Of a DNA stretch of 64,000 nt, positions 1 through 64,000 are shown piece by piece. The position numbers and the translations under genes were made by a program. This stretch comes from an uncultured Gammaproteobacteria bacterium (GTDB lineage Bacteria; Patescibacteriota; Microgenomatia; Daviesbacterales; UBA10151). The notes beneath the pieces are model-generated. The model was given only the letters and a program-made list of their open reading frames with translations. It searched no databases and had not been told where the DNA came from. The number at the start of each line of letters is the position of its first letter. Within the stretch, counting starts at the first letter, position 1. Where the stretch lies: positions 104,502 through 168,501 of the forward strand of contig CAYUPO010000001.1 in assembly GCA_964446685.1 (NCBI GenBank), written 5' to 3'.

Positions 1-159
1 TATCATATTTTCCCTGTCATTCTGATCCGCCAGCTGGCGGAGAAGAATCTCTGAACCGATTCGGCCTGAGGGCTCACGGTCTCGAAGACTTGTTTCAGAT
101 CTTAGACCTCGCATTCGCGAGAGATCCTTCACTTCGTTCAGGATAACATGCTCCAGCCC
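1..159. repeat. cluster of palindromic elements downstream of purE (GTCATTCTG..., CCGCCAGCTGGCGG, and CTGAACCGATTCGG...CTTGTTTCAG copy at 51-98)
   Basis: 51-98 is nearly identical (2 indels) to 27965-28011 inside rarA. Confidence 0.6.
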
Positions 160-675
160 TTATTTGTTTAAATATTTTTTATATCCTGCTTTTTCTAACT
201 TGGCATTTTTTTCTAAAACCATTTTCTCCAAATCTTTCATGTAATTATTTAACATGCTAGTTAGTTTTTCATCACTAGCAGCTAATATTTTTACTGCCAA
301 AAGTCCGGCATTTTTTGCTCCATTGATAGCAACAGTTGCAACTGGAATCCCAGGAGGCATCTGAACTATCGAATAAAGTGAATCTACTCCACTCAGTGTT
401 TTTGTCTGAACCGGTACTCCGATGACTGGTAAAGTTGTCAGTGATGCAACCATTCCTGGTAAATGAGCTGAGCCACCAGCTCCAGCGATAATTACTTTCA
501 ACCCTCTCTCCTGAGCTGATTGAGCATAGTCATACATCAGCTTAGGAGTCCGATGAGCTGAAACAATTTTTATCTCATATTCAACCCCAAACTCTTCCAG
601 CATTTCGGATGCCTCTTTCATAATCGGCAGATCAGAATCAGATCCCATGATGATACTTATAATAGGTTTATGCAT
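160..675 (-). CDS. purE: N5-carboxyaminoimidazole ribonucleotide mutase (PurE)
   Basis: 171 aa; [18 protein letters not shown] motif typical of class I PurE; adjacent to purK. Confidence 0.9.
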
Positions 676-767
676 AATTTTTTTTGTATTTTCTCACTTC
701 GTTCGAAAAATATTTTAATGCGGAGCAGCAAGCTCTGCTTATTGTTCGAGAGAATTCGAGAACTTTC

Positions 768-1895
768 CTAAATGCTAATGTATTTCCTCGCTGCTCTGGC
801 TTTTTTCCAGGCGTCGTTAATACTTTTTCCAACGGCATTGATATGACCCATTTTTCTTTCTATTTTAGTTTCGGCTTTTCCATACAGATGAATAAATACC
901 CCAGGAATTGCCAGAGCCCTTTCCATCCCTTTAACTTCAGATGCACCTGACCTGGTTCCTAAAATATTGACCATCACCACTGATGGATATATTAACTCAG
1001 TTTTGCCCAAAGGCATACCGGTAATTGCCCGGATGTGTTGTTGGAATTGATTGGTGAGCGAAGCGTCCATCGTGTAGTGCCCACTGTTATGAACCCGGGG
1101 AGCTATTTCATTAACTATCACTTTTCCCTGCTTGGTAACAAACATTTCAATTCCAAAAATCCCTGCGCCTTTTAATACTTTCATAACTTCGGCTGCTGTT
1201 TCCTCAGATTTTTTTATAATATTTTTGGATACTCTGGCCGGAACAAAAACAGTATGACAGATATTATTTTTATGAACTGTTTCAACAACCGGATGAGTTT
1301 TTATTTCACCTTTGGTATTTCTGGCCACCATTACTGCAACTTCTTTGCTAAATGGAATCCAACCTTCAACATACAACGATTTACCATGAAGTTTTTTTAA
1401 AGCATAATCGATTTGAGTTTTGTTTTTGATTACCACATTTCCTTTTCCATCATAGCCCCCTACTCTGGCTTTTAAAACTAATGGATATCCCAGTTCTTCG
1501 GCTGCTTTTTCAATATCATCTTTGGTTTCAATCGCCATAAATGGAGCCACCGGAATTTTGTATTTCGTTAAAAATTGTTTTTGGATTAACTTATCTTTGA
1601 TTATTTCCAAAGTTTTAGCAGATGGGTTGACACTAATTCCTGATTTAGCCAGTTCATCCAGTAATACTGAATTAGCCAGTTCCCACTCGATGGTTAAAAA
1701 ATCAGATCTCTCAGCTAATGTTTTCATTGCTTTTGGATCATCCAGACTGGCCAGAATCTGTTTGTCTGCTACCTGACCGGCAGGAGAATTTGGCGTAGGA
1801 TCCAGCACAGTCACAAAAAAACCCAATTTTTTTGCTTCAAAAATCAACATCCGTGCTAACTGCCCTCCCCCAACTATTCCAATTCTATTTTTCAT
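768..1895 (-). CDS. purK: N5-carboxyaminoimidazole ribonucleotide synthase (PurK, ATP-grasp)
   Basis: 375 aa; IGIVGGGQLARM N-terminus, ATP-grasp core, overlaps purE operon partner. Confidence 0.9.
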   Translation of the reverse strand: MKNRIGIVGGGQLARMLIFEAKKLGFFVTVLDPTPNSPAGQVADKQILASLDDPKAMKTLAERSDFLTIEWELANSVLLDELAKSGISVNPSAKTLEIIKDKLIQKQFLTKYKIPVAPFMAIETKDDIEKAAEELGYPLVLKARVGGYDGKGNVVIKNKTQIDYALKKLHGKSLYVEGWIPFSKEVAVMVARNTKGEIKTHPVVETVHKNNICHTVFVPARVSKNIIKKSEETAAEVMKVLKGAGIFGIEMFVTKQGKVIVNEIAPRVHNSGHYTMDASLTNQFQQHIRAITGMPLGKTELIYPSVVMVNILGTRSGASEVKGMERALAIPGVFIHLYGKAETKIERKMGHINAVGKSINDAWKKARAARKYISI

Positions 1896-2541
1896 TGTTA
1901 ATTGATTGTATTATATCTGGAATTTCTCTTAAATCCTCAATAACATAGTCTGCCAAAGAGAAGTCGATTGTTTGATTATGAGTGCCTTTACGAGCTATAA
2001 GAATCATATTTGCAGACTTTGCTGCATTAAACCCATGAACTGAATCTTCAATTACTACTGATTCAATTGGACTGACATTTAATAAGTATGCCGCTTTTAA
2101 GAAAATTTCGGGATCTGGCTTTGACTTTTTTACCATAGTACCAAACATTTTTGCGTTAAAAAAATCTAATAAATTATTCCGGCTTAATACCGCTTCAGCA
2201 TATTTTTCTTCTGTTGATGTAGCTAATGCTTGTTTATACATTTTTGACAGTACATCCATTACTTCATATGCAAAAGAAATGGTACCTACTTTATTTACAA
2301 AATCTTCTTCTATTAGCTGATTGCGTGCATCCATTAATAAATCCAGATTAATCTTTTTTCCACTTTTTTTAATTACATCATTAAATTCTTCCTCAATCTT
2401 GGTACCCGAATATCTTTTTGTAATTTCTTCTGGAGTAATATTAATACCTGATGATTTCAGGGCTTGTGATTCAATCTGGGCATGAATATGTTCAGAATCT
2501 ATTAACACTCCATCCATATCCCAAATTATTGCTTTTATCAT
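1885..2541 (-). CDS. HAD-superfamily hydrolase (beta-phosphoglucomutase-like subfamily IA)
   Basis: 218 aa; IIWDMDGVLIDSE motif I; C-terminal GDxxxD-like motif. Confidence 0.6.
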   Translation of the reverse strand: MIKAIIWDMDGVLIDSEHIHAQIESQALKSSGINITPEEITKRYSGTKIEEEFNDVIKKSGKKINLDLLMDARNQLIEEDFVNKVGTISFAYEVMDVLSKMYKQALATSTEEKYAEAVLSRNNLLDFFNAKMFGTMVKKSKPDPEIFLKAAYLLNVSPIESVVIEDSVHGFNAAKSANMILIARKGTHNQTIDFSLADYVIEDLREIPDIIQSINNEK

Positions 2542-2584
2542 AATTAAATTTTCTGTCGTAATAACAATCTAACAATTCAACAAT

Positions 2585-3988
2585 CTAAACAATTATTTTT
2601 CTTATTTTATTTACCAGTTTTTTTGCTCTTTGTGGTGCAGTTCCGAGATGGTTTGTGATCTGTAAACATTCGTTGATCTCGGGTGAAGAAAGGAACTGTT
2701 TAATGTATTTATCCTGAGTAATATTTTCTGCAAGTTCGTTTTTTTCTCCGTTTTGAATTTTATCCCATGAAGCTATGGCATAATCTCTGATCAGATGATG
2801 CATTTTTTGCCTGTCAGCGCCTTTTTTAACTGCTTTTAAAATAACTTCTTCAGTGGCAGTAAATGATGCAAATTTTTCTAAATTGTTTTTTACCTGAGTT
2901 GTATTGACGGTAAAATCTTTAGCAATTTTTTGTGATGAAGAAAGGATTTCATCAACGGCTAAAAACATTTCCGGCATATATGATCTTTTATTGGCTGAAT
3001 CATCTATTGTCCGCTCCAAAAGTGATAAAGCTGCATTGTCCCAGGCGTTTCTTTCAAGGGAAACAACTAATCTGGCCAAGGAACAAATTTGTTCTGACTT
3101 GATCGGATTTTTCTTAAAAGGCATCGCGGATGACCCAACCTGATTTTTGCCAAAAGGTTCAACCCATTCGCCAAAGCCTGCTGACTGGAGGACTCTAACA
3201 TCAAAAGCAAATTTATGCAGTGATTGAGCGATTGATGAAAGCAGTTGGGCAACTAAAGTATCAAATTTACGGGGAGATGTCTGACCGGCAATTAAAACCG
3301 GTTCTACTCCAAGATTTGTCATAATTTGTTTTTCAAAATCGGCTGATTCCTTTTCCCCAATTAACTTACTGTAACTAGCGGCTGTTCCAACAGCCCCTTT
3401 TAATCCTTTGGCTCTAAACTGTTTTTTGACAAATTCCAGATGCTCCAAGTCCAGCAATAAATCCTGAGCATACATCGCCAGACGATAACCAATAGTTGTT
3501 GGTTCAGCTGCCTGAAGATGGGTATAGGCTAAAGTTGGAGTTGTCAGATACTGATCGATTTTATCGGCAAAAATATTTAATAGCTCTTTTAGGCTTTTTT
3601 CAGTAATACTAAGCGCTTCCTGAACTCTAAGTGAATCAGTATTATCTACAATATCCATACTGGTTGCGCCAAGATGGATTTTACCTCCCCCTACTACTGC
3701 TTTCTCTGCAAATTCTCTGATTCCTGCGACAAGGTCATGGTGTGTTTCTTTTTCAATTTCAGAAATCCGATTTATATCAATGTTATTTTGATTCTTTTTA
3801 AGATCAGCGAGTTCTTTCTTTGAAACCAAACCAAATTTGGCCTGAGCAGTTGCTATTTCCACCCAGATTTTTCTCCATAACTGATATTTTCTTTCTTCTG
3901 AAAATATTTGTCTCATTGCTGCGCAGCCGTATCGCCAGGAGAAGGGGGATTGAAATGTAGAGTAATCAGTTTTCATTATTAACGACAT
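2585..3988 (-). CDS. purB: adenylosuccinate lyase (PurB)
   Basis: 467 aa; fumarate-lyase family signature GSSAMPFKKNP; overall PurB-like. Confidence 0.9.
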   Translation of the reverse strand: MSLIMKTDYSTFQSPFSWRYGCAAMRQIFSEERKYQLWRKIWVEIATAQAKFGLVSKKELADLKKNQNNIDINRISEIEKETHHDLVAGIREFAEKAVVGGGKIHLGATSMDIVDNTDSLRVQEALSITEKSLKELLNIFADKIDQYLTTPTLAYTHLQAAEPTTIGYRLAMYAQDLLLDLEHLEFVKKQFRAKGLKGAVGTAASYSKLIGEKESADFEKQIMTNLGVEPVLIAGQTSPRKFDTLVAQLLSSIAQSLHKFAFDVRVLQSAGFGEWVEPFGKNQVGSSAMPFKKNPIKSEQICSLARLVVSLERNAWDNAALSLLERTIDDSANKRSYMPEMFLAVDEILSSSQKIAKDFTVNTTQVKNNLEKFASFTATEEVILKAVKKGADRQKMHHLIRDYAIASWDKIQNGEKNELAENITQDKYIKQFLSSPEINECLQITNHLGTAPQRAKKLVNKIRKIIV

Positions 3989-4028
3989 TGCGAGAATGAG
4001 TCTTCGAATGACGAAGCAATCTCACAAC
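3985..4028. repeat. palindromic-element family member (CATTGCGAG...GACGAAGCAAT)
   Basis: shares the CATTGCGAG / CTCGCAATG core with 4154-4167. Confidence 0.4.
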
Positions 4029-4097
4029 ATTAAGTCAACCAAGTAACAAAGTTAATTCTTAGAAACAGATTGCCGCGCGTTAATTCTTAGTAATTTC

Positions 4098-4167
4098 GCT
4101 CGCCACGATCAGTTTCATGATTGTGGCTCGCCACGATCAGTTTCATGATTGTGGCTCGCAATGACGG
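4098..4167. repeat. 28-bp tandem direct repeat x2.5 (GCTCGCCACGATCAGTTTCATGATTGTG)
   Basis: two perfect units 4098-4125 and 4126-4153, then a partial third. Confidence 0.8.
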
Positions 4168-4171
4168 TTTC

Positions 4172-5278
4172 CTAACTCAGTATTAACTCAAGTTTATTTT
4201 GACCCACTGCCAGCTTGATTTCTTTTGCTACTCTTCTACCAACTGTAATCGGCTCACCGTATAAATATCCGGCATATGGGGTAGCTGAAATTCCCGGACT
4301 TCCCGGCATTCGGGGTGAAACATCAAAGACGACTATTTCTTTTTTTGGTGGACCAGGTAATATCATCGCCTGTAACCCAAATGGACCAATCACCCCTGGA
4401 TCTACATGTTTGGCTGCAGCGGCAACAAATCTTTCACCCATGGCAAATATATCTCCCAGTAAAGATTCTAAAACAGTGACTGCTATATGACCGGCTTCTT
4501 CGTATTTGACAGAAATACTTTGAATAACTTTTTCAATATCTACTCCAGGAATTTTGCTGAATCCTTCCAAATTAGTTTGTCTTCTGGTATCAGTGCCTGA
4601 GAGTTCAAGACGTTTAGTAATTGGAGAATAAAAATAATTAAAATTAACCTGTACCCCAACCAGAAACTCTTCAATCACTACTTTTTTAAGTTGCTCCTCT
4701 GTAAAATCTCCTCTTTCAAGTCTTAGTTCAACTTCTGACTGAAATTCTTTATAAGATGAGACAGTGAAAAAAGATCTTTCAAACCCTCTTTCCTGTTCCA
4801 GTACTTTGACCAGACATAATCTATCTATTTTTTTAGGATCGGTAAATTGTTTAGGGTAGCGAATTTTAGCTGCATCCAGTAAGTCATATTGATTTGGTTT
4901 GACTCCCCGTTCTTCAGTTTTGAGTAAAAATTTATTTCCAAACATCGGAACTTTAAACTTCTTTTCAATCGATGGATAGTCATTGAGATAGACCTCAAAT
5001 GATCTGTTGGGAACAAAGATGACATTTTTTTCTAACAGTTTTTTTTGAATATCAGGATTTAAAATATCTTTAAATTTTTCCAGTTCTAAAACCTCATCTA
5101 CACAACCTAATTCACCATTAGTTTTATAATGTTTACTGTAGACATCACCTCGGCCTTTTTGAGTAATAACCAGTGTTTTAAATCCTTCATCTTTGGCCCC
5201 TCTGGCAACATCTAAGGCAGAATGAGAACCAATAGAAGCAACTGTGATGTTTTGGCTGGTGTAAGATTTAAGATTCAT
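4172..5278 (-). CDS. purP: 5-formaminoimidazole-4-carboxamide ribonucleotide synthetase, archaeal-type (PurP), paralog 1
   Basis: 368 aa; N-terminal IGSHSALDV..GAKDEGF motif and ATP-grasp body match archaeal PurP. Confidence 0.7.
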   Translation of the reverse strand: MNLKSYTSQNITVASIGSHSALDVARGAKDEGFKTLVITQKGRGDVYSKHYKTNGELGCVDEVLELEKFKDILNPDIQKKLLEKNVIFVPNRSFEVYLNDYPSIEKKFKVPMFGNKFLLKTEERGVKPNQYDLLDAAKIRYPKQFTDPKKIDRLCLVKVLEQERGFERSFFTVSSYKEFQSEVELRLERGDFTEEQLKKVVIEEFLVGVQVNFNYFYSPITKRLELSGTDTRRQTNLEGFSKIPGVDIEKVIQSISVKYEEAGHIAVTVLESLLGDIFAMGERFVAAAAKHVDPGVIGPFGLQAMILPGPPKKEIVVFDVSPRMPGSPGISATPYAGYLYGEPITVGRRVAKEIKLAVGQNKLELILS

Positions 5279-5291
5279 GATTTACTAATTA

Positions 5292-5615
5292 TCAACTGCC
5301 CCCTACATCTGTCATTCTGGCTTGTCCAGAATCAAACAAAGTAGTATACAAATCGACCATTTCTGGATTCAAACTTTCTATCATTTTAAGTTTATTATCC
5401 CTATTCATATTTTTTATTTGTTTTTCCCGGATAATTCCTTCTATCTGTCCTTCAACAACTTCATAGTACAAAAGCTTATGCAAATGATACTTCCTAGTAA
5501 ATCCATCTACCAATTCTTCTTTATGCTCAGTAACTCTTTTTATTAAGTCACTTGTGACACCTGTATACAATGTAGGTCTATTATTACCCATAATGTAAAC
5601 ATACATCTGTTTCAT
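5292..5615 (-). CDS. GIY-YIG nuclease family protein (COG2827/YhbQ-like URI domain)
   Basis: 107 aa; YVYIMGNNRPTLYTGVTSDLIKRVTEH = GIY-YIG core; bracketed by inverted repeats 5311-5333 / 5624-5690. Confidence 0.7.
   Translation of the reverse strand: MKQMYVYIMGNNRPTLYTGVTSDLIKRVTEHKEELVDGFTRKYHLHKLLYYEVVEGQIEGIIREKQIKNMNRDNKLKMIESLNPEMVDLYTTLFDSGQARMTDVGGS
5311..5333. repeat. left inverted repeat flanking GIY-YIG gene 1 (GTCATTCTGGCTTGTCCAGAATC)
   Basis: reverse-complement halves found at 5624-5635 and 5680-5690. Confidence 0.65.
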
Positions 5616-5623
5616 CTTGTTTA

Positions 5624-5690
5624 GATTCTGGACAGATATTTTTAAGGCTAAGTTAATTCCAATCTAAACAATTAAGGTAGCCAGAATGAC
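5624..5690. repeat. right inverted repeat flanking GIY-YIG gene 1 (GATTCTGGACAG ... GCCAGAATGAC)
   Basis: RC of the left-repeat halves, split by a ~44-bp spacer. Confidence 0.6.
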
Positions 5691-5696
5691 AAATGG

Positions 5697-6725
5697 TTAA
5701 TTTAATATAAGTTCAAGTTTTTTCTGTTCGATAGCCCTCTTGATCTCTCTGGCTATTCTTCTTCCGGTACTCATTGGTTCATCATAATTTAAATCAGAAT
5801 AAGAGCTGCCATTGGTAAACAAATTAGTTCCGGCGACTATCCGGCAGGAAATTTCCATCGCCACAAATTTTTGATCTGGTGTTATAACAGTTTCCAAGCA
5901 AAATGGACCAAACAAGCCTTTTTTATCGATTAATTCTTTTGATGAACGAATAACTGACTCTCCCATAGCATAAGCTTCAGGTAAAAGGGATTCTCTTAGT
6001 ACTAGTGGACTATTGCCTACAACAACATAGCTTGGATCAATGTCTAATCCTTCCTGTCCGTGAAGCGGGATTCTGCCTAATCCATCAACATTGGTTTCAT
6101 ATCGTCTGTCCATCGACATTATTTCTATTTCTCCTGTCAGTGGAGAATGGAAGTAATGAATATAAAGTGTTACACCAATTACATATTCCTGAATAATAAA
6201 TTCATCAGTTTTGAGACTTTTTATTTTTTTAAGGAAATCTTCTTTATCACGAGCATAAAAATAACCTTTTCCTCCAGCTGCACCATATGTTTTTACAATT
6301 ACCGGATAGGTCACATCATCTAAATCATCAAATTGTTTTGGCATTGGTATTCTGGCATGAAGCAACCACTCCCTTTGCATTCCTCTATCCCCTTCCCAGT
6401 CCAGGACAGCTTTATTACCAAAATAAGGAATAGACAATTTTTTGTTGTTTTCAGTACCAAGATAAGCCACAAATGAACCATGAGGAACTAAAATGATATT
6501 TTGTTTAAGAAGCTGCTTTTCAACTTTTTTAAACTGACTAAAATGAGGAACAGTTAAAATAGTATCGATAAATTTAAACCGCTTGTAGAAAGACTCCCTT
6601 TCATGGGTCGTAACAATCAGTGTTTTAAAACCTTCTTGTTTAGCTCCATGCAGAATCTGAAGAGAAGAATGCGAACCCAAAGTTGCAATAGTGTAATCAC
6701 TAAATTTCATTGTATTGTGAAACAA
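5697..6725 (-). CDS. purP: archaeal-type FAICAR synthetase (PurP), paralog 2
   Basis: 342 aa; TLGSHSSLQILHGAKQEGF motif; ~40% identical to paralog 1 by eye, so an old duplication. Confidence 0.7.
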   Translation of the reverse strand: MFHNTMKFSDYTIATLGSHSSLQILHGAKQEGFKTLIVTTHERESFYKRFKFIDTILTVPHFSQFKKVEKQLLKQNIILVPHGSFVAYLGTENNKKLSIPYFGNKAVLDWEGDRGMQREWLLHARIPMPKQFDDLDDVTYPVIVKTYGAAGGKGYFYARDKEDFLKKIKSLKTDEFIIQEYVIGVTLYIHYFHSPLTGEIEIMSMDRRYETNVDGLGRIPLHGQEGLDIDPSYVVVGNSPLVLRESLLPEAYAMGESVIRSSKELIDKKGLFGPFCLETVITPDQKFVAMEISCRIVAGTNLFTNGSSYSDLNYDEPMSTGRRIAREIKRAIEQKKLELILN

Positions 6726-6845
6726 ATTGAAAAGATCAAAGAATTATAGATAACACCTCGAATAGTTTCAAGAGACTTTTCAATATATTGTATAGCTTAT
6801 AAAGTCCGATTTGTCCAGATGATATATTGATGCAACAACAATTCA

Positions 6846-7409
6846 TTGGTAAACTCAGCTCTAACAATGACTGAATTACCTGAAAGAAGAACAATCTATA
6901 TTGGTGAAAGAGCCGTAGATACAGCTTTAATCATAGAAGCTTCAGATTCGTTACTCGATTGCAATTTACAGGTAGTAGATGCCTTGCAACAAAATTTATC
7001 AATTATTAATCCTGGACTTGATACCAGACCTGAAAGTTTTGCTGTTCGACAAGCCTTAGATAAAATATCTCTCGGTGAAAAATTACGCAAGCGTTGGAAA
7101 AAAGATGAAGTTGCCTTAGTAAGACTGCTGGTAGAGTCCGGAATACATACTCATCCTGCTAAAATTTGGGATAAAATTCTGCATATCTTTCCTTATGCCA
7201 GAGAACTTCCGAGAAAGGACGATGCAGAAAATTTTCTTAATTCAAGAAAGGCAAGTATTCAAGTTATTCAATCACCAGCTATGAAATACCGATTAGGAAG
7301 TCTGAAAACTGCCGGCTTTACTATGGTTCAAAATACGATTTTGCGAGGCGCAATGCAAACCCAAACTTACATGTTACCAACTCATCCCGGAAGATTTAGT
7401 CCCAACTAA
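6846..7409 (+). CDS. hypothetical protein
   Basis: 187 aa ORF, no recognisable motif. Confidence 0.4.
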   Translation: MVNSALTMTELPERRTIYIGERAVDTALIIEASDSLLDCNLQVVDALQQNLSIINPGLDTRPESFAVRQALDKISLGEKLRKRWKKDEVALVRLLVESGIHTHPAKIWDKILHIFPYARELPRKDDAENFLNSRKASIQVIQSPAMKYRLGSLKTAGFTMVQNTILRGAMQTQTYMLPTHPGRFSPN

Positions 7410-7424
7410 TTAATAGCTACAGTT

Positions 7425-8996
7425 TTATTCCCATTCCATAGTTGCGGGAGGCTTTGTTGTTATATCATAAACTACTCTATTAACTTCTGTTACTTCGGTT
7501 ACTATTCTGTTTGAAATTTTCATTAATAATTCAAATGGTAAATTAGCTACATCTGCACTCATGGCATCTTTAGCATCCAGAGCTCTTAAGGCAATTGTTT
7601 CTCCATAAACTCTTTGATCACCTCTGACACCGGTTGTTTTGATGTTTGTAAAAATAGCAAAAGCCTGCCAGAGTTTGTCCTGCAATTTGGCTTTTAAAAT
7701 CTCTTCCTGGACTATAAAATCCGCTTGCCTTAAAATCTCTAAATTATAGTCAGTGACAGCTCCAATGATTCTAACTGCAAGGCCTGGACCTGGGAATGGC
7801 TGTCTTTTAACCACTGAATCCGGCATTCCCAGCAATTTACCAACCTGTCTGACTTGATCTTTATAAAAAAGCCGCAAAGGCTCAATTAGGGCCAGTTTCA
7901 TGACTTCTGGTAGCCCACCAACATTGTGATGGGACTTTATATTCTGAGAATGTTTGGTTCCCTGACTTTCTATCACATCTGGATAAATTGTGCCCTGGAC
8001 TAGAAATGTGGCACCAATCTTTTTGGCTTCTCTGTCAAAGATATCTATGAATGTTTTACCAATAATTTTTCTTTTGGTTTCCGGATCAACTACTCCTTTT
8101 AAGGCAGATAGAAATTCTTTTTTGGCATTAATGATCTGCACTTTCATGTGATAATGGTCTTTAAAAACTTTTTTCAAAACATCAGTTTCTCCTTTTCGCA
8201 TTAGTCCTGAATCAATATAAAAAGAAGTAAGCTTGGTTCCGATTGCCCGATGAACTAAGAGAGCAGCAACTGATGAATCGACTCCGCCGGATAAAGCGCA
8301 GATCGCTTTTTCATTACCAACCGACTCTTTAATATCTTCAATCATTTCAGCTACATATTTTTTATTTAAGGGAGATAACTCTGGTTTTAAACCACAGATT
8401 TTTAGAAAGTTGGATAAAATTGTTTCACCAAATTGGGTATGCACTAACTCTGGATGAAACTGAATACCAAAAAGTTTTCTTTTTTCATCTGACATAGCAG
8501 CCACAGGAATAGTTTTGGTAGTGGCATTTGTGACAAATCCTTTTGGTGGTTTCATTACTGAATCTCCATGCGACATCCAGACATTAAATTCCTCAGATGT
8601 TCCTTCAAATAAAGAATTTGCTTTTGATACCTTTCCTACATTTGATACCTTTAAATTAGCTGGCCCATACTCCCGTATTTTCCCTGGTTTTACATCTCCT
8701 TTTAAAAGGTGTGCCATCAGTTGCTGCCCATAACAAATCCCTAAAATTGGAATACCTAATTTAAATACCTCTTCAGAAATAGTTGGACTATCTTTTTCAT
8801 AAACAGAAGACGGCCCTCCTGAAAAAATAATCCCCATAACGTCATTCCCGCGACCTGTACTGAGCGAAGTCGAAGTAAAGCGGGAATCTAAATCAATATT
8901 CTCTGGCAAAATAATTTTTGTCTTCACCCCAAATTCATTTATTCTCCGGGAAATCAGATGTGTTGATTGTGAACCAAAATCGATAATTATTATCAT
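7425..8996 (-). CDS. guaA: GMP synthase, glutamine-hydrolysing (GuaA), carrying a 48-bp in-frame palindromic-element insertion
   Basis: 523 aa; GATase CYGQQ, FHPE, PP-loop SGGVDSSV; extra DSRFTSTSLSTGRGND encoded by repeat at 8841-8888. Confidence 0.9.
   Translation of the reverse strand: MIIIIDFGSQSTHLISRRINEFGVKTKIILPENIDLDSRFTSTSLSTGRGNDVMGIIFSGGPSSVYEKDSPTISEEVFKLGIPILGICYGQQLMAHLLKGDVKPGKIREYGPANLKVSNVGKVSKANSLFEGTSEEFNVWMSHGDSVMKPPKGFVTNATTKTIPVAAMSDEKRKLFGIQFHPELVHTQFGETILSNFLKICGLKPELSPLNKKYVAEMIEDIKESVGNEKAICALSGGVDSSVAALLVHRAIGTKLTSFYIDSGLMRKGETDVLKKVFKDHYHMKVQIINAKKEFLSALKGVVDPETKRKIIGKTFIDIFDREAKKIGATFLVQGTIYPDVIESQGTKHSQNIKSHHNVGGLPEVMKLALIEPLRLFYKDQVRQVGKLLGMPDSVVKRQPFPGPGLAVRIIGAVTDYNLEILRQADFIVQEEILKAKLQDKLWQAFAIFTNIKTTGVRGDQRVYGETIALRALDAKDAMSADVANLPFELLMKISNRIVTEVTEVNRVVYDITTKPPATMEWE
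8841..8888. mobile_element. 48-bp palindromic element inserted in-frame in guaA
   Basis: GTCATTCCCGCG...CTGAGCGAAGTCGAAG...GCGGGAATC; exactly 16 codons. Confidence 0.7.
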
Positions 8997-9523
8997 AAAT
9001 TATTTAAAATAAACTCCATTCTTTTTTCCGATTTCATAACAGGTACCCTGACAACCGTGTGACCATATTTTATATATGTTTCCTCTAATAAGCTATCTAT
9101 CTCTTTTGCTTCTTCTGCAGTCTCTGTTCTGGAATAATCTTTTGAGTATTGCAATAAATCAAAGATAAATACTTTTTTATATTTACTTAGTTTGGCAATT
9201 TCAGATAACTCATACTCATCTGTTATCCCACATTTTTTCAAATACGCAATGGAATCATGCATCCCCCTATCAAAAAAAATCATTTCATTCTTAGACAAAG
9301 ACTTTTCAAGTTGAATTTTTAAATTTACCTGAGCTTTTTGGAATTCAATTTCATTTTCTCTAATCTGTTCCAGAGTTCTACCTTTTTTCAACTCTTGATC
9401 AATTAGTTTTCTAGCAACCTCTTCAGTAATTTTAAACCCTTTTTTGCTTAATAATTTAAGCACTGTGGTTTTGCCTGATGATGGAGGACCTGTTATCACA
9501 TACCAATTATTCTGACTATTCAT
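8993..9523 (-). CDS. P-loop NTPase / predicted small kinase (AAA_28-like)
   Basis: 176 aa; Walker A GPPSSGKTT. Confidence 0.5.
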   Translation of the reverse strand: MNSQNNWYVITGPPSSGKTTVLKLLSKKGFKITEEVARKLIDQELKKGRTLEQIRENEIEFQKAQVNLKIQLEKSLSKNEMIFFDRGMHDSIAYLKKCGITDEYELSEIAKLSKYKKVFIFDLLQYSKDYSRTETAEEAKEIDSLLEETYIKYGHTVVRVPVMKSEKRMEFILNNL

Positions 9524-10468
9524 TTATGTGGTGTAAACACTTTTCCTGCCTACTTTCTGTCTTAATATTTGTCCTAAAACATGCCAGTTGCTAAAACTAA
9601 ATGAATTGACTCCTTTTGGAGGAGTTGCAACTTCTTGGTAATTTCCAAATAGTACATTCCCAGCAACAGCCATCTGACCATCTTTTACAGGGTCATCTCC
9701 AAAGTATATTACTTTATCAGCATGTTCATGAATTAAAGAAAGATCTAAGTCATCATGTGGGAAACCGGGTAAATCAAGCCATCTCCTTACTGCTAGTGCT
9801 AAAGAGAAGGGTGATGGCTTAACTATATTCTTACCATCAAGTGAAGAGACACCTCTAATGTCATCTTCTGACACAATAATATCTGGTTGAGACAATCCAT
9901 GTTTTTTAAATGTTTCTTCAATAAATAATTCATGACCTGAGGAAATATTTGCCGTTGTAATCGGGACACCTTCTTTTTTTAGATCATCGACAGTTTTCCA
10001 AAAATCAACAAATCCTCTACAAGGGCGTGGCCAAATATCTTTTTCAGATAATTTCATACCTATTTGGGGCATCATACTTCTTTGCTTTTGTCTAACAAAT
10101 ATTTCAGTCAATGCTTCCGTAGTTAATGGTTTTGTTAAATCCAATTCATACCCTTTTCCAACTGGCACATAACCATCTAGTAGCTCTAAGTTCTGGTGAG
10201 CGAATTCACCTGCTAAATTAACCAATTTAGCATTATTTCTTGCTGAAGAACCAGTAACAAGTGCTTTAACCACTTCGCTTGGGGCTCGGTTACGTAATCC
10301 ACCTTGAGCTAAATAAAGATTTAATCCCATTTTGCCAAACATCCTCTCAACAGTTTGTTCATAAGCTACTGGCACACTGGCAATCCCCGGCGCCATCTCG
10401 CTAGTCCTAAACTGGGTATTATCAAAATCAAACGCCAGTAATAATCCTTCAGGGGAATGGCGTTTCAT
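9524..10468 (-). CDS. HAD-like hydrolase (putative phosphatase)
   Basis: 314 aa; motif I FDFDNT, motif IV FGDDPVKD. Confidence 0.45.
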   Translation of the reverse strand: MKRHSPEGLLLAFDFDNTQFRTSEMAPGIASVPVAYEQTVERMFGKMGLNLYLAQGGLRNRAPSEVVKALVTGSSARNNAKLVNLAGEFAHQNLELLDGYVPVGKGYELDLTKPLTTEALTEIFVRQKQRSMMPQIGMKLSEKDIWPRPCRGFVDFWKTVDDLKKEGVPITTANISSGHELFIEETFKKHGLSQPDIIVSEDDIRGVSSLDGKNIVKPSPFSLALAVRRWLDLPGFPHDDLDLSLIHEHADKVIYFGDDPVKDGQMAVAGNVLFGNYQEVATPPKGVNSFSFSNWHVLGQILRQKVGRKSVYTT

Positions 10469-13400
10469 TTATTTAAAGTAGTTTACTCCGTTCCTGAATA
10501 TTTGTAAGCCAGGACCTTCAACTGGTAAATCTTTTCCATCTCTTTTGAGTTGTTCTTTGATAAGTGGCCAATTTGGTAATTGAGTGAAAAACATTGCTCT
10601 TTCAGGATGTGGCATCAGGCCAATGATCCTGCCTGTTTCATCTGTGATCGCAGCAATATCTTCAACTGCCCCATTTGGATTAGCTGGTAAATTTAGATAA
10701 TTACACATTTCACCTTTAAAATATCTGAGTGCCACCAATCCTTTCTGATTTATCATTTCTAAAGTTTCGTCCTCAGCATAAAATTTACCTTCGCCATGGG
10801 CGATCGGACAGGAAAAAGTATCTACATCTTTGACCCAGGGACTGTTTCCTTCAGCTTTCAGGTCCACCCATCTGTCGGTATAGGTAGCATTATCATTGTG
10901 CAAAATAGCAACCTGCTTTTGACCATATTTTTTATCAACCGCCGGAAAAAGTCCCAGATTTGCTAGGACCTGACAACCATTGCAGATACCGATAACAAGC
11001 CTATCCAGACTGATAAACCGCTCTAAATCTTCCCATAAATTGTTTTTTAATTTATTGGCAAAACCATTTCCGGAACCGGTATCATCACCAAAAGAAAACC
11101 CGCCTGGAATTGCTAAAATCTGATAATTTTTCAATAATTTTTTATTAGCTATCAGATCATTAATATGCAGGATATCAGCTTTTCCTCCAACTTTTTCAAA
11201 AGCTGTTTTAGTTTCCATCTCACAGTTGATTCCGTAGCCTGTCAGAACAGCAGCTTTTGGTGTAATTGCTGAACTTTGATGAGCAAAAGTTGATTTGTAC
11301 GATGAATACATCTGATCCAATGGAAGATCAACTATCTCTTCACTTGCAACTCCTTTGATTTTAACTTTCTTGTTTTGGGTAACAGATCCTAGAAAGCTGA
11401 TAGGGAGATCTTTAAATAAAGACTCAAACTGCGGTTTATTTTTTGGATCAATACTGACTAATATTCGGCCAGCTGATTCAGAAAATAAAAGAGTCTGATT
11501 ATTGCCTGTAATATTTTCCAAAGAAATATCAATTCCCAGTTGTCCGGCGAGGGCCATTTTTGATAGAGCAATTATTAATCCGCCACGGGTAACACTGACA
11601 CTGCTGGCTAATAAATTATTTTTAATTGACTGATGTAATACCTGATAAAGTTTTTTGTTTCGGTCAATATCCACATCAGGCAATGAATTGCCGGGTGCAA
11701 ATTCATTATTTTTTTCTGAAAGATATTGATAGTACTCCGAGCCACCTAAGATATCTTTTGTTTCACCCAACAGGTATATCAGATCACCTGGTATTTTAGC
11801 GTCCATTGAGACCACTTTTGTGACATCTTCGATAACCGAAATGGAAGATATTACAAGGGTTGGAGGGACTGAGATTTTGACAGCATTACCTGATTCGTCA
11901 AATCCTTTGAAATCATTAAACATGCTGTCTTTTCCGGATATAAACGGCGCGCCATATCCAACTGCCGCATCATAACAACCTTTAGCAGCCAGTTTTAATT
12001 GTCCGAGTCTTTCTTCTTCAAAGGATGAACACCAGCAGAAATTATCCAGCAAAGCAATTTTATCCGGATCTGCACCAACAGAAACTAAGTTTCTGACAGC
12101 TGTATCTACTGAAATAAGCGCCATTTGGTAGGGATCTATCTCGGAATAACCTGGGAAAAGTGCCTGAGAAACAGCAGCCCCTTTTAATGAATCAGGCAGC
12201 GGCTTGATAACTGATGTTTCTCCATTTACTCTCCCTCTCCCCTGGAGGGGTTTCAGTACTGTCATGGATTGGACCTCATGGTCATACTGAGTGGAAATAA
12301 ATTCAAAACTAGTGATATTAAGTCTTTTAACCAGATCAACTGTAACCTCGTTATAATCACTGACATCAGGAATAACCGGATTTTTAAAATCCGGCTTAAT
12401 CCATTTTGAAGTTAACTGTCTTTCAGGCAGGCCATCATGCAAAAATTCAAGATTAATATCCAAAATCTTTTTTGAATCCAGAAAAACTTCACATTTTCCG
12501 GAATCTGTAAATTCCCCGATTGCAGTGGCTTCAACTCCTCTTTGTTCAAGAAGCAATTTAAGCTGCTGCCATTTATCCTGCGGAACTGCCAATGTCATTC
12601 TTTCCTGTGATTCAGAGATCCAGATCTGCCATGGATCAAGCCCGGGATATTTTAGAGGCACTTTTTCTAAATCAACTCGACAGCCGCCGGATTCTTTTGC
12701 CATCTCAGCTACTGAACAAGATAAACCACCGGCGCCATTGTCAGTAATACTGTGATATAGCTCCTGAAATACGGCTTCTTTACTCAAGGCATCTGAAAAC
12801 TTTTTTTGAGTGATCGGATCCCCAATCTGAACAGCCGTTGAAGGAGAACCACTATCTAAAGCTTCCGAAGAAAAAGTAGCTCCATGTATCCCGTCAAGTC
12901 CGACTCTGCCCCCTAACATGACAACCAGATCTCCGGGTCTGGCTTTTTTCTGAAACGATTTTTTGCCATTTATCTCTCGTTGAATCAACCCTAAAGTCCC
13001 GACAAAAACTAATGGTTTTCCTTTGTATCTGTCATCAAAATAAATAAATCCCTGAGTAGTCGGTATTCCAGATTGGTTTCCTCCTGAATTAACACCGGCG
13101 ATCACCCCATCCATAATTCTTTTGGGAGATAACATCGCCTGGGTCAGCCCGCTATCTTTAAACAAAGGTTTATGATCATCCGGATCAGCGAAACAAAAAC
13201 CATAAGTATTCAAAATTGGCCTTGCTCCCATGCCAAAACCAAGTGCATCTCTGTTTACTCCGACAATTCCTGTAATTGCACCACCAAATGGATCAAGCGC
13301 TGATGGGGTGTTATGAGTTTCGACTTTGTGAGTTATCAGATACTGATCATCAAAGGCAATAGCACCTGAGTTGTCTGTAAAAACTGAAACACAAAAGTCA

Positions 13401-14239
13401 TTATCACCTTTTTGTTTGCGGATTTTCTCAGTGGCTTTTTTAATAAATGTTTTATACAAACCCTCTGGTACATCATCATCCATTGGGGACGCAAAGATTG
13501 TATGTTTACAGTGTTCCGACCAGGTCTGAGCTAAAGATTCTAATTCAATATCTGTTGGATTTCTTTTTAATTTTTTGAAATATTTCTGAATAGTTTTCAT
13601 ATAAAGCAGATCAAGTGCCAAAGGGCCCCGTCTGGTACCATCCTGGTTGGCAATTCCTTCTTTGCCGATTTTGGTTAATTCTGCATCGGAAACATTTAAA
13701 TCAACTTCACTGACCTGAGCTTTTGTTGTTAAAGTTACTTTTGGCACAATCAAATCCATTCCCTGATCTTTTTTATATTGCTGACTATCTTTTAAATGAA
13801 CTCTCTGAATAATTGGATTAATCAAACTTTCAGCCAACTGCTTAATTTCTCCATTTCCTCCATTTGTTCTGAAAAAAATTAATTGAGAAGTATAGACATT
13901 TTCGCCCTCAATAAACTTTATTTTTAATAAGTCTTCAATTATTTCTTTGGTGGTATGGGCAACATTATCTGTTACTCCCGGAAGAAAACCAATTTCAACC
14001 GCATAATCTGCTCCGTTCATTTCTGAGTTATTTAAAGAAATTTTTTGAGTTAAAGGATTTGTTAGGGCTGATGTTATTTTGAGTATTTGTGAAGAATTAA
14101 ATTCTTTATCAATCGTATATACATCAATAACCTGAGCATCTGAAACTAAAAGCCCTGGAAAAACTGCTTGAATTTTTTGGACAAAATGTGATGCTCTTGA
14201 ATCTGGTACTTTCGAGGAAACCTCTAGACGTCGCGCCAT
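10469..14239 (-). CDS. purL: phosphoribosylformylglycinamidine synthase, large single-chain form (PurL with fused glutaminase domain)
   Basis: 1256 aa; FGAM synthetase AIR-synthase-like repeats plus C-terminal class-I GATase (GICNGCQ, HGEG, MPHPER). Confidence 0.9.
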   Translation of the reverse strand: MARRLEVSSKVPDSRASHFVQKIQAVFPGLLVSDAQVIDVYTIDKEFNSSQILKITSALTNPLTQKISLNNSEMNGADYAVEIGFLPGVTDNVAHTTKEIIEDLLKIKFIEGENVYTSQLIFFRTNGGNGEIKQLAESLINPIIQRVHLKDSQQYKKDQGMDLIVPKVTLTTKAQVSEVDLNVSDAELTKIGKEGIANQDGTRRGPLALDLLYMKTIQKYFKKLKRNPTDIELESLAQTWSEHCKHTIFASPMDDDVPEGLYKTFIKKATEKIRKQKGDNDFCVSVFTDNSGAIAFDDQYLITHKVETHNTPSALDPFGGAITGIVGVNRDALGFGMGARPILNTYGFCFADPDDHKPLFKDSGLTQAMLSPKRIMDGVIAGVNSGGNQSGIPTTQGFIYFDDRYKGKPLVFVGTLGLIQREINGKKSFQKKARPGDLVVMLGGRVGLDGIHGATFSSEALDSGSPSTAVQIGDPITQKKFSDALSKEAVFQELYHSITDNGAGGLSCSVAEMAKESGGCRVDLEKVPLKYPGLDPWQIWISESQERMTLAVPQDKWQQLKLLLEQRGVEATAIGEFTDSGKCEVFLDSKKILDINLEFLHDGLPERQLTSKWIKPDFKNPVIPDVSDYNEVTVDLVKRLNITSFEFISTQYDHEVQSMTVLKPLQGRGRVNGETSVIKPLPDSLKGAAVSQALFPGYSEIDPYQMALISVDTAVRNLVSVGADPDKIALLDNFCWCSSFEEERLGQLKLAAKGCYDAAVGYGAPFISGKDSMFNDFKGFDESGNAVKISVPPTLVISSISVIEDVTKVVSMDAKIPGDLIYLLGETKDILGGSEYYQYLSEKNNEFAPGNSLPDVDIDRNKKLYQVLHQSIKNNLLASSVSVTRGGLIIALSKMALAGQLGIDISLENITGNNQTLLFSESAGRILVSIDPKNKPQFESLFKDLPISFLGSVTQNKKVKIKGVASEEIVDLPLDQMYSSYKSTFAHQSSAITPKAAVLTGYGINCEMETKTAFEKVGGKADILHINDLIANKKLLKNYQILAIPGGFSFGDDTGSGNGFANKLKNNLWEDLERFISLDRLVIGICNGCQVLANLGLFPAVDKKYGQKQVAILHNDNATYTDRWVDLKAEGNSPWVKDVDTFSCPIAHGEGKFYAEDETLEMINQKGLVALRYFKGEMCNYLNLPANPNGAVEDIAAITDETGRIIGLMPHPERAMFFTQLPNWPLIKEQLKRDGKDLPVEGPGLQIFRNGVNYFK

Positions 14240-14292
14240 GAAGATATACCTATTCTACAGATTGCTGTAACTAAGTCAAGGGCAACAAGTGG

Positions 14293-14340
14293 ATTAATTT
14301 GAAATTTGAAATTAGAAATTAGAAATTAGAAATTTAAATT
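14293..14340. repeat. AT-rich tandem heptamers (GAAATTA/TTTCTAA x5) just downstream of the pgi stop
   Basis: read directly. Confidence 0.6.
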
Positions 14341-14344
14341 GTAC

Positions 14345-15970
14345 TTATGCTTGATTTAAATATTTTTTTATCAGAGTTGTAGTAGAGCTATCATGAGATC
14401 CCTCTGCAACTGTCCGACTCTTTAATTCGGTTAGTACTTTTGATGCTAATACTTTGCCTAGTTCTACTCCAAATTGATCAAATGAATTTATTCCCCAGAT
14501 CACTCCTTCAACAAATATTTTATGTTCATAAAGAGCAATAAGCTCGCCAAAACTACGCGGAGTTAATTTTGGTAACAATAAACTATTTGATGGCCGATTA
14601 CCGGTAAAAGTCCGATGTGGAATTAGTTCTTCTGCTACTCCTTCCGCTTTTAACTGTGCTGCTGTTTTGCCAAAAGCTAAAGCTTCTGTTTGGGCAAAAA
14701 AATTGGCCATTAATTTATCATGATGATCACCCACTGGATTTAGTGACTGTTGAAAACCTATAAAATCACAGGGTATCAGTTTGGTTCCTTGATGAATTAA
14801 CTGGTAAAAAGCATGCTGCCCATTGGTACCTGATTCACCCCAAATAATTTGACCAGTCTGATAGTCTACCCATTCGCCTTTTTTGGTAACAGATTTACCA
14901 TTTGATTCCATTTCAGCCTGCTGCAAATAGGCCGGTAATCGGTGAAGATACTGATCATAAGGCAAAATTGCCTGAGTTTGGCAGCCATAAAAATTGTTAT
15001 ACCAGACTTCAATCAGAGCCAAAATAACCGGCATATTTTTATCAAAAGGGGCCGTTCTAAAATGCTGATCCATTTCATGGAATCCATCCAGCATCAAGTT
15101 AAAATTATCCGGACCGATAGCGATCATTAATGACAATCCAATCGCACTGCAAAGTGAATATCTCCCGCCGACAAAATCCCAAAAAGGAAAAACACTGCTG
15201 GCATGAATCCCAAATTTCGTAACTTCATTTAAATTAGTAGATAAAGCAACAAAATGCCTGTTAATAGCACTATTATTTTTTAGTGAATTTAATAACCATT
15301 CTTTGGCAGTCTGAGCATTAGTCATGGTCTCCTGAGTAGTAAAAGTTTTTGAAGCAATAATAAAGAGTGTTTCTGCAGGATCAATACCTCTTAAAGTCTC
15401 AGCTAAATGGGTACCATCAATATTTGAAACAAAGCTAACTGTAATTTTTCTATCTGAATATGCCTTGAGTGCTTCATAGGCCATCATTGGTCCCAGATCC
15501 GACCCCCCAATTCCAATATTAATAATGTTTTTGATTGGTTTTCCTGTAAAACCTGTCCATTCGCCGTTACGGATTTTAAAAGCAAACTCCCTCATCTGGC
15601 CCAAAACTTGAGCGATTTCTGCCATCACATTGATATCATCCACCCGCAAATCTTTGGAATATCTGTCGCGAAGTGCACTGTGTAAAACAGCTCTGTTTTC
15701 AGTGGTATTTATTTTTTTACCGGAAAACATCTCATCGATCTGTTTTCTCAGGTCAATCTCTTTAAAAAGCTCACCAAATATCTGAAAAACTTCATCATCA
15801 ATTCTATTTTTAGAATAATCAAGATAAATTGATCCGGCCTGTAATGAATAAACCTTTCCCCTGAGAGGATTTTGGACAAAAAATTCTTTGATCTGTTTAT
15901 TTTTTGTCTGCTGATAGTGAGTAAGAAGTTTTTGATAAGAAGGTAATGTAGAAAATTTAGTCATGATCAA
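14345..15970 (-). CDS. pgi: glucose-6-phosphate isomerase (Pgi)
   Basis: 541 aa; PGI family signatures. Confidence 0.9.
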
Positions 15971-16020
15971 AAAGTAGCACTTTCACCTCAATCTATCAAG
16001 CTTTCTTTTTGGTAATCCAT

Positions 16021-16049
16021 TTACAAAGAGCTGGTAACCAACTAGAATC
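16021..16049 (+). promoter_or_regulatory. candidate sigma70-type promoter TTTACA-17-TAGAAT, 6 bp upstream of the zwf ATG; no SD, so possibly a leaderless transcript
   Basis: hexamers and 17-bp spacing read directly from the sequence; no Shine-Dalgarno before ATG at 16055. Confidence 0.3.
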
Positions 16050-16054
16050 TATCC

Positions 16055-17518
16055 ATGGAATCTTTGCAGCTGATTATCTTTGGAATTACAGGTAACTTAG
16101 TTCAAAAATATATTCTCCAGGCTCTTTATGACATGGCTGAGAAAGGTTTACTTCCGGAAAATCTTTCAATTATTGGCAATGCCAGAAAGCCAAAATCCAC
16201 AGAAGAATTCCAAGAATACTTATCTGAAGTGCTTCATGCAGATAATGTTCACCACCAGCATCCGATCAAACCGGAAATATTTAATGATCTGGTCAATAAA
16301 ATAACTTATATTGATGGCAATTTAGATGATCCTGATTTTTATGTCAGACTCAAAAAATACCTTGATCAGCTAAATCCATCCCATACTGGTAAAACCAACC
16401 GGATTTTTTATCTGGCAACTTATCCTGAGCTTTACCAGCATGTCTTTGAAAACCTTAAAAAACAGTCTCTCAATGAACAGACAGATGGCTGGGTCAGGCT
16501 GATGGTGGAAAAACCTTTTGGACATGATCTGACAAGCGCTCAACATCTCAATAAGCAACTTTTACAATATTTTACTGAAGACCAAATCTACCGGATGGAT
16601 CACTATCTGGGCAAAGAAACCTTGCAGAATATTCTGACATTCAGGTTTGGAAATGGTATTTTTGAACCATTAATGAACAGTGAATATGTTGATCATATTC
16701 AGATTACTGCTTCTGAGGATTTTGGGATTGGTAAAAGAGGCGGATATTATGACACTGTTGGTGCTTTGAAAGATGTTGGCCAGAACCATCAGTTGCAAAT
16801 GCTGGCTTTTGCCACAATGGATGCTCCTGAAGAATTTACCAATCAGGCGGTAACTTCAAAAAGAGCTAAAATTTTACAAAATCTGGTTTCAGACCCTGAG
16901 CATCTGGTATTTGGTCAATACGAAGGATATAAAGAAGAAGAAAATGTAAACCCAGAGTCAGAGACTGAGTCATTTTATGCATTTAAAACTGAGATTAAAA
17001 CAGACAGATGGCAGGGAGTACCAATTTATGTCCGAGCCGGAAAGAAACTCAAACAGACTGCCACAGAAATTGCTGTTGTCTTTAAAATACCGGAAAACCG
17101 GCTTTTTAAATCTCATGAAGCTGGAATGATCCCAAATGTACTTTTTTTCCGGATCCAACCAAACGAAGGAATTGTTATGCGAATTCTCTCAAAAAAACCG
17201 GGTGCAGGTGTCACTCTGGAACCAACTTACATGCAGTTTTGTTATAAACAAGATTCAGAGTTTCACACTCTGCCTGATCCATATGAAAGGCTGATCTCAG
17301 ATGCTATCCGAGGTGATCAGACATTTTTTAATGCAGCAGATGAAGTGGAAGCACAATGGGCGTTTATTGATCCATTAACAGATGCTAAAGTCAAAGCCCA
17401 TCCATACAAACCAGGCAGCTGGGGACCGGAAGCAGCAGATGAGCTAATCAAAAAAGACGGCCGAGAATGGCTAGAACCATCCGAAGAGTTCTGCGCCATC
17501 CCACCCTATAATCCCTGA
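16055..17518 (+). CDS. zwf: glucose-6-phosphate 1-dehydrogenase (Zwf)
   Basis: 487 aa; N-terminal Rossmann FGITGNL, DHYLGKE motif. Confidence 0.9.
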   Translation: MESLQLIIFGITGNLVQKYILQALYDMAEKGLLPENLSIIGNARKPKSTEEFQEYLSEVLHADNVHHQHPIKPEIFNDLVNKITYIDGNLDDPDFYVRLKKYLDQLNPSHTGKTNRIFYLATYPELYQHVFENLKKQSLNEQTDGWVRLMVEKPFGHDLTSAQHLNKQLLQYFTEDQIYRMDHYLGKETLQNILTFRFGNGIFEPLMNSEYVDHIQITASEDFGIGKRGGYYDTVGALKDVGQNHQLQMLAFATMDAPEEFTNQAVTSKRAKILQNLVSDPEHLVFGQYEGYKEEENVNPESETESFYAFKTEIKTDRWQGVPIYVRAGKKLKQTATEIAVVFKIPENRLFKSHEAGMIPNVLFFRIQPNEGIVMRILSKKPGAGVTLEPTYMQFCYKQDSEFHTLPDPYERLISDAIRGDQTFFNAADEVEAQWAFIDPLTDAKVKAHPYKPGSWGPEAADELIKKDGREWLEPSEEFCAIPPYNP

Positions 17519-17580
17519 CATTTACTCTACATTGCTATCTGTTCAATTAGTATTTCCAAGTTTATAATCTGAAAATAAGA

Positions 17581-18033
17581 ATGCCTAAAGAAAAACATAT
17601 TATAAAAGATCCAAGATTTGATGATCAAGCGACAGAAGCTTTTACTAGAGCTGAAAGAACTAGGGATCATTTTGGTCACGATCTGATAATTCCTGAGACT
17701 CTGGTTATGGCTATTATTATAGATCCATCAACCCATCCATTTATAAATCCACAGATCCCTAATCAGTCTTTGTTGGAAAGATATATTAAAGATATCCCTG
17801 CTTCACGCCACACACCGAAAGATTCAGAATATGATATTTGGGATCAATATGTTGAGTGGGCTATTAATCAATCAGTAATTAAACGCAAACAGGTTCGAAT
17901 ACCAGATCTTTTTGATTATCTTTATTTAACAGATCCAATGATGGATTTCAGATTTGCACTTACAAATGCTACTCCTGTGAATGTGACAGTAGTAAATTCC
18001 CCTAAGTCAAATCGTAGAAGATATTTATCTTAA
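17581..18033 (+). CDS. hypothetical protein
   Basis: 150 aa ORF. Confidence 0.35.
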   Translation: MPKEKHIIKDPRFDDQATEAFTRAERTRDHFGHDLIIPETLVMAIIIDPSTHPFINPQIPNQSLLERYIKDIPASRHTPKDSEYDIWDQYVEWAINQSVIKRKQVRIPDLFDYLYLTDPMMDFRFALTNATPVNVTVVNSPKSNRRRYLS

Positions 18034-18034
18034 A

Positions 18035-18361
18035 TTAATAAACAGATAAAGCTAAAACTATCCTGCTGCCCCCGAAAATTTCTACCAAATGGGATATTCT
18101 ATCAGGATTTTTTCTTGAAGGTAATTGATCTGGTATTTCTGAAAAAACGTTGGGTTTTTCTTTACATCTAAGGAGGGGTGCTTGATAATCCCTTAAATAA
18201 TTTCTAACCACGTTAAGTTCAACTTCTCCTAAACTCCCAACTATCTGGCCTCTTTGTTCTGGCGTGAGTCTATTTTCGTAATCGGCTGCTTTTGGCATAA
18301 ATTTAATCTGACAGGAACCTGACATTTGTCTGATTTTTCTCTGTCTGTGGTAAATGTACAT
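18035..18361 (-). CDS. hypothetical protein
   Basis: 108 aa ORF. Confidence 0.3.
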   Translation of the reverse strand: MYIYHRQRKIRQMSGSCQIKFMPKAADYENRLTPEQRGQIVGSLGEVELNVVRNYLRDYQAPLLRCKEKPNVFSEIPDQLPSRKNPDRISHLVEIFGGSRIVLALSVY

Positions 18362-18419
18362 CTCTGTGTTATGCCTGTCAATAGGCTATGGGGTGAGATT
18401 TGTGCGTAGAATGTATGAA

Positions 18420-19367
18420 TTATGTAAGTTTTCTACCGGTTGAACTAACTGGGGTGTTTTTACTGACTTCATGCTGGCCAAATTTACCTCTCATAGCTGA
18501 TGTCAGTTTATTGCGATAGCCGTTTGGAGATGATTCTTCAATATTTTCGGATTCAACCCTGATATCAAATGAATCCTTAATCACTCTGGCCTCTACTCCC
18601 AGATCCTCCGCCACTTTAACAGTCCATTCGCCTTCTCCGGTATGTCCGATTTTTGAGGAATAAACTCCCAGTTCAGGATCTTCTTTCAGAGCATCTAGTG
18701 CCCAACCAACTAAACGGGACTCGACCACTGAACGATTGTTGTAAACTCTAAATATCTCAACCATATCCAGATCAAAATCAGATGACTTTAAAATGGCAGC
18801 ACCTTCTGAGATAGCTTCCATCATGCCGTATTCAATACCGTTGTGAACCATTTTGGCAAAATGCCCGGCACCAACAGGACCAAAGTGACCATAGGCATCG
18901 GGGGAGGCAATTTTTTTAGCCAAATCTTTAATTAATTCATAATCTTCTTTTTCGCCACCAATCATCAGACAAGCACCTGTCCGGGATCCGCCTGGTCCTC
19001 CGGAAGTACCGATATCCATAAAATGAACACCGGTTGGTTTAATCTTTTCTGAGCGTCTTAAAGTGTCTTTGTAAAAGGAATTTCCTCCATCAATCAGTAA
19101 ATCTCCTGGTTCAAGGAGAGGGAGAACTTTATCAATAAATTCATCTGTCACTTCCCCTGCAGGAAGCATCAACCAGATAACGCGAGGAGTTTCAAGTTTG
19201 GATACCAAATCGGCAACATCTTGGGCGGGGATTGCACCCGATTGTGTAACTTCTTCAAGAGGTTCTGGGGACCTGTTCCAGGCAACGACTTCCTGGCCTT
19301 GCTCAAGCAAGTGTAAAACCATATTTTTGCCCATCCGGCCTAAACCAACATAACCAAGTTTCATCAC
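18420..19367 (-). CDS. gnd: 6-phosphogluconate dehydrogenase, decarboxylating, short-form (Gnd/YqeC-like)
   Basis: 315 aa; GYVGLGRMGKNM NAD(P) fold; 6PGDH-like body; sits with zwf/pgi. Confidence 0.8.
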   Translation of the reverse strand: MMKLGYVGLGRMGKNMVLHLLEQGQEVVAWNRSPEPLEEVTQSGAIPAQDVADLVSKLETPRVIWLMLPAGEVTDEFIDKVLPLLEPGDLLIDGGNSFYKDTLRRSEKIKPTGVHFMDIGTSGGPGGSRTGACLMIGGEKEDYELIKDLAKKIASPDAYGHFGPVGAGHFAKMVHNGIEYGMMEAISEGAAILKSSDFDLDMVEIFRVYNNRSVVESRLVGWALDALKEDPELGVYSSKIGHTGEGEWTVKVAEDLGVEARVIKDSFDIRVESENIEESSPNGYRNKLTSAMRGKFGQHEVSKNTPVSSTGRKLT

Positions 19368-19397
19368 ATTGAATATACTACCTCAAAAGGAAGATGT

Positions 19398-19637
19398 CTA
19401 GCGTTTTGGAAGATATGAAGGACGATAGTATGAACTAGCAGGAGGAACTTCATGTAATCTGAACCTACTGGTAGGAGGTCTTTGAGTTAATTGTTGAATA
19501 GTATTAACTGTTTCCTGAATCCTAGAATTAGGATCAGCATTAAATTGCCTCCATTGGTCAGCAATTAATTCTGTTTGCACGTAAGGAGTAAGATGGGCAG
19601 CTACTTCCGCCTGAATAATTTCTTTTGAAATGGGCAT
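19398..19637 (-). CDS. hypothetical protein
   Basis: 79 aa ORF. Confidence 0.25.
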   Translation of the reverse strand: MPISKEIIQAEVAAHLTPYVQTELIADQWRQFNADPNSRIQETVNTIQQLTQRPPTSRFRLHEVPPASSYYRPSYLPKR

Positions 19638-19787
19638 AATATATTTATACTTAATTAAATTATATTAATCAAGATATTATTTATGTTAATTTTTGTCTAA
19701 ATTAATGCTAATTATGTTTTTGTGATTAATTGTCTTAATATTGTCCAATTAGTTTTGTTTTGGTTTGGTAATTTGTATACTGAATAT

Positions 19788-20630
19788 ATGTATCTTTCAA
19801 TTGACATCGGTGGGACCCATATCCGGTTTGCCACCTCGGGTGATGGTAAGAAAATTTCTCAGAAAGAAAAGTTCCACACTCCGGCCAAATACGACGATGG
19901 AATTGATCTGATTGAAGAGACCATCGAACGGATGACTAATGGTCATATTCCAAAAAAGATTACTCTTGGGGCTGCCAGCCCAATCAACTATGAAAAAGGG
20001 ACTATTATGAAGCCCCCAGCTCTGCCAAATTGGGCCGGTCACTCAATCCGGAAAGAATTGGAACTTCGTCTCAGAACACATATTATTTTAGAAAATGATG
20101 CCTCTTTAGCCGGACTTGCAGAAGCCCATACCAGTAAAAAGAAACAGTCAGAGGTGGTGGCTTATATTACGCTAAGTACGGGTGTTGGCGGCTCCAGAAT
20201 AGTTAACGGCAAGATTGATTATCATGCCACACCATTTGAACCAGGACACCAAATTCTGGACCCTAAAGGCCGTTTTTGGCCCGGATGCGGACAGAGAGGA
20301 TGCTTTGAATCAATGGCCAGCGGACGGGCGTTTGAGATCACTTATGGAGTCAAACCAGAATTATGTGAAGATTTTAAAATTTGGGAGGAACATGCCCAGG
20401 TAGTCTCACAGGGTCTGGTAAATGTACTCACTTTGTGGTCCCCTGATGTTTTAGTATTGGGCGGCAGTCTGGTCAAAGCTGGAAAGAAATTTATAGATCC
20501 GCTGATGCATTTTACTATTAATAATCTGCAAATTTTTCCCGCTCCAAAAATAGAGATTTCTAAACTGGATGATAATAATGTATTACTCGGTGGATTTATC
20601 TTACAGCAGCAGAAAGATCCTAATCTTTGA
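19788..20630 (+). CDS. ROK-family sugar kinase (putative glucokinase)
   Basis: IDIGGTHIRFA, ENDASLAGLAE, TGVGGS motifs; start moved to internal MYLSIDIGG (19788) because the upstream stretch is an AT-rich spacer. Confidence 0.75.
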   Translation: MYLSIDIGGTHIRFATSGDGKKISQKEKFHTPAKYDDGIDLIEETIERMTNGHIPKKITLGAASPINYEKGTIMKPPALPNWAGHSIRKELELRLRTHIILENDASLAGLAEAHTSKKKQSEVVAYITLSTGVGGSRIVNGKIDYHATPFEPGHQILDPKGRFWPGCGQRGCFESMASGRAFEITYGVKPELCEDFKIWEEHAQVVSQGLVNVLTLWSPDVLVLGGSLVKAGKKFIDPLMHFTINNLQIFPAPKIEISKLDDNNVLLGGFILQQQKDPNL

Positions 20631-20631
20631 T

Positions 20632-21423
20632 TTACCTAACTTCGTAACTTAAAGTAACTGTCATCACAACTTCATTTTCGCCAGGATTAAGCTCAGTCTG
20701 GGCGCTGTCTTGATTGGAGCCGGCTGTCATTGTTTTGTTGTACATCAGAGGACTCTCACCCCGTCCACCTTCCTGGTAATTAATAATTTTGCCTAAATTA
20801 AATCCAGCAGCTTTAGCAGCTGTTTCTGCTTTAGCTTTGGCATCGGCAACTGCTTTGATCCGCGCTTCATTTTCAGCATTTGTTTTATCAACATTATTAA
20901 ACTGAACTCCGCCAATCTGATTGATGCCATTTTTAGTTCCAACATCAATCACTTTTTCCGCCAAATCTATTTTTCCGGCAACTACCACCAAAGTAGTGTT
21001 TGCCCGGTAAGAGACAGCTCTGGAATTGGGATCTTGGACTGCTGGTGGTGTGACTACTTTTTCGGCCGGAAGAGGGCGGTTGTCATAATTTTCATAAACA
21101 TTCAGATTTTCGGTTTTAATATCTTTATCGGCAATTCCTAAAGCTTTTAATTCTGTAGTAACTTTATTAATCACTTCATTCATCTTATTTTTAGCGACAT
21201 CGGCTGTGGCTCCGTCTGCGATCACACCAAGTCTGACAGTGGCTTTATCAGGTGTAATTGAAGCCTTGCCTTCACCTGTTACAGAAAATGCATCACTTTT
21301 TTGAGTTGTGGTACTGGTAACTGAAAAAGGAATCGGTCCAGCCAGTTTGGTATAAACAAACAATGAGAAAAGAATAAAAACAACTGTTAAGGCGATTAGC
21401 CCAAAAGTTCTTAAAAAAGCCAT
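20632..21423 (-). CDS. SIMPL-domain (DUF541) periplasmic protein
   Basis: 263 aa; N-terminal TM anchor; SIMPL-like body. Confidence 0.55.
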   Translation of the reverse strand: MAFLRTFGLIALTVVFILFSLFVYTKLAGPIPFSVTSTTTQKSDAFSVTGEGKASITPDKATVRLGVIADGATADVAKNKMNEVINKVTTELKALGIADKDIKTENLNVYENYDNRPLPAEKVVTPPAVQDPNSRAVSYRANTTLVVVAGKIDLAEKVIDVGTKNGINQIGGVQFNNVDKTNAENEARIKAVADAKAKAETAAKAAGFNLGKIINYQEGGRGESPLMYNKTMTAGSNQDSAQTELNPGENEVVMTVTLSYEVR

Positions 21424-21429
21424 TACTTA

Positions 21430-22110
21430 TTATTCACTTTTTTTCTGAGGAAAGTCAACAAATTTTCTCCGATAGTGAACTACTATTAACAACCATATCA
21501 CACCTATTAAATAAGCCCCGATGGTATCGGAAAACCAGTGAGCCCCTAAATAAATTCTTGATACACCAATTAATATTATTAACAAAAGACACACCATTTG
21601 GATTATTTTTTTAACTACACCTTTAGGTAAATAAAGATGGGATACATATAAAAGATACCCCACAAATCCAATATAAAATAAAACATGTCCGGAGGGGAAA
21701 GAGTCGGCTACTTTAAATGTACCAATCTGATTGATCAGATCCGGATCCGGACGTGGTCGGGCGACAACAGCTTTAAAAAAAATGCTTACAGCAACAGCTC
21801 CTGAAGTAGATATTATTAAAACAAAAGCATCATTTAGTTTGCGTAAATGCAGTAGTCCGAGTACTCCCGCAGCTAAAACTAAACTGCCGGGAACAGTGTT
21901 ACCGGCGAAAGTTAGAAGATTCATAAGTTCTGCAAAAACAGGATTTGAGACCTGTTGAATAGCTAATGTAATATATAAATCCAAAGGAAAAAATGTATAG
22001 GTTTTTACTAAAAAAGCTAATACGCCAAAAGAGATTACGATCAAAACAACCATTGCTTCAAACCAGCGGCTTCTTTTTCTAATCTCAGGTTTTGCAGGAG
22101 TGATATTCAT
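21430..22110 (-). CDS. PAP2-family membrane phosphatase
   Basis: 226 aa; PSGH and SRIYLGAHWFSD motifs. Confidence 0.75.
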   Translation of the reverse strand: MNITPAKPEIRKRSRWFEAMVVLIVISFGVLAFLVKTYTFFPLDLYITLAIQQVSNPVFAELMNLLTFAGNTVPGSLVLAAGVLGLLHLRKLNDAFVLIISTSGAVAVSIFFKAVVARPRPDPDLINQIGTFKVADSFPSGHVLFYIGFVGYLLYVSHLYLPKGVVKKIIQMVCLLLIILIGVSRIYLGAHWFSDTIGAYLIGVIWLLIVVHYRRKFVDFPQKKSE

Positions 22111-22682
22111 TTTAATTTCAGCATTTTAACAGATATGGCATAAAAAGAAAAAAATATCATGTTACATAAAACGGCAAATAAAATCGTAAATCCAAGGGTT
22201 GGCAAAAAAGTAAAGACATCCACAATATCCTGTAACACCCGCCCTGGTTGAGTAAACAGATAAAATGAATGTGTTCGCTCAATTTTTCCCATTGTAACGC
22301 CAAAAGCTATTGCAAAGTTCAGCACTATAGCAGCTGGGATTAATAAAGGATTCTCTCTTTTTCGGAAAACCGGAAATAATTTATTTAGCGGATACATTCC
22401 AAAAAGATAAGAAAAAATACCAAAAGTAAAAAGAAAAATATACTGCAGATATAAAACTATTTGTTCTGCAAAACTGCGGGAGGCAAAAAACTGTTTATTA
22501 AAATGCTGAAGATCGGTTACTAGATAAATGGTATTTGGTAAAAATAAAATCCATAACACCAAAAAAAATAATTTAAGATAAAAGTTTTTAAAATAAACCC
22601 AGAGTAACCCAAAAATCAATCCCAGACAGGCCAGGAAAATATTTAAAGACATCCATTCGAGATTTTGCAAAGCAATGGGCAT
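22107..22682 (-). CDS. integral membrane protein, unknown function
   Basis: 191 aa, multiple hydrophobic segments. Confidence 0.4.
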   Translation of the reverse strand: MPIALQNLEWMSLNIFLACLGLIFGLLWVYFKNFYLKLFFLVLWILFLPNTIYLVTDLQHFNKQFFASRSFAEQIVLYLQYIFLFTFGIFSYLFGMYPLNKLFPVFRKRENPLLIPAAIVLNFAIAFGVTMGKIERTHSFYLFTQPGRVLQDIVDVFTFLPTLGFTILFAVLCNMIFFSFYAISVKMLKLK

Positions 22683-22715
22683 TGAAATTAGTATAACGTA
22701 AAAGGATTGCAGAAA

Positions 22716-24017
22716 TTAACTGTTGATTATTTTTTCAAATTTAGTAGTTGATTTAAAAGGACCGATCAGCTGAAGATTGTATTTTTCTTTTCTAAATAAA
22801 TCTTTTGCAACAGCCATTACATCTTCAACCGTCACAGCATCTATCTGTTTGAGGTATTCATCAAAAGGCATCAGCTCCTGGTCTAAAATAAACTGAACAC
22901 CAAAATGCTCAGCCAGAAAATTTGTAGATTCACTTCTGAGAGCTAGTCTGCCTCTGATCATCTCCTTAGCTTTTTTCATTTCATCCATTGTGACAGGAGT
23001 TTTGGTGGTTGCTTCAAGTTCATCTTTGATGACTTTTAATCCCTCTTCTATTTTTTCCAGTTTTATTCCGGCTGACGCTACAAACATACCGGTATCAATA
23101 TATGACTCATGATCGGCTGATACATGATAAGCCAATCCCCTTCTTTCCCTGACCTGCATAAAAAGTCTGGATGACATTCCTTCACCTAAAATAGTAGCCA
23201 GGATTCTGGCAGCAAAACGACGTGGATCATGTCTGTCATAAGCTTCAACCCCCAACACTAAGTTTGCCTGATCAGTTTTTTTGTAATAGGCATGTACCCG
23301 GGACTTAGTTTGCTCAGTTTTTTTATAAGCCGGGACTTTAAATGAATTTCTTTTTGGTAAATCGGCAAAGTATTTTTCTGCCATTTCATCAATGTTTTTT
23401 GGTAGCTTTCCAGCAAAGACTAAGGCCATATTTTCCGGCGCATAAAGTGAATCAACATATTTTTCAAAATCCGGCTGACTGACTCCCATAATAGTTTTTT
23501 CATCTCCACCGATATCCCAGCCCAAAGGTTGGTCACCAAACTGAAGCTGCTCATACAGATCCCAGATGTATCTGGTTGGATTATCCCTATACATTCTCAA
23601 CTCTTCAATAATAACCCCTTTTTCTCGTTCAATTTCCGATTTATCCAGTAAAGATTCTTTAAGCATCGATGATAGAAGATCGGTTGCCAGTTCAACATGT
23701 TTGGCTGAAGATTTAATCCAGTAGAAAGTCCACTCTTTACTAGTTGCAGCATTGTTAACTGCCCCTATTCCATCGACCAGTGTTGCTATAACTTCAGCAG
23801 TTGGATATTTTTTACTGCCTTTAAAAAACATATGTTCCAAAAAGTGAGAAATACCATTTATTTTACGGGATTCATACCTGGAACCTGCACCAACAGAAAC
23901 TAAAGTAGTCACAGAGTCAACATGAGGCATTGGGATAGTAATCAGAGTCAAACCATTTTTAAGAGTCTTAATGTTGTACATGAAGGCAAGGATAACAAAC
24001 TTTGTATTTTGAATCAA
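22716..24017 (-). CDS. M16-family zinc peptidase (pitrilysin-like)
   Basis: 433 aa; inverted zinc motif HFLEHMFFKGS. Confidence 0.8.
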   Translation of the reverse strand: MIQNTKFVILAFMYNIKTLKNGLTLITIPMPHVDSVTTLVSVGAGSRYESRKINGISHFLEHMFFKGSKKYPTAEVIATLVDGIGAVNNAATSKEWTFYWIKSSAKHVELATDLLSSMLKESLLDKSEIEREKGVIIEELRMYRDNPTRYIWDLYEQLQFGDQPLGWDIGGDEKTIMGVSQPDFEKYVDSLYAPENMALVFAGKLPKNIDEMAEKYFADLPKRNSFKVPAYKKTEQTKSRVHAYYKKTDQANLVLGVEAYDRHDPRRFAARILATILGEGMSSRLFMQVRERRGLAYHVSADHESYIDTGMFVASAGIKLEKIEEGLKVIKDELEATTKTPVTMDEMKKAKEMIRGRLALRSESTNFLAEHFGVQFILDQELMPFDEYLKQIDAVTVEDVMAVAKDLFRKEKYNLQLIGPFKSTTKFEKIINS

Positions 24018-24018
24018 G

Positions 24019-24903
24019 CTAAATTACCAGAACATCCTTTTTATCAGGAATTATATTTGGTCTACCTGGCGGATTTAAAGTGTTTTCAGAAGGTATAAAC
24101 AGCACAAATATTAGATGTCCATTTGGTTGAGCTTGCACATATGATCTAGGTTGTCCAAAGTCATTTGACCCATCTACTCCGTGTGGAACAGCTTTGTTTT
24201 GCTTTTCATCAAAAATAGTCCTGTCTGCCCATACTTTAGGAGCAAATGGAGTCATTTTATTAACGATCGCTTTTAAATCATCATTAGCTATTTCATTTTC
24301 CCCAGCTTTCATCTGTGGGATTATTTTTCCGGATTTATCAACATTAAATTCTACTGATAACAAATCATCAAATCTTTCTCGGTTGGTCTGTATTAGAAAT
24401 TTAATATCAGGATCTGACCCAAGTGGAGAATTTCGATCTAAAATTAATTCATACTGTTTTGCGTTATGCTCAGGTATTTCTCTAATCCGAAACTGCCTAT
24501 TGTTCAAATTATTCGATTTATCTCCAACTAATTCTTTTAAAGCAGGATTATCATCAAGCAATCCAGGAAAATACTCTAAAGTTTTTTTCATACTTAAAAT
24601 AGCATCAGCATACTGCTCATTTTTATTAATTCCCCCGGTAGACTCTGCTGTTCTTGGAACCTCAGTCGGTTTCTTTATTGGTTCAGATTCAACTGATTTA
24701 GTTGTTAAATCAGGGATTGGGGTTGGAGTTGGAATTACAGGAGATTTTTTTATGTCAGGATTATCTTCTGTTAAAAGATACTTGGCAACTCCACCAGCAA
24801 TTATACCTTTAGCGGCAATTTCACCAACCTTTGCTGAAGCTTTTTTAAAAAAATCTCTTTTGCTTAAATGTTTTGATCTTTCTGGAGAAGGCCCATCTGA
24901 CAT
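24019..24903 (-). CDS. hypothetical secreted protein
   Basis: 294 aa; N-terminal hydrophobic segment, Pro/Thr-rich linker. Confidence 0.4.
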   Translation of the reverse strand: MSDGPSPERSKHLSKRDFFKKASAKVGEIAAKGIIAGGVAKYLLTEDNPDIKKSPVIPTPTPIPDLTTKSVESEPIKKPTEVPRTAESTGGINKNEQYADAILSMKKTLEYFPGLLDDNPALKELVGDKSNNLNNRQFRIREIPEHNAKQYELILDRNSPLGSDPDIKFLIQTNRERFDDLLSVEFNVDKSGKIIPQMKAGENEIANDDLKAIVNKMTPFAPKVWADRTIFDEKQNKAVPHGVDGSNDFGQPRSYVQAQPNGHLIFVLFIPSENTLNPPGRPNIIPDKKDVLVI

Positions 24904-24941
24904 ATTTCTAGCATATCATATTGATGTATTAGTTAAAATTT

Positions 24942-25712
24942 TTAAATATAAAAAGACAAAAAGATAAGGGCCAGAATAATTCTGTATACCCCAAAAGCCA
25001 CAAATGTATTTTTTTGGACAAATTTTAGAAACCATTTTATGACCAGTAAGGCTGTAATAAATGAACCAATAAATCCAACTGCAATTAATCCCCATTCACT
25101 ACCTGAAAAAGAAAAATCAGATTTAACTAAATCATAGCCTGTTGCTGCCAGCATTGTTGGAACTGCCAGTAAAAATGAAAACTCGACAGCTACTTCCCTT
25201 TTGGCACCCAGAAACATTCCGCCTAAAATAGTGGCAGCTGATCTCGATACTCCAGGAATAATGGAAACAGACTGAGCTAAACCAATCAAAAATGACTGTT
25301 TAATTGTTAACTTATTAATAGAACTGGTATGACTATCTTTTGCATGATGAATTTTTTCTAGAAAAATCAGTAGGATTCCTCCAATGAGTAAAGATGTAAC
25401 TGTGATTAAAGGGTTTTCCAGCAACACATCTTTGACAATCCGATAAAGCGCGAAACCAATCAGCGCTGTGGGGATAAATGCCACAATGACATTTTTCCAG
25501 ACAGTCATATCCTGAATATATTTTTTAATAAATAAAACAACCACCGCCAATATTGCACCCAGCTGAATATAAATTTCAAAACTTTTGACAAATTCTGTCT
25601 GAGCTATTCCCAGAAGCTGGCTGGTTAAAATCAGATGACCGGTCGAGGAAACAGGTAAAAACTCAGTAATGCCCTCTACAATAGATAAAATTACAGCCTG
25701 GAAAATATTCAT
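24942..25712 (-). CDS. uppP: undecaprenyl-diphosphatase (UppP/BacA)
   Basis: 256 aa; EFLPVSSTGHL motif. Confidence 0.9.
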   Translation of the reverse strand: MNIFQAVILSIVEGITEFLPVSSTGHLILTSQLLGIAQTEFVKSFEIYIQLGAILAVVVLFIKKYIQDMTVWKNVIVAFIPTALIGFALYRIVKDVLLENPLITVTSLLIGGILLIFLEKIHHAKDSHTSSINKLTIKQSFLIGLAQSVSIIPGVSRSAATILGGMFLGAKREVAVEFSFLLAVPTMLAATGYDLVKSDFSFSGSEWGLIAVGFIGSFITALLVIKWFLKFVQKNTFVAFGVYRIILALIFLSFYI

Positions 25713-26380
25713 TTACCGTAAACCTGTTTGAAGTGTGACAACATCTTCTCAACAGATTCTTTACTGGAGGCGGTGGTATTTTCAATAATTACAGCATCTG
25801 GTGCAATCCTTAAAGGTGAGATTTTACGAGTCATATCTTTTTTATCACGGTCAATCATATCCTCCAAGACTTGTTCATACATAATATCCGGATCCTTTTC
25901 CCGAAGCTGAGCCAGTCTTCTGAAAGCCCGGATCTGAATATCAGCTGTCAGATAAAATTTGAGTTTGGCATCAGGAAATATCTCAGTGCCGATATCACGA
26001 CCTGCCATGACAGTATTTTGCTCCAAAGCCACTTTTCTCTGAAGTCTGGTAGAAGCTTCTCTGACTTTTTTATACATGCTGACAATCGGAACTGCTTTGG
26101 TAACTTCTGGATTGTGTAAAATATCTGAGACATCTTCACCATTTAGAAATGTGTGCATTTTATCATTGATATCTTTAAATTCGATCTGAGCTGAGGCAAA
26201 AATTTCTGCAACTTTATCCTCATCATCCAAAGAAATTTTTTGCTTCAAAATAAGCAAGGTTCCGGCGCGAAAAATGGTTCCTGAATCAACATAGTGAAAC
26301 CCGATATTTTTGGAGAAAAGATAACCAACGGAAGATTTTCCGGAAGAAGTAGGACCGTCAATAGGAATTACAATGGACAC
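25709..26380 (-). CDS. cmk: cytidylate kinase
   Basis: 223 aa; IDGPTSSGKSS P-loop, CMP-kinase layout. Confidence 0.85.
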   Translation of the reverse strand: MSIVIPIDGPTSSGKSSVGYLFSKNIGFHYVDSGTIFRAGTLLILKQKISLDDEDKVAEIFASAQIEFKDINDKMHTFLNGEDVSDILHNPEVTKAVPIVSMYKKVREASTRLQRKVALEQNTVMAGRDIGTEIFPDAKLKFYLTADIQIRAFRRLAQLREKDPDIMYEQVLEDMIDRDKKDMTRKISPLRIAPDAVIIENTTASSKESVEKMLSHFKQVYGK

Positions 26381-26504
26381 TAAAAATGAATTATATAGAT
26401 GTAGGCAGATACAAGCAATACTTAGAATTTAAAATTTTCATTTATAAATAATAACTGATTCTAAACAATGTAATGAATGTAAGAAATGTGATATAATTTA
26501 TACT

Positions 26505-27146
26505 ATGAGATCTGATTCAGAGAAACAGCTTGAGAAAGTTACAAGTATGCTCGAAAAACAACGGCGTGAAGCTTTATTGTTGGCCTTTCGAGCAGAAGAA
26601 GCTAGACAATTATTGCTAAATGGAACATTTTCACCTGACAAATTAATAAACGAATTAATAGGTGATCTAAATCATTTTGGTACGGTTGAGCACAGAGGTC
26701 ATGCAGTGGTAGATTTCAAAGAGATAGCTCGCCGTTTGGAGGGATCATCTGTAATAAATACTGAGATTCCGGAAGACAGAATAGTTTCTGCAGGCCCTTA
26801 TAGTTTAAATGCAACTACAAGATTACTCACGATTAGTGGCCCTTATAAAGCCATTAATTTAGGATCAAATCAAGAAATAGTAAAAAAGCTGGATAATATC
26901 CCAACCCGTCTTTTAGAAATACTTATGGTAAATGCTGGAAGAATTGTGCCTTATATAAGTATGGAAGACTGGGGATGGCAAGATGATGGGTTTGATCACA
27001 GATTGCATATATCTCCTTATATGAGCCATATCAGAAATGCAGTTTTGGATTCAAAAAATCCTAAAAATCCTACCAGATTCAGACTGATAAATAATCACAT
27101 CCAGGCTGGTTATTCATTTGATTTTGACAATACTTTAAGAAGATAG
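26505..27146 (+). CDS. hypothetical protein
   Basis: 213 aa ORF. Confidence 0.4.
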   Translation: MRSDSEKQLEKVTSMLEKQRREALLLAFRAEEARQLLLNGTFSPDKLINELIGDLNHFGTVEHRGHAVVDFKEIARRLEGSSVINTEIPEDRIVSAGPYSLNATTRLLTISGPYKAINLGSNQEIVKKLDNIPTRLLEILMVNAGRIVPYISMEDWGWQDDGFDHRLHISPYMSHIRNAVLDSKNPKNPTRFRLINNHIQAGYSFDFDNTLRR

Positions 27147-27171
27147 TTGATCTAAGTGGTATAATATATCT

Positions 27172-27384
27172 ATGAATCTATTGAATTCAGAAAGAAGCTT
27201 TTCAAGAGTTGCACAGTTAAAAAGATTAAATAATTTTAGACCAAAACTCCCATCAACTGTGGATGAAGCAAATCAATTGGTTAATGAGGCTCAAAAGTTA
27301 CATAGACTCGGCGATAAGGCTAAAGGATTTTTGCGTTTTGCTCAACATGCGCAAGCTAATTTAAATAAAGAGTTATCTAAATAA
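27172..27384 (+). CDS. hypothetical small protein
   Basis: 70 aa ORF. Confidence 0.25.
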   Translation: MNLLNSERSFSRVAQLKRLNNFRPKLPSTVDEANQLVNEAQKLHRLGDKAKGFLRFAQHAQANLNKELSK

Positions 27385-27401
27385 TTTCCCCTCGGATCAG
27401 T

Positions 27402-28718
27402 TCAAGTAATTTTATTTTTTAGATATTTTTTATCTTTTAATTTATCAGGCAGTAAACTTTGATCTGTATACATTTCATAGCCTTTGCCGTATCCCACCTC
27501 TTTCATCAGCTTGGTTGGTGCATTTCTTAAGCTCATTGGTATAGGTAAATTGCCGTATTGTTTGACATCGGCCTGAGCTGCTCTGAATGCATCATAGGAT
27601 GTGCGGTCTTTTTTGGCAGATGCCAGATACACCACTCCATGAGCTAAATTAATACCACACTCTGGGTAGCCAATTGTTTCACAGGCTCTGAACACTTCAT
27701 TTGCCACAACCAAAGCTGTGGGTTGCGCCATACCAATATCTTCAGAAGCAAAGATCACCATTCTTCTGGCAATAAATAAAGGATCCTCCCCTGCTTCAAT
27801 CATTCTGGCTAAATAATAAAGAGCAGCATCAGGATTTGATGCCCGCATTGATTTGATAAAAGCTGAAATTGTATTGTAATGCTCTTCCCCGCCTTTGTCA
27901 TAAGCTAAAGCTTTGTGCTGGAGAGCCTCTTCAATAAGTTCTTTGGTGATTCTACCCTTGTCATGCTGAACCGATTCGGTCTGAGCCTCACGGTCGAAGA
28001 CTTGTTTCAGCATCTTCCCCTTGAATAAGTTCTCATTTTGATCAGCTTGAGAATTGGCAGATCCTGAAACAAGTTCAGGATGACAAAAATACGAAGCTAT
28101 TTCCAAAGTGTTCAAAATCATTCTGGCATCTCCGTTTGAATGTTCAATTAAAAATTCCTGAGCATCTTTAGCAATTTTTAGTTTTAAGTTTCCTAATCCT
28201 TTTTCTTTGTCTTTTAAAGCCCGGTTTATTAACTCTGAAATATCTTCCGGTTTTAGAGACTCTAATACAAACACTCTGGAACGGGATAACAACGGGGAAA
28301 TAATCTCAAAGCTGGGATTCTCAGTCGTCGCCCCAATCAGAGTGATTGTGCCATTTTCAACATATGATAAAAATGCATCCTGCTGGGCTTTATTAAAACG
28401 ATGAATTTCATCAATAAAAACAATAGTCTGCTTTTTTGAAAATAAAGTCCTTTGCCCTTTTAACTCTTCAAAGATTTTTTTCAGATCAGCTATTCCGGTA
28501 GTAACCGCTGAAAATTCCATAAAATCTGAATCTGTTTCATTGGCAATAATCCGGGCTAAGGTGGTTTTACCGACTCCCGGAGGACCCCAGAACATCATAG
28601 AAAAAATCCGGTTTTCTTTAATTGCGTTATAAAGCAGTTTACCAGGAGCTAAAATATGCTTTTGACCAACATAATCAGCGAGGGACTGCGGACGCATTCG
28701 GTCAGATAATGGAATCAT
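27402..28718 (-). CDS. rarA: replication-associated recombination protein A (RarA/MgsA AAA+ ATPase), carrying an in-frame palindromic-element insertion
   Basis: 438 aa; Walker [10 protein letters not shown], Walker B FIDEIH; repeat copy at 27965-28011 encodes [15 protein letters not shown]. Confidence 0.85.
27965..28011. mobile_element. palindromic element inserted in-frame in rarA
   Basis: GCTGAACCGATTCGGTCTGAGCCTCACGGTCGAAGACTTGTTTCAGC; paralog of 51-98. Confidence 0.65.
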
Positions 28719-28878
28719 AATGAATATATAGTAGATGGTATATAGTATTTAGAGATTTGTATACTGTAATTTTATCAACCATATCTACCGAGCAATATGA
28801 TAACCGAAAGAAAGACGAAGGTCAATTAAGTAACTCATAAAACACTCTCTAAGCCATAGGATTTGCTGAATTAAATAG

Positions 28879-29994
28879 TTATTGCTTAAATTGTCTTATA
28901 TTGTCAGGTTGATGCTGAGATTTCAGAGTTTCAGCTGCATTTAGATTGTTAAGGTGCTCTCCCATCAGCATAACCAGGTTGGGATCTTGAAATACTCCTG
29001 GCTGATTTGAGAACACCTGCAGATCTTTTTTAGCCTGATCCAACACCCCCCAATCTAATGTTAAATCTTGGGCAGCCTGAGGATGGAATTCATTCATAAA
29101 TCGAAGTGCCATAACAGCAGATAAGGCATTACTACCCAGATGAAACTGTTCAGAGGTGCATGCATCTGACTGATATGTCATCCTAGCTTTTCCAATATTT
29201 GATTCATCTTTGGGGTGGACTGCAATTTTTTTATGGTCTGGTGGATACAACTGACCCTGAGTGGCTTTTTCCAAAAAACTAGCCGCTAAAGCAAATGCTT
29301 GCCCCTGTCTGGATCCCCCATGTCTGAGTGGAACATCATAAACATCGATCTGATCGGCTTTTTCAGGAAAAGCTTCCTTTAAACGTATCGCGAGTGACAT
29401 ACTTTTAAATGTTTCCTCAGAATTAATTTTTGAGGGATCATCAATCCGATTGGTATAAAAAAGCTGACCATTCAACATCTTAAACCAATTTCCAGTATCA
29501 GCATTAAACTGTGGATGTCCAGTCTCTAAACTGCCTGTACTTTGCCGTAAATTGGCTAACATATACGCTTTATAAAGATCCCCTTCATAGTGCTCAGAAT
29601 AAGGTAACACTACGCCTGTAATCGAATACTGATAAAATTCATTGATGGCCGTTTCAGCAACTCTTTCAGAAGTTGTTCGGGGTAGTTTCTGGGGTAATTC
29701 ACCTTGCTGCTGCAGTAGTCTGCCGCTTGTCCCTGCTAATAAACCATTATTTTGAAAGATGGATTTCAAATATAGATCTTTTTCAGCTTGAATAGTTTGT
29801 CCACTGGTATCATTTTCCGGTGATGGTATTTCTATTTGTTCAACTGCCTGATCCATTATCATCATTCTGGCAGTAGAATTTGGATTTGGCAAGAGCATCA
29901 CTCCTGGTAAAAGCGGCGTATCTGTCCGAATTGAAAAAAAAGTGACTTCGCCTTCCCCAAAAGGATAGGCTGAAGCCGTCCGTTCAGCAAACAT
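28879..29994 (-). CDS. hypothetical protein
   Basis: 371 aa ORF, no motif recognised. Confidence 0.4.
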   Translation of the reverse strand: MFAERTASAYPFGEGEVTFFSIRTDTPLLPGVMLLPNPNSTARMMIMDQAVEQIEIPSPENDTSGQTIQAEKDLYLKSIFQNNGLLAGTSGRLLQQQGELPQKLPRTTSERVAETAINEFYQYSITGVVLPYSEHYEGDLYKAYMLANLRQSTGSLETGHPQFNADTGNWFKMLNGQLFYTNRIDDPSKINSEETFKSMSLAIRLKEAFPEKADQIDVYDVPLRHGGSRQGQAFALAASFLEKATQGQLYPPDHKKIAVHPKDESNIGKARMTYQSDACTSEQFHLGSNALSAVMALRFMNEFHPQAAQDLTLDWGVLDQAKKDLQVFSNQPGVFQDPNLVMLMGEHLNNLNAAETLKSQHQPDNIRQFKQ

Positions 29995-30056
29995 AGTATT
30001 TCTTATATTAATGCTAGAAGTAATGGATCAGCTAATCTTGACAGGAAGTGGACAAT

Positions 30057-31439
30057 TTATAGTTTTTTGATTCGGGGACCATCTGCTGTATCTTCAACTT
30101 CATATCCTAAATCTTGAATCTTAAATCTTAAATCATCAGAAGTTTTAAAATCTTTACTCTGCCTTGCTACTTCTCTTTGGTCAGCCAGTATTTGAACCTC
30201 TTCCGGAATTACTAAAGGTTTCCCCAAATATTTTTCTAAGTCCAATCCGAGTATTTTGTCCATTGCTAAAAGATCGTTACTTTTACTAAATGTTGTACCA
30301 TCACTCTTTACCATTTCCCACATTACCGCAACTGCTTGTGGTGTGTTTAAATCGTTGTTAGCACTCTCTAAGAATTTCTGATAAAAATGGCTTGGATCAC
30401 CTTTAGCCTCTTCCCAAGACCTAATCTCAGACCTTAAATTATTCAAAGCAGTTTGAGCGGCTTGCAAAGACTCCCAAGTGAAATTCATCTGATCTCTGTA
30501 GTGAGCTGTTAAAAATAAATATCTCAGAGCCAGCGGATCAAAACCTCTTTCAATAATTTCTTCGATTTTATAAAAATTACCTTTTGACTTGGACATCTTT
30601 TCGCCATCAATCATCATATGTTCATGGTGGACCCAGTATTTGGTAAATTGTTTGCCGGTTGCAGCTTCAGATTGAGCAATCTCATTGGTGTGATGAACAG
30701 CGATGTGATCGACACCTCCGGTGTGAATATCGATAGTTTCGCCCAGATACTCCATACTCATCGCTGAACATTCAATATGCCATCCGGGAAATCCTTCACC
30801 CCAGGGGGATGACCAATGCATGGCATGATTTTCAAAATGGCCGACGGTAAAAAACCACAAAGCAAAATCAGCCGGATGTTTTTTGAGAGGATCAACTTTA
30901 ACTTCATCCCTGGAACCAATTTCTTTATCCTCCAATTTTTGCCCGGATAGTTTTGTGTAATCAGGAAATTTGGTAACATCAAAATAAATTGCCTGCGGAG
31001 TCTGATAAGTAAAACCTTTTTCTTCCAGCTGCTGAATTAAATTTATTTGCTGGGGAATATGTTCTGTAGCTCGGCAAATAATATCCGGAGTTTCAAAATT
31101 AATTTTAGCTAAAGATTCCCAGGAATAATTTTCAAAAAACTTAGCTACTTCCCAAACTGTCTTTCCGGCTTTCTTAGCACCTTTTTCCATCTTATCTCCG
31201 CCTTCATCAGCATCAGATTCCAAGTGCCCAACATCTGTTACATTCATCACATGTTTAACCTGATAACCGTTGGCCCGCAGCACTCTTTTTAAAACATCAT
31301 CTCCCACATATTTATACAGGTGTCCGATATGGGTATAGTCATAGACTGTCACGCCGCAGGTATAAAGACCAACCTGGTTGTCCTTAAGTGGAATAAAATC
31401 TTCTATTTTGCGGGATAAAGTGTTGTAGAGTTTTAACAT
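30057..31439 (-). CDS. cysS: cysteine--tRNA ligase
   Basis: 460 aa; HIGH (HIGH at YTHIGH) and KMSKS motifs. Confidence 0.9.
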
Positions 31440-31500
31440 TGAGGTAAGTATATGAGAATAGGCTTGAAAATTCCAGAGTAATTAATTACACTCCTCAAAT

Positions 31501-31758
31501 ATGGATGATAAAAATGCAAATAAAATTTTTACACACCTTTTTCAGATGGAAGACCGTCTGAATAATAAGTTAGAGTCTTACCACAATGAAATTACTGAGT
31601 TTAAAGATGGGGTTCATACCAGAATAGATGAAGTTATGGGAGAGTTAATTAGAATACGTGAGGAGCAATCTTTTTCAGGACATAGAATTTCTAATCTTGA
31701 AGAGCGGGTCGAAACCATTGAAAAAGTTCCGGTCATTGCTCATACAATTAAAAAATGA
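31501..31758 (+). CDS. hypothetical coiled-coil protein
   Basis: 85 aa. Confidence 0.3.
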   Translation: MDDKNANKIFTHLFQMEDRLNNKLESYHNEITEFKDGVHTRIDEVMGELIRIREEQSFSGHRISNLEERVETIEKVPVIAHTIKK

Positions 31759-31782
31759 GCAAAGCTCTTGCTTCGCAATAAT

Positions 31783-32202
31783 TTAACCTCCGACACCGTT
31801 TCTTTGTTCTTTTGATCTTTCGGCATTATAGACAGCCACATTCATCTGTTCTTCTTTTTTACTGTCTTCAAATTTTTCTACCTGCTCTTTTTGTTTATCC
31901 TGCTGCTCAGATGCAGCTCTTTGCTGATCTCTGATCTGTGTTGCCTCTCGGGCTTTTTGCTCTTCTTCAGTTAGTTTGTTAAAAAAATCTCTGTAGTAAG
32001 CAGCCTTTTTAGCGTCAGTTTGCTTTTTTTGCATCTCCTCCTGTTGCTTTTTGGCCTGAGCTTGGGGATCATCTGAAGCAGTTATTGATTGAGCCCCTAC
32101 TTCAATCATCTTCCCCATCTCTTCCCCAACAGGTTTCACAATTGCATCAGAGACTACTCCCAACATCTCTGAAATATTTCCACCTGAATCACCATCTGCC
32201 AT
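31783..32202 (-). CDS. hypothetical low-complexity (Q/E/K-rich) protein
   Basis: 139 aa. Confidence 0.3.
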   Translation of the reverse strand: MADGDSGGNISEMLGVVSDAIVKPVGEEMGKMIEVGAQSITASDDPQAQAKKQQEEMQKKQTDAKKAAYYRDFFNKLTEEEQKAREATQIRDQQRAASEQQDKQKEQVEKFEDSKKEEQMNVAVYNAERSKEQRNGVGG

Positions 32203-32305
32203 CCCTTAATACTAATAACCAAATGTCAAAGATACAAGTAATCCAAAGGTCTGCATAAATTGTAATTTATTTGTTACTTGGTTTTTGTATCTTGGATAAC
32301 TTGCT

Positions 32306-32911
32306 TTAATATTCTTTCCTCCCCTCAAAAGATCTGGTCAGGGTTGATTCATCAGCATATTCAAGGTCGCCTCCAACTGGCAATCCTCTGGCAATTCGGG
32401 TGACTTTAATTCCAAGAGGTCTGATCAGACGATCAATATACATGGCGGTTGCCTCCCCTTCCATTGTGGGGTTGGTAGCCAGAATGACCTCTGTGACTGA
32501 TCCATCTTTCAACCTGGGCAATAACTCTCTGACATGAAGTTCATCCGGTCCAATGTTTTGCAAAGGTGAAATAGCTCCATGTAAGACATGATACAGCCCT
32601 TTGAAATTTGTCCGGTCAATTGCCAATACATCTAAAGGATCTTCCACCACACAAATAATACTTTTATCACGAGTCGGATCACTATCAATTTCACAGGGAT
32701 CTTTTTCTGAGATATTAAAACAAACAGAACAAAGCACCGTACTTTCTTTGAGAGCGAGAGCCGACTTTGCCAGCATCTCAGCTTCTTCTTTTGGTGCATG
32801 AAGTAAATAATAAGTCAGCCGCTGAGCCGACTTTGGTCCAATACCAGGCAGTCTTTCAAACGCTTCAATTAATTCTCTAACAACTTTGGGAATTGTAGCC
32901 ATGGCAAACAC
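32306..32911 (-). CDS. recR: recombination protein RecR
   Basis: 201 aa; HhH LPGIGPKSAQR, C4 zinc finger, Toprim. Confidence 0.9.
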   Translation of the reverse strand: MFAMATIPKVVRELIEAFERLPGIGPKSAQRLTYYLLHAPKEEAEMLAKSALALKESTVLCSVCFNISEKDPCEIDSDPTRDKSIICVVEDPLDVLAIDRTNFKGLYHVLHGAISPLQNIGPDELHVRELLPRLKDGSVTEVILATNPTMEGEATAMYIDRLIRPLGIKVTRIARGLPVGGDLEYADESTLTRSFEGRKEY

Positions 32912-32990
32912 TATATCAGAAATAAGCCCAAATGTGTTATTAAATAAGCTTATAGTTGTATTTATGTGGTTTTTTTTATATCATTAGTCA

Positions 32991-33446
32991 ATGGAATTTA
33001 TTCATGCCTCAGAACAAGACAACTTAATGATCGCTGCAGAGGTCTTTAGCAAGACTAAAAAAGTTATCAATTTACCAGATCAAGGATATGTAGATTTTAT
33101 TTTGAATTCAGCAGATATTATTGATCAGATGCGAAAGCATACAAACTGGAGAGAGGCTTTGATTGAAATTGAAGGAATACCAGAAGAAGAGCTTTATGGA
33201 ATGGGTTTAATATCCAGTCTAAAAAATTGGGTTGATTCTAGTTACCCTGATATAGACGGTTATACTAATGGATTTAAACAAACTTTTAGAAGTGCCTTCC
33301 GTATGCTTGGAGCAAAAAAAGTTTATAGACCAGATTTATATACCCATCGCCAAATTTTGGCAACTAAACAAGGTCGAGCATATACCCAAGAAAAAGTAGC
33401 TGGCCATCGACACAATTTGTCTGCAGGATTTAAAATTGTAGTTTGA
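32991..33446 (+). CDS. hypothetical protein
   Basis: 151 aa. Confidence 0.35.
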   Translation: MEFIHASEQDNLMIAAEVFSKTKKVINLPDQGYVDFILNSADIIDQMRKHTNWREALIEIEGIPEEELYGMGLISSLKNWVDSSYPDIDGYTNGFKQTFRSAFRMLGAKKVYRPDLYTHRQILATKQGRAYTQEKVAGHRHNLSAGFKIVV

Positions 33447-33455
33447 GAAAGAATA

Positions 33456-33734
33456 TTACATTCCAGGGAGACCCATGCCACCCATTAGGGATTTCATTTC
33501 TTCAGCGGCTACTTTTTGGGATTGTTTTAGTGCTTCATTGACTGCATCAGCTACTTTAGCATGATCATTGTCGCCTTCAATTGAGATAACTTTTTGATCA
33601 CCAGTCATTGCAACAGTCACTCCTTTGTGCTCAACAGTGATTTTAATTTGGGCTAATTTTTTCTGCACTTCCATCGCCTGGTCACGCATTTTTTTCATAT
33701 CACCCAGCTGTTTTAAATTGTCCATTAGTCCCAT
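33456..33734 (-). CDS. ybaB: YbaB/EbfC nucleoid-associated protein
   Basis: 92 aa; classic recR-ybaB pairing. Confidence 0.8.
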   Translation of the reverse strand: MGLMDNLKQLGDMKKMRDQAMEVQKKLAQIKITVEHKGVTVAMTGDQKVISIEGDNDHAKVADAVNEALKQSQKVAAEEMKSLMGGMGLPGM

Positions 33735-33781
33735 ATGGATGAAATTATAAGGGAAGAGATCTGAATACGCAAGGGTAAAAT

Positions 33782-34513
33782 TTAGCCTTTCGGATACTGG
33801 GCGATGGCTAGACGTTTAGCTTCAGCGAGATGATATTCTTCTCCGGGAAGAATTAATCTTTGTGTCCGATATATCGGATTTATTTCTCCGGTTTTTTCAA
33901 CATGATCCCAAAACGCTTTATTTTGCTGTCTTTCCACTTCTTTAACTCGTTGCTGCAATGATTCTGGGGTGTCATTTGGTTCAATCTTAACCAGTGAGGC
34001 TGCGACTACCATTCCTTTATCATATTCTTCAGTTACCTGATGCAAACAGACTTCAGTATAGTCAAAAGGTCGGTTAATCCGCTTTTTAAAAATCAGGACA
34101 GCTGCATGCACTGCCAATCCATGCATTCCCACTCCACCAAAATCTTCATACCCTGGATCAAGGGGGGCTGGATGAGAGTTAATGATTTTTCCATTAAACT
34201 GTTTTATCACATTAATAGGAGTCATGACCGACCAGCCATTTTGAGAAATATAATTGATATCATAAATCCTAAAAGTTGCTAGAAGTGATTGACCATATTT
34301 AAGCCTGGTTGCTTCCTGATCGATTTCACCATTCTCTTTATAGACCAGGTAATCCCTTTTTGGCAGCACAATACAATCTAATTTATGCTCTGAAGCACGC
34401 TCTTTGACCGGTGCTTTTTCATTGTTGGTGATCAACAAATCAGCCTTGTCAAATAACGGCTCACCTGTTGAACCTGATCCTGAAGCTAAGATGGCTAAAT
34501 GAAAATTACTCAT
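33782..34513 (-). CDS. purN: PurN-like formyltransferase (phosphoribosylglycinamide formyltransferase family)
   Basis: 243 aa; LAILASGSGS N-terminus, INSHPAPL (catalytic Asn/His), downstream Asp; C-terminal extension. Confidence 0.55.
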   Translation of the reverse strand: MSNFHLAILASGSGSTGEPLFDKADLLITNNEKAPVKERASEHKLDCIVLPKRDYLVYKENGEIDQEATRLKYGQSLLATFRIYDINYISQNGWSVMTPINVIKQFNGKIINSHPAPLDPGYEDFGGVGMHGLAVHAAVLIFKKRINRPFDYTEVCLHQVTEEYDKGMVVAASLVKIEPNDTPESLQQRVKEVERQQNKAFWDHVEKTGEINPIYRTQRLILPGEEYHLAEAKRLAIAQYPKG

Positions 34514-34552
34514 ACTCTATTTATTGATAAAAAGATTTTTTTAAATCCCGAA

Positions 34553-35371
34553 TTAAGAATTCTTGGCAGATTGAACAACGTTTCTTAGTAAACAGGCGAT
34601 TGTCAGAGGGCCAATGCCTCCAATTGTCGGACAAAATAGCTTGGCTTTTTCCGCAATTGCTTCCTCATCTAAGTCACCGACTGTTTTACTATTCTCATCT
34701 TTACTGACACCAACACCAATTATATAAGCCCCTTTTTTAATATTCTGGGCATTAATAATATGCTTTTTGCCGGTAGCAGAGATAATAACATCTGAGGACT
34801 GGATAATACCATCTGGGTTTTGGGTTTGGGAATGGATCAAGTTTGAGGGGAATCTTTTTGTTAAAAGCATTTCCCTGATCGGTCCACCCGCAGTCTTCCC
34901 TCTGCCTAAAACTGTTATATTTTTTCCTTTAAGGAAATTTTCAGCTTTATCAAATCCTTCAATTCGGGCAAACTCAGTTAGCATCTCCCAAACGGCGGCG
35001 GCTGTAGCAGGCATAAATGGAGCATCAAATTTAAAACCATCAACATCTTTTTTTGAATTAACTGCTTTGGATAACTCTTTAAAATCCCAGCTTACAAAAA
35101 TTGGAAACTGAATAATAATCCCGCTGACTGTTTTATTTAATTTAAGAATCAATGGCAGAACCTGATCTTTCTGATCTTCACTAAATTGATGCAAAGTGGC
35201 AGCAATTCCAATTTCTCCGGCTCTGGCTAGTTTATTTTCGACATAGAGACGGGATGCAGAATTGTTGTTTGCTAAAATGATAGCTAACTTTGCCTGAAGC
35301 TGGTCTTCCGCTATTTCAAGTTTCAGTGCATTTAAAATTGAATCAGCTAGTGGTTTTCCGGATACTTTCAT
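34553..35371 (-). CDS. folD: bifunctional methylenetetrahydrofolate dehydrogenase/cyclohydrolase
   Basis: 272 aa; VLGRGKTAGGP and GGIGPLT motifs. Confidence 0.85.
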   Translation of the reverse strand: MKVSGKPLADSILNALKLEIAEDQLQAKLAIILANNNSASRLYVENKLARAGEIGIAATLHQFSEDQKDQVLPLILKLNKTVSGIIIQFPIFVSWDFKELSKAVNSKKDVDGFKFDAPFMPATAAAVWEMLTEFARIEGFDKAENFLKGKNITVLGRGKTAGGPIREMLLTKRFPSNLIHSQTQNPDGIIQSSDVIISATGKKHIINAQNIKKGAYIIGVGVSKDENSKTVGDLDEEAIAEKAKLFCPTIGGIGPLTIACLLRNVVQSAKNS

Positions 35372-35393
35372 GTGTTATTTATACTACCTCAAA

Positions 35394-35692
35394 CGTCATT
35401 CCAGCGAAAGTCATCGATTCTGAGGTCTAACGCCTCCACCTCCAGACTCGAAGAGCAGGCATCTGTAATAACAGGTTAGCAATTCATTAAATTTTCACCT
35501 AGTTATCAGAGAACAGATTCCCCTTTACAGGGGAATGACGTTTACTAGTTAATTATTAACTGACTTCCGGCCACAGCGGTAGTGGTTTCCGTCATTCCTG
35601 CGAAAGCAGGAATCTGTTATAACTGGAACTAACTAGGAAACTATTGAAACCCTGTATGAAAACAGCAGATTCCCCTTTTCAGGGGAATGACG
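35394..35692. repeat. array of at least four GTCATTCC-type palindromic elements in the folD-yjjX spacer
   Basis: 35516-35540, 35590-35616, 35666-35692 are clear hairpins (ATTCCCCT/AGGGGAAT, ATTCCTGC/GCAGGAAT); 35394-35430 is degenerate. Confidence 0.75.
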
Positions 35693-35697
35693 AATTT

Positions 35698-36243
35698 TTA
35701 ATTATAAAGTTCCGGGTTAATGAATCTGACTAGTGCTGATAGAACTCCAGATCTGTAAGCATCAGTTCTGGTAATCAGATTTTTTGTTAATAAACCAAAC
35801 TGTCCTTCCGCCTGCTTGGTATTTTTTCTTTTATATAAAATATCGCAGGCATCACCCAGTTCAAGTCCCTTTTCTAAAACCATTTCCATCATCTTATGCG
35901 GAGTATGCATTCTGATACTGGATCCAATACCCATTTTGCCACTTTTTTCAAAAACTATCACCCAGCCTGAATCAACATATTCTGAACCAATTTTTTGAAT
36001 TCCGCCTTCAATCCCTACTCCAAAATCAGCTTTTAGCTCTTTCAAAGCTCTTTTAGCCCGATTGATAGCCCCTTTAACTGATTCTTTATCCGACATTGGT
36101 TGATCGGAAACCCCGGAAGCTACATCAGACCCATTAACAACCCATTCTATCTCAGGCCAAACATCACTAAAAGCCAACCTAACAGCTTCCACTTTGACCG
36201 GATTTTTTGAACCAACAGCAACCGTTTTTCTTGGTTTATTCAT
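35698..36243 (-). CDS. yjjX: non-canonical purine NTP phosphatase (YjjX-like ITPase/XTPase)
   Basis: 181 aa; N-terminal VAVGSKNPVK, FGVGIEGG motif. Confidence 0.65.
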   Translation of the reverse strand: MNKPRKTVAVGSKNPVKVEAVRLAFSDVWPEIEWVVNGSDVASGVSDQPMSDKESVKGAINRAKRALKELKADFGVGIEGGIQKIGSEYVDSGWVIVFEKSGKMGIGSSIRMHTPHKMMEMVLEKGLELGDACDILYKRKNTKQAEGQFGLLTKNLITRTDAYRSGVLSALVRFINPELYN

Positions 36244-36415
36244 AGTTAAATTTCTAAGTACTAATTTCTAATTACTAAATAATGTCTAATGAATAAATTC
36301 TTGCTTCGCAATGAATAAATTCTTGCTTCGCAATGAATAAATGTCTAAAGAGTTTAGTCATTAGTATTTGGGATTTGTTTAGGAATTAGAAATTAGAGTA
36401 ATTAGAAATTTTTCT
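36244..36415. repeat. AT-rich spacer with inverted TTTCTAATT / AATTAGAAA heptamer arms plus a 23-bp direct repeat (AATGAATAAATTCTTGCTTCGCA x2)
   Basis: read directly. Confidence 0.6.
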
Positions 36416-36892
36416 TTAGTCTTCCCGTACATTCACCAATCCGCCCAGATACTTTGCCCAATAGATCTCTTCTTCCGAATGACTGATTTTTTCTTCGCCG
36501 CTAAACTGACTGATCTCACCTTCCCATTTATTTTTATATTCAAAACTTTCCTGCTTAAATTCTTCAGGTCCTCTGAATGGATAATCTTCCGGCGCATTTA
36601 GTAATGCCTGCTGGAGAACTTCATAAATTTTAGTAAAGTTAGTTATATCTTTGGCCACACTACCGTAATAAACCATCATCCAGACCGGTTTCCCTTTATA
36701 AAAAACGACTGTTCTTCCGGAAAAAGGTTCACCACCAAAGTAATTATCATGACTTTTCCAGTCATCTTTTTCATATAAAAATGTTTTTGATCCATCTGCT
36801 TCTATTTTTTTACGCGTTTCTCCCGCAGCTGCATAGCCGTGTTTGGTGGATTCAAGAATAAACTGGCGGAGGTCGCTTAAATTGAGTGGCAT
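36416..36892 (-). CDS. hypothetical protein
   Basis: 158 aa. Confidence 0.4.
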   Translation of the reverse strand: MPLNLSDLRQFILESTKHGYAAAGETRKKIEADGSKTFLYEKDDWKSHDNYFGGEPFSGRTVVFYKGKPVWMMVYYGSVAKDITNFTKIYEVLQQALLNAPEDYPFRGPEEFKQESFEYKNKWEGEISQFSGEEKISHSEEEIYWAKYLGGLVNVRED

Positions 36893-36908
36893 ATTATAAT
36901 AGTATTTA

Positions 36909-37187
36909 TTAAAAAGCTTCTTGTCGTCTTAATCTCGGAATTGTTTCTCTCATGATCCATCCATTGGTGGTGTCTCTTGATTCTTGCATTTTACTTTTGA
37001 AATTAGCATTCTGATTAAATTTGAGACTTTGTTCTATTGCCCGATCCAATCTGATCATAGATCTTATGAAATCAGCAGGAGAACTTGAGGTAACAACTTG
37101 ATGCATCCTAATTCCAACTTGAAGGCCAAATTCTCTAACAAATTTATCCGTAACTTCTGGAGCTAATAAAGTTTCTGGAGAAATCAT
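36909..37187 (-). CDS. hypothetical protein (start trimmed to internal Met to avoid an 86-bp overlap with glyA)
   Basis: ORF 36909-37274; internal ATG at 37187 abuts the glyA stop. Confidence 0.25.
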   Translation of the reverse strand: MISPETLLAPEVTDKFVREFGLQVGIRMHQVVTSSSPADFIRSMIRLDRAIEQSLKFNQNANFKSKMQESRDTTNGWIMRETIPRLRRQEAF

Positions 37188-37188
37188 A

Positions 37189-38556
37189 TCAGATATCAAT
37201 TCCTGGGACGGGGAATTTTTTAGCAAAGGAGGTGATCTCTTTTTGAAGCTTGAGTAAGTTTTTGTTTTTAACAATCTCTGCCCGGAATTTTCTCAGTAAT
37301 TCTAAGCGTCCTTCTTTATCAGCTGGCAGAATATATCCTTCAACTTCTTTGATCACCTGGGCAATCCAATTGCCTACCTTCACCATATCTTTTTCTTTCA
37401 TTCCCCGGGTAGTCAAAGCTGGTGTTCCAATCCGGATGCCTGAGGTATAAAAAGGAGGCATTGGATCATATGGAACAAGTGAGAAATTCAGAACGATTCC
37501 GGCAACTTCCAAAGCCTCGGCAGCTAATTTGCCCGACACCTGCTGTCGCTGCAGATCAACTAATATCAGATGATTATCTGTGCCTCCGGAAACCAGATCC
37601 AGACCGTTTTTGGTCAGAGTTTCAGCCAATTTTTGGGCATTTTTAACAATTTGAGCAGCATATTTTTTAAACGAGGCTTTTGAAGCTTCTTCCAGCGCTA
37701 CGGCAATGGCGGCTGTCTGATTGTCATGCGGACCTCCCTGAAGGCCCGGGAAGACTGCAGCATCGATTTTTTTACCCATTTCCGGATCTTTCTTTAACCC
37801 TCTCTCAGTTACCATAATCATCGCCCCTCTTGGACCCCGCAAGGTCTTGTGGGTAGTGGTCATCATCACATCAACATATGGTGCCGGTGAAGGATGCGCT
37901 CCTCCCACTATCAGCCCGGCAATATGTGAAACATCAGCCATCAAAAGTGCACCAACTTTATCAGCAATCTTGCGGAATTTGGCGAAATCGATAGTTCGGG
38001 GGTAAGCCGTAAAGCCGCAAATGATTAAATCAGGTTTTTCATTTAAAACAGCCTCCTCTACTTCTTTATAATCTAACTGACCGGTTTTTTGGGAAACTTT
38101 GTAATGAGCGGTTTTGAAAAACCTCCCGGAAAAACCAATCTCCAGACCATGAGTGATATGTCCACCCTGATCCAGAGCCAGTCCCATCATTTTCTGGCCG
38201 TTTTTCAAAATTCCCATAAAAATAGCGGCATTAGCCGGGGATCCTGAATAAGGCTGAACATTGACATGAGGCACCCCAAACAGTTTTTTAGCTAAATCCT
38301 GGGCATAGATTTCAACTGTATCAACCACTGCATTGCCCTGATAGTAACGTCTTTTTGGATAGCCTTCTGAGTATTTATTGGTAAAAACAGAGCCCAGTGT
38401 TTCAATAACTGCTGAGGAAGTATAGTTTTCTGAAGCAATCATCTCCAGCACCTCTTTTTGGCGCTTTTCTTCCTGTTTAATAGCGTTATAAATTTTAGGT
38501 GATTGTTTCTTTAAGGCCTTCATCTTCGATGGAAATACAATAACCCGAAGTCCCAT
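37189..38556 (-). CDS. glyA: serine hydroxymethyltransferase
   Basis: 455 aa; PLP-lysine region TTTHKTLRGPRG. Confidence 0.9.
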   Translation of the reverse strand: MGLRVIVFPSKMKALKKQSPKIYNAIKQEEKRQKEVLEMIASENYTSSAVIETLGSVFTNKYSEGYPKRRYYQGNAVVDTVEIYAQDLAKKLFGVPHVNVQPYSGSPANAAIFMGILKNGQKMMGLALDQGGHITHGLEIGFSGRFFKTAHYKVSQKTGQLDYKEVEEAVLNEKPDLIICGFTAYPRTIDFAKFRKIADKVGALLMADVSHIAGLIVGGAHPSPAPYVDVMMTTTHKTLRGPRGAMIMVTERGLKKDPEMGKKIDAAVFPGLQGGPHDNQTAAIAVALEEASKASFKKYAAQIVKNAQKLAETLTKNGLDLVSGGTDNHLILVDLQRQQVSGKLAAEALEVAGIVLNFSLVPYDPMPPFYTSGIRIGTPALTTRGMKEKDMVKVGNWIAQVIKEVEGYILPADKEGRLELLRKFRAEIVKNKNLLKLQKEITSFAKKFPVPGIDI

Positions 38557-38667
38557 AAAAAAACAAGTGGATCAATTTGGATCAAAATAATTTAGGATTG
38601 AAAGTTTAAATTTTATATTTAGAACTGAAGTAAATTAAACTATTTTACTAATTAACTAATTCACTAA

Positions 38668-40248
38668 TTAACTATTAAATATTTCGGCGGCGATTCTGAT
38701 GACTTCATCATCCTGAGCTAGTTCGACATTGGCTAGCTCTTCGACTCTGACCGGTCTCTGGCTTAAAGTGGTGGTTACCCGGGCTGGTTTTCCTAAAACA
38801 TCAGTTAAAACTGATTCAAGCAAATTTCGGGAACGGGGAGTTTCCAATATCCTCTGATGGAAAGCATAAGGCACCTCCAAAATCACTATCCCATTATCAC
38901 AGCCCATCAGATTCGCCTGTTTAAGCAGCGCTTCCAGGGAAAAATTGTCAGGTCTGATGGTTTCTAAAATATAATCCCATTTTTCCCGCAATACGATGAT
39001 TTCATGGGAGGGAGCAATCTCCACCTGCTCTTTGAGCATCTGATGGGGCGGGATCTTATCATCTTTCCCTGTATTTACAGGCTGTGAGGGAGAGGATATT
39101 TCACCAATTGTCTGAACCATAGTCATCTGAGGCGCAATCATGTTTGGAGAAATGACCGGAGCCTGAATTCCCAGACAGCTTTCAACTACGGCAACTTCAA
39201 GTGGAAGTGTTGGAATTGAGGTGTATTTTAACTGTTCTAAACTATCTTGAATTAGCTGAATGGAATGCACTAGCTCTCTTTTATTAAATGCAGTAGCCAA
39301 AGTCGTTAATTCTTCATAAATCTCACTACCAAACTGTTGTTTAACACTGATACCTGCCTGAGACTGAATTAGCATCAGCGAGCGCAACACCTCCAGTAAT
39401 TGGGTTGTTCCCTCTTTGACATTTGCCCCTTTTTCCGACAGCTGATAAATAACTGCCAATGCATTGGCGGAATCTTTGCGGGAGATAGCTCCTGCCAGAT
39501 TTAAAATATCTTTAAAACTGGTTGATTTAAGACCTTCTTCGACAGACTGAAGCGTGATTTTTCCTCCGGAGGAAGCGATCTGATCCAGCAGCTTCAAACC
39601 GTCTCTAAAACTCCCGTCCGCTTTACGGGCCAGCAACTTTAAAGCGGCTTCTTCAGCTTCTATTTTTTCTTCTTTGACTACCCGGGATAAAGCTTTAAGC
39701 AGATCTTCTGTGGAAGCAGTCTGAAAATCCAGACGTTGCACCCTGGACAAAATAGTTTGTGGCAGCTTATGCACTTCAGTGGTCGCCAAAATAAAAGCAA
39801 CATGAGAAGGAGGCTCTTCCAGAGTTTTTAGCAAAGCATTAAATGCTTCTGTAGTCAGCATATGAACTTCATCAATAATATAAACTTTTTTCTTAGCCTG
39901 GGTCGGAGCTAGTTTTATCCGCTCCTTCAGATCCCGGATATCATCAATTCCCCTGTTTGAGGCTGCATCAATCTCCATTAAATCCAAATTGGATCCATCA
40001 GTGATAGACAGACACATATTACATTTATTGCAAGGAACTGTTTCCATCTCAGTTCCTTTAACTTCACAGTTGATCATTTTAGCCACTATCCTGGCAGTTG
40101 AAGTTTTACCAGTGCCCCTGGGGCCGCAAAAGAGATAAGCATGGGACAGTTTTTCTGCCTGGTGAGCTTTGAACAGGGTTAATTTGATCTGATCCTGACC
40201 AATAAGTTCTGAAAGTGTTTGTGGACGATACTTGCGATAGAAAACCAT
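38668..40248 (-). CDS. dnaX: DNA polymerase III subunit gamma/tau
   Basis: 526 aa; GPRGTGKTS, zinc module CNKCNMC, SRC/sensor motifs. Confidence 0.9.
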   Translation of the reverse strand: MVFYRKYRPQTLSELIGQDQIKLTLFKAHQAEKLSHAYLFCGPRGTGKTSTARIVAKMINCEVKGTEMETVPCNKCNMCLSITDGSNLDLMEIDAASNRGIDDIRDLKERIKLAPTQAKKKVYIIDEVHMLTTEAFNALLKTLEEPPSHVAFILATTEVHKLPQTILSRVQRLDFQTASTEDLLKALSRVVKEEKIEAEEAALKLLARKADGSFRDGLKLLDQIASSGGKITLQSVEEGLKSTSFKDILNLAGAISRKDSANALAVIYQLSEKGANVKEGTTQLLEVLRSLMLIQSQAGISVKQQFGSEIYEELTTLATAFNKRELVHSIQLIQDSLEQLKYTSIPTLPLEVAVVESCLGIQAPVISPNMIAPQMTMVQTIGEISSPSQPVNTGKDDKIPPHQMLKEQVEIAPSHEIIVLREKWDYILETIRPDNFSLEALLKQANLMGCDNGIVILEVPYAFHQRILETPRSRNLLESVLTDVLGKPARVTTTLSQRPVRVEELANVELAQDDEVIRIAAEIFNS

Positions 40249-40445
40249 ATGAGGATTCTTAGATTACCATAGTTCCACAGTAAAGGGTCAAGATAGAAGA
40301 ATAACTATGGAACAGATAGAAAGAGGTAAGTCCTGAGGAAATTTCTAATTTCTAATTACTAATTGACCTAAATAAATTCCAGTTTCTAAGAAGCTAAACT
40401 ACTTAAACATTATTTAGAAATTAGGTTAATTAGAAATTAGAAATT
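40249..40445. repeat. AT-rich spacer with inverted TTTCTAATTTCTAATTACTAATT / TTAGAAATTAGG..TTAGAAATTAGAAATT arms (dnaX-ybeY)
   Basis: read directly. Confidence 0.6.
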
Positions 40446-40859
40446 TTAATGTTGGTGTATTCCCAGGAGGTGGCTGGTGCCGTGTTCGACTAGCATTCGG
40501 ATCTCTTCTTCAACAGCAACTCCCTCAGCAACAGCATCTTTTTTGGCTTCCGGATAGGAAATGACAATATCACCCAGTCTGGTGATTTTATCCGGTGAGG
40601 GCACAAAACCCATTTTGCTAAGATGCATCACACCATTTTTTTGAGGTTGTTCATAGGGAAAAGAAAGAATATTTGTGGTGCTATCAATACCCCTATAAGT
40701 TTTGTTAATCTCGTGCATCTGATTGTCACCGACAATCGTAATACCTATTTCAATATTTCCATGGATCTGATGCCTTTTTAAGACCTCCATAGCAGCTGAC
40801 TGGACAGCGAATTTGTTAATTTCAAATTTTGTATCAGAATTGACAATAATATTAACCAT
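40446..40859 (-). CDS. ybeY: rRNA maturation endoribonuclease YbeY
   Basis: 137 aa; HGTSHLLGIHQH metal-binding H-box. Confidence 0.75.
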   Translation of the reverse strand: MVNIIVNSDTKFEINKFAVQSAAMEVLKRHQIHGNIEIGITIVGDNQMHEINKTYRGIDSTTNILSFPYEQPQKNGVMHLSKMGFVPSPDKITRLGDIVISYPEAKKDAVAEGVAVEEEIRMLVEHGTSHLLGIHQH

Positions 40860-40863
40860 AAAA

Positions 40864-41301
40864 TTAGGCTGTTAGCCTTTGCCTGACCAACGCACTGACC
40901 CGACTTCCTTCAGCTCCCTGGCCAGCTTTGGCCATTACAGCAGGAATTATTTTGCCCATATCAGCCATGGAAGTGGCACCTAGTTCATTTATAACTTCAT
41001 CAACTAAGGATTGCAACTGGTCATCTGTCAGCTGAGTTGGTAAATAATTTTCCAGGATTTTAGCTTCTGCTTCTTCTTTCTGTGCCTGTTCTTCCCGGTC
41101 CCCTTTTCTAAAAGCTTCAGCTGCTTCCCGGCGCTTTTTTAGCTCTTTTTGCACAACGGAAACTATTGCCTGGTCATTTAGCTCACTACCTGCGACTTCG
41201 GCATATTTTATTTCAGACAAAAGCATCCGCAGAGTTGATACTGCAGTTTCGTCCCGAGCTAACATGGCTGTTTTTAAATCCTGACGTAATTTGTCATTCA
41301 T
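40864..41301 (-). CDS. GatB/YqeY-domain protein
   Basis: 145 aa; YqeY-like N-terminus. Confidence 0.7.
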   Translation of the reverse strand: MNDKLRQDLKTAMLARDETAVSTLRMLLSEIKYAEVAGSELNDQAIVSVVQKELKKRREAAEAFRKGDREEQAQKEEAEAKILENYLPTQLTDDQLQSLVDEVINELGATSMADMGKIIPAVMAKAGQGAEGSRVSALVRQRLTA

Positions 41302-41425
41302 AGTTAAAATTTCTAATCACTAATTGCACTAATTCCTAAATAAATCCAAAATCAGAATGTCTAAAAATTAGGATTTAGAAATTTAGTATTGTTTAGTAAT
41401 TAGAAATTAGTACTTAGACATTGCT
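41302..41425. repeat. AT-rich spacer with inverted TTTCTAAT / ATTAGAAA arms (yqeY-rpsU)
   Basis: read directly. Confidence 0.55.
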
Positions 41426-41629
41426 TTAGCTGGCATCAGCTAAACGTTGTGCTCTTCTGATTTTGCGTCGTCTTTCAGCTAACTGTTCTTTTCTTTTTTC
41501 AGAATTTTTTTTGTGAAACATCAGATCACGATATTCCTGAACCACTTTTTCCGCAATAGATTTTTTCTGAAATTTACGGATAACTGAATCAGTACTATCA
41601 TTTCCTGAAGCTTTAATAATAATTGGCAT
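41426..41629 (-). CDS. rpsU: 30S ribosomal protein S21
   Basis: S21-like RKFQKK..RRRKIRRAQR; start placed at MPIIIK because the ORF-track N-terminal extension (41630-41734) is made of AT-rich inverted repeats. Confidence 0.6.
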   Translation of the reverse strand: MPIIIKASGNDSTDSVIRKFQKKSIAEKVVQEYRDLMFHKKNSEKRKEQLAERRRKIRRAQRLADAS

Positions 41630-41866
41630 AAACTGGGTTAGTAGATCGTTTTTTGTATATCGTGTATCGTTAATCGTATATCGGAAAACAGATTCCTGCT
41701 TTTTCCGATAAACCATACACGATTTACGATTCACTATTACGATTTACTAATAAAAACACCTCCTTTGGTAATTCTAACACGATTATCGCATTAGTTTGAT
41801 CTATTTTACCACAAAAAACCTAATTTGGGGAAACAAAAGCAAAGTCACCGTTTAGACAAATACTTG

Positions 41867-41882
41867 CTGAGCGAAGTCGAAG
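41867..41882. repeat. left IR of GIY-YIG gene 2 (CTGAGCGAAGTCGAAG)
   Basis: perfect RC at 42222-42237; the same 16-mer lies inside the guaA insert. Confidence 0.8.
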
Positions 41883-41928
41883 CATTTCAATATTGCTTTT
41901 TAAATAACTGATCATTATTATCCAGATC

Positions 41929-42198
41929 ATGAGTAGCTGGAAATGGTTTGTGTATATTTTAGAATGTCAGGATGGAAGTTATTACACTGGATTAAGTTAT
42001 AGATATGATCAGCGATATGAACAGCATTTATCTGGATTGGGAGGTAAATACACAGCTAACCATGGAGTTAAAAAATTAGTATATGTTGAGGAATATGATA
42101 ACTTCGAGGAAGCTAAGTTAAGAGAAAACCAGATCCATGGATGGACAAGAAAAAAGAAAGAAAACCTAATAATAGGCAAATGGACAAAATGGCAATAG
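41929..42198 (+). CDS. GIY-YIG nuclease family protein (COG2827/YhbQ-like), second copy
   Basis: 89 aa; WFVYILECQDGSYYTGLS...QH core; bracketed by perfect 16-bp inverted repeat CTGAGCGAAGTCGAAG (41867-41882 / 42222-42237). Confidence 0.7.
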   Translation: MSSWKWFVYILECQDGSYYTGLSYRYDQRYEQHLSGLGGKYTANHGVKKLVYVEEYDNFEEAKLRENQIHGWTRKKKENLIIGKWTKWQ

Positions 42199-42221
42199 GG
42201 TTTTAGCCCAGTAATGAATTC

Positions 42222-42237
42222 CTTCGACTTCGCTCAG
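42222..42237. repeat. right IR of GIY-YIG gene 2 (CTTCGACTTCGCTCAG)
   Basis: perfect RC of 41867-41882. Confidence 0.8.
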
Positions 42238-42258
42238 GAAATATTAAATAAAATTGAA

Positions 42259-43257
42259 TTATTTAACGATAGTTTTGAGAAGATTGAGGGTTTTTGTTTG
42301 TCTTAAGGCGTGTCTTAAATGCATTCTTGGTTCCTGTGACTGGAATTGGGATTTGACTCTGGCGTCCTGGATCTTGTCTATTTCTGCCTGGAGCTCTTCA
42401 TCAGTAATATTTACATTTTCCATTCGAGCGATTTCGGAGAGACCAAGCTCCATTCGAACATTTCTTTCCGCCTGTGGACGCCATTCTGTTTTGATTTGTT
42501 CAGCAGTTTTATTTTGAGTTTTTAAGTATTCTTCAAGCAACATCCCTCTGTCAGAAACATTTCTTTGCAGAGAAAGCATCATTCTGTTTAATTCGTCCTG
42601 AATTAACACTTCTGGGATATCAACATTGGTGACTTTTTCAACTTCCTGCAGAATTGATTCTTCATAATCCAGTTCATTGTTGTATTTAGATTCACTTTCT
42701 AAATCAGTTTTAATTTTAGTTTTAAGATCAGCCAGACTTTCTGCTCCAACACCTTTGGCAAACACATCATCCATAGTTGCCTGAGCATTTTCGGCGTTGC
42801 GGGATTTCCAGCGGTTAAATAAATCATCGATTACTTTTTGAACTTCTTCATCAGTCACCTGTTTAGCAAGTGGTCTTTTAGCGTTTAAAATTTTGTAGTT
42901 ACCTATTTTAACTGTTGGTCTTTCAGTTACCTTAGCGGTAAATACTAACTGAGATCCTTTAGTAAATGAAATAACATTGTATTGTGGATAATCAATTGGT
43001 ACTACATTTGATCCCTGTAACGCTTCGATCAGAGCCTGAGGCATCACTATTTTGAAAACTTCCTGCTGCAGAGAGTTAGCAATTCTTGGCTCAACCATAT
43101 TAGCTGGAGCCTGACCTTTGCGGAAACCGGCAACCTCAACTTCTGAAGCTAACTTGTTATACATATCGTTCCAACGAGCCTCAATATCTGCCCATGGCAC
43201 GGTAATTGTCACTTCGACCTGGGCTTTTGGTAATTTGTTGATTGTTTTAGTCACCAT
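42259..43257 (-). CDS. tig: trigger factor, short form (ribosome-binding and C-terminal arm domains; no recognisable PPIase domain)
   Basis: 332 aa; N-terminal GFRKGQAP ribosome-binding signature. Confidence 0.7.
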   Translation of the reverse strand: MVTKTINKLPKAQVEVTITVPWADIEARWNDMYNKLASEVEVAGFRKGQAPANMVEPRIANSLQQEVFKIVMPQALIEALQGSNVVPIDYPQYNVISFTKGSQLVFTAKVTERPTVKIGNYKILNAKRPLAKQVTDEEVQKVIDDLFNRWKSRNAENAQATMDDVFAKGVGAESLADLKTKIKTDLESESKYNNELDYEESILQEVEKVTNVDIPEVLIQDELNRMMLSLQRNVSDRGMLLEEYLKTQNKTAEQIKTEWRPQAERNVRMELGLSEIARMENVNITDEELQAEIDKIQDARVKSQFQSQEPRMHLRHALRQTKTLNLLKTIVK

Positions 43258-43298
43258 AACTTCGTAAGTTTAGCAGAGCTTGAAGCTAAAATCAACGT

Positions 43299-43634
43299 TC
43301 AGCTATTAAATCTCTCAGCTTGTAAATCGATAATATCTTCAATAGCTCTTTCCCTCAGTTCGCCATCCTTATGAGCTCCACGAAATAAACCCTGATCTCT
43401 TTTAATCTCATCAGATGTTTGGGTTGCAAAATGATATGTTAAGGGCGCATCGAAACCAAGTGAAGGCAAACGCATTATTTTGCTTACTGCCGGTGGATGA
43501 TATTCAGGCGGATTCAGTTCTAATAGATCAAGTAATTTGATGGAATTTTTGTAACCAAAGGCCCAGACAGCTACTCTGATCAGTTTTGAAGGGGCTTCAA
43601 TATGATTAGAGGTGGTTTCTTTGCGTTGAGACAT
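43299..43634 (-). CDS. hypothetical protein
   Basis: 111 aa; weak, unconvincing resemblance to S10/NusE fold. Confidence 0.3.
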   Translation of the reverse strand: MSQRKETTSNHIEAPSKLIRVAVWAFGYKNSIKLLDLLELNPPEYHPPAVSKIMRLPSLGFDAPLTYHFATQTSDEIKRDQGLFRGAHKDGELRERAIEDIIDLQAERFNS

Positions 43635-43664
43635 GCGGCTTATAGTAGCAACTTAGGGAGATTT

Positions 43665-44915
43665 TTACAAGCTTAGGTTACTCATAACTTCATTAAGCGG
43701 CATAATAATAAAATCTTTATCGCCTCTTTTTTTAAACTCAATCTTGTCCCCTGTTTTTCTGGAGATAACCAGCCTGTAAGGAATGCCAATGAGATCATAA
43801 TCAGCAAATTTAGCACCGGCTGTGATATCTTCTCGGTCATCATAAATTACTTCCACTCCTTTATCTAATAATGTCTGATAGGTCTCTTCTGCTTGTTTTT
43901 TGACTTCTGTGTCATTTAAATCCAGTCCAATAAGATGCACTTGAAAAGGAGCTACTGCTTCGGGCCAGATAATTCCTCTGTCATCATGAAAAACCTCAAC
44001 TAAAGTACCCATCACTCTGGTTGGACCAATACCGTATGATGCAAACCAGATTGGTTTGTTTTCACCGTTTTCATCTTTAAAGAACACTTTCATTTTTTCG
44101 GAATATCGGGTGCCTAAAGGGAAAATATTACCCACTTCAGTCGCTTTCATCTCCTCGATATCTCCTTTTCCGCACTGACATTTATCTCCAGTCTGACCTT
44201 CAAAGACCTCTTTATTCTGGGCAAAATCACATTCTTTGCAGAAATAAATAATATCCTCTCCGGCTGGGTTTTCAACCTGAAATTCATGGGTGTGCTTATC
44301 GGTAAAGACTCCCCCGCTGGCTTCAGCTACCATCACTTTAAAGCCAATTCTTTCAAATATTCTGACATAAGCCTGCTTCACTTTTTCATAATACTCAAGC
44401 ATGTTTTCTTCCGAAACATGGGCACTATAGAGATCTTTCATTAAAAATTCCCGGCCCCGCATAATGCCGGATTTTGCCCGTAGCTCGTTTCGGAATTTGG
44501 TTGAGAACTGATAAACTTTAACCGGCAGATCTTTGTATGACTCGATCGTTTTTCCCAGCAGATTCATGACGATTTCTTCATGAGTAAATGACAGACAAAA
44601 CTCGCGGTCATGAATATCTTTAAACTGATACATGATCTCTTTGACATCCGGATCTGACCATCTGCCTGTCTGATCCCAGATTTCCCGAGGATGAAGTAAT
44701 GGCATCGCCATCTCCGCTGCATCAGTTTTATTGAGCTCTTCCCGGATAATGTTATTAATTTTAGTTACTACTCTTAGTCCAAGCGGCAGAAGCGTCCAGG
44801 AACCTGCCATTAACTGGTCCATAAAGCCTCCCCTGACCAGAAGCTGATGATTTACAGCCGTGGCATCAGCTGGTGGTACTTTAAGTGTTTTTGGGAAATG
44901 TTTACTAAACCTCAT
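43665..44915 (-). CDS. proS: proline--tRNA ligase, bacterial-type without INS editing domain
   Basis: 416 aa; class II motifs, N-terminus MRFSKHFPKTLK like bacterial ProS. Confidence 0.85.
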   Translation of the reverse strand: MRFSKHFPKTLKVPPADATAVNHQLLVRGGFMDQLMAGSWTLLPLGLRVVTKINNIIREELNKTDAAEMAMPLLHPREIWDQTGRWSDPDVKEIMYQFKDIHDREFCLSFTHEEIVMNLLGKTIESYKDLPVKVYQFSTKFRNELRAKSGIMRGREFLMKDLYSAHVSEENMLEYYEKVKQAYVRIFERIGFKVMVAEASGGVFTDKHTHEFQVENPAGEDIIYFCKECDFAQNKEVFEGQTGDKCQCGKGDIEEMKATEVGNIFPLGTRYSEKMKVFFKDENGENKPIWFASYGIGPTRVMGTLVEVFHDDRGIIWPEAVAPFQVHLIGLDLNDTEVKKQAEETYQTLLDKGVEVIYDDREDITAGAKFADYDLIGIPYRLVISRKTGDKIEFKKRGDKDFIIMPLNEVMSNLSL

Positions 44916-44971
44916 AAGTGGGAATATTGTACCTATCTGATCTGTTTAACTCAAGTGATAATAAAGATTGA

Positions 44972-45595
44972 TTATTTTTGAATTAAATTGGCTAATTCAT
45001 CAGCGGTGTTTTCCAGTACTGTAATATTTGTAATAATCAGACTATCCGGAACCGGATCTTTTTCATTTATTCCTTTGGTAGTTATTACCTGACGTTTTGA
45101 TACCAACCTGCCCTGTTCACCCTGAAAAGAGTCAATTGTAAATGTTTTCATTGAAGACGCGCGGTCTATCCCCAATAAATCCTTTTGAGTGTCAGACTTA
45201 TATATAAAACTTTGCCTGGCATTAGCCAAAAACGTCTGGTAGTTTGAAAAGTAACTAACTCTGGTATCAACATCAGGAATTGACTGGATATCAAACAGAG
45301 TTTTTTTGGTTAGTGCTAAAAAAATAGCCGCTGTCTCTGTAGCATCTTTATCACTATCAATAAGTCCTAGTACTTCCTGGTATCTGCGCTGAGACAAAAG
45401 AAAGGAAAAATAAGCATGTGTTGCAGGGGTAATCCCAGATAACTTTTCAATAATCAATTCAGTTTTTTGTTTAACCGGGTAGTTCCATTGTCCGGGTACC
45501 AAACCCACTGTTGCAGCATACAGACCAAATAAAGGAAGTAATAAAACAGCTAATACTATTACTAAAATGCCACTGATTTTGAGGATTTTTTTCAT
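44972..45595 (-). CDS. hypothetical membrane-anchored protein
   Basis: 207 aa; N-terminal TM. Confidence 0.4.
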   Translation of the reverse strand: MKKILKISGILVIVLAVLLLPLFGLYAATVGLVPGQWNYPVKQKTELIIEKLSGITPATHAYFSFLLSQRRYQEVLGLIDSDKDATETAAIFLALTKKTLFDIQSIPDVDTRVSYFSNYQTFLANARQSFIYKSDTQKDLLGIDRASSMKTFTIDSFQGEQGRLVSKRQVITTKGINEKDPVPDSLIITNITVLENTADELANLIQK

Positions 45596-45641
45596 ATACT
45601 CAGTATGAAGATTATGTAAGGGATTGGCAAGATTAGTTAAA

Positions 45642-46745
45642 TTAGAAAAATTTACTGATATCAGAAAAAGTTATTAAAAGCAGCAGTCCGAGCAAACAAA
45701 CCATACCAACAGCATGAATCACTCTTTCAATCTCAGCGTTAGCCTTGCGTCCAGTAAGCGCTTCCCACAAAAGAAAGAACAGCCTGCCCCCATCGAGCGC
45801 CGGAATTGGCAGTACATTGAAAAATGCCAGAGATAAAGAAATATTAGCCACAAACCAGATGTAAAACAGGAAAGCATCTTTGCCCTGATCAACTATACTT
45901 TTAGTGATTGAAACCAAACCAACAGGCCCGGCAACGCTTTTGGAAGCTTGGGAAACATTTCCCTGAGATAAATCACCAAAAACCCGGCCCAACCCCATGA
46001 TATTCACTCTGGTAACATCCCAAGAATAAGTGATTCCTGAAAAGATTCTTTCAGTGGGAGTCTTATATTCTTTAAAAGGGATCGGATTAAATACTACCCC
46101 AATTCTAAAAACACCATCTTCTGATTTTTTAGCTATCATTGTCAGGTTTCGGGTATTTTTGCCTTCCATATCTCCGACAACTAAACCTAATTCTGCATTT
46201 TCTCCTCTGGATTTGATCTCATTAATAACATCATCCGTTGTCTGGACTTGTTTGCCGTCAATAGATAATATTCGGTCACCAGCTTTTACTCCTGCAGCAG
46301 CGGCCGGAAAATCAGGCTCGACTTCTGCCACCATTGCTACGGGCTCTAAAACCGGATAAATTACTTTCCATCCCTGAGCAATAATCACTGCGTAAAACAA
46401 AATCCAGGCTAACACCAGATTCATGGCGACACCTGCAACAACAACTAAAATCCGTTTCCAGACATTTTGGGAAGCAAAAGATCTTTTGTCATCCAATACT
46501 TTTTTATCCACTTCATCTTCACCCAACAGTCTGACAAATCCGCCAAAAGGCAGCCAGTTGACTGACCAGATGGTCTCTCCAATTTTTTTACCCCAAGCCC
46601 GGGGTGGAATCCCAAAACCAAATTCCAGCACTTTTATACCAAACTTTTTGGCAGCAAAAAAATGTCCAAATTCGTGAATAACAACTAAAGTGATGATAGT
46701 AACAAGAAAGATTAGGATCGTAGGTATCAATTCAAGTAATGCCAT
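45642..46745 (-). CDS. rseP: RIP zinc metalloprotease RseP (site-2 protease)
   Basis: 367 aa; HEFGHF zinc motif, PDZ, LDGG motif. Confidence 0.85.
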   Translation of the reverse strand: MALLELIPTILIFLVTIITLVVIHEFGHFFAAKKFGIKVLEFGFGIPPRAWGKKIGETIWSVNWLPFGGFVRLLGEDEVDKKVLDDKRSFASQNVWKRILVVVAGVAMNLVLAWILFYAVIIAQGWKVIYPVLEPVAMVAEVEPDFPAAAAGVKAGDRILSIDGKQVQTTDDVINEIKSRGENAELGLVVGDMEGKNTRNLTMIAKKSEDGVFRIGVVFNPIPFKEYKTPTERIFSGITYSWDVTRVNIMGLGRVFGDLSQGNVSQASKSVAGPVGLVSITKSIVDQGKDAFLFYIWFVANISLSLAFFNVLPIPALDGGRLFFLLWEALTGRKANAEIERVIHAVGMVCLLGLLLLITFSDISKFF

Positions 46746-46889
46746 TTTGAAGCTTAAGAATAATGCAATTGAACCGAAGAATCAATAGAAGGTATCAGAT
46801 TAGAATATCAAATATCCAATGCCAAATATCAAATATCCAAACTTAGTATTGGTATTTATTTGATATTGGATATTAGATATTGGATATTT
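46746..46889. repeat. AT-rich spacer with inverted CAAATATCAAATATCCAA / TTGGATATTAGATATTGG arms (rseP-frr)
   Basis: read directly. Confidence 0.6.
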
Positions 46890-47444
46890 CTAAATCTCTC
46901 TCAAATCAGCCTGTTTATCTTTGACCATTCCATCAACTACTGCGTTGGCTTTGTCTACCTGTTCCTGAAGCACTTTTTCTCGGCGGAAAAGTTCGTCTTC
47001 ACCGATTGCTCCGGATTCTTTTTGTTTGAGCCAATCCTCTTTTTGTTCCTGTCTGGCCTGGCGGATTGATACTTTGGTCTCTTCCCCTTTGGTTTGGGCA
47101 TATTTGACGAATTCTTCCCTTCTTTCAGCAGTTAAAGGGGGGATTGGCAGTCTGATGAGTGTTCCATCAACAGCCGGATTTAAGCCCAGTTTTGACTCAG
47201 TAATAGCTTTTTCAACATTTCTGACAACTGTTGCATCCCAGAGCTGAACAGTAAGCAGTGAAGGCTGGGGAGCCATTATTGTTCCCATCTCCATCAGTTT
47301 CATTTTACTGCCATAAGCTTCTACCATCAGCTCTTCAATAATTGCCGGATTAGCTCTGCCGGCACGGATGGCTGCCAGTTCATGTTTAAGGTGATCAAGT
47401 GAATTTTGGATTTTTTGATTTACTTCTGATAAAAAAGGATCCAT
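46890..47444 (-). CDS. frr: ribosome recycling factor
   Basis: RRF family; start moved to MDPFLSE because the upstream part of the ORF is the palindromic element at 47453-47479. Confidence 0.85.
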   Translation of the reverse strand: MDPFLSEVNQKIQNSLDHLKHELAAIRAGRANPAIIEELMVEAYGSKMKLMEMGTIMAPQPSLLTVQLWDATVVRNVEKAITESKLGLNPAVDGTLIRLPIPPLTAERREEFVKYAQTKGEETKVSIRQARQEQKEDWLKQKESGAIGEDELFRREKVLQEQVDKANAVVDGMVKDKQADLREI

Positions 47445-47452
47445 GTTGTTTA

Positions 47453-47479
47453 CAGATTCCTGCTTTCGCAGGAATGACG
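47453..47479. repeat. palindromic element CAGATTCCTGCTTTCGCAGGAATGACG between tsf and frr
   Basis: same hairpin type as 35590-35616 and 51427-51450. Confidence 0.7.
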
Positions 47480-47495
47480 ATTGCAAAGGTTCAAA

Positions 47496-47951
47496 TTATG
47501 AGCCTAAGGCAATTCTTGAGAAAGATTTTACCTGGATATTTTCGCCTAATTTAGCGATGGTTGTTTTGATTAAGGTTTCAATTGTCAGACTGGTATCTTT
47601 AATATATTCCTGATCCATCAGCTCTGCTGGATCTGCAGGATTCATTGATGCAATTTGGAGAGCTAAATCATGAGCTAAAGCTTTGAATTCTTCAGTTTTG
47701 GCTACGAAATCAGTTTCACATTTTAACTGAACCAAAACGCCGATTTTACCGTTGTGGGAATAAGCTTCAACAATTCCGGCACCTGTTTCTCTATCAGATT
47801 TGCCACCAGCTTTGTCTAAACCTTTTTTATGGAGAACTTTTTTGGCTTCTTCGAGATTGCCTTTAGTTTCTTCCAGAGCAGTACGGCAGTCAGCAATTCC
47901 TGCACCTGTTTCTTCTCTGAGTTGTTTAATTAGAGTTATATCAATAGCCAT
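47496..47951 (-). CDS. tsf: elongation factor Ts, minimal form
   Basis: 151 aa; UBA-like N-terminus and CETDFVA core. Confidence 0.8.
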   Translation of the reverse strand: MAIDITLIKQLREETGAGIADCRTALEETKGNLEEAKKVLHKKGLDKAGGKSDRETGAGIVEAYSHNGKIGVLVQLKCETDFVAKTEEFKALAHDLALQIASMNPADPAELMDQEYIKDTSLTIETLIKTTIAKLGENIQVKSFSRIALGS

Positions 47952-47956
47952 TGGAC

Positions 47957-48805
47957 TTATTTTACTTTACTGGATGATTCTGTGACAACTTCTTTTTCAA
48001 CCATCTCTTCTAAAGCAGCGGCTTCTTCAGCTACGGATTCAGAGATCTCATTTTCAGCTATGTCTTTAGATTCTTTTGGTTCTTCGGTCACTTTTTTCTC
48101 GCCTGTTTTGATACCACTTTCTTTTTTACCTTCAATGTAAGCATTAATGACTGTTTCACAGATCAGTTTAATCGACTTAATACCGTCATCGTTTGCCGGA
48201 ATCGGATAATCAAAAGTCATTGGATCAGCATTGGTATCTGAGATACCTAATACTTTAACACCAGTTTCTCCGGCTTCTTTAACAGCTATTTTGTCAGATA
48301 CTCCATCAACTACAAAAATTGCGTCAGGCAGCTTGGTCATATCAGCTACTCCACCTAATTCATAATCAAATTTATTAACTTTGCGAGCCATAAACAGCTG
48401 TTCTCTTTTGGTGTATTGAGTCAGTTGGTTTTTTTGCTGTCTTTCTTTGAGGTCAAGCAGTTTTTTGATATTTTTGCGGATTTCTTCGAAGTTAGTAAAA
48501 AGACCTTTAACCCATTTCTGAACCAGGTAATAAGTATCAGCTTCTTTAGCCAGATCCCGGATCAGCTCCTGAGCCTGTTTTTTAGTTCCTATCAAAAGCA
48601 TGATTTTGCCATCTTTTCCGAGCTGATAAGCTTTTTCTGTAGCTTCTTTGAGTAGTTCTTCAGTTTTGGCTAAATCAACTATCTGAACGCCATCACGAGC
48701 GCCGTAAACATATCTTTTCATTCGAGGATTGCCACGAGAAACTTTGTGCCCAAAATGAGCGCCTGCTTCAAGTAAATCCTGCATTGATGGTACTTTTGTT
48801 TTCAT
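47957..48805 (-). CDS. rpsB: 30S ribosomal protein S2 with acidic C-terminal tail
   Basis: 282 aa; LLEAGAHFGH signature. Confidence 0.9.
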   Translation of the reverse strand: MKTKVPSMQDLLEAGAHFGHKVSRGNPRMKRYVYGARDGVQIVDLAKTEELLKEATEKAYQLGKDGKIMLLIGTKKQAQELIRDLAKEADTYYLVQKWVKGLFTNFEEIRKNIKKLLDLKERQQKNQLTQYTKREQLFMARKVNKFDYELGGVADMTKLPDAIFVVDGVSDKIAVKEAGETGVKVLGISDTNADPMTFDYPIPANDDGIKSIKLICETVINAYIEGKKESGIKTGEKKVTEEPKESKDIAENEISESVAEEAAALEEMVEKEVVTESSSKVK

Positions 48806-48935
48806 CTCTTTTAACTCACACGGAAAAATCTAACACGTTTCCTGTAACTTCTCTAGTAGCGGAATAGTTAGGAAACATATCTACTAGATGTGTGATAAAA
48901 AGGATTGTAAAAGATATAGGCTCAAAAGTCAACGG

Positions 48936-49190
48936 TTAATTAGCTTTGCGGCGATAATTAGTAGTCGGATTATTAATTGGTCTCTGTCTGGCCATTCCCC
49001 GAAGACCTCTTCCTGTAAAAAGGTCATCTTTCATGCGTCTAGGGTTGAAAACAACTTGAGCTTTACTTCGAGGAACATTCTCACCATTTGTTACAAAATA
49101 GGCTATAACAGACATCATTGCTTCAATTGCTTGTCCATTGCCAAGTCCCAGACCATCAAGGGCAACAAATTCAGGAGCTTTTTTACTCAT
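48936..49190 (-). CDS. hypothetical small protein
   Basis: 84 aa; between rpsB and folA. Confidence 0.3.
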   Translation of the reverse strand: MSKKAPEFVALDGLGLGNGQAIEAMMSVIAYFVTNGENVPRSKAQVVFNPRRMKDDLFTGRGLRGMARQRPINNPTTNYRRKAN

Positions 49191-49235
49191 GCGAATATTT
49201 ATATAACTCTAAAAAAGATTTGTCAATTGCTGAGC

Positions 49236-49775
49236 TTACTCAAGAATTTGGGTTTTGTAGTGTATTCCCTGTTCTTCAAAACTTTTTTCTTCTATTATTT
49301 TTTCAAATGCTGAATAATCCGGAAAATAGGTATCGCCTGAATATTCTCCTTCCACTATAGTCAGATACAGCCTGTCTGCTAAAGGTAGTGCCTGCTCATA
49401 AATCTGGCCTCCACCAATTATAAAGATCTCATTTGAATAAGTATCTTTTTTTGAGGTATCAAACGTATCAGATGTTGCGTTGGCTTTTGGTACTTTTGAT
49501 ACTTCTGATGCTTTTTCTGCCTCCTCTATCGCTTTATCTAATGAATTTACGACTATTGCTCCATCAACTTTATAATCTGGATCTCGGGTGATAATAATAT
49601 TGATTCTGTTTGGCAATACGCGGCCAATTGATTCATGTGTTTTTCTGCCCATGATAATCGGATGGCCAGATGTAATTTCTTTAAATCTTTTCAGTTCACC
49701 TGGGATATTCCAGAGAAGCTTATTTTGACCGCCAATCAGACGGTTTTTATCCATTGCTACAATTAGGGAAATCAT
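49236..49775 (-). CDS. folA: dihydrofolate reductase
   Basis: 179 aa; ISLIVAMDKNRLIG..LPW-like N-terminus. Confidence 0.8.
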   Translation of the reverse strand: MISLIVAMDKNRLIGGQNKLLWNIPGELKRFKEITSGHPIIMGRKTHESIGRVLPNRINIIITRDPDYKVDGAIVVNSLDKAIEEAEKASEVSKVPKANATSDTFDTSKKDTYSNEIFIIGGGQIYEQALPLADRLYLTIVEGEYSGDTYFPDYSAFEKIIEEKSFEEQGIHYKTQILE

Positions 49776-49776
49776 A

Positions 49777-50424
49777 TTAGGTCCTTTTGAGACTAGCTAA
49801 TCCTGGGCACAAGTCAGTTATTATCATTCTAGCTTGATTTAAGCATGGATTAACTCTTAATTTCATATTCAAAGGTACCAGTCTAATACCTGTAACTGCA
49901 AGAACAAGATTTAATTTAACAGTCAGTTTATCTAAAAATGCCGGGTCATTAAACTGGCAGTAACCCATTCTCTCCGACATTAATTCCAGATCATTAATTG
50001 CCCGGTAACTTTCCTCAAAAAAAGTACGCTCATCTGAAGGTAGTCCAGCCAACTCAGAATCAAATTTCTGGTTCCCATTTTGAACCTGATCAAATCTTGG
50101 ACCCGCAATAAAAGCAGATCGTGCTATAGGTATACCCTCATGGTCTAATGTCCGCTCTAAAATGGGATTGACTTCAAATGCACAGGGAAGTGTTCTATTT
50201 CCTATATTTAATACACTGGATACAGGAATCAATTTTAAATTTTCAGCTGCAGTATTGGTTACTTCTTGGTACAAAGCCACTTGTGACGGATCTGACTGCC
50301 ATGTTGGGTAATGCTTTAAAATCTCACCTGTGGAGGTCAGAAAAACATCAGAATCGGCACCATGGGCAATTTTTTTCAAAGAGGTTAGCTTTGCCATTTT
50401 TGGCAGTTCAGGATTAAAATTCAT
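49777..50424 (-). CDS. hypothetical protein
   Basis: 215 aa; immediately upstream of folA in the same operon; no firm family. Confidence 0.35.
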   Translation of the reverse strand: MNFNPELPKMAKLTSLKKIAHGADSDVFLTSTGEILKHYPTWQSDPSQVALYQEVTNTAAENLKLIPVSSVLNIGNRTLPCAFEVNPILERTLDHEGIPIARSAFIAGPRFDQVQNGNQKFDSELAGLPSDERTFFEESYRAINDLELMSERMGYCQFNDPAFLDKLTVKLNLVLAVTGIRLVPLNMKLRVNPCLNQARMIITDLCPGLASLKRT

Positions 50425-50518
50425 ATCTTATAGTATACATAACATTTTAAAGTAACTCAATTCCGAATATACAACATATTGTTATATTGAAAAAAAGTTA
50501 TCCATTTACTAGTATGGT

Positions 50519-51361
50519 TTGATCATGACTTCATTTGATCTTCAATACCAAAAACTTCTTAAAGAGATAATGACCAATGGCATTGAGGAGATCAATGAAC
50601 GAACTAAGCACGGTGTCAAAGCACTCCCTGGTAAATCAATTGAACTAGAAGCTGGCGAAGGTTTTCCGCTTCTTACTTTGCGTAAAATCCCAATTCGGAT
50701 CTTTGTCGCTGAGCAGGTCTGGTTTTTGACTGGATCAAGGCGACCATCAGAATTTCTGAATAAATTCACCAAGATCTGGGATGATTTCACCAATGTTGAC
50801 GGCGTAGTTTCAACTGCTTATGGCTATAGATGGCGACATCATTTTGGCAGAGACCAAATTGCTTTATTGATTAATCTGCTAGAAAAAGAACCCTCTTCCA
50901 GGCATGGCGTGGTGATGATGTGGGATGCTGCAAGTGATGGTCTCTCCCCGACTTTCAAAAAAGCTAATATCCCCTGTCCCTACTCTTTTACCGTCAATAT
51001 TATTGGCGGAATGCTGCACATGCATCTGATTGTGAGATCAAATGATGTCATTTTAGGTCTACCACATGATGCAGCTGGTTTTGGTTTGCTGCAACGAATT
51101 CTGGCTGCCAGACTTGGTGTCAAAGTCGGCAAGTACACTCACACTATCTCCAATGCGCATGTTTATGATATACATTATGACGCAGCGCAGGAGATGATTA
51201 AGCGAAAAAATAAGCATCAGCCTGTGGAAATCAGCGCTTCAAAAAATTGGTTTAGCAGGGCAGAAAAAGGAGATGAAAAGTTGGTAGCAGAAATAGTTGA
51301 TGCACTGAGTAGTCAGTACCAGCCAGGAGAAGCGTTAAAGGGATTGAAAATAGTTCTTTAA
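50519..51361 (+). CDS. thymidylate-synthase-family (ThyA/dCMP-hydroxymethylase superfamily) pyrimidine C5-modifying enzyme; Asn-to-Asp at the base-specificity position
   Basis: 280 aa; FPLLT.K, RWR, SRH, catalytic Cys in IPCPYS (PCP not PCH), RSNDVILGLPHD aligns to E. coli RSCDVFLGLPFN with N177 replaced by D. Confidence 0.7.
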   Translation: MIMTSFDLQYQKLLKEIMTNGIEEINERTKHGVKALPGKSIELEAGEGFPLLTLRKIPIRIFVAEQVWFLTGSRRPSEFLNKFTKIWDDFTNVDGVVSTAYGYRWRHHFGRDQIALLINLLEKEPSSRHGVVMMWDAASDGLSPTFKKANIPCPYSFTVNIIGGMLHMHLIVRSNDVILGLPHDAAGFGLLQRILAARLGVKVGKYTHTISNAHVYDIHYDAAQEMIKRKNKHQPVEISASKNWFSRAEKGDEKLVAEIVDALSSQYQPGEALKGLKIVL

Positions 51362-51373
51362 CCCGTTTTAATC

Positions 51374-51450
51374 CGTCATTCCCCTGAAAAGGGGAATCTG
51401 TAAATACCTAAGAGTAGGCACCGCATATTCCTGCTTTCGCAGGAATGACG
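51374..51450. repeat. two palindromic elements between the thyA-family gene and dcd-like gene
   Basis: CGTCATTCCCCTGAAAAGGGGAATCTG and ATTCCTGCTTTCGCAGGAATGACG. Confidence 0.75.
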
Positions 51451-51452
51451 TT

Positions 51453-52127
51453 TTGACAAAAGAAAAACTTATGACACAAGGAATATTAACCAAACAACAA
51501 ATATTAGAATTGATTGAGTCAGAACAGCTCAAATTTTCCCCAGCAATTGATTCATTTCAGGTCCAATCACATTCCATCGATCTGCGACTCGGGTATTCAT
51601 TCATGATCCCTAAACTATGGTCTTTGACTGAGAAAGGACGCGAAGCCTTTTTGATTGATTATCTGGATGAAACTGAAAGATTTGAACTGGTTGAGCTGGA
51701 GCACAAACAATTTTTTGACCTTTTACCAAAAGAATCGGTTGTCGCTTCAACTCTTGAAGAAGTCTCCTTACCAGCTAATTTAATGGCTGTCCTCTACCCA
51801 CGTTCTTCTATTAATCGACGCGGCCTGTCTGTTGATCTTTCTGGTATTGTTGATGCCGGATATGAAGGAAGGTTGTTGATACCTATTACCAATAACACGC
51901 CACATGTAATCAGAATTTACCCAGGTGAAAGGTTTTGCCAGTTAGTATTTTATCCACTGTCTGAAGATATTAAGGTAGAACAAAGCAGATGGCATAAAAA
52001 GGATATTATTATAGGTAGACTCCCTGAAAAGAAAAAAGCTGAGGAAAAATATATTGTCTCTGGCGATATAAAAGGATTAAAACAAAAGTTTGCTCTGACT
52101 GCTCCTAAAACCAATGATTCAAAGTAA
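51453..52127 (+). CDS. dCTP deaminase / dUTPase-superfamily protein (Dcd-like)
   Basis: 224 aa; SIDLRLG, LYPRSS, GIVDAGYEGRL motifs; the position aligning to the Dcd catalytic Glu appears to be non-acidic. Confidence 0.6.
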   Translation: MTKEKLMTQGILTKQQILELIESEQLKFSPAIDSFQVQSHSIDLRLGYSFMIPKLWSLTEKGREAFLIDYLDETERFELVELEHKQFFDLLPKESVVASTLEEVSLPANLMAVLYPRSSINRRGLSVDLSGIVDAGYEGRLLIPITNNTPHVIRIYPGERFCQLVFYPLSEDIKVEQSRWHKKDIIIGRLPEKKKAEEKYIVSGDIKGLKQKFALTAPKTNDSK

Positions 52128-53157
52128 ATCTGGCTTCATATTTGAAGGAAAAACTCCCACTGATGTCTTAAAAGATGTCCAGGAAGCTATTCAAACTCAT
52201 GGCTCCTCTATTCAAACCCAAAGAGGAATTGCTAAATCGATTCGTGGCGCAACTTTTATCATTAATGACATCTCAAATGAAAAGAAAAATTATCCTTACT
52301 GGGACAAACAGTCAGATGACTGGTATCAGGATAACTTTGTCAGAAAAGAAACAACATTAGCTCCGGAAATAATCAAACCTGGACAGGATATTTATCCTTA
52401 TAAATATGCCTGGAGATCAAGATATTATGACAGTGGAACTGGTTATATTGTGGCGGTTATAACTGTCTTAAAAAAACTCAAAATTAAAAAGCTACAGATT
52501 AAAAATGAATCTCAACTGATTGATTTACTCAAACAAAGTTATCTGTTGATTCATCCAGAAATCGTTTTGGCTGTCTTGTCCTGGAAAGGTTTAAAACTAA
52601 TCAACTTTTATTTGGAAAATCCAAAAATCTTAGAGTTAGAGCTGCAAACTCAAAGACGAGATACTCTGGAATCAGTTATTGAAGAAGTTAAACAATCTCC
52701 CGCGACCAGACGCGCCATCATGCCATCATTTACTTATGAACATATTGACCATTCAGGAGCTGCAGGTGGAGTACCTGTCTACCAAAATTATCAGCTCTAT
52801 GTAAATTTTGACAAAAAAGGTAATCCTGCAAGTATTACTTCATATCATCTACATAGGGCGATTGATGCTTTTGGCGGGGCTCAGCTGGATATCAATCATG
52901 ATAAAGAATGGGGACTATATGCATCGAAAAAACTAAATTTACCTTTGGAAAAAATAGTTATTTATGTCAATGACGTCTGGGCTAGCTTTGATAAAGATAT
53001 GCAACACCTTTCAAATAAAACCGATATTCGCTCTTGGTTATTTTCTGTGACAGACGCCTATGATCCAAAACTGGAAGATATAGATAAAAGACTGAGTTCC
53101 CCTCTGTATAAAAAGAAAATTAGTTACACTTTGTTTCAAATTACCAGCTATGGATAA
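52114..53157 (+). CDS. ThyA-fold paralog with no cysteine (predicted non-catalytic or non-canonical thymidylate-synthase-like protein)
   Basis: 347 aa; RRAIMPSF..VPVYQNYQLYV..HRAIDAFGG..VNDVW parallels ThyA core motifs; zero Cys residues; 14-bp overlap with the upstream dcd-like gene. Confidence 0.5.
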   Translation: MIQSKSGFIFEGKTPTDVLKDVQEAIQTHGSSIQTQRGIAKSIRGATFIINDISNEKKNYPYWDKQSDDWYQDNFVRKETTLAPEIIKPGQDIYPYKYAWRSRYYDSGTGYIVAVITVLKKLKIKKLQIKNESQLIDLLKQSYLLIHPEIVLAVLSWKGLKLINFYLENPKILELELQTQRRDTLESVIEEVKQSPATRRAIMPSFTYEHIDHSGAAGGVPVYQNYQLYVNFDKKGNPASITSYHLHRAIDAFGGAQLDINHDKEWGLYASKKLNLPLEKIVIYVNDVWASFDKDMQHLSNKTDIRSWLFSVTDAYDPKLEDIDKRLSSPLYKKKISYTLFQITSYG

Positions 53158-53170
53158 TTTAATAATTGTA

Positions 53171-54325
53171 TTACCTTTTTCCAATAACAAATTCCGTCCC
53201 TGTAATTCTCGAAATAATTGCCCTTAAAAAAGTCAGTGAACACGACTTAATGAAACTATCAATGATCCATGATTCTTTTTTTGTTAATAGTTCTTCTAAA
53301 TATGCAGGGTTGTATCTTACAAGATTAGATAAATAGAACATTATTAAATATATTGCAATTGTTTCATTCATTGGAATCTGTTTATTAATTTTATAAGGTA
53401 ATGAAGTTACAAACTCTAAACCATCATCAAAATAATTCACTTGAGCTATAGAACCAAGTGATTCTAGAACTAAATTCCTACATTTTTTTTCTGGGATTAT
53501 ATCTGGATTATCCCAAGGGATTGTTTGTCTACTTTGAAAAAAAGTAAAAGCTAATATAATATCTCTGCTAACCTGGAAATATTCTCTTGCATATTTTTCT
53601 GGAACCTCGACTAGTTCAAATTTATCAAAAAAAATATTTAAAGACTTTTTATATTTTTTAAATTCATTAAAATTGGGAATACCAACTAAAGGCCATGCTG
53701 TCTTATTACTATGGTCAACTAAATTTACATAGTAACAGCTTTCAACTTTTCTTCTTCCATATCCAGCTATTAATGATTGATAAGAAATATCCGTACAATA
53801 ACTTAGTAGCTGTTCGACACTTAGAGACTGTTTTTTAATTGGAGATTCACAAAACATTTCATAAAATCTTTCAAAGACTCCATTATCTTTTATAATTTTA
53901 ATTGTTTGTTTTTTTATTTTTGTAAAATCTTTCGGAAGACAACTTGCACCATGGCTTATTCTTTTACCTCCAATCTCGGGATTCTTTTGAATGATTAATG
54001 CCTTTGCTAAATTCAAAAAACAGTAGTAATAAAGTAATGCTGCAGATCTAGGATGAAGCTGCTTTGCAGCATGATAATAATTTTTTGCCTGTCTAATATA
54101 GCCCTGAAAATGCTTGTAAGTGGTTTTTATTTTTCTTCTTGCAACACCTTGCTCGAGTAAATGTTTAATTCCAACTGATTCGATTTCGGAATAATATTCT
54201 ATTAATATCCATAGTTCATCATCTATTTGCCCATCCGTTTTCAAACCTTGCAAATTTCTAGTACTTAATGGTTGTCTAATCCATCCCGAAGCTGCTCTAA
54301 AAGTTCCTGTAGGAATTTCACTCAT
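53171..54325 (-). CDS. hypothetical protein
   Basis: 384 aa; AT-rich codon usage; no family recognised. Confidence 0.4.
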   Translation of the reverse strand: MSEIPTGTFRAASGWIRQPLSTRNLQGLKTDGQIDDELWILIEYYSEIESVGIKHLLEQGVARRKIKTTYKHFQGYIRQAKNYYHAAKQLHPRSAALLYYYCFLNLAKALIIQKNPEIGGKRISHGASCLPKDFTKIKKQTIKIIKDNGVFERFYEMFCESPIKKQSLSVEQLLSYCTDISYQSLIAGYGRRKVESCYYVNLVDHSNKTAWPLVGIPNFNEFKKYKKSLNIFFDKFELVEVPEKYAREYFQVSRDIILAFTFFQSRQTIPWDNPDIIPEKKCRNLVLESLGSIAQVNYFDDGLEFVTSLPYKINKQIPMNETIAIYLIMFYLSNLVRYNPAYLEELLTKKESWIIDSFIKSCSLTFLRAIISRITGTEFVIGKR

Positions 54326-54947
54326 TTATAAGTAATCCAGTTATTTCTTTAAATAAATCTTCTTTGCTTTGCATACCATCTATTACTTTGACTGTATCAG
54401 GATGAGCTGAAGCAAATGTCAGATAACCTTGTCTTAATTTTTCTAAAAATTGGACGCCCTGCATCTCATAAATCAGATCCTGACCTTTTCTATCAGCATT
54501 TGCTCCTCTTTTGATACTTTCTTCAGTCGGTATATCGATAATGATAAATAAATCCGGATAAGCACCTGAATTTTTAACACAGTATTCTGATAAGGTATCA
54601 AGTAGACTGAGATCAACCCCCTGAACTATCCCCTGGTAAACATAGGTTGAGGATTCAAACCGATCTGTAATCACCATTTTCCCGGCATCAAGATTTGGTT
54701 TAACAACTTGATCCATAAACTCGGTTCTAGCGGCGTAAAAAAGGAGAGTTTGGGTAACTGGATTGGCCATTTGGTCACGAGGTTTTAAAACGACTTCTCT
54801 AATCTCTTCGCCCATTTGGGTCCCCCCAGGTTCGCGAGCTAAGACGACATCAGTACCAAGATCTAGGAAATATTTTTCAAGCATTTTGGCCTGGGTAGAT
54901 TTACCACAGTTGTCGATGCCTTCTAGTACTATGAATTTACCTTTCAT
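54318..54947 (-). CDS. tmk: thymidylate (dTMP) kinase
   Basis: 209 aa; LEGIDNCGKST P-loop, DRF/LID features. Confidence 0.85.
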   Translation of the reverse strand: MKGKFIVLEGIDNCGKSTQAKMLEKYFLDLGTDVVLAREPGGTQMGEEIREVVLKPRDQMANPVTQTLLFYAARTEFMDQVVKPNLDAGKMVITDRFESSTYVYQGIVQGVDLSLLDTLSEYCVKNSGAYPDLFIIIDIPTEESIKRGANADRKGQDLIYEMQGVQFLEKLRQGYLTFASAHPDTVKVIDGMQSKEDLFKEITGLLINE

Positions 54948-55053
54948 AACAATTAAATATCCAAAGTCAAATGTCTAATGCCAAATGTAGAATGTCAAAT
55001 TTCCAATGATGTATTGGACATTTGTCATTTGACATTGGTAGTATTTGACATTT
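54948..55053. repeat. AT-rich spacer with inverted CAAATGTC.. / GACATTTG.. heptamer arms (tmk-mazG)
   Basis: read directly. Confidence 0.6.
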
Positions 55054-55398
55054 TTATCTCTTATCCCCGCTTCCTCCTAGTTTGCCTCTTTCCATTCGCG
55101 AATAAAGTTTTTTGATATTTTTCTCAGCTACTTCTTCCAGATTAACATCCAGCTCTGAAGCAATTTGAGTCAGATACCACAAGACATCTCCTAGTTCTAA
55201 TGTCAGCATCTCTTTATCTTCCTGCGTGATCTCCCCTTTTTTATCACGAAAAATTTTTTTAATTTTTTCGGATATCTCTCCTGCTTCACCGGATAATCCC
55301 AGCACAGGGTAAATTATCGGATGACCAATTGGCGGATATCCAGCAGTTTTACGAGAGTCTTTTTGATAGTTTCTGAAACTATAATTGGTTTTCTTCAT
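55054..55398 (-). CDS. MazG-like all-alpha nucleoside triphosphate pyrophosphohydrolase
   Basis: 114 aa; LGLSGEAGE..ELGDVLWYL metal-binding motifs. Confidence 0.65.
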   Translation of the reverse strand: MKKTNYSFRNYQKDSRKTAGYPPIGHPIIYPVLGLSGEAGEISEKIKKIFRDKKGEITQEDKEMLTLELGDVLWYLTQIASELDVNLEEVAEKNIKKLYSRMERGKLGGSGDKR

Positions 55399-55403
55399 TT
55401 TTT

Positions 55404-55479
55404 GTCATCCCGAACTCGTTTCGGGATCTACCCTTTTGTATAACCTCGGCAGATGCTGAAACAAGTTCAGCATGACAAG
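55404..55479. repeat. two palindromic elements between mazG-like gene and pyrG (GTCATCCCGAACTCGTTTCGGGATC; GATGCTGAAACAAGTTCAGCATGAC)
   Basis: second one shares CTGAAACAAG with the 51-98 / 27965-28011 variant. Confidence 0.65.
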
Positions 55480-55484
55480 GTATA

Positions 55485-57098
55485 TTATGTTAACTTAACT
55501 TTAGATGCAGCTTCTAGAAAACCCAGAAACATTGGATGAGGAGCCAATGGGCGGGATTTGAGCTCTGGATGAAACTGTGAACCGGCCATAAATGGGTGAT
55601 CCGCAATCTCCATGATTTCGACTAATTTTCCATCAGGAGAAGTTCCGACAATATTTAGGCCTTTTTTCTCAAATTCTTCCCGATATTTGTTGTTCACTTC
55701 ATAACGGTGACGGTGTCTTTCGGATACTTTGGCTTTTCCATAAAGTTTTCTCATTAGTGATCCGGCTTTGAGGTCACATTCCCAGGCACCCAGTCTCATA
55801 CTGGCTCCATAATCTTTGGCTAAGACCTTTTTCTCCTGATCTGACATGATATGGATGACCGGAGCTTTGGTAGCAGGATCTATCTCGGTTGAGTTGGCAT
55901 CTTTGTATCCAAGCACATTGCGGGCAAATTCAATCGCCATCATTTGCATGCCATAACACAAACCAAGATAAGGAATTTTGTTTTCCCGGCAATATTTAGC
56001 TGCAGCTACTTTGCCTTCGGTATCTCTGCCGCCAAAGCCGCCTGGCACAATAATTCCCTGATAGTTATCAAGTAGTTCAGGTTTTTCTAAAACTTTTCCT
56101 GAATCGACCCAGTGAATATCGGGTTTTAATCCAAACTGATAGGCTGCATGTTTGCAGGCTTCAATAACCGAAATATATGAATCAGTCAGGACTCCGGCGC
56201 CACTGGTAAAATATTTGCCGACGATCGCAATTTTTACCGGAGTTTTAGCGCTGTGGGCTTTTTTAACAAATTCACTCCATTCTTTTAAATCAGTCTCTTT
56301 TCTTTCCAGTTCAAGTTTTTTCAGTATTCGATCGGTCAGGTTTTGTTTTTCATAATCTAAAGGCACATCATAAATACTTTCCACATCAGGGGCTGCAATA
56401 ATATCTTCCTCTTCTATTCCTGTATTCAAAGATAATCGTTTGCGACGGGGGGCATCTATTGCTACTTCAGCTCTGGCTAAAATAATATCGGGTTGGATCC
56501 CGACAGAATTTAAATCCCTGACAGACATCTGAACCGGTTTACTTTTCATTTCACCTAGTGTGGAAGGAATTGGCAGATAACTGATATGGACATGGATCAC
56601 ATCGTTATGTTTTTTTAGTTTCATCAGACGGTTGGCTTCCAAAAATAGCATATTTTGGTATTCCCCGGCGGTACCACCTATTTCAACCAAGACAATATCA
56701 GCATTTTTATTTCTACCGGCATCCTGAATTCTTTTTAATATTTCCTGAGTGACGTTGTGAATATCTACATAGTCGCCGTCGTATTCCAGATTGCGTTCTT
56801 TTTGGATAACAGATAAATAAATACTACCCTGAGTATTAATACTGGAAGATGTTAGATTTTCGTTGAGGTATCTTTCATAGTGTCCAAGATCCTGATCAGT
56901 CTCTCTACCATCATCCAGGACAAATGTTTCACCATGAGCGAGTGGATTCATAGTTCCGGCATCAACATTTAGATAAGGATCCATTTTGACTGGTACGACT
57001 TTAAATCCAGCAGCTTTGAGGAGGAGGCCAATCGAGGCAGTTGCAATGCCTTTTCCAATACCCGATATTACGCCACCTGATACAAAAATGTATTTCAT
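55485..57098 (-). CDS. pyrG: CTP synthase
   Basis: 537 aa; VSGGVISGIGKG N-terminus, GATase GLCYGMQ. Confidence 0.9.
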   Translation of the reverse strand: MKYIFVSGGVISGIGKGIATASIGLLLKAAGFKVVPVKMDPYLNVDAGTMNPLAHGETFVLDDGRETDQDLGHYERYLNENLTSSSINTQGSIYLSVIQKERNLEYDGDYVDIHNVTQEILKRIQDAGRNKNADIVLVEIGGTAGEYQNMLFLEANRLMKLKKHNDVIHVHISYLPIPSTLGEMKSKPVQMSVRDLNSVGIQPDIILARAEVAIDAPRRKRLSLNTGIEEEDIIAAPDVESIYDVPLDYEKQNLTDRILKKLELERKETDLKEWSEFVKKAHSAKTPVKIAIVGKYFTSGAGVLTDSYISVIEACKHAAYQFGLKPDIHWVDSGKVLEKPELLDNYQGIIVPGGFGGRDTEGKVAAAKYCRENKIPYLGLCYGMQMMAIEFARNVLGYKDANSTEIDPATKAPVIHIMSDQEKKVLAKDYGASMRLGAWECDLKAGSLMRKLYGKAKVSERHRHRYEVNNKYREEFEKKGLNIVGTSPDGKLVEIMEIADHPFMAGSQFHPELKSRPLAPHPMFLGFLEAASKVKLT

Positions 57099-57190
57099 AA
57101 TAATTACAAATATCTAATATCTAATAAAAATCAAAATACAATCGTTCCAATTTAGCATTGGATATTTGATATTTGATATTTGATATTTTT
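57099..57190. repeat. AT-rich spacer with AAATATCTAATATCTAAT and TTGGATATTTGATATTTGATATTTGATATTT arms upstream of pyrG
   Basis: read directly. Confidence 0.6.
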
Positions 57191-57421
57191 CTAGCTTGGG
57201 TTTCCTGCTCTTTACAGAAAAACTTAAGGGGATCCTTTGACTATTCTCAGGATAAATTTATGCTTTCAGATTTTTCAAAATCTTGAGCCCTCATTAAAGT
57301 ACCAAGAGAATGTTCTGTTGTCAACTAAGGAAAAACGCCATATTTGCTTGATTTCAAACTCTGTAACCCCAACCATACTACCCTCATAATGGAAGGTAGT
57401 ATGTTACTCATCTGCTATCAA

Positions 57422-57703
57422 TTATAAAGTCCTTCTTAACTCTGCTGGACCAGTTGCTAGAAACTGCTTTGGAATTCCATTAATCCCTCTTTTTAAAAAT
57501 GATGCTTTAGCAACATCTGGTGCACTAGTCACTGCATCTATTGATGCAACCAAATTTCCTGATGAAGGACCTTCCACTTGATGCTCCAACCTGCCGTGCT
57601 CAGCCAGCCATCTTAAGAAACGCAGCCTTGACATATCGACTGGTCTCGGTGTCTGTACAAACATTTGTAATGCACTATCATAATTGCCCATTCTTTCACT
57701 CAT
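57422..57703 (-). CDS. hypothetical small protein with a strong RBS
   Basis: 93 aa; AGGAGGT 7 nt upstream of ATG (57711-57717). Confidence 0.5.
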   Translation of the reverse strand: MSERMGNYDSALQMFVQTPRPVDMSRLRFLRWLAEHGRLEHQVEGPSSGNLVASIDAVTSAPDVAKASFLKRGINGIPKQFLATGPAELRRTL

Positions 57704-57740
57704 TTGTTTTACCTCCTTTCTTTATTTTTATACTCAAAAA
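57704..57740 (-). promoter_or_regulatory. Shine-Dalgarno (AGGAGGT) plus TATAAA-like -10 for the 57422-57703 gene
   Basis: minus-strand read: cgtttttgagTATAAAaataaagaaAGGAGGTaaaacaaATG. Confidence 0.4.
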
Positions 57741-57747
57741 CGAAAAA

Positions 57748-57784
57748 GCCGCCCATTTGGTGAGGCGGCGGTTTGATTTTTTTT
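57748..57784. terminator. bidirectional intrinsic terminator (GCCGCC-loop-GGCGGC stem with U-tracts on both strands); serves topA on the minus strand
   Basis: aaagccgcccatttggtgaggcggcggtttgattttttttt read directly. Confidence 0.55.
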
Positions 57785-57912
57785 ACTCTTTTTTGAGTAC
57801 ATCAACCACCAGCACCAGTGAGGTGAAGGGGGGTGATCATAATGATACTCACGAAATAATTCATACTGTATAGGGGCTTACTCCTGTAGGAAGAACAAGT
57901 CAATCAGACAGT

Positions 57913-60036
57913 TTAGGATTGTGTGGGTGACGGTGTTTCAGTTGAGGCTTTTTCATCTTTTGGTTTGGTCCATGAGGCGAAAGTGCAGTTTGGCCAATTT
58001 TTGCAGCCATAAAAAGTTTTGCCTTTTTTAGTTTTTCTGACCATGATATCTCCCCCATCCTGCGGGCATTTGGCGTCAATTTGTTCAACTATTGGTTCGG
58101 TATGTTTACAGTCAGGAAAGCCGGAACAGGCAAGGAATTTACCAAATTTACCGGTTCTGACCAGTAGATCTTTTCCACACTCAGGACATTGTTTATCAAC
58201 TTTTTCTACCTCAAGTGCTACTCTGTCGGCAGTACCTCCAATCACTTCAACTTTTTTCTCAAAAGGTCGGAAAAAATCAGCAATCGTCTGTTTCCACTGT
58301 CTTTCACCACGGGAAACCTCATCCAGTCTGTCCTCCATCTGAGCGGTAAATTCATAATCAAAAACCTCAGCAAAATGTTTCATCAAAAAATCATTTACTG
58401 CCATACCTAGCGGGGTAGATTTGAATTTCCGTTCTTCCCGTTCAACATAAAACCGGTCCTGAATGGTCGAAATAATTGGAGCATAAGTAGAAGGACGGCC
58501 AATGCCCAGCTCTTCCAGTCTTTTCACCAAAGAAGCTTCGGTAAACCGGGGCGGTGGCTGAGTAAAATGTTGAGCAGGAGTAACTTTTTTCTCATCAAGT
58601 GGCTCATCCTGATTTAATTCAGGGAGAACCTGTTTTTTATCTTCACTTTTTTCTTCAGCTGAGGGTTGTTCAGCTTCTTCTTCAACAAACTGTTTGACAC
58701 CGTAAAGCTTTAACCAGCCGTCAAATTTTAAAATTGTTCCGGTAGTTCGGAGCAAATAGCTTTCAGTCGTCTGTCGTCTGTCATCTGTCGTCTGATCTAT
58801 GCTTTTTGCTGATGACTGATCGCTGATGGCTGATGGCTTGGCTGTTACATCAACAGTTGTCTGGTCTAGTACCGCATCAGCCATTTGAGAAGCCAAAGTT
58901 CTTTTCCAGATCAAGTCATACAGCTTTTTGTGATCCCGGGTAAACTGGTCGATGTTTAATTTTTCTCCCGGAAGTGCCATATTTGTCGGTCTGATCGCTT
59001 CATGAGCTTCCTGGGCATTTTTGGATTTAGCTTTGTAAATCCGTTTCATAGCTGGGACATAAGCTGCACCATAGGTTGAGCCAATATATTCTCTGGCTGA
59101 TTCGACTGCTTCTGAAGAAAGATTGACTGAATCGGTTCTCATGTAGGTGATCATTCCCTGTTCATACAGATTTTGGGCTAACATCATGGCTTTTTTAGCA
59201 CTCATACCCAGTTTATTGCCTGCTGCCTGCTGAAGCGTTGAAGTGGTAAAAGGAGCTGAAGGATATCGTTTGACCTCTTTTTTATTTACTTTCGTGACTA
59301 AATATGAAGCCACTTCCAGATCTTTTACTATGGCTTCAGCTTCCTCTGTATTTTTTATTTCAACTTTTTTACCATCTTTTTCAACCAATTCAATCCGAAA
59401 TTCCTGGCCACTTTTTTTTGCCACTACGACTTCAATACTCCAGTATTCAACTGGCTTAAAAGCATCAATTTCCCGGTCTCTTTCGACGATTAGTCTAAGG
59501 GCGACTGACTGAACCCGGCCGGCAGATAACCCTCTTTTAACTTTTTTCCAAAGTAGAGGAGACAATTTATATCCTACTAAACGGTCTAATACTCGTCTGG
59601 CCTGTTGAGCATCAACTAGCTTGGTGTCCAGATCTCTGGGGTGTAAAAAAGCATCTTTAATAGCACTTTCAGTGATCTCATGAAAAACCACCCGTTTGAT
59701 ATCATGAACCATCGCTTTTTCACCTTTTTTAGGTTTGATATCCTCAATAATAGACCTGATATGCCAGGCAATTGCTTCACCTTCACGGTCAGGATCGGAG
59801 GCCAGCCAGATATTTTTAGCTCCTTCAGCGATCTTTTTCAGTTCATTTACTTTTTTCTTTTTATCACGGGGAATTATGTATTTAGGATCAAAATTACCAG
59901 CTGTATCTACCCCCATCTCGGACTTTGGCAGGTCACGGATATGTCCCATGGAGGCTTCAATCCGGTAATCTTTGCCCAAAAAACGGGCTAAGGTACGGGC
60001 TTTGGTAGGTGACTCAACAATTACTAAGTTATTCAT
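57913..60036 (-). CDS. topA: DNA topoisomerase I
   Basis: 707 aa; Toprim N-terminus, C-terminal C4 zinc ribbons; internal low-complexity insert. Confidence 0.9.
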   Translation of the reverse strand: MNNLVIVESPTKARTLARFLGKDYRIEASMGHIRDLPKSEMGVDTAGNFDPKYIIPRDKKKKVNELKKIAEGAKNIWLASDPDREGEAIAWHIRSIIEDIKPKKGEKAMVHDIKRVVFHEITESAIKDAFLHPRDLDTKLVDAQQARRVLDRLVGYKLSPLLWKKVKRGLSAGRVQSVALRLIVERDREIDAFKPVEYWSIEVVVAKKSGQEFRIELVEKDGKKVEIKNTEEAEAIVKDLEVASYLVTKVNKKEVKRYPSAPFTTSTLQQAAGNKLGMSAKKAMMLAQNLYEQGMITYMRTDSVNLSSEAVESAREYIGSTYGAAYVPAMKRIYKAKSKNAQEAHEAIRPTNMALPGEKLNIDQFTRDHKKLYDLIWKRTLASQMADAVLDQTTVDVTAKPSAISDQSSAKSIDQTTDDRRQTTESYLLRTTGTILKFDGWLKLYGVKQFVEEEAEQPSAEEKSEDKKQVLPELNQDEPLDEKKVTPAQHFTQPPPRFTEASLVKRLEELGIGRPSTYAPIISTIQDRFYVEREERKFKSTPLGMAVNDFLMKHFAEVFDYEFTAQMEDRLDEVSRGERQWKQTIADFFRPFEKKVEVIGGTADRVALEVEKVDKQCPECGKDLLVRTGKFGKFLACSGFPDCKHTEPIVEQIDAKCPQDGGDIMVRKTKKGKTFYGCKNWPNCTFASWTKPKDEKASTETPSPTQS

Positions 60037-60141
60037 AAGTTAGGTATTTAGTATATGGGGTATTTAAAAGAAAGAAAACTATCAAAAGACAAATTCTTTC
60101 AGAAATACTTCGCAGAGGAATTGTACACGGCGTGTCAATAT

Positions 60142-60420
60142 TTAAATGCTGACGAGTTTTTGAATACCAGCAATTGGTGCTTTAAGATTTAATCTCTCAG
60201 AATTTACTATCACATTGTTAGCATGATAGGCGTATTTAAAGAGTGAACCAATAGACAGTAAAGCTGGCACCAGACTGACATCTCCCCGATGTTCCGGTAA
60301 TATAAACGCATTTAAAGCTACTATAAAAGAAGCTGCTAATGCAGCAATAAGTGGATATCTGGCCTTTTCACTTTGCCTGTTTACTTCATTGATTATCCGA
60401 CGATAGTTTTCATTAGACAT
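60142..60420 (-). CDS. hypothetical small membrane protein
   Basis: 92 aa. Confidence 0.3.
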   Translation of the reverse strand: MSNENYRRIINEVNRQSEKARYPLIAALAASFIVALNAFILPEHRGDVSLVPALLSIGSLFKYAYHANNVIVNSERLNLKAPIAGIQKLVSI

Positions 60421-60433
60421 AATTAGAATAAAG

Positions 60434-60865
60434 CTATGGACAATTAATAACTAAATTTTGGCGGGCAACTTCTGTTGATTTTTCCTGACCCTGGGGAGTT
60501 TGATATCCTCGGATTAAAAATTCATGTCCATTTTGAATATCTACTCTACCTGTACCAGTTCTGTATAAACCCCGCGGCTCTCGGGTCATTAGAGAATGGT
60601 AACCTATTTTTTCATTTCCTCCCGCGACAATTCCTTCCTGCCCGGTAGTAGTGTTTAAAACTCCGATCGCTAAAGCCATTTCCGGATCACCTCCTGAAAA
60701 AGAAATATTCATTGCAATCGGCTGTCCTGGTTCTTTTGGACATTCGAAATCAGCTTCTAAGCTGGGCTGGAAGGATAATAGTCTTCCGCTCAAAGCCAAG
60801 ATAGATAATGATCTACCAGAATTTCGGCGAATTTTGTCAAACTCTTTTTTTAGTACTTCTAACAT
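60434..60865 (-). CDS. hypothetical protein
   Basis: 143 aa. Confidence 0.35.
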   Translation of the reverse strand: MLEVLKKEFDKIRRNSGRSLSILALSGRLLSFQPSLEADFECPKEPGQPIAMNISFSGGDPEMALAIGVLNTTTGQEGIVAGGNEKIGYHSLMTREPRGLYRTGTGRVDIQNGHEFLIRGYQTPQGQEKSTEVARQNLVINCP

Positions 60866-60906
60866 TATAATTATATTATAAGTCTAAATTGTAAGAATTC
60901 CAAGCA

Positions 60907-63456
60907 TCAATATTGTTTAAATATTTCGCTTGTAAGTGTGAAAGTTGATCCTTTTTGTAGTTTATCTTCCAACATCATTTTTGAAAGGTTGGATTCGATT
61001 TTGTCCTGAATTAAACGGCGCAGGGGTCTGGCTCCTAAAATAGGATCAAAACCCTGTCTGGCAAGCTCAGCAATCAGCTCTTTATCAAAATTAACCACAT
61101 ACCCCTGCTCCAGTAATTTTTGCTTTAATGCTTTTAATTTAATCTGAACGATCTCCTCCAGATCAAACTGTGACAGCGGCTTAAAAATAACCACTGAATC
61201 AAACCGGTTCACCAACTCCGGCTTCATCACTTTCAGCAACTCATCTCTGACTTCACTATTTATCTGCTCTAAACTTTTATTTGCTTTCAGACCATCTACT
61301 ATTAATAATGACCCCACGTTGGAAGTGGCAATAATAATCGTGTTAGTAAAATCAACTGTTTTGCCATCTCCTCCGGTCAGTCTCCCATCTTCCAGTATTT
61401 GCAGAAAAAGTGTCAGAATTTGCGGACTGGCTTTTTCAAATTCATCAAGCAATATCAGGCAATAAGGCTTATTTTTGATCGCTTCAGTCAGTTCACCAGG
61501 ATTTTCTGAAGTACCAAGCAACCGACTGGCTGATTCGCTTGACTGATACTCTGACATATCAAAACGGACAAAATAACTAGAGCTTGATTTGTCAACGTTG
61601 TTGCCAAAATAGACCTCTGACAAAGTTTTGGCAAGCTCAGTTTTACCAACTCCGGTGGGACCAACAAATAAAAATGAACCAATCGGACGGCTCTCTTCCC
61701 GTAAAGCTGTGGCTGCCCGCCGGAGTGTGTCTGCAACAGCTGTCACAGCCTGAACCTGATCGATCATCCGCTGATGAATAGCGTCCTCCAAATGGAGTAG
61801 GTTTTGCTTTTGATTTTGATCAAGCTCAAGCAAAGGCATATTTATCTGACGGGATAAAACAGTTTTAACCGTATCGGAAGAAATAACTTTGGCAGTAGTC
61901 TGAGTTTTACATTCATTATAAAGATACAAAGCTGAATCAGGCAGTTTTCTTTCATGAATATACTGTTTAGCTTTTTTGGCGATATAGTCCAAAGCCGGAA
62001 AAGTGGTTGTTATCCCCTGTGTCATCAAGGTTTCAATCGAACGGATTTTTAAGATACTAAGTGTTTCTTCAACAGTAGCTTCAGGTACTTCTACTTTATG
62101 AAAAAGCCTGGCTAAACTGCCCTCTTTTTCCAAAATCCGGGCGTAATTTCCCGGTTCAGTTGAAGCAATAAATTGAAAAGTATTTGATTCAAGATACGGA
62201 GTTAACAGAGAATAAATATTATAACTTTTGGATGCGTCCCCGATTCCTAATTCATGTATTTCATCAATAAAGACGATTACATCACCGCTTTGCTGTACCT
62301 CTTCAAAAGCTGCTTTTATTTTTTTAGCCATATCACCCTCTGAATTAACATTTGATAACAGTTTACTGGGCTCAAGTTTAACCAGCCTCCTGGTGGCCAA
62401 TACAGCTGGCGCATCGCCTGAAATAATCATTTTTGCCAGATACTGAACTAAGGTTGATTTTCCAACTCCAGGCTCACCCACCAGTAAAGCATTGCGATCT
62501 GTATCCTGGGATAAAATAGCTGTAACTTGGCTGACCACCTCTTCCCTGCCAAAAAAATCTTCAAAATACTGATACGAAGCCTGCAGTGTCAGATCGGTTG
62601 ATATAGCATCTAGTGCTGGTGTCGGAGCACCCAACCAGCCTCTGTTAGTTCCTTTGAGATGCCGGGTATGGAAATCCTCATCCCAGATATAGGATTTGCG
62701 CCACATCTGGTCTGTCTGTTCAATAAAAGTTTGCGCTCTTAAAAAGTCATCAATGGTTATCTGATTTTTAACAAGTTCAGGCTGAACTTCGGGAATAGTT
62801 TTTAAAAAGGCGATGAAAAAATCACTGACGCTAATGTGCCGTGCAGCTCTTTTTTTAGCCAGCATGAACGCTTCTTCGGCTAATTTAGACTGGTCAAAAG
62901 AAAGTGACTGAGGAATCTTCCATTCTTCAAGTTCCAATACTTTTAGTAGTTTTTTAATCTGACTTTTTTGCAATAAGATCTCCAGTTTGACCTCTTTTTG
63001 TTTAACTCTGGTAGCTTTCCAGATCTCTTTAGCGGATGTTATCTGCCAGGTTTTTTTAATGGGATGATAGATCAGATGATGAATAAAAAGAGCCAGTCCA
63101 AATATATTTCCAGCGAGTACCGGCAGATACAGCCACTCCTTAAAAGGAAGCAGATTGAGAAAATACATTAAAAGTGCCGGGGGAAGAATAATCCAGACAA
63201 TGGACAAAACAAATACAGAGACTGATGCGACCAGCATCGTGACAACTCCGCTTAATATTCTGACCAATCGGAAAATAAAACTGAGAATTCGCCCGACAAA
63301 AGAGGAGTCATGAAACAAAGGCACAAACATCAACCGCCACATCAGACCTACAGCCATATCTTCTTCTATTAAAAAAAGCAGATTTCGCCAGATTCGGATC
63401 AGTGTCTGGATGCCATCGATATACCAAAACCGGATCAAATGTAGGGGCAGCAACAT
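60907..63456 (-). CDS. Clp/Hsp100-family AAA+ ATPase with two nucleotide-binding domains and an N-terminal multi-pass membrane domain
   Basis: 849 aa; GEPGVGKS and GPTGVGKTE Walker A sites; first ~150 aa hydrophobic. Confidence 0.8.
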   Translation of the reverse strand: MLLPLHLIRFWYIDGIQTLIRIWRNLLFLIEEDMAVGLMWRLMFVPLFHDSSFVGRILSFIFRLVRILSGVVTMLVASVSVFVLSIVWIILPPALLMYFLNLLPFKEWLYLPVLAGNIFGLALFIHHLIYHPIKKTWQITSAKEIWKATRVKQKEVKLEILLQKSQIKKLLKVLELEEWKIPQSLSFDQSKLAEEAFMLAKKRAARHISVSDFFIAFLKTIPEVQPELVKNQITIDDFLRAQTFIEQTDQMWRKSYIWDEDFHTRHLKGTNRGWLGAPTPALDAISTDLTLQASYQYFEDFFGREEVVSQVTAILSQDTDRNALLVGEPGVGKSTLVQYLAKMIISGDAPAVLATRRLVKLEPSKLLSNVNSEGDMAKKIKAAFEEVQQSGDVIVFIDEIHELGIGDASKSYNIYSLLTPYLESNTFQFIASTEPGNYARILEKEGSLARLFHKVEVPEATVEETLSILKIRSIETLMTQGITTTFPALDYIAKKAKQYIHERKLPDSALYLYNECKTQTTAKVISSDTVKTVLSRQINMPLLELDQNQKQNLLHLEDAIHQRMIDQVQAVTAVADTLRRAATALREESRPIGSFLFVGPTGVGKTELAKTLSEVYFGNNVDKSSSSYFVRFDMSEYQSSESASRLLGTSENPGELTEAIKNKPYCLILLDEFEKASPQILTLFLQILEDGRLTGGDGKTVDFTNTIIIATSNVGSLLIVDGLKANKSLEQINSEVRDELLKVMKPELVNRFDSVVIFKPLSQFDLEEIVQIKLKALKQKLLEQGYVVNFDKELIAELARQGFDPILGARPLRRLIQDKIESNLSKMMLEDKLQKGSTFTLTSEIFKQY

Positions 63457-63489
63457 ATTATATAGTGTAGCAGGAAAAGAGGGTGGGAG

Positions 63490-63530
63490 TTAATTAGTTA
63501 ATTAGTTAATTAGTTAATTAGTTAATTAGT
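63490..63530. repeat. tandem octamer TTAATTAG x5 upstream of the Clp ATPase gene
   Basis: read directly. Confidence 0.8.
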
Positions 63531-63624
63531 GAACAGGTTATAAGCCAAGCATCTGTGCTAAAACTTTTTTGGTTGATTTAACTTTTAATCTGATTAACTA
63601 TTCTCTAGTTAACTGATTAACTCG

Positions 63625-64000
63625 CTAAAACACCCTAACAACATTGCCTAAGGCATCCAGCTCTACAAAATGCTTGGCCCGGCCTTCAACAAAAGCGGCA
63701 CATTGATTTTCCGGAAGACTATCACTGGAAATTCGGGGATTGTGGACTATATCGACTACCCAGTCTGGCAGCAAGTCATTGGTCAGACAGGGACCTGTTG
63801 TAAAATCTATTCCTAAATCTTTCTTTTGCAGATAAACTTTTTTTGCCTGATCAACTGCATTGTCAGCTTCTATATCAACGCCAACTTTGTAGCCGTTTTT
63901 AAGTTTTCTTTCAAAAGGATTATGATTGTTTCCAAATACTGTAACCAGTGAAACGACCACAATGACTGAAAGAACTAAGAAAAATAATTTATCCTGTCTT
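63625..64000 (-). CDS. hypothetical protein, 5' end runs off the window
   Basis: the frame stays open upstream of the GTG at 63960 through a hydrophobic signal/TM-like segment to the window edge. Confidence 0.35.
   Translation of the reverse strand, partial: RQDKLFFLVLSVIVVVSLVTVFGNNHNPFERKLKNGYKVGVDIEADNAVDQAKKVYLQKKDLGIDFTTGPCLTNDLLPDWVVDIVHNPRISSDSLPENQCAAFVEGRAKHFVELDALGNVVRVF

Follow-up and report, generated by a model that had tools for sequence, protein, structure and literature searches.

Probable CGTC/TGTC-tagged REP hairpins and partner Ssn-class nuclease genes in a Daviesbacteria-like genome

The DNA analysed here, a 64-kb stretch referred to as the window, derives from a tiny-genome Daviesbacteria-like (Patescibacteria/CPR) bacterium with a G+C content of ~38%. 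It contains approximately 20 hairpin units at 10 loci, degenerate copies counted. It is probable (roughly 80%) that these are CGTC/TGTC-tagged REP hairpins of the NTS/SRM class, accompanied by genes for their partner Ssn-class nucleases. The hairpin family is real, matches the NTS model and co-occurs with a nuclease gene. Such hairpins are known as dRS3/NTS in Neisseria, as RPE-4/6 in Rickettsia and, generally, as 'Ssn-related motifs'. The family belongs to a known repeat/nuclease system and has expanded recently; it is the host lineage that is new, not the kind of element. An earlier note on this DNA had described a dispersed hairpin family, and the sequences it described were present at all 10 of the loci that it listed. 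Its REP-like interpretation stands and its MITE interpretation does not; identity with the published CGTC-tagged REPs and NTS/SRM motifs was not recognised in it.

A strict structural scan (GTCAT, a perfect stem of at least 7 bp beginning AT, a loop of 3-60 nt, then C) returned 12 hairpins; 200 shuffles that preserved dinucleotide content averaged 0.25, with a maximum of 3. Restricting the loops to at most 6 nt left nine, versus 0.015 in shuffles. The sequence GTCATTCC occurs 8 times in the window (1.8 expected) and the motif CTGAG..TCGAAG 7 times (0.5 expected), 4 of the latter within loops of tagged hairpins. When folded as single-stranded DNA, the paired units were well below shuffles (z -3.6 to -5.1); the folds of the degenerate loci 1-159, 3984-4021 and 4068-4166 were not significantly better than those of shuffles (z -1.3 to -2.0).

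Each unit has an unpaired 5' YGTC tag, an 8-bp stem, a loop and a 3' tail consisting of C and then TG or TA. The GTC follows C or T in 16 of 16 aligned hairpins, and GTCAT is invariant. The stem begins with invariant A-T and T-A pairs and has C-G at the fourth pair. Ten window copies have loops of 4 or 5 nt; in seven more, the loops are expanded or degenerate, the expanded ones measuring 28-49 nt by virtue of a nested CTGAG...CGAAG element. Compensatory changes among copies were observed at 5 of the 8 stem pairs, a count that is partly circular, as the copies were picked for perfect stems. At least six different stems are found side by side within the 64 kb.

The features are listed in Table 1. 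The loci given in the earlier note were recovered, but its layout was not: nearly all copies form inverted pairs with their GTCAT tags outward (5311/5690, 27960/28084, 35395/35539, 35591/35691, 51375/51449, 55404/55476 and 3984/4166). Such pairs occur at 7 of the 10 loci, and only the units at 8841 and 47456 are single. The copy placed at 3985-4028 is the left half only of pair 3984/4166. The assertion that the 1-159 copy matches that in rarA almost base for base holds only for a core of ~52 nt (51-103 against 27966-28016, with 48 identities in 54 columns of a local alignment).

Table 1. Hairpin units, inverted repeats and nuclease genes in the window
Position	Strand	Feature	Evidence
16..49	+	Degenerate tagged hairpin GTCAT-TCT..AGA-ATC, inner CCGCCAGCTGGCGG hairpin; directly 3' of purE (160-675, minus strand)	Sequence; nested stems in centroid fold; covariance-model match 13-53, E 0.33 only
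50..101	+	Long-loop hairpin core CTGAAC-CGATTCGGCCTGAGGGCTCACGGTCTCGAAGA-CTTGTTTCAG-ATC, resembles rarA copy	Local alignment
123..147	-	Degenerate partner hairpin GTTAT-CCTGAACGAAGTGAAGG-ATC	Sequence; covariance-model match 119-150, E 4.7, not significant
3984..4021	+	Degenerate hairpin, tag GACAT, stem ATTGC/GCAAT; 8 nt upstream of probable purB start 3976 (start supported by a purB length of 463 aa in relative L101)	Sequence; fold z -1.4
4068..4166	-	Degenerate inverted partner CGTCATTGCGAGC...GCGGCAATCTG; perfect 28-nt tandem duplication in loop (4098-4153)	Sequence; fold z -1.3
5292..5615	-	Predicted Ssn-family single-domain GIY-YIG nuclease gene	Pfam PF01541, E 5e-11
5311..5332	+	3' boundary hairpin of ssn unit, GTCATTCTGGCTTGTCCAGAATC	Scan; covariance-model E 2.7e-4
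5625..5690	-	5' boundary hairpin of ssn unit, same ATTCTGG stem, 49-nt loop	Scan
8841..8887	+	Single hairpin within guaA, stem ATTCCCGC, loop with nested CTGAGCGAAGTCGAAG	Scan
27960..28013	+	Left unit of rarA pair, stem ATGCTGAA, 35-nt loop	Scan
28061..28084	-	Right unit of rarA pair, stem ATCCTGAA, loop CTTGT	Covariance-model E 3e-8
35395..35463	+	Degenerate long-loop hairpin, 6/8 stem pairs, loop with CTGAG..TCGAAG; left unit of pair 1, folD / NTPase_I-T spacer	Sequence; pair fold z -3.6
35517..35539	-	Hairpin CGTCATTCCCCTGTAAAGGGGAATCTG, right unit of pair 1, same spacer; fits published SRM regex	Scan, covariance model
35591..35613	+	Hairpin CGTCATTCCTGCGAAAGCAGGAATCTG, left unit of pair 2 (35591/35691)	Scan, covariance model; identical to 47456-47478 copy
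35669..35691	-	Hairpin CGTCATTCCCCTGAAAAGGGGAATCTG, right unit of pair 2	Scan, covariance model; identical to 51375-51397 copy
41867..41882	+	Tagless CTGAGCGAAGTCGAAG, left inverted repeat of second GIY-YIG unit	3 exact copies vs 0.18 expected
41929..42198	+	Second single-domain GIY-YIG gene, 89 aa, UPF0213-like, divergent	Pfam E 1e-15; PDB 1zg2 E 5.5e-15
42222..42237	-	Tagless CTGAGCGAAGTCGAAG, right inverted repeat of second GIY-YIG unit	Exact repeat
47456..47478	-	Single hairpin, 50-nt tsf / frr spacer	Scan, covariance model
51375..51397	+	Left unit, thyA-dcd pair	Scan, covariance model; pair fold z -5.1
51427..51449	-	Right unit, thyA-dcd pair, tail ATATG in place of ATCTG	Covariance model
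55404..55427	+	Left unit, mazG-pyrG pair, stem ATCCCGAA	Scan, covariance model; pair fold z -4.1
55453..55476	-	Right unit, mazG-pyrG pair, stem ATGCTGAA	Scan, covariance model

Every intergenic copy has co-directional genes on its two sides and is placed a few nt past the upstream stop codon, as reported for REPs. Such a position would also suit elements acting at the RNA level, i.e. intrinsic terminators or mRNA-stabilising/processing hairpins selected in operon spacers. A terminator scan does flag two of the ~20 units, but most copies have no T-tract, and terminator-like sites in the 35.3-55.3 kb region number 12, below the shuffle mean of 15.4; the earlier note was correct in not regarding the copies as terminators. 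Moreover, both orientations are present in every doublet, two copies are coding, Rfam gave no match, and the orthologous spacers of relatives (only 4-68 nt) contain no hairpins. It is improbable that selection on RNA accounts for the family; a secondary RNA effect is possible.

Presence/absence at orthologous loci had been proposed as a check that the hairpins are not conserved regulatory structures, and they proved to be absent from those sites. Close relatives with conserved gene order have neither the hairpins, nor the two nuclease genes, nor the in-frame inserts in rarA and guaA. No hairpin was found by the scan or by covariance model R1, which was built from 16 Daviesbacteria hairpins alone, in L003, L005-L007, L096, L097 or L101-L103. 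The tsf / frr junction, which here carries the single 47456-47478 copy, has no hairpin in L003-L007. Spacers of 68, 4 and 45 nt in the syntenic relative L101/L102 correspond to 418, 183 and 326 nt here. Among 36 related loci (619 kb), L004 is alone in having an ssn homologue and also alone in having hairpins, with 14 model matches; the copies in the window and in L004 occupy different sites. Recent gain (or loss) of hairpins is apparent at many sites, among them the in-frame ones in rarA and guaA.

The two genic copies that had been reported are indeed in these genes. The whole of one hairpin pair (fold z -4.3) resides within rarA (27402-28718, minus strand), adding a 42-aa peptide in frame; the alignment of RarA with PDB 3pvs is broken between residues 209 and 256. 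Neither P0002-P0016 nor the DNA of L096 contains this insert; the rarA gene of L096 is 93% identical at the DNA level without the doublet of ~126 nt. The guaA gene (7425-8996, minus strand) contains the 8841..8887 hairpin, which encodes DSRFTSTSLSTGRGND in frame (~16 aa) and coincides with a gap in the alignment of GuaA with PDB 7sbc; orthologues P0122-P0127 (84-88% identical) are without it. No clean empty-site/filled-site junction was seen, and the sequence around the rarA and guaA inserts has diverged too. Other lineages have independent inserts of their own in this RarA linker and this GuaA loop.

Judged from sequence, one of the two nuclease genes belongs to the Ssn family, its companion being a divergent relative; each gene lies inside its own inverted repeat pair. 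The earlier note had treated these repeats as split hairpin copies (5311/5624 and 41867/42222); the repeats are present, and both sets bracket GIY-YIG genes that the note lacked. Both genes are intact, with catalytic residues (Y7, Y17, R27, H31 and E64 in the 5292-5615 protein), and NCBIfam gave no model match. The 5292-5615 ORF is 107 aa long, with a domain of ~92 aa, and shares 44% identity over 89 aa with the N. gonorrhoeae SsnA orthologue (94 aa, NTS-flanked), E being 3e-25 in the pairwise comparison and 1e-15 against a 7.3-Gb database. As measured against that gonococcal orthologue, which was used as the SsnA reference rather than Nm protein CAX49033.1, the predicted protein falls within the Ssn family as delimited by Chenal 2025 (single-domain GIY-YIG, ~90-150 aa, blastp E < 1e-10, 75% coverage), a family placed in CDD cd10448 (GIY-YIG_unchar_3).

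This gene is flanked by hairpins on both sides, as are its homologues in L004 and L104. Homology with L104 begins at the GTCAT tag of hairpin 5625..5690. At the other end lies hairpin 5311..5332, through which the GIY-YIG ORF runs with its last codons; 26 nt there are identical in L104, with homology stopping right past the tag. The gene and its ATTCTGG hairpins are situated between purP paralogues here and adjoin a bPH_2 gene in L104; in L004, the gene is at a third locus. The ssn gene and its two hairpins behave as one discrete unit, with homology ending at the tags, and each of three genomes has it at a different locus. For both nuclease proteins, exact copies came from one genomic context only.

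The scan found the ATTCTGG stem in none of the dispersed copies in the window, which gives no sign of a simple autonomous/non-autonomous relation. A MITE origin was considered and rejected. The check for target-site duplications that had been suggested revealed no direct repeat flanking the six clean pairs (ends YGTCAT...ATGACR). Nor did the dispersed copies arise by deletion from the gene-carrying unit in the window, since they have other stems.

The second GIY-YIG gene, 41929-42198, sits between rpsU and tig on the opposite strand, and its best structure matches are the UPF0213 structures 1zg2 and 1ywl. It is 29% identical to gene 5292-5615 and 36% identical over 75 aa to the gonococcal SsnA orthologue (E 1e-11 pairwise, ~80% coverage), which is borderline. 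No homologue was found in any of the 36 related loci. The repeats at 41867-41882 and 42222-42237 had been counted as family hairpins; they are instead an inverted pair of CTGAGCGAAGTCGAAG that lacks the GTC tag and does not fold significantly. Metagenomic relatives of this gene (L082, L083, L084, L087 and L091) have canonical hairpins on their flanks.

The hairpins may be mobilised by the nuclease. If it works like the characterised Neisseria and Wolbachia enzymes, it would bind hairpins folded in single-stranded DNA and cleave a few nt 5' of the tag. Doublets could then spread as REPIN-like non-autonomous elements via a single-stranded intermediate, the GIY-YIG nuclease supplying the cut. GIY-YIG nucleases are not known to rejoin DNA, so transposition would need another partner. 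Inverted hairpin doublets are also the architecture of REPINs, and the repeats might accordingly be classical REPs moved by a RAYT (Y1 HUH transposase), or IS200/IS605-type ends. However, the tag is CGTC/TGTC, not GTAG, and no Y1_Tnp or other transposase domain was detected in the 50 window ORFs scanned, which makes such an origin very improbable.

It may also be asked whether the repeats persist through their usefulness to the host, marking incoming single strands for Ssn cleavage and so tuning natural transformation, as in Neisseria meningitidis. Dependence on DNA uptake is generally attributed to CPR bacteria, and the intact state of both nuclease genes is in keeping with such a role. The one role demonstrated by experiment for the Ssn system is in transformation, a host-level one, in Neisseria (PMC11893778). 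The 'selfish' label applied earlier is not demonstrated. Nevertheless, the differing sites in the window and L004, and the absence of copies from the closest relatives, are better fitted by recent spread, and the inserts within rarA and guaA are hard to account for as markers. A host function is possible but rather unlikely as the explanation, and it and the selfish-element reading are not mutually exclusive.

The preferred reading, tagged REP hairpins with Ssn-class nucleases, invites comparison with several known systems. In the available text of Di Nocera 2013 (BMC Genomics, PMC3733652), the CGTC-1 to CGTC-4 REP families have a CGTC or TGTC tag, stems of 8-9 bp starting AT, loops of 4-5 nt and a short unpaired 3' tail (consensus CCA), are mostly dimers, and are reported in five phyla, mostly in alpha-Proteobacteria; RPE-4 and RPE-6 are classed there as CGTC-type. 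The hairpins described here share the unpaired tag, the 8-bp stem starting AT, GAAA-type loops of 4 nt or CTTGT-type loops of 5 nt, the predominance of dimers (often heterodimers), the location just 3' of ORFs with co-directional genes around, and the in-frame copies within DNA-metabolism genes. They differ in the tail, CTG/CTA versus CCA, with the first C in common, and in the host, Patescibacteria not being mentioned in that text. It likewise records no dedicated enzyme for CGTC REPs, whereas nuclease genes are present here.

NTS/SRM motifs (NTS consensus CGTCATTCCCGCGMAVGCGGGAATCYRG) are the sites that Ssn nucleases, single-domain GIY-YIG enzymes acting on ssDNA, bind and cut (Chenal 2025, Nat Commun, PMC11893778); the family is characterised there by site-specific ssDNA cleavage 5' of the hairpin, dsDNA and RNA being left uncut. 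Tag, stem base and tail agree with those of the window copies (CGTCATTCC...GGAATCYR), and, as with SsnA, hairpins lie on both sides of a ~94-aa single-domain GIY-YIG gene. Within 1.5 kb of N. gonorrhoeae sequence, model R1 detects 13 NTS copies (E <= 1.6e-4). Three window copies fit the published SRM regex, versus 0.04 in shuffles. Unlike the NTS system, the present one has a CPR host of ~38% G+C, at least six coexisting stems, no more than three copies fitting that regex, many loops expanded by the nested element, hairpins beside ssn that differ from the dispersed copies, and a second, UPF0213-like GIY-YIG unit; NTS are rarely within genes, whereas two copies here are coding.

Rickettsia palindromic elements are similar by description, being in-frame palindromes in essential genes of a reduced genome that add surface peptides, but the present inserts are absent from close relatives. 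REPIN/RAYT systems differ in using a GTAG tag and, as enzyme, a Y1 HUH transposase, which works through a covalent intermediate. As in REPINs (Bertels and Rainey 2011), however, the inverted hairpin doublet seems to be the unit gained or lost, and one copy surrounds the nuclease gene.

The short palindromic sequences described in the earlier note were present at all 10 of the loci named there. As the published SRM regular expression recovered only 3 copies in the window (0.04 in shuffles), a structural scan of our own and a covariance model were used. The scan required GTCAT, a perfect stem of at least 7 bp starting with the AT of this tag, a loop of 3–60 nt and then C. It detected 12 hairpins in the window, whereas 200 shuffles that preserved dinucleotides gave 0.25 on average and never more than 3. 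When loops were limited to 6 nt, the figures were 9 and 0.015. Rfam, at the gathering threshold, gave no match in the window.

Ten short-loop copies from the window were aligned with six from L004, a related locus, and these 16 were used to build the covariance model R1. All share an invariant GTC, which is unpaired and has C or T before it. It is followed by a stem of 8 bp, in which pairs 1, 2 and 4 are always A–T, T–A and C–G and the other five vary, with changes on both sides, then by a loop that has either 4 nt (GAAA or GTAA) or 5 nt (CTTGT and the like) and by a nearly invariant C. The stem pairing of 99% is partly circular, because the copies were chosen for perfect stems; the independent test of the hairpins is their enrichment over shuffles. 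At least six stems occur within 64 kb (ATTCCTGC, ATTCCCCT, ATTCCCGC, ATCCTGAA, ATGCTGAA and ATCCCGAA). The stem ATTCTGG was found beside nuclease gene 1, and the dispersed copies have other stems. Scanned over the window, R1 added no short-loop copies to its training set, and long-loop copies score poorly under it. Almost all units are arranged as inverted pairs whose tags face outward (YGTCAT ... ATGACR). Folded as ssDNA, the pairs were far better than shuffles (z −3.6 to −5.1), which was not so for 1–150, 3984–4021, 4068–4166 and the flanks of gene 2 (z +0.4 to −2.0). The near-identity reported earlier between the copy at 1–159 and that in rarA holds for about 52 nt and not beyond.

Some loops reach 28–49 nt, enlarged by an inner element with CTGAG...TCGAAG. 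This motif occurs seven times, against 0.5 expected; four of the occurrences are in hairpin loops and two flank gene 2. Pairing of CTGAG with CGAAG through tandem G·A mismatches was conjectured and was unsupported by nearest-neighbour folds. L004 also has nested hairpins, with inner sequences other than this one; among them, TTTAATACGARGTATCAAGCTTYGCTTA lies within two hairpins that do not share a stem.

Two copies are listed in the earlier note as pairs of separate intervals. Their sequences are as described there, and they bracket small GIY-YIG genes (Pfam PF01541). Gene 1 (ssn) matches a 94-aa ORF of N. gonorrhoeae that lies between canonical NTS repeats and is taken to be the SsnA orthologue (44% identity over 89 aa, E 3e–25); gene 1 retains the catalytic Tyr, Tyr, Arg, His and Glu. 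Gene 2 is best matched by UPF0213 structures (1zg2, E 5.5e–15); its identity is 36% with the gonococcal SsnA orthologue and 29% with gene 1. No GTC tag is present in its own flanks. Among the metagenomic relatives of gene 2, those in L082, L083, L084, L087 and L091 have canonical tagged hairpins on both sides, tags outward, and another, in L079, is flanked by GTCAT-CCTGAGCGTAGTCGAAGG-ATC; CTGAG..CGAAG thus forms the core of a further subtype of hairpin within this class. A literature search of limited coverage returned no account of flanking repeats for UPF0213/YhbQ. Pfam and NCBIfam searches of 50 window ORFs detected neither a Y1 domain nor that of any other transposase.

The genes flanking intergenic copies are co-directional, and hairpins occupy most of the spacer. 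A terminator scan gave no enrichment and the hairpins are not terminator-like, in agreement with the earlier note, whose two genic copies were likewise located, in rarA and guaA. The alignment of RarA with that of E. coli (PDB 3pvs) breaks at residues 209–256, the place of the hairpin pair, and the residues encoded by the guaA hairpin lie opposite a gap when aligned with PDB 7sbc. Many spacers also hold arrays of 7–8 nt units (AATTAGA, AATATCA, ATTTGAT, AGTTAATT and others), and often an array of the unit's reverse complement comes next. These arrays have no relation to the GTCAT hairpins. They occur also in L101 (12587–12654, TTTAAGA ×7) and L102 (3016–3129), which represent a close syntenic relative, and several short-read contigs terminate in them.

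Features of the window, with related proteins
Feature	Position or identifier	Remarks
Gene 1 (ssn)	5292–5615 (−)	Final ~15 codons are hairpin sequence
Gene 2	41929–42198 (+)	
rarA hairpin pair	27960–28084	
guaA hairpin	8841–8887	Encodes residues 37–52 (DSRFTSTSLSTGRGND)
purB, hairpin at ORF start	3976–3988	Mechanical start runs into hairpin; 3976 more likely (463 aa, as in L101)
frr, hairpin at ORF start	47445–47486	Mechanical start runs into hairpin; 47445 more likely
Intergenic hairpin sites	purE 3′ end; purP2/purB; NTPase_I-T/folD; tsf/frr; thyA/dcd; pyrG/mazG	
CTGAG...TCGAAG nested in tagged-hairpin loops	66–87; 8860–8875; 27981–27999; 35420–35453	Hairpin within hairpin
Perfect tandem duplication, 28 nt ×2	4098–4153	Within loop of degenerate hairpin 4068–4166
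Perfect tandem duplication, 22 nt ×2.5	36288–36342	Spacer upstream of 35698–36243
7–8 nt arrays	14296–14340; 36249–36410; 38633–38678; 40340–40445; 41393–41422; 41655–41749; 46804–46888; 54955–55053; 57109–57188; 63488–63622	
Weak R1 match in topA (57913–60036)	58777–58801	E 1.1, probably chance
Adjacent heptamer runs, topA coding region	58766–58838	GTCGTCT ×4 and GCTGATG ×4
Genes missing in otherwise syntenic L101/L102	1885–2541; 6846–7409 (+); 8993–9523; 9524–10468; 26505–27146 (+)	HAD hydrolase, AAA_28 protein and three ORFs without Pfam match; two are among the window's few plus-strand genes
Proteins with independent hairpin peptides at RarA linker/GuaA loop	P0018; P0020; P0021; P0155; P0163	

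The G+C content of the window is about 38%, and the minus strand carries nearly all genes; this bias and a cumulative GC skew that drops steadily over all 64 kb would fit a single replichore. ProRS has its best matches in Candidatus Daviesbacteria and related Patescibacteria MAGs, none above 72% identity. At 151 aa, EF-Ts is short, and ProRS has 416 aa, as is usual for CPR bacteria.

Comparison of orthologous loci, proposed in the earlier note as a check, showed the elements to be absent in close relatives in which gene order is kept. R1 found no hairpin in L003, L005–L007, L096, L097 or L101–L103, and 14 in L004, at sites other than those of the window. Of 36 related loci (619 kb) searched by tblastn with genes 1 and 2 and the gonococcal SsnA orthologue, only L004 held a homologue. 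In the close relative Ga0451708_0000044 (GuaA 84%, RarA 80%), orthologous spacers measure 68, 4 and 45 nt, against 418, 183 and 326 nt in the window, and purE overlaps purC where the window has hairpins after purE. RarA orthologues of 78–88% identity have 394–399 aa and are without the 42-aa insert; in L096, which belongs to the same series of samples, the DNA of rarA is 93% identical and has no doublet. The organism of the window and a sister without the rarA insert occur together in SRR21621035-38 and SRR12762304. The guaA orthologues, at 84–88% identity, are also without the insert. Clean empty-site junctions are not definable in rarA and guaA, because neighbouring codons also differ, and no target-site duplication was seen at the ends of six clean pairs.

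In more distant lineages, independent hairpins lie at the same RarA linker in a different reading frame (L109, 3637–3699) and at the same GuaA loop (L110, 2055–2085). Independent hairpin-encoded peptides (VILNSFQDP, RVQHDK, DSRLRGND and SSHPDLREGS) are present at these sites in other Daviesbacteria. The site could be either tolerated or a preferred target. An ssn gene with ATTCTGG hairpins is found also at an unrelated locus of another Daviesbacteria genome (L104), where 26 nt of the 3′ hairpin are identical to the window and homology both starts and ends at the tags; L004 has the ssn unit at a third locus. When the two nuclease proteins and P0298 were looked up by exact sequence, each returned only one genomic context, and so there is no sign here of several copies or of movement at population level.

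Taken together, these elements are a genuine and recently expanded set of CGTC-tagged REP/SRM hairpins in a CPR host, accompanied by their Ssn-type nuclease genes. It is possible, but doubtful (perhaps three chances in ten), that [hairpin]–ssn–[hairpin] is an autonomous mobile element, of a kind so far undemonstrated, with the dispersed doublets as its non-autonomous, REPIN-like passengers. The GIY-YIG nuclease would recognize ssDNA hairpins, and insertion would be into transiently single-stranded or hairpin DNA, which would account for the nested hairpin-in-loop copies and the repeated hits on the RarA linker and GuaA loop. Beside this stand the boundaries exactly at the tags at three loci, the perfect co-occurrence of gene and repeat, and the close relatives without elements. 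No GIY-YIG enzyme is known to rejoin DNA. With the comparative data, the idea that the ssn unit is a mobile element becomes easier to test.

Spacers in this genome are very short, and the elements take up whole ones; they also add peptides to the essential RarA and GuaA. For annotation, they explain odd peptides in CPR proteins, such as DSRLRGND, VILNSFQDP and CHPELVSGS, and they may explain breaks in short-read contigs, of which a single such end was seen (L002). The constant GTCAT-N-C...G-N-ATC frame, with its varied stems, suggests what the nuclease reads, which would be useful if such enzymes become ssDNA tools.

A literature search of limited coverage gave nothing on REPs in Patescibacteria. 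Di Nocera et al. (PMC3733652) define CGTC-tagged REPs with the anatomy seen here, regard Neisseria dRS3 and Rickettsia RPE-4/6 as equivalent to them, and describe dimers and in-frame copies in DNA-metabolism genes; a dedicated transposase was not found. The same motifs, as NTS/SRM, flank ssnA; SsnA and three homologues bind the ssDNA hairpin and cut upstream of it, which in N. meningitidis modulates transformation, and an IS-like architecture was raised as a hypothesis, not a result (Chenal et al., PMC11893778). The filled and empty orthologous sites and the tag-bounded unit bear on the question left open there, whether NTS–ssn–NTS is mobile. R1, built from Daviesbacteria hairpins only, also recognizes NTS of the gonococcus (13 copies in 1.5 kb), and the present data place the NTS/SRM–Ssn system in the Candidate Phyla Radiation.

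Follow-up and report, generated by a model that had tools for sequence, protein, structure and literature searches.

Paired PurP II- and PurP III-type genes in the purine operon of a Daviesbacteria-like CPR bacterium: a candidate two-protein FAICAR-forming system

A pair of PurP-family ATP-grasp genes, designated PurP-A and PurP-B, was found in a purine operon within a 64-kb stretch of bacterial DNA (the window). Judged by the diagnostic residues, PurP-A is an orthologue of PurP II and PurP-B one of PurP III, two ancient classes of paralogues in archaea. FAICAR synthetase (EC 6.3.4.23) catalyzes the reaction formate + ATP + AICAR -> FAICAR + ADP + Pi, and the chance is somewhat better than even that the two proteins form a coupled, formate- and ATP-dependent system converting AICAR to FAICAR and possibly on to IMP. 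The PurP II/III pair is already known in archaea, and what is new here is a bacterial (CPR) example inside a purine operon. The bacterial origin of the window is supported by the genes for trigger factor, RRF, EF-Ts, DnaX and RecR; from the nearest homologues, which are those of Daviesbacteria/Microgenomates, the host is a Microgenomates/Daviesbacteria-like CPR bacterium.

Results

Identification of two PurP-family proteins

An earlier inspection of the letters and open reading frames (the sequence-only reading) had proposed two PurP paralogues, and this was borne out by the domain searches; both genes lie on the minus strand (Table 1). DUF1246 followed by DUF1297 covered the full length of both proteins in N- to C-terminal order, with E values of 1e-39 to 1e-67 and scores, far over the gathering cut-offs, of 147 and 227 bits for PurP-A and 134 and 187 bits for PurP-B. 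Generic ATP-grasp Pfam models matched PurP-A below the threshold only and PurP-B not at all. The N-terminal motif GSHS..GAK.EGF was present in both proteins in a pairwise alignment, while their identity was 33% over 368 columns and not about 40% as initially claimed. The open reading frame of PurP-A extends to a TTG at 6725 (5697-6725, 342 aa), but the start is probably the ATG at 6710, the orthologue with 93% identity being 337 aa long as well.

Both proteins belonged to the PurP family rather than to PurT or PurK, as shown by matches of 152-347 bits to solved PurP structures. The AF2 model of PurP-B (pLDDT 91.7) gave Foldseek TM scores of 0.87-0.90 to M. jannaschii PurP (2r7k/l/m), compared with about 0.55 to PurT (2dwc, 2czg) and PurK (3v4s, 3orq) and a similar value for PurD; the next ATP-grasp families after PurP scored about 0.5-0.6. 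The fold of PurP-A was judged by sequence alone, with 347 bits to PF1517 (2r84) and 321 bits to MJ0136 (2r7k). All NCBIfam PRK13278 'formate--phosphoribosylaminoimidazolecarboxamide ligase' models matched both proteins, but the best scores of PurP-A (389 bits versus 580, NF009779) and PurP-B (278 bits versus 556, NF009780) stayed below the equivalog cut-offs. By these scores both proteins diverge from the curated archaeal equivalogs.

Table 1. Features of the PurP region and folate-related genes in the window
Feature	Position	Strand	Remarks
purE	160..675	-	AIRC domain in the L082 orthologue; synteny
purK	768..1895	-	PurK_C/ATP-grasp in the L082 orthologue; synteny
HAD-superfamily hydrolase	1885..2541	-	Between purB and purK; Pfam HAD_2, E=4e-27; same place in L001, L013 and L017
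purB (adenylosuccinate/SAICAR lyase, makes AICAR)	2585..3988	-	Directly downstream of PurP-B; Lyase_1+ADSL_C in the L082 orthologue
PurP-B, PurP III-type (Brown cluster II, PF0421-like) ATP-grasp protein	4172..5278	-	368 aa
Small GIY-YIG nuclease-family gene	5292..5615	-	107 aa; exactly at the PurP-A/PurP-B junction; Pfam GIY-YIG, E=5.4e-11
Nested inverted repeat, right arm	5306..5341		I1 5306-5322 and I2 5323-5341; inside the 3' end of the GIY-YIG ORF
Nested inverted repeat, left arms	5616..5695		I2 5616-5634 and I1 5679-5695; upstream of GIY-YIG
PurP-A, PurP II-type (Brown cluster Ib, PF1517-like) ATP-grasp protein	5697..6710	-	337 aa from the ATG at 6710
Promoter-like site TTGAAA-17-TATAAT (11/12)	6743..6771	-	Just upstream of PurP-A; a consensus match alone, such sites being region-wide not above shuffled expectation
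guaA (GMP synthase)	7425..8996	-	Upstream of PurP-A; GATase+GMP_synt_C in the L081/L082 orthologues
Large (fused) purL	10469..14239	-	FGAR-AT_linker, AIRS, AIRS_C and GATase_5 in the L081 orthologue
PurN-like formyltransferase	33782-34513	-	Pfam Formyl_trans_N, E=1e-12
folD	34553-35371	-	THF_DHG_CYH domains

Assignment to PurP II and PurP III

The active-site residues were compared in MJ0136 numbering, using the list given by Brown 2011 (PMC3261824). PurP I and PurP II (clusters Ia and Ib) are marked by Asn258 and a (K/R)GG(K/R)G P-loop, while cluster II is defined by His258 and, in the region aligned to residues 161-165, by a glycine-poor, charged loop with two extra residues; it occurs as one copy per genome together with a cluster Ib protein (PMC3261824). 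PurP-A has N238 at position 258 and a 15-residue loop (GAAGGKGYF), in which AGGKG carries Ala instead of Lys or Arg at the first P-loop position. PurP-B has H264 at the position of Asn258 and a 17-residue loop segment (EQERGFERSFF) without GG, two residues longer than the 15 of class I/II. It thus lacks both features of PurP I/II and falls outside that class.

The same distinction held for 154 proteins drawn from the window and from 80 loci, the best 80 among at least 600 genome stretches that matched. Asn was combined with a 15-aa GG loop in each of the 73 A-type proteins, and His with a 17-18-aa ER loop in each of the 81 B-type ones (consensus E..RgfERAFF). The rule was also true of 76 family representatives.

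The formyl group is contacted by His27 and Arg314 and the AICAR phosphate by Ser94 and Ser266; these residues correspond to H19, R295, S84 and S246 in PurP-A and to H19, R323, S93 and S272 in PurP-B. With Asn258, Tyr229/Glu230 and the GG P-loop retained, PurP-A has a canonical AICAR/ATP site. In PurP-B the core of the ATP-grasp fold is kept together with the residues for formyl and phosphate contact (His27, Lys156, Glu199, Arg228, Ser266, Gln297 and Arg314). Across the 81 B-type proteins, K156, E199/E200, the Mg-ligand positions Q297 and D310, R314, H27 and S266 were invariant or near-invariant. PurP-B also had fixed alternative residues, namely His258 at the carboxamide position, Glu..Arg..Glu-Arg in the P-loop and the 316-320 loop, and the replacement P-loop of the B-type contained its own invariant Glu-Arg. 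The mean distance was 0.59 for B versus 0.68 for A, so that B evolves more slowly. Since the core is kept and the alternative set of residues is fixed, PurP-B is a constrained partner, probably one that binds a ligand, and not a decayed copy; the confidently predicted PurP fold also speaks against degeneration.

PurP-A resembled PurP II (PF1517, PDB 2r84-2r87) in its two domains, Asn258, the GG P-loop and the Q199/E297 pair, which sets PurP II apart from MJ0136. It also grouped with PF1517 in the trees, and both are always paired with a PurP III-type gene. In contrast to archaeal PurP II, PurP-A occurs in a CPR host and a bacterial-type operon, scores below the NCBIfam cut-off and has Ala at the first P-loop position. 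PurP-B shared with PurP III (PF0421) His258, the longer, glycine-poor and charged loop, and the occurrence of one copy alongside a cluster Ib gene, but its host is bacterial. Its membership in PurP III rests on these diagnostics and on DPANN and other representatives, PF0421 being compared by description; no solved structure of the PurP III class was among the PDB matches of PurP-B. Both proteins have the fold of MJ0136 (PDB 2r7k-n) and keep His27, Arg314 and Ser266. MJ0136, however, is a homo-oligomer encoded by a single-copy gene, and PurP-A and PurP-B fall outside its clade. PurP-A differs from it by E199Q/Q297E, and PurP-B by the P-loop, H210N, Y229R, E230Q, N258H, E310D and residues 316-320.

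Conservation of the gene pair

The loci were collected by a genome search with a 10-sequence alignment; at least 600 genome stretches matched, and the best 80 were sampled. They belong to CPR, Chloroflexota, Dependentiae, DPANN and Methanosarcinales. In 76 of the 78 evaluable loci an A-type and a B-type gene were direct neighbours in the same orientation, with a median spacer of about 35 nt and some overlaps. Loci L072 and L074 contained a B-type gene without an adjoining A-type gene. One gene per class was present in the window and in 76 of the 78 loci, which is evidence at the level of the locus and not of the whole genome. PurP II and PurP III always co-occur in archaea (61 OTUs; PMC3261824, PMC6486802).

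Trees were calculated as NJ distance trees (numpy), which had weak internal support and are robust only for the A|B split and a few clades. The A|B split was recovered in 200 of 200 bootstrap replicates, and PurP-A clustered with PF1517. Bacteria were polyphyletic in the A half and in the B half, in parallel, and bacterial sequences were interleaved with DPANN archaeal ones. The A and B distances were correlated (mirror-tree r=0.70, compared with a permutation maximum of 0.16). The parallel polyphyly indicates that the pair moved between domains as a unit, and together with the adjacency in 76 of 78 loci and the correlated distances it shows that the pair is inherited or transferred as a single unit.

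Neither a concatenated A+B query nor an exhaustive search of the representatives yielded an A-B fusion protein; the concatenated-query matches listed were all at least 387 aa long, a possible length bias. Rosetta-stone support for a physical interaction is therefore lacking. The sole candidate of 727 aa (P0423, from a single contig) consisted of an unrelated N-terminal ATPase-like region and an A-type PurP and was rejected as an A-B fusion.

Insertion of a GIY-YIG gene at the junction

In the window the PurP pair is physically uncoupled by the GIY-YIG insertion. The sequence-only reading had described this gene as repeat-flanked, and inverted repeats were indeed found on both sides. Repeat I1 (5306-5322/5679-5695) comprises 17 nt with 94% identity, and I2 (5323-5341/5616-5634) comprises 19 nt with 84% identity; the pattern search gave 2 matches for I2, while 0.05 were expected by chance. 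A small internal hairpin (5617-5627/5661-5671) is located between the left arms I2 and I1.

No GIY-YIG gene was present at the A/B junction in L001, L081, L082 and all 80 related loci. Close relatives, including those with 92-96% identity to the window genes, had A and B 68-75 nt apart or overlapping without this gene, and in L001 the two genes overlap as TAATG. As the junction of the close relatives is free of GIY-YIG, the insertion is a recent, local accident. A small mobile-type cassette would have entered the formerly tightly coupled junction, and it would have no role in the enzyme.

Operon and genome context

The predicted co-transcribed operon has the order purL-(unknown 314 aa)-(AAA_28)-guaA-PurP A-(GIY-YIG)-PurP B-purB-HAD-purK-purE. 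The genes purE, purK, purB, purL and guaA were identified by translation and conserved position, and the domains were checked in the L081/L082 orthologues. The order A-B-purB was kept in most of the Microgenomates loci sampled. Other purine genes lay beside the pair in 63 of the 80 loci (best 80 of at least 600), typically with purB directly downstream. Rfam gave 0 matches at the gathering threshold in the whole window and, between 3900 and 7500, a chance-level match only at E<=1 (a ZTP riboswitch was considered). The 700-nt spacer between guaA and PurP-A resembled none of the related loci, either as DNA or in translation.

The host has kept folate chemistry, as had been noted from the PurN-like gene and folD; SHMT, DHFR and thyA were also present in the window. 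Neither purH nor purO was found within the 64 kb, and the closest relatives likewise had no purH at the orthologous place in the operon. Among the 80 loci (best 80 of at least 600), 12, mostly of Daviesbacteria, had a full-length purH directly beside the pair; of the 33 loci that extend 6 kb or more to either side, 9 did.

Discussion

Function of the PurP pair

The favoured explanation is that AICAR made by PurB would be converted to FAICAR, and possibly to IMP, by PurP-A and PurP-B acting together. We infer that the two proteins form a hetero-oligomer, an arrangement on which there has been speculation for archaea, and that either of them alone would be insufficient. PF1517 and PF0421 were each inactive alone, although PF1517 binds ATP and AICAR (PMC3261824; PMC6486802), and the weak trimer-trimer interface in PF1517 gave rise to the idea of a heterohexamer (PMC6486802). 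MJ0136, the PurP I of M. jannaschii, is the only PurP with demonstrated FAICAR synthetase activity (PMC3261824; PMC6486802). Biochemical activity of PurP II or PurP III, alone or together, has not been reported, and a search of the literature after 2019 revealed nothing. The usual bacterial solution, the bifunctional PurH (AICARFT/IMPCH), carries out the same pathway step(s) as those proposed for the pair, but its fold is unrelated and it requires 10-formyl-THF. As purH occurs next to the pair in some genomes, the pair would not be needed there for AICAR formylation on simple pathway logic; likewise, the folate enzymes and the PurN-like gene of the host mean that a formate-dependent route is not forced.

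A division of labour, in which PurP-A alone is the FAICAR synthetase and PurP-B a FAICAR-to-IMP cyclase replacing PurH2/PurO, is considered unlikely. His258, which stands in place of the carboxamide-contacting Asn258, could act as general base for ring closure, and ATP-driven activation would be possible. This would agree with the retention of the phosphate and formyl contacts in PurP-B while the carboxamide-contacting residue and the P-loop are always altered, with the lack of purH and purO in the window, and with the tendency of archaea with two PurP-like genes to be without purO/purH2 (Brown 2011, PMC3261824). In loci without purH, inspection by eye only of ten unassigned ORFs of about 160-230 aa next to the pair revealed none resembling PurO or a stand-alone IMPCH. 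On the other hand, 24 of 61 archaeal OTUs have the pair plus purH, purJ or purO (Cruz 2019, PMC6486802), the purH genes adjoining the pair in the 12 loci have an intact-looking IMPCH (MGS) domain, and PurP II (PF1517) alone was without FAICAR synthetase activity (PMC3261824; PMC6486802). The last point would be accommodated by an obligate two-component enzyme for AICAR to IMP, in which PurP II formylates with formate and ATP and PurP III, with His258 and the remodelled ATP loop, closes the ring; this version is quite unlikely. More doubtful is that PurP-B is a non-catalytic regulatory or scaffolding paralogue (pseudoenzyme) that stabilises or regulates a catalytic PurP-A hexamer. The loss of the glycine-rich ATP loop and the weak interface in PF1517 would fit such a role, and Zhang 2008, in the form cited by Cruz 2019, considers that PurP III may lack catalytic function (PMC6486802). 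The near-invariant ATP-grasp core of the 81 B-type proteins, the Glu-Arg of their replacement loop and the stronger conservation of B than of A argue against it; such a pattern is usually seen where selection acts on a ligand-binding or active site.

The sequence-only reading had explained the pair by an old duplication or a dual acquisition, with possible sub-functionalisation. The grouping of both proteins with PurP stands, but a local duplication does not agree with an A|B split that predates all sampled lineages, and the two classes are ancient and conserved as a pair. Horizontal acquisition holds in the sense of inter-domain transfer, not of a recent import. The GC content of the pair region matched that of its surroundings, and the operon arrangement is common to Davies-, Woese-, Roizman-, Gottesman-, Levy- and Curtissbacteria loci; recent transfer into the host was ruled out by these two results. 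It is therefore highly improbable that the genes came from archaea by recent or dual acquisition and then diverged in this lineage, one copy adopting a new substrate, even though the literature describes PurP as archaea-only (PMC6486802) and bacterial and DPANN sequences are interleaved. The presence of one gene per class and the parallel, correlated A and B trees also speak against it. Any sub-functionalisation would be older than this lineage, since the pair is ancient and not a recent import, and lineage-specific divergence is not supported.

Significance of the bacterial PurP pair

No report of PurP in CPR, Patescibacteria or Chloroflexi was found in the literature, and the bacterial distribution deduced here contradicts the description of PurP as an archaeal signature. 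The tightly linked, often overlapping pair in several bacterial phyla takes PurP off the list of archaeal signature genes, and this linkage strengthens the case for the two proteins working together. In addition, co-expression and tests in E. coli purH mutants should be easier with the mesophilic bacterial versions than with the hyperthermophilic proteins used to date. In metabolic reconstructions of CPR and DPANN organisms the B-type gene often bears just the label 'DUF1297 domain-containing protein', and the purine pathway may be recorded as incomplete. Many organisms with the pair have no known IMP cyclohydrolase. If the pair were an AICAR-to-IMP enzyme, it would be the IMP cyclohydrolase that has long been missing from Pyrococci, Crenarchaeota, DPANN archaea and many CPR bacteria, and the inactivity of both P. 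furiosus proteins when alone would be explained.

Class assignment of the two PurP proteins

Archaeal PurP proteins have been divided into four groups (Brown 2011, PMC3261824; Cruz 2019, PMC6486802). Only for group I, with MJ0136 of M. jannaschii, has FAICAR synthetase activity been demonstrated. Group II (Brown cluster Ib) includes PF1517, which bound ATP and AICAR and was inactive alone; group III (Brown cluster II) includes the inactive PF0421, and group IV is represented by TK0431. Groups II and III co-occurred invariably in 61 archaeal OTUs (PMC6486802). Cluster II is recognized by a His that always replaces Asn258 (MJ0136 numbering) and, instead of (K/R)GG(K/R)G, by a loop that is poor in glycine and has two more residues (PMC3261824).

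The two ATP-grasp proteins of the window, PurP-A and PurP-B, each matched Pfam DUF1246 and DUF1297 with E values of 1e-39 to 1e-67. They also matched all NCBIfam PRK13278 models, far below the equivalog cut-offs (389 versus 580 bits and 278 versus 556 bits). PurP-A scored best with PF1517 (347 bits) and grouped with it in a distance tree; PurP-B scored best with MJ0136 (230 bits). The AF2 model of PurP-B (pLDDT 91.7, pTM 0.90) gave TM values of 0.87-0.90 with MjPurP and about 0.55 with PurT, PurK and PurD. On these scores, the tree and the model, both proteins belong to the PurP family and are not PurT- or PurK-like. Their identity to each other was 33% in the alignment, and not about 40% as the sequence-only reading had put it.

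PurP-A possesses Asn238 at the Asn258 position and the loop AAGGKG, PurP-B His264 and the loop EQERGFERS. Residue 258 and loop type co-varied consistently in the 72 of 76 aligned representatives with intact loop regions. Among 154 proteins from 80 genomic loci plus the window, Asn and a GG loop were present in 73/73 A-type proteins, and His and an ER loop in 81/81 B-type proteins. The distance tree separated the classes in 200 of 200 bootstrap replicates. The two genes are a bacterial instance of the PurP II/III pair already known from archaea.

Features of the window; genes from purL to purE follow the minus-strand order
Feature	Position	Strand	Remark
purL	10469-14239	-	first in order
314-aa protein	9524-10468	-	after purL; no family match
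AAA_28 P-loop protein	8993-9523	-	before guaA
guaA	7425-8996	-	700-nt spacer to PurP-A
Spacer	6726-7424		between guaA and PurP-A
187-aa ORF	6846-7409	+	TTG start; sole content of spacer
PurP-A	5697-6725	-	mechanical ORF; Pfam DUF1246+DUF1297
Cassette	5279-5696		418 nt
GIY-YIG gene	5292-5615	-	107 aa; between PurP-A and PurP-B
PurP-B	4172-5278	-	Pfam DUF1246+DUF1297
purB	2585-3988	-	after PurP-B
HAD hydrolase (HAD_2)	1885-2541	-	between purB and purK
purK	768-1895	-	after HAD hydrolase
purE	160-675	-	last in order
GIY-YIG-like stretch	41941-42171	+	coding
thyA	50519-51361		
dCTP-deaminase-like gene	51453-52127		
347-aa ORF	52114-53157	+	

Operon and genomic context

The 337-aa length of its orthologues makes the ATG at 6710 the most likely start of PurP-A. 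Searches of the 314-aa protein against Pfam and NCBIfam gave no match; its N terminus carries a DxDxT-like motif (FDFDNT). Its gene and the AAA_28 gene also occur together in purine operons of a Daviesbacteria locus (L005, 6143-7597) and a Saccharimonadales locus (L054, 16765-18055), are missing from the closest relatives L081 and L082, and may form an accessory nucleotide-metabolism pair, e.g. phosphatase plus kinase. The HAD_2 gene, which overlaps the start of purK by 11 nt, keeps this position in some Microgenomates loci (L001, L013, L017), is absent in L082, and may encode a nucleotidase tied to purine intermediates. The guaA/PurP-A spacer measures only about 45-66 nt in the closest relatives, versus 700 nt in the window. 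No related locus resembled it in DNA or in translation, its ORF had no Pfam or NCBIfam match, and the spacer may be a second insertion specific to this lineage, or what remains of one.

The window encodes the bacterial markers trigger factor, RRF, EF-Ts, S2, DnaX, RecR and YbeY, and contains no rRNA or tRNA. The closest homologues of both PurP proteins carry the names Candidatus Daviesbacteria, Microgenomates or Patescibacteria. Folate chemistry is retained, as had been proposed from a PurN-like formyltransferase and FolD, to which SHMT, DHFR and ThyA can be added; purH, purC, purM, purA, purD and purF were not found within the 64 kb. For the 347-aa ORF beside thyA and the dCTP-deaminase-like gene, the sole match was a sub-threshold one to thymidylate synthase (18.9 bits); the ORF may encode a divergent relative of ThyA within a group of pyrimidine and folate genes (DHFR, thyA, dcd, tmk, pyrG).

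Insertion between PurP-A and PurP-B

In L001, L081 and L082, whose PurP proteins are 92-96% identical to those of the window, the two genes overlap or are 68-75 nt apart with no gene between them, and no GIY-YIG homologue was present in the 80 loci. The interruption by a repeat-flanked GIY-YIG gene noticed earlier was borne out: the cassette stands where relatives have a short spacer, and nested inverted repeats bracket the ORF, the right arm lying within its 3' end. The gene is a recent lineage-specific insertion that breaks A/B translational coupling. PurP-B might be driven by a promoter-like hexamer pair within the GIY-YIG 3' end (5315-5288), although such matches are no commoner here than in shuffled sequence.

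The right arm is contiguous (17 + 19 nt); the left arms are split by 44 nt holding an 11-nt perfect hairpin (5617-5627/5661-5671). The spacer of relatives is a GATTTAA-rich repeat, and by its architecture the cassette resembles a small element of mobile or homing type that targeted this spacer. The distant second GIY-YIG-like stretch (29% identity over 77 aa to the 5292-5615 protein, E=1e-5) suggests that the genome holds several scattered copies of this gene type.

Distribution and evolution of the pair

An exhaustive search of 1.84 billion representatives gave 557 PurP clusters at 50% identity, a small family. Relatives of PurP-B were encoded in at least 600 stretches of GTDB species genomes, and locus counts rest on the best 80 of these. 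They comprised Microgenomates (Davies-, Woese-, Roizman-, Gottesman-, Levy- and Curtissbacteria), Saccharibacteria, Peregrinibacteria, Dependentiae, Chloroflexota (Anaerolineae, Caldilineae, Ardenticatenales), DPANN and Methanosarcinales. PurP had been regarded as an archaeal trait in the sequence-only reading, which does not agree with its occurrence in CPR, Chloroflexota and Dependentiae among these loci.

An A-type gene adjoined the B-type gene on the same strand in 76/80 loci; two of the other four were at contig ends, and two (L072, L074) were real exceptions. The median spacer was about 35 nt, and some genes overlapped (TAATG at the A stop and B start in L001). Every bacterial locus and many DPANN loci had A ahead of B; the order was reversed in ten archaeal loci. 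Further purine genes were beside the pair in 63 loci, typically in Microgenomates as purL-(guaA)-A-B-purB-(HAD)-(purK)-purE; purA was located between A and B in eight.

The pair is also kept in strongly reduced genomes (Saccharibacteria L049-L057 and L068, Dependentiae L036 and L041, many DPANN), where often just guaA, purA or purB lies close by or purine genes are lacking altogether within 10 kb. Such a context hints that the pair may serve in AICAR/ZMP-to-IMP salvage and not in a full de novo pathway.

Bacterial sequences were non-monophyletic in both the A and B halves of the tree, which ran parallel. Microgenomates grouped with Anaerolineae, Saccharibacteria were nested with Nanoarchaeia and Woesearchaeota in both halves, and Peregrinibacteria formed a separate branch. 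Same-genome A-A and B-B distances correlated with r=0.70 (permutation maximum 0.16). The duplication is therefore older than all sampled lineages, and the pair crossed between archaea and bacteria as one unit, probably on more than one occasion; support was weak at the internal nodes, on which the number and direction of transfers depend. Of the earlier proposals, horizontal transfer is supported; the duplication is old but not specific to this lineage, and dual acquisition does not agree with movement as a unit.

Proposed function

Across the 81 B-type proteins the ATP-grasp lysine K156 (MJ numbering), E199/E200, R228, N232, E265/S266, Q297, D310, S312, R314 and H27 were kept; Q297 and D310 occupy presumed Mg-ligand positions, judged from ATP-grasp enzymes in general. 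B evolved more slowly than A (mean distance 0.59 versus 0.68). PurP III-specific changes (G159E, G162R, H210N, Y229R, E230Q, N258H, E310D, L331Y and DGGTN(316-320) to PGSPG) were conserved to at least 93%, most to 100%. An E199Q/Q297E swap sets PurP II apart from PurP I; at these two positions PurP III keeps the PurP I residues. A dead copy is ruled out for PurP-B by the conserved core, slower evolution and fixed class-specific changes, and the pattern is one of two specialised sites under selection, not decay.

Both proteins belong to linked PurP II and III classes, and the linkage is obligate; their genes lie directly upstream of purB, the product of which is AICAR. Most likely, PurP-A and PurP-B would together convert AICAR to FAICAR with formate and ATP, most simply as a hetero-oligomer, which would account for each P. 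furiosus protein being inactive alone. Such an oligomer was speculated earlier (Cruz 2019, PMC6486802). The databases searched held no A-B fusion protein, so that physical interaction has no support from the fusion test. One ENA match (P0423, single contig of 7512 nt) is a predicted 727-aa protein with an A-type PurP 70% identical to PurP-A behind an N-terminal ATPase-like region of about 390 aa; a gene-calling artefact would explain it, or else a rare fusion.

The main rival reading, a speculation of Brown 2011 (PMC3261824), would make PurP-B the missing cyclase that converts FAICAR to IMP. His258 is located at the carboxamide-binding position, and no PurO-like gene was seen beside the pair when ORFs were judged by eye, both in keeping with a cyclase. 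However, in 12 loci the pair directly adjoins a full-length purH (AICARFT_IMPCHas + MGS), and purH, purJ or purO also occurs in 24 of the 61 pair-bearing archaeal OTUs (Cruz 2019, PMC6486802). In many genomes of Daviesbacteria type, the bifunctional purH (511 aa) immediately adjoins the PurP II and III genes or separates them (loci L002, L003, L004, L006, L007, L008, L012, L023, L028, L031, L032, L043), an apparent redundancy that poses the same puzzle as noted for Methanosarcinales. The observation of two PurP genes in the operon stood with minor corrections, its interpretation only in part.

These bacterial proteins are already named in public annotations, and our literature search found no paper reporting PurP beyond archaea. 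The statement that PurP occurs only in archaea (Cruz 2019, PMC6486802) no longer holds. New are how widely the PurP II/III pair occurs in bacteria, the near-universal adjacency of A and B in both domains, and an explicit list of the residues specific to each class.

Follow-up and report, generated by a model that had tools for sequence, protein, structure and literature searches.

Introduction

The closest described relatives of the locus analyzed here belong to the Ssn family, GIY-YIG nucleases of about 94 aa that cut just upstream of hairpin repeats bound as single-stranded DNA (Chenal et al., Nat Commun 2025, PMC11893778). These repeats, known as NTS or SRM hairpins (CGTCATTCC...GGAATC), flank the ssn genes as oriented hairpins of 20-50 nt, with GTC 5' and C 3' of the palindrome, and the family corresponds to cd10448, for which an E value below 1e-10 against Neisseria SsnA was taken as the operational criterion of homology (PMC11893778). 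In N. meningitidis, cleavage by SsnA is lost on mutating Y6, Y17 and E64. The GTC and C next to the palindrome are critical for both cleavage and binding, and a changed stem sequence abolishes activity even when the structure is kept; loop extensions are tolerated in vitro (PMC11893778). Knockout of ssnA in Neisseria results in about 5-fold more transformation by NTS-bearing DNA (PMC11893778). The authors provided a degenerate string for genome searches, HGTCWYN(0-2)YYVSBRHN(0-5)WNVSBRGN(0-2)RNCYNB, defined the dRS3 repeats of Neisseria, reported Rickettsia among the SRM-rich genera, and made explicit in their discussion both the IS-like NTS-ssnA-NTS architecture and the analogy with REP/RAYT systems (PMC11893778). 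In a 2026 preprint, SsnA-associated repeats are treated as already known and used as a benchmark class.

Here we describe a locus in a 64-kb stretch of DNA, hereafter the window, by which we mean the whole stretch analyzed. An original prediction, made from the sequence, had presented the pairing of a small GIY-YIG nuclease gene with bracketing inverted repeats as not being an established mobile-element class. The pairing had in fact already been published as the Ssn/SRM system (PMC11893778), and since this enzyme-hairpin association was described in 2025 as the Ssn family, the locus adds one more example to an existing class.

Results

A probable Ssn nuclease between two purP paralogs

The location of a 107-aa GIY-YIG ORF between two purP paralogs was confirmed, both neighbours carrying the DUF1246 and DUF1297 domains (Table 1). 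The sole Pfam domain detected in the 107-aa protein was GIY-YIG (PF01541; E = 5.4e-11, residues 4-76). Comparison with homologs placed the conserved core at residues 1-93, and comparison of the homolog C-terminal tails identified the final ~13 residues (DSGQARMTDVGGS) as a read-through of the 3' hairpin.

A tblastn search of the window protein against a 7.3-Gb collection matched the N. gonorrhoeae chromosome NZ_CP119140.1 (E = 9e-16), at a locus containing a 94-aa ORF with canonical NTS hairpins on its flanks. This record is a gonococcal chromosome mislabelled as a plasmid. The BLASTP comparison with the 94-aa gonococcal SsnA ortholog, which was used as the reference for identity and residue alignment instead of N. 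meningitidis NMV_0044 itself, showed 44% identity over 89 aa (E = 3e-25), within the E < 1e-10 limit for Ssn homology. All three catalytic residues of SsnA (Y6, Y17 and E64) were kept, aligning with Y7, Y17 and E64 of the window protein, and these columns were invariant or nearly so in an alignment of 32 homologs.

Neither of the two GIY-YIG proteins of the window could be assigned to a family in searches of NCBIfam, PADLOC and PHROGs, and a search of solved structures with both proteins found no Ssn structure, the matches being UPF0213 proteins only. The homolog profile matched the UPF0213 structures weakly (1zg2, E = 4.4e-6), and an assignment of the 107-aa protein to UPF0213/YhbQ (cd10456; BH0048/EF2693-type) was rejected on the basis of this weak profile similarity. 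The label "YhbQ-type", used in the original prediction, was imprecise: the 107-aa protein groups with SsnA, and it is the copy at 41929 that is nearer to UPF0213/YhbQ. One Ssn-type copy was present within the 64 kb. We consider with good confidence that the window protein belongs to the Ssn family, as a representative from Patescibacteria, and that it is accompanied by its cognate hairpins in one compact 380-bp SRM-ssn-SRM cassette.

Table 1. Position of the nuclease gene, its hairpins, neighbouring genes and further hairpins within the window.
Feature	Position	Strand	Basis or context
ssn-like gene, single-domain GIY-YIG nuclease, 107 aa	5292..5615	minus	ORF and Pfam PF01541
Whole SRM-ssn-SRM cassette, 380 bp, GTCAT termini outward-facing	5311..5690	.	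purP_A-purP_B spacer
purP paralog A, upstream neighbour	5697..6725	minus	Pfam DUF1246+DUF1297
purP paralog B, downstream neighbour	4172..5278	minus	Pfam DUF1246+DUF1297
3'-side SRM, GTCATTCTGGCTTGTCCAGAATC = GTC-ATTCTGG-CTTGT-CCAGAAT-C	5311..5333	plus (reverse relative to gene)	sequence
5'-side SRM, GTCATTCTGGC-(44-nt loop insert)-CTGTCCAGAATC	5624..5690	minus (forward on coding strand)	sequence
Second GIY-YIG copy, UPF0213-like	41929..42198		profile match to UPF0213, E = 5.5e-15
SRM-like hairpin, nested CCGCCAGCTGGCGG loop	16..50	plus	first of a hairpin-like run downstream of purE
SRM-family hairpin, canonical NTS-type stem CGTCATTCCCGCG...GCGGGAATC	8841..8887	plus	in frame in guaA
Convergent SRM pair, gene-less	27960..28084	27960-28013 plus; 28061-28084 minus	in frame inside rarA/mgsA
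Four-SRM cluster, two convergent pairs	35395..35691	35395 plus (degenerate); 35517-39 minus; 35591-613 plus; 35669-91 minus	
Solo SRM CGTCATTCCTGCGAAAGCAGGAATCTG	47456..47478	minus	
Convergent SRM pair, gene-less	51375..51449	51375-97 plus; 51427-49 minus	single-stranded DNA fold, z = -4.9
Convergent SRM pair, intergenic	55404..55476	55404-27 plus; 55453-76 minus	

Hairpins at both ends of the cassette

The cassette is closely fitted between its neighbours, with the stop codon of purP paralog A at 6 nt from the cassette end and the ATG of purP paralog B 32 nt past the cassette end. The left repeat of the original prediction was present, but it does not flank the gene: it lies inside the 3' end of the ORF, where it encodes ...DSGQARMT. 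Folded as single-stranded DNA, this 3' hairpin reached -5.2 kcal/mol (z = -3.4). The identical 23-mer was found at the 3' end of nine of ten aligned homolog loci, despite many differences in the coding sequence, and across homologs the hairpin was read in two frames, giving either DSGQARMT or ILDKPE followed by a stop. The use of two frames for the same hairpin supports a putative constraint at the DNA level.

On the right side, both predicted halves, GATTCTGGACAG (5624-5635) and GCCAGAATGAC (5680-5690), were found in place. Their description had to be amended, as they form one minus-strand hairpin of the same family, with a 44-nt insert in its loop. This 5'-side SRM stops 8 nt short of the ATG, and its minimum-energy fold involved an alternative pairing, the canonical stem not being the most stable (z = -1.7). 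Close homologs likewise had long and variable loop inserts in their upstream SRMs, and the 44-nt insert fits the in vitro tolerance of loop extensions by SsnA. The GTC located 5' of the palindrome and the C located 3' of it were both present at both cassette ends.

Shuffling excluded chance as the origin of the flanking repeats in this AT-rich genome: three copies of the 11-mer arm GTCATTCTGGC were found in the window vs. 0.01 expected (0 of 100 shuffles reached three), and two copies of TGTCCAGAATC vs. 0.04 expected. The third copy of GTCATTCTGGC (32478-32488) is probably coincidental, since it lies inside recR (VTEVILATNP) and has no partner arm. A promoter scan at the locus resulted in no excess of matches (3 vs. 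2.7 expected from shuffles); one of them, ATGACA-16-GATAAT, is located upstream of purP_B and is built partly from the 3' hairpin.

Homologous loci

The gene-plus-inverted-hairpin architecture proved to be real and general: among 70 metagenomic homolog loci, an upstream hairpin in forward orientation was seen in 63 and a 3'-end hairpin in reverse orientation in 62, with 57 loci carrying the two together. In the distal flanks of these loci hairpins occurred at just 0.15 per kb. In 41 of the 57 two-hairpin loci, the two sides shared the same 7-nt arm. Although neither feature was required by the search, GTC preceded 168 and C followed 171 of the 213 hairpins detected in the homolog flanks. Protein identity was higher within stem types than between them (0.66 vs. 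0.58; exceeded in 0 of 1000 permutations), a correlation that is confounded by shared descent. Canonical NTS stems were found in homologs with 52-60% identity (L050, L060, L062 and L095).

Dispersed hairpins and the second GIY-YIG gene

A generic count of 11-mer inverted repeats proved too unspecific to be of use. In place of the published SRM string, hairpins were sought with a relaxed finder controlled by shuffling, which detected 15 matches in the window vs. 2.9 ± 1.7 in 200 shuffles. Dispersed palindromes with the same termini as the pair at the nuclease gene do exist, as had been predicted, but the outer frame GTCATT...AATC is all that they have in common; their stems (TCCCCTG, TCCTGCG, ATCCTGA and others) are unlike the TCTGG stem, which within the 64 kb was found at the nuclease gene only. 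The published SRM string, a search heuristic derived from 29 genomes of 4 phyla and not a definition, had 3 matches in the window vs. 0.07 expected; it matched neither of the hairpins at the nuclease gene, and copies with the TCCTGCG stem were missed as well.

The loop of the hairpin located in guaA (8841-8887) holds the 16-mer CTGAGCGAAGTCGAAG, and nested loops resembling that of the hairpin at 16-50 were found in the upstream SRMs of two homolog loci (L034 and L058). Small hairpins nested within hairpin loops were also observed. The solo hairpins and the gene-less convergent pairs of the window are members of the repeat superfamily that includes the hairpins of the cassette; given their other stem types, they probably serve, or once served, other Ssn paralogs as substrates.

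The second GIY-YIG copy, like its homologs with 59% identity or more, was bracketed in forward and reverse orientation by another motif, CCTGAGC-N(3-25)-GTCGAAGG, which was also found nested in SRM loops. The UPF0213-like homologs of this copy at 46-48% identity had no flanking motif, and therefore the association is confined to a subfamily.

Insertion site and boundaries of the cassette

Empty sites were found in relatives: in all 12 related Patescibacteria species, purP_A was followed directly by purP_B, without any GIY-YIG gene between them. The cassette is thus a lineage-specific accessory insertion in the purP-purP junction. It was identical, with no polymorphism, in four strain-level contigs (L001-L004), so that there was no sign of ongoing movement. 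A sister species (L006) carried a gene-less convergent hairpin pair at the very same purP spacer.

The cassettes of loci L030 and L031 were 98% identical, compared with about 71% for their syntenic flanks, and on the left side the boundary was sharp and coincided with the end of the hairpin; L076 and L096 showed 96% identity in the cassette vs. 77% in the flanks, with a sharp right boundary. The cassettes of L085, L086 and L094 were 83-89% identical, and no tblastx similarity was detected within 1.85 kb on either side of them. In an alignment of six loci, similarity began exactly at GTCATTCCGG and stopped at GGAATGAC. The evidence from these boundaries is confounded in part, as any pair of homologous loci would be alignable across conserved hairpins. 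Of the two marks of classical IS and MITE elements, terminal inverted repeats and a target-site duplication, inverted termini were present, and a duplication was not visible at the purP locus or in the six aligned cassettes, the closest empty site used for this comparison coming from a species with a PurP_A only 93% identical and not being the exact pre-insertion sequence. From the sequence comparisons we infer that cassettes of the SRM-ssn-SRM family may move, or be exchanged, as units bounded by the outer ends of the hairpins.

Discussion

Proposed mechanism and alternative explanations

By analogy with the enzymes from Neisseria and Wolbachia, the ~93-aa GIY-YIG core would bind only the single-stranded hairpin and in one orientation, GTC-ATTCTGG-loop-CCAGAAT-C, and the bound nuclease would nick a few nucleotides 5' of the GTC. 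As both hairpins face outward, the predicted nicks would lie immediately beyond the two cassette ends, directly to the left of 5311 in the plus strand and directly to the right of 5690 in the minus strand. The most likely way of spreading would be a nick-stimulated or transformation-linked, homing-like recombination, and a strand transfer catalysed by a transposase would be less likely. It can be proposed, tentatively, that SRM-ssn-SRM cassettes constitute a truly mobile class of about 380 bp, whose terminal repeats would be the single-stranded substrates of their own nuclease, and whose nick-triggered, homing-like spread would seed solo hairpins and gene-less pairs, including those in frame in guaA and rarA; as part of the same proposal, the principle may reach beyond cd10448, to the copy at 41929-42198.

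A possible, if somewhat doubtful, alternative is that of a fixed, domesticated host gene, encoding a nuclease that restricts or trims incoming single-stranded DNA in natural transformation, with hairpins of regulatory or self-protective function in an immobile cassette. Patescibacteria commonly encode DNA-uptake machinery, which counts for this explanation, as do the intact catalytic residues and the stability of the locus at strain level. The in vivo role described in Neisseria, where the knockout showed a ~5-fold rise in transformation for NTS-bearing DNA (PMC11893778), points in the same direction. The vertical descent of a housekeeping gene is, however, hard to square with the lack of the gene at the purP site in all 12 related species, with a cassette 98% identical in flanks of about 71% identity (L030/L031), and with the related cassettes found in unrelated flanks (L085, L086 and L094). 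Usefulness to the host would not, in itself, preclude horizontal mobility.

We regard as unlikely that the cassette is an autonomous IS-like transposon, with the GIY-YIG protein as its transposase and the dispersed palindromes as non-autonomous MITE/REP-like derivatives. Such an element would account for the terminal inverted hairpins at both ends, the compact packing with the gene end overlapping the 3' hairpin, the variable presence of the cassette among related species, the closely related cassettes in unrelated contexts, the gene-less convergent pairs with outward termini in the window and at the purP spacer of L006, and the small hairpins nested in hairpin loops. Nevertheless, GIY-YIG enzymes hydrolyse DNA, and we know of none that forms a covalent intermediate or performs the strand transfer needed for transposition; nor is any transposition activity or transposase chemistry of this fold known to us. 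Single-strand "peel and paste" excision does not fit either, because the recognition hairpins are on opposite strands. Also against a transposon are the lack of a visible target-site duplication at the locus and in the six aligned cassettes, and the single Ssn-type copy in the window, at a locus invariant in four strain-level contigs. The role of autonomous partner of MITE-like repeats, put forward in the original prediction, was not borne out, since in the 64 kb the TCTGG stem occurs at the nuclease gene only, the dispersed copies having other stems, and since recognition by Ssn enzymes is stem-dependent, the activity of SsnA being lost when the stem is changed and the structure kept (PMC11893778).

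Short intergenic stem-loops near gene ends could evoke simple transcription terminators, or palindromes arising by chance in an AT-rich genome, with no relation to the nuclease; this idea is barely conceivable and was refuted by the lack of terminator-like sites and of a T-run in 5200-5800, the exact 11-mers far above the shuffle expectation, the same oriented motif around 57 of 70 homologs, its conservation through two reading frames, and the family members in frame inside guaA and rarA.

Implications

As the locus amounts to a rediscovery of the Ssn/SRM system of 2025, the main value of these results lies in correct annotation. Many Patescibacteria genes annotated as "GIY-YIG nuclease family protein" and having ...DSGQARMT or ...ILDKPE tails are predicted to encode Ssn-type single-stranded-DNA nucleases that carry their own recognition hairpins. 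The twelve empty sites, the 98%/71% contrast and the unrelated flanks bear on the mobility of the NTS-ssnA-NTS unit, a question left by the original description (PMC11893778), and the mobility hypothesis is now directly testable. In addition, ATTCTGG is a new candidate stem specificity that could extend the tools for cutting single-stranded DNA put forward in that study.

Comparison with known systems

REP/BIME elements and their RAYT resemble the cassette in having a small nuclease gene between inverted copies of a genome-dispersed hairpin, and in the recognition of the hairpin as single-stranded DNA. RAYT, however, is an IS200/IS605-like HUH Y1 enzyme with a covalent tyrosine intermediate, whereas a GIY-YIG hydrolase is found here, and the recognition strands of the window cassette are opposite at its two ends. 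Membership of the cassette in the REP/RAYT group was rejected, the protein being a GIY-YIG and not a HUH/Y1 transposase. The parallel drawn in the original prediction was sound with respect to architecture, yet the analogy had already been made (PMC11893778).

Homing endonucleases of the I-TevI type have the GIY-YIG catalytic fold and spread selfishly by nuclease-stimulated recombination, and the 98% identical cassette in about 71% identical flanks at one locus is a homing-like pattern. In these enzymes DNA is bound by a separate domain, the substrate is double-stranded, and the usual location is an intron or a phage genome; the window protein, in contrast, is single-domain, and its relatives cut single-stranded DNA only. 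A GIY-YIG homing endonuclease was rejected for this single-domain protein, encoded in an intergenic position of a purine operon and without PHROG match.

Rickettsia palindromic elements (RPEs) are inserted in frame within protein-coding genes that tolerate the insertion, and the window hairpins in guaA and rarA are likewise in frame. RPEs are longer (about 100-150 bp), and the likeness noted here is one of behaviour. The neisserial intergenic mosaic elements (NIMEs) are units of 50-150 bp between dRS3 inverted repeats, and the same build is seen in the gene-less convergent pairs of the window (e.g., 51375-51449 and 55404-55476); moreover, the canonical stem, ATTCCCGCG...CGCGGGAAT, occurs at 8841-8887. 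The differences from dRS3 and NIMEs are the phylum, the stems, most of which differ in the window, and the location of some window copies in frame inside genes.

The Ssn system remains the closest. The window locus differs from it in its host, a Daviesbacteria-like member of the Patescibacteria, a phylum without mention in PMC11893778, and in its 7-bp stem, ATTCTGG instead of ATTCCCGCG, which fails the degenerate search string. It also differs in its strict layout, forward upstream and reverse downstream, with the 3' hairpin overlapping the gene end; this layout is not universal, since in N. gonorrhoeae the first NTS downstream of ssnA is forward, not reverse. In common with the Ssn system, the window has a single-domain GIY-YIG protein, 44% identical to the gonococcal ortholog and with the catalytic Y, Y and E kept, oriented (C/T)GTCATT...AATC hairpins on both sides of the gene, many further dispersed copies, and loop inserts.

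Architecture of the cassette

The gene between the paralogs purP_A and purP_B lies in a minus-strand purine operon (guaA, a small opposite-strand ORF, purP_A, the ssn-like gene, purP_B, purB, a HAD-family gene, purK and purE), and encodes a protein in which Pfam recognises a single domain, the catalytic GIY-YIG domain (PF01541, E=5.4e-11, residues 4-76). The inverted repeats that the original prediction had placed around this gene were confirmed at exactly the positions given, with arms far above chance: GTCATTCTGGC was present in three copies in the window (0.01 expected), the third within recR and without a partner arm, and TGTCCAGAATC in two (0.04 expected). On the coding strand, the 5'-side hairpin starts 6 nt after the purP_A stop codon and ends 8 nt before the ATG of the ssn-like gene, while the 3'-side hairpin sits within the final codons of the ORF (...DSGQARMT), followed by 16 nt up to the stop codon and another 13 nt up to the purP_B ATG. 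The hairpin positions thus delimit a cassette of 380 bp, with both GTCAT termini pointing outward. As single-stranded DNA, the short 3'-side hairpin folded with -5.2 kcal/mol (z=-3.4), and an alternative fold was favoured for the split 5'-side hairpin. An ATGACA-16-GATAAT match, partly derived from the 3' hairpin, was found ahead of purP_B; such matches were no commoner in the window than in shuffles.

Table. Features of the window, with hairpins of the cassette read on the coding strand.
Feature	Position	Strand	Remarks
ssn-like GIY-YIG gene	5292-5615	minus	107 aa
purP_A	5697-6725	minus	
purP_B	4172-5278	minus	
5'-side hairpin	5690 down to 5624		GTCATTCTGGC-[44 nt]-CTGTCCAGAATC
3'-side hairpin	5333 down to 5311		GATTCTGGACAAGCCAGAATGAC
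Cassette	5311-5690		
Second small GIY-YIG gene	41929-42198	plus	89 aa; bracketed region 41867-42237
Convergent hairpin pair, gene-less	27960-28084		in rarA/mgsA ORF
Convergent hairpin pair	35395-35539		gene-less; second pair at that cluster
Convergent hairpin pair, gene-less	35591-35691		
Convergent hairpin pair, gene-less	51375-51449		
Convergent hairpin pair, gene-less	55404-55476		
guaA	7425-8996	minus	
Canonical NTS-stem hairpin	8841-8887		in guaA
rarA/mgsA ORF	27402-28718	minus	
Loop insertions	5636-5679, 8854-8879		
Composite degenerate hairpin elements	1-160, 3989-4171		downstream of purE; between purB and purP_B
Tandem-unit inverted repeats	36261-36396, 40339-40446, 41655-41730, 46804-46889, 54956-55038, 57099-57190, 63495-63600		intergenic

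Relationship to the Ssn/SRM system

The original prediction considered the pairing of nuclease and repeats to be, as far as known, no established mobile-element class. It has been published as Ssn/SRM (SRM, Ssn-related hairpin motif; Chenal et al. 2025, PMC11893778), and a 2026 preprint benchmarks against SsnA-associated repeats as one class of already known repeats, so the idea is a sound, independent rediscovery and no new class. SsnA from Neisseria meningitidis is a single-domain GIY-YIG protein of 94 aa (CDD cd10448) that binds the NTS hairpin repeat (CGTCATTCCCGCGMAVGCGGGAATCYRG) solely as single-stranded DNA and in one orientation, and cleaves a few nucleotides upstream of it; the variants Y6A, Y17A and E64A keep binding and lose cleavage. 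Cutting depends most on the three bases that precede the palindrome on its 5' side and binding on the C directly 3' of it. SsnA loses its activity when the stem sequence is altered and the structure preserved, does not depend on which bases form the loop, and accepts longer loops. Of the homolog loci, 71% have at least one SRM and 42% have SRMs on both sides (PMC11893778).

In a tblastn search of a plasmid collection, the window protein matched (E=9e-16) an N. gonorrhoeae chromosome, one of two filed there as plasmids. The matching locus, a 94-aa ORF amid canonical NTS hairpins, was taken to be the gonococcal SsnA ortholog. Both proteins aligned over their full length (44% identity across 89 aa, E=3e-25), with Y7, Y17 and E64 of the window protein as counterparts of the three residues mutagenised in SsnA, and in both cassette hairpins GTC precedes and C follows the palindrome. 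The published degenerate SRM search string, a heuristic derived from 29 genomes (PMC11893778), matched three other window hairpins (0.07 expected), neither cassette hairpin and none of the TCCTGCG-stem copies of the window. Judged from these sequence features, the cassette adds a new member, from Patescibacteria, to the Ssn/SRM kind; its stem is a variant.

A protein search recovered 706 relatives; those with a name belong to Curtissbacteria, Daviesbacteria and similar groups. At the C-terminus the relatives read ...DSGQARMT... or ...ILDKPE-stop, two reading frames over one DNA, GATTCTGGACAAGCCAGAATGAC; conservation thus lies with the hairpin as DNA and not with the peptide. Several N-terminal extensions (VILG..TPES, SFRLVRNP) correspond to the upstream forward hairpin (forward on the coding strand) read through, and the 3' hairpin of the window was identical in 9 of 10 aligned loci despite many coding-sequence differences. 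Of 80 metagenomic loci surveyed, 70 extended for 150 nt or more on each side of the gene. A forward hairpin lay upstream within 200 nt in 63 of these, a reverse one at the 3' end in 62, and both in 57, compared with 0.15 hairpins per kb in distal flanks. The hairpin-flanked architecture is general in this subfamily. An identical 7-nt arm occurred on both sides in 41 of the 57 loci, the arm types being ATTCTGG (34), ATTCCGG (18) and ATTCCCG, the canonical NTS/dRS3 stem (11). Protein identity was 0.66 within and 0.58 between stem types, a difference reached in none of 1000 permutations, which fits enzyme-site co-evolution, with a contribution of shared ancestry. With a finder lacking a GTC requirement, GTC preceded 168 and C followed 171 of the 213 homolog hairpins.

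In TCCGG-stem cassettes (L086, L090, L094), the stretch leading from the upstream hairpin to the start codon contains TGATATAAT, which resembles an extended -10, or, in another such locus (L085), the near-identical TGATAGAAT; this suggests that the cassette brings its own promoter. Hairpin loops were recurrent insertion points for other small hairpins, both in the window and in L086, L093 and L094, where CCCCGACAAAGCGGGG was present or absent; further insertions included CCGCCAGCTGGCGG and a CTGAGC...GTCGAAG motif. This suggests that small hairpins become nested by loop targeting.

Proposed gain, loss and exchange

Empty sites were found by searching species-representative genomes with the purP_A protein: in all 12 related Patescibacteria species recovered (64-93% identity), purP_B directly follows purP_A and the GIY-YIG gene is absent. 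In the closest species (L005, 93%) the purP_A stop and purP_B start overlap (TAATG). In a sister species (L006, 92%), this intergenic site is a 90-nt spacer (5012-5101 of that locus) with two hairpins that converge, enclose no gene and have other stem types; the outer GCAATGAC terminus of one of them provides the purP_B start codon. The spacer of two other relatives (L008, L017) is filled by elements similar to a separate window family of inverted repeats built from short tandem units, e.g. AATATCAAATATCCAAT / ATTGGATATTTGATATT, or AATTTCTAATTTCTAATTA. Five of the related-species MAGs (L005, L006, L009, L011, L017) are clearly Patescibacteria by gene content and similarity, and their public titles, "uncultured Gammaproteobacteria bacterium", are evidently wrong.

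Among homolog loci, cassettes of L030 and L031 were 98% identical against about 71% in syntenic flanks, and identity jumps where the upstream hairpin ends on its outer side; for L076 and L096 the values were 96% and 77%, and the boundary, a sharp one, coincides with the outer end of the downstream hairpin. The cassettes of L085, L086 and L094 were 83-89% identical, and their flanks showed no tblastx similarity over 1.85 kb on each side. In a six-locus alignment, similarity extended exactly from GTCATTCCGG to GGAATGAC, plus 10-40 nt in one subgroup. The cassette was identical in four strain-level contigs, giving no sign of current movement.

A true transposon would be a rival explanation for this pattern, against which stand the lack of a visible target-site duplication, the opposite strands of the two recognition sites, the hydrolase fold and the single Ssn-type copy within 64 kb; we know of no strand-transfer chemistry for the GIY-YIG fold. 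We read the cassette as an accessory module whose gain, loss and exchange concern the whole unit. Exchange would most likely proceed via recombination stimulated by single-stranded DNA nicking, either at replication forks or on strands entering by transformation. What the analysis adds to the published work is this evidence for mobility, which remains circumstantial.

Second nuclease gene and dispersed hairpins

The second small GIY-YIG gene is nearer to UPF0213/YhbQ (1zg2, E=5.5e-15) than to SsnA, and is flanked by an exact 16-nt inverted repeat, CTGAGCGAAGTCGAAG, rather than by SRM hairpins. Among its homologs (loci L099-L104), all those of at least 59% identity, which occur in four other gene contexts, had a forward CCTGAGC-N(3-25)-GTCGAAGG just upstream and a reverse copy directly after the stop codon, one of them in a co-varying TTCGAG...ATCGAGAAG form; the motif was absent from the flanks of homologs of 46-48% identity. 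Gene and motif may represent another pairing of nuclease and motif, one that falls outside the cd10448 clade as published.

A relaxed finder detected 15 hairpins in the window (2.9 ± 1.7 in shuffles), about 13 of them family members. None of the dispersed ones carries the TCTGG stem and, given the importance of stem sequence for SsnA, the ssn-like gene is probably not the only partner of the repeats in the window; more likely partners are further paralogs, either encoded elsewhere in the genome or since lost. The interpretation given in the original prediction is supported in part, and its core is already published.

With the composite degenerate elements, hairpin-family elements occur at four or five purine-operon junctions. 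Within guaA, a canonical NTS-stem hairpin (CGTCATTCCCGCG...GCGGGAATC) forms an in-frame insertion; the segment, which reads DLDSRFTSTSLSTGRGNDV, exceeds that of three related species by 9-11 residues, and the hairpin loop holds the 16-mer that also flanks the second GIY-YIG gene. At the same codons, guaA of the sister species L006 carries another hairpin of the family (GATCCTGAAACAAGTTCAGGATGAC, translated as ILKQVQDD).

Most dispersed hairpins form convergent forward/reverse pairs with no gene in between, similar to neisserial NIMEs. The pair in rarA/mgsA, a recombination ATPase gene, is in frame (~125 nt, ~42 aa, ...HPELVSGS...) and splits the AAA_assoc_2 domain match, similar to the in-frame palindromic elements of Rickettsia.
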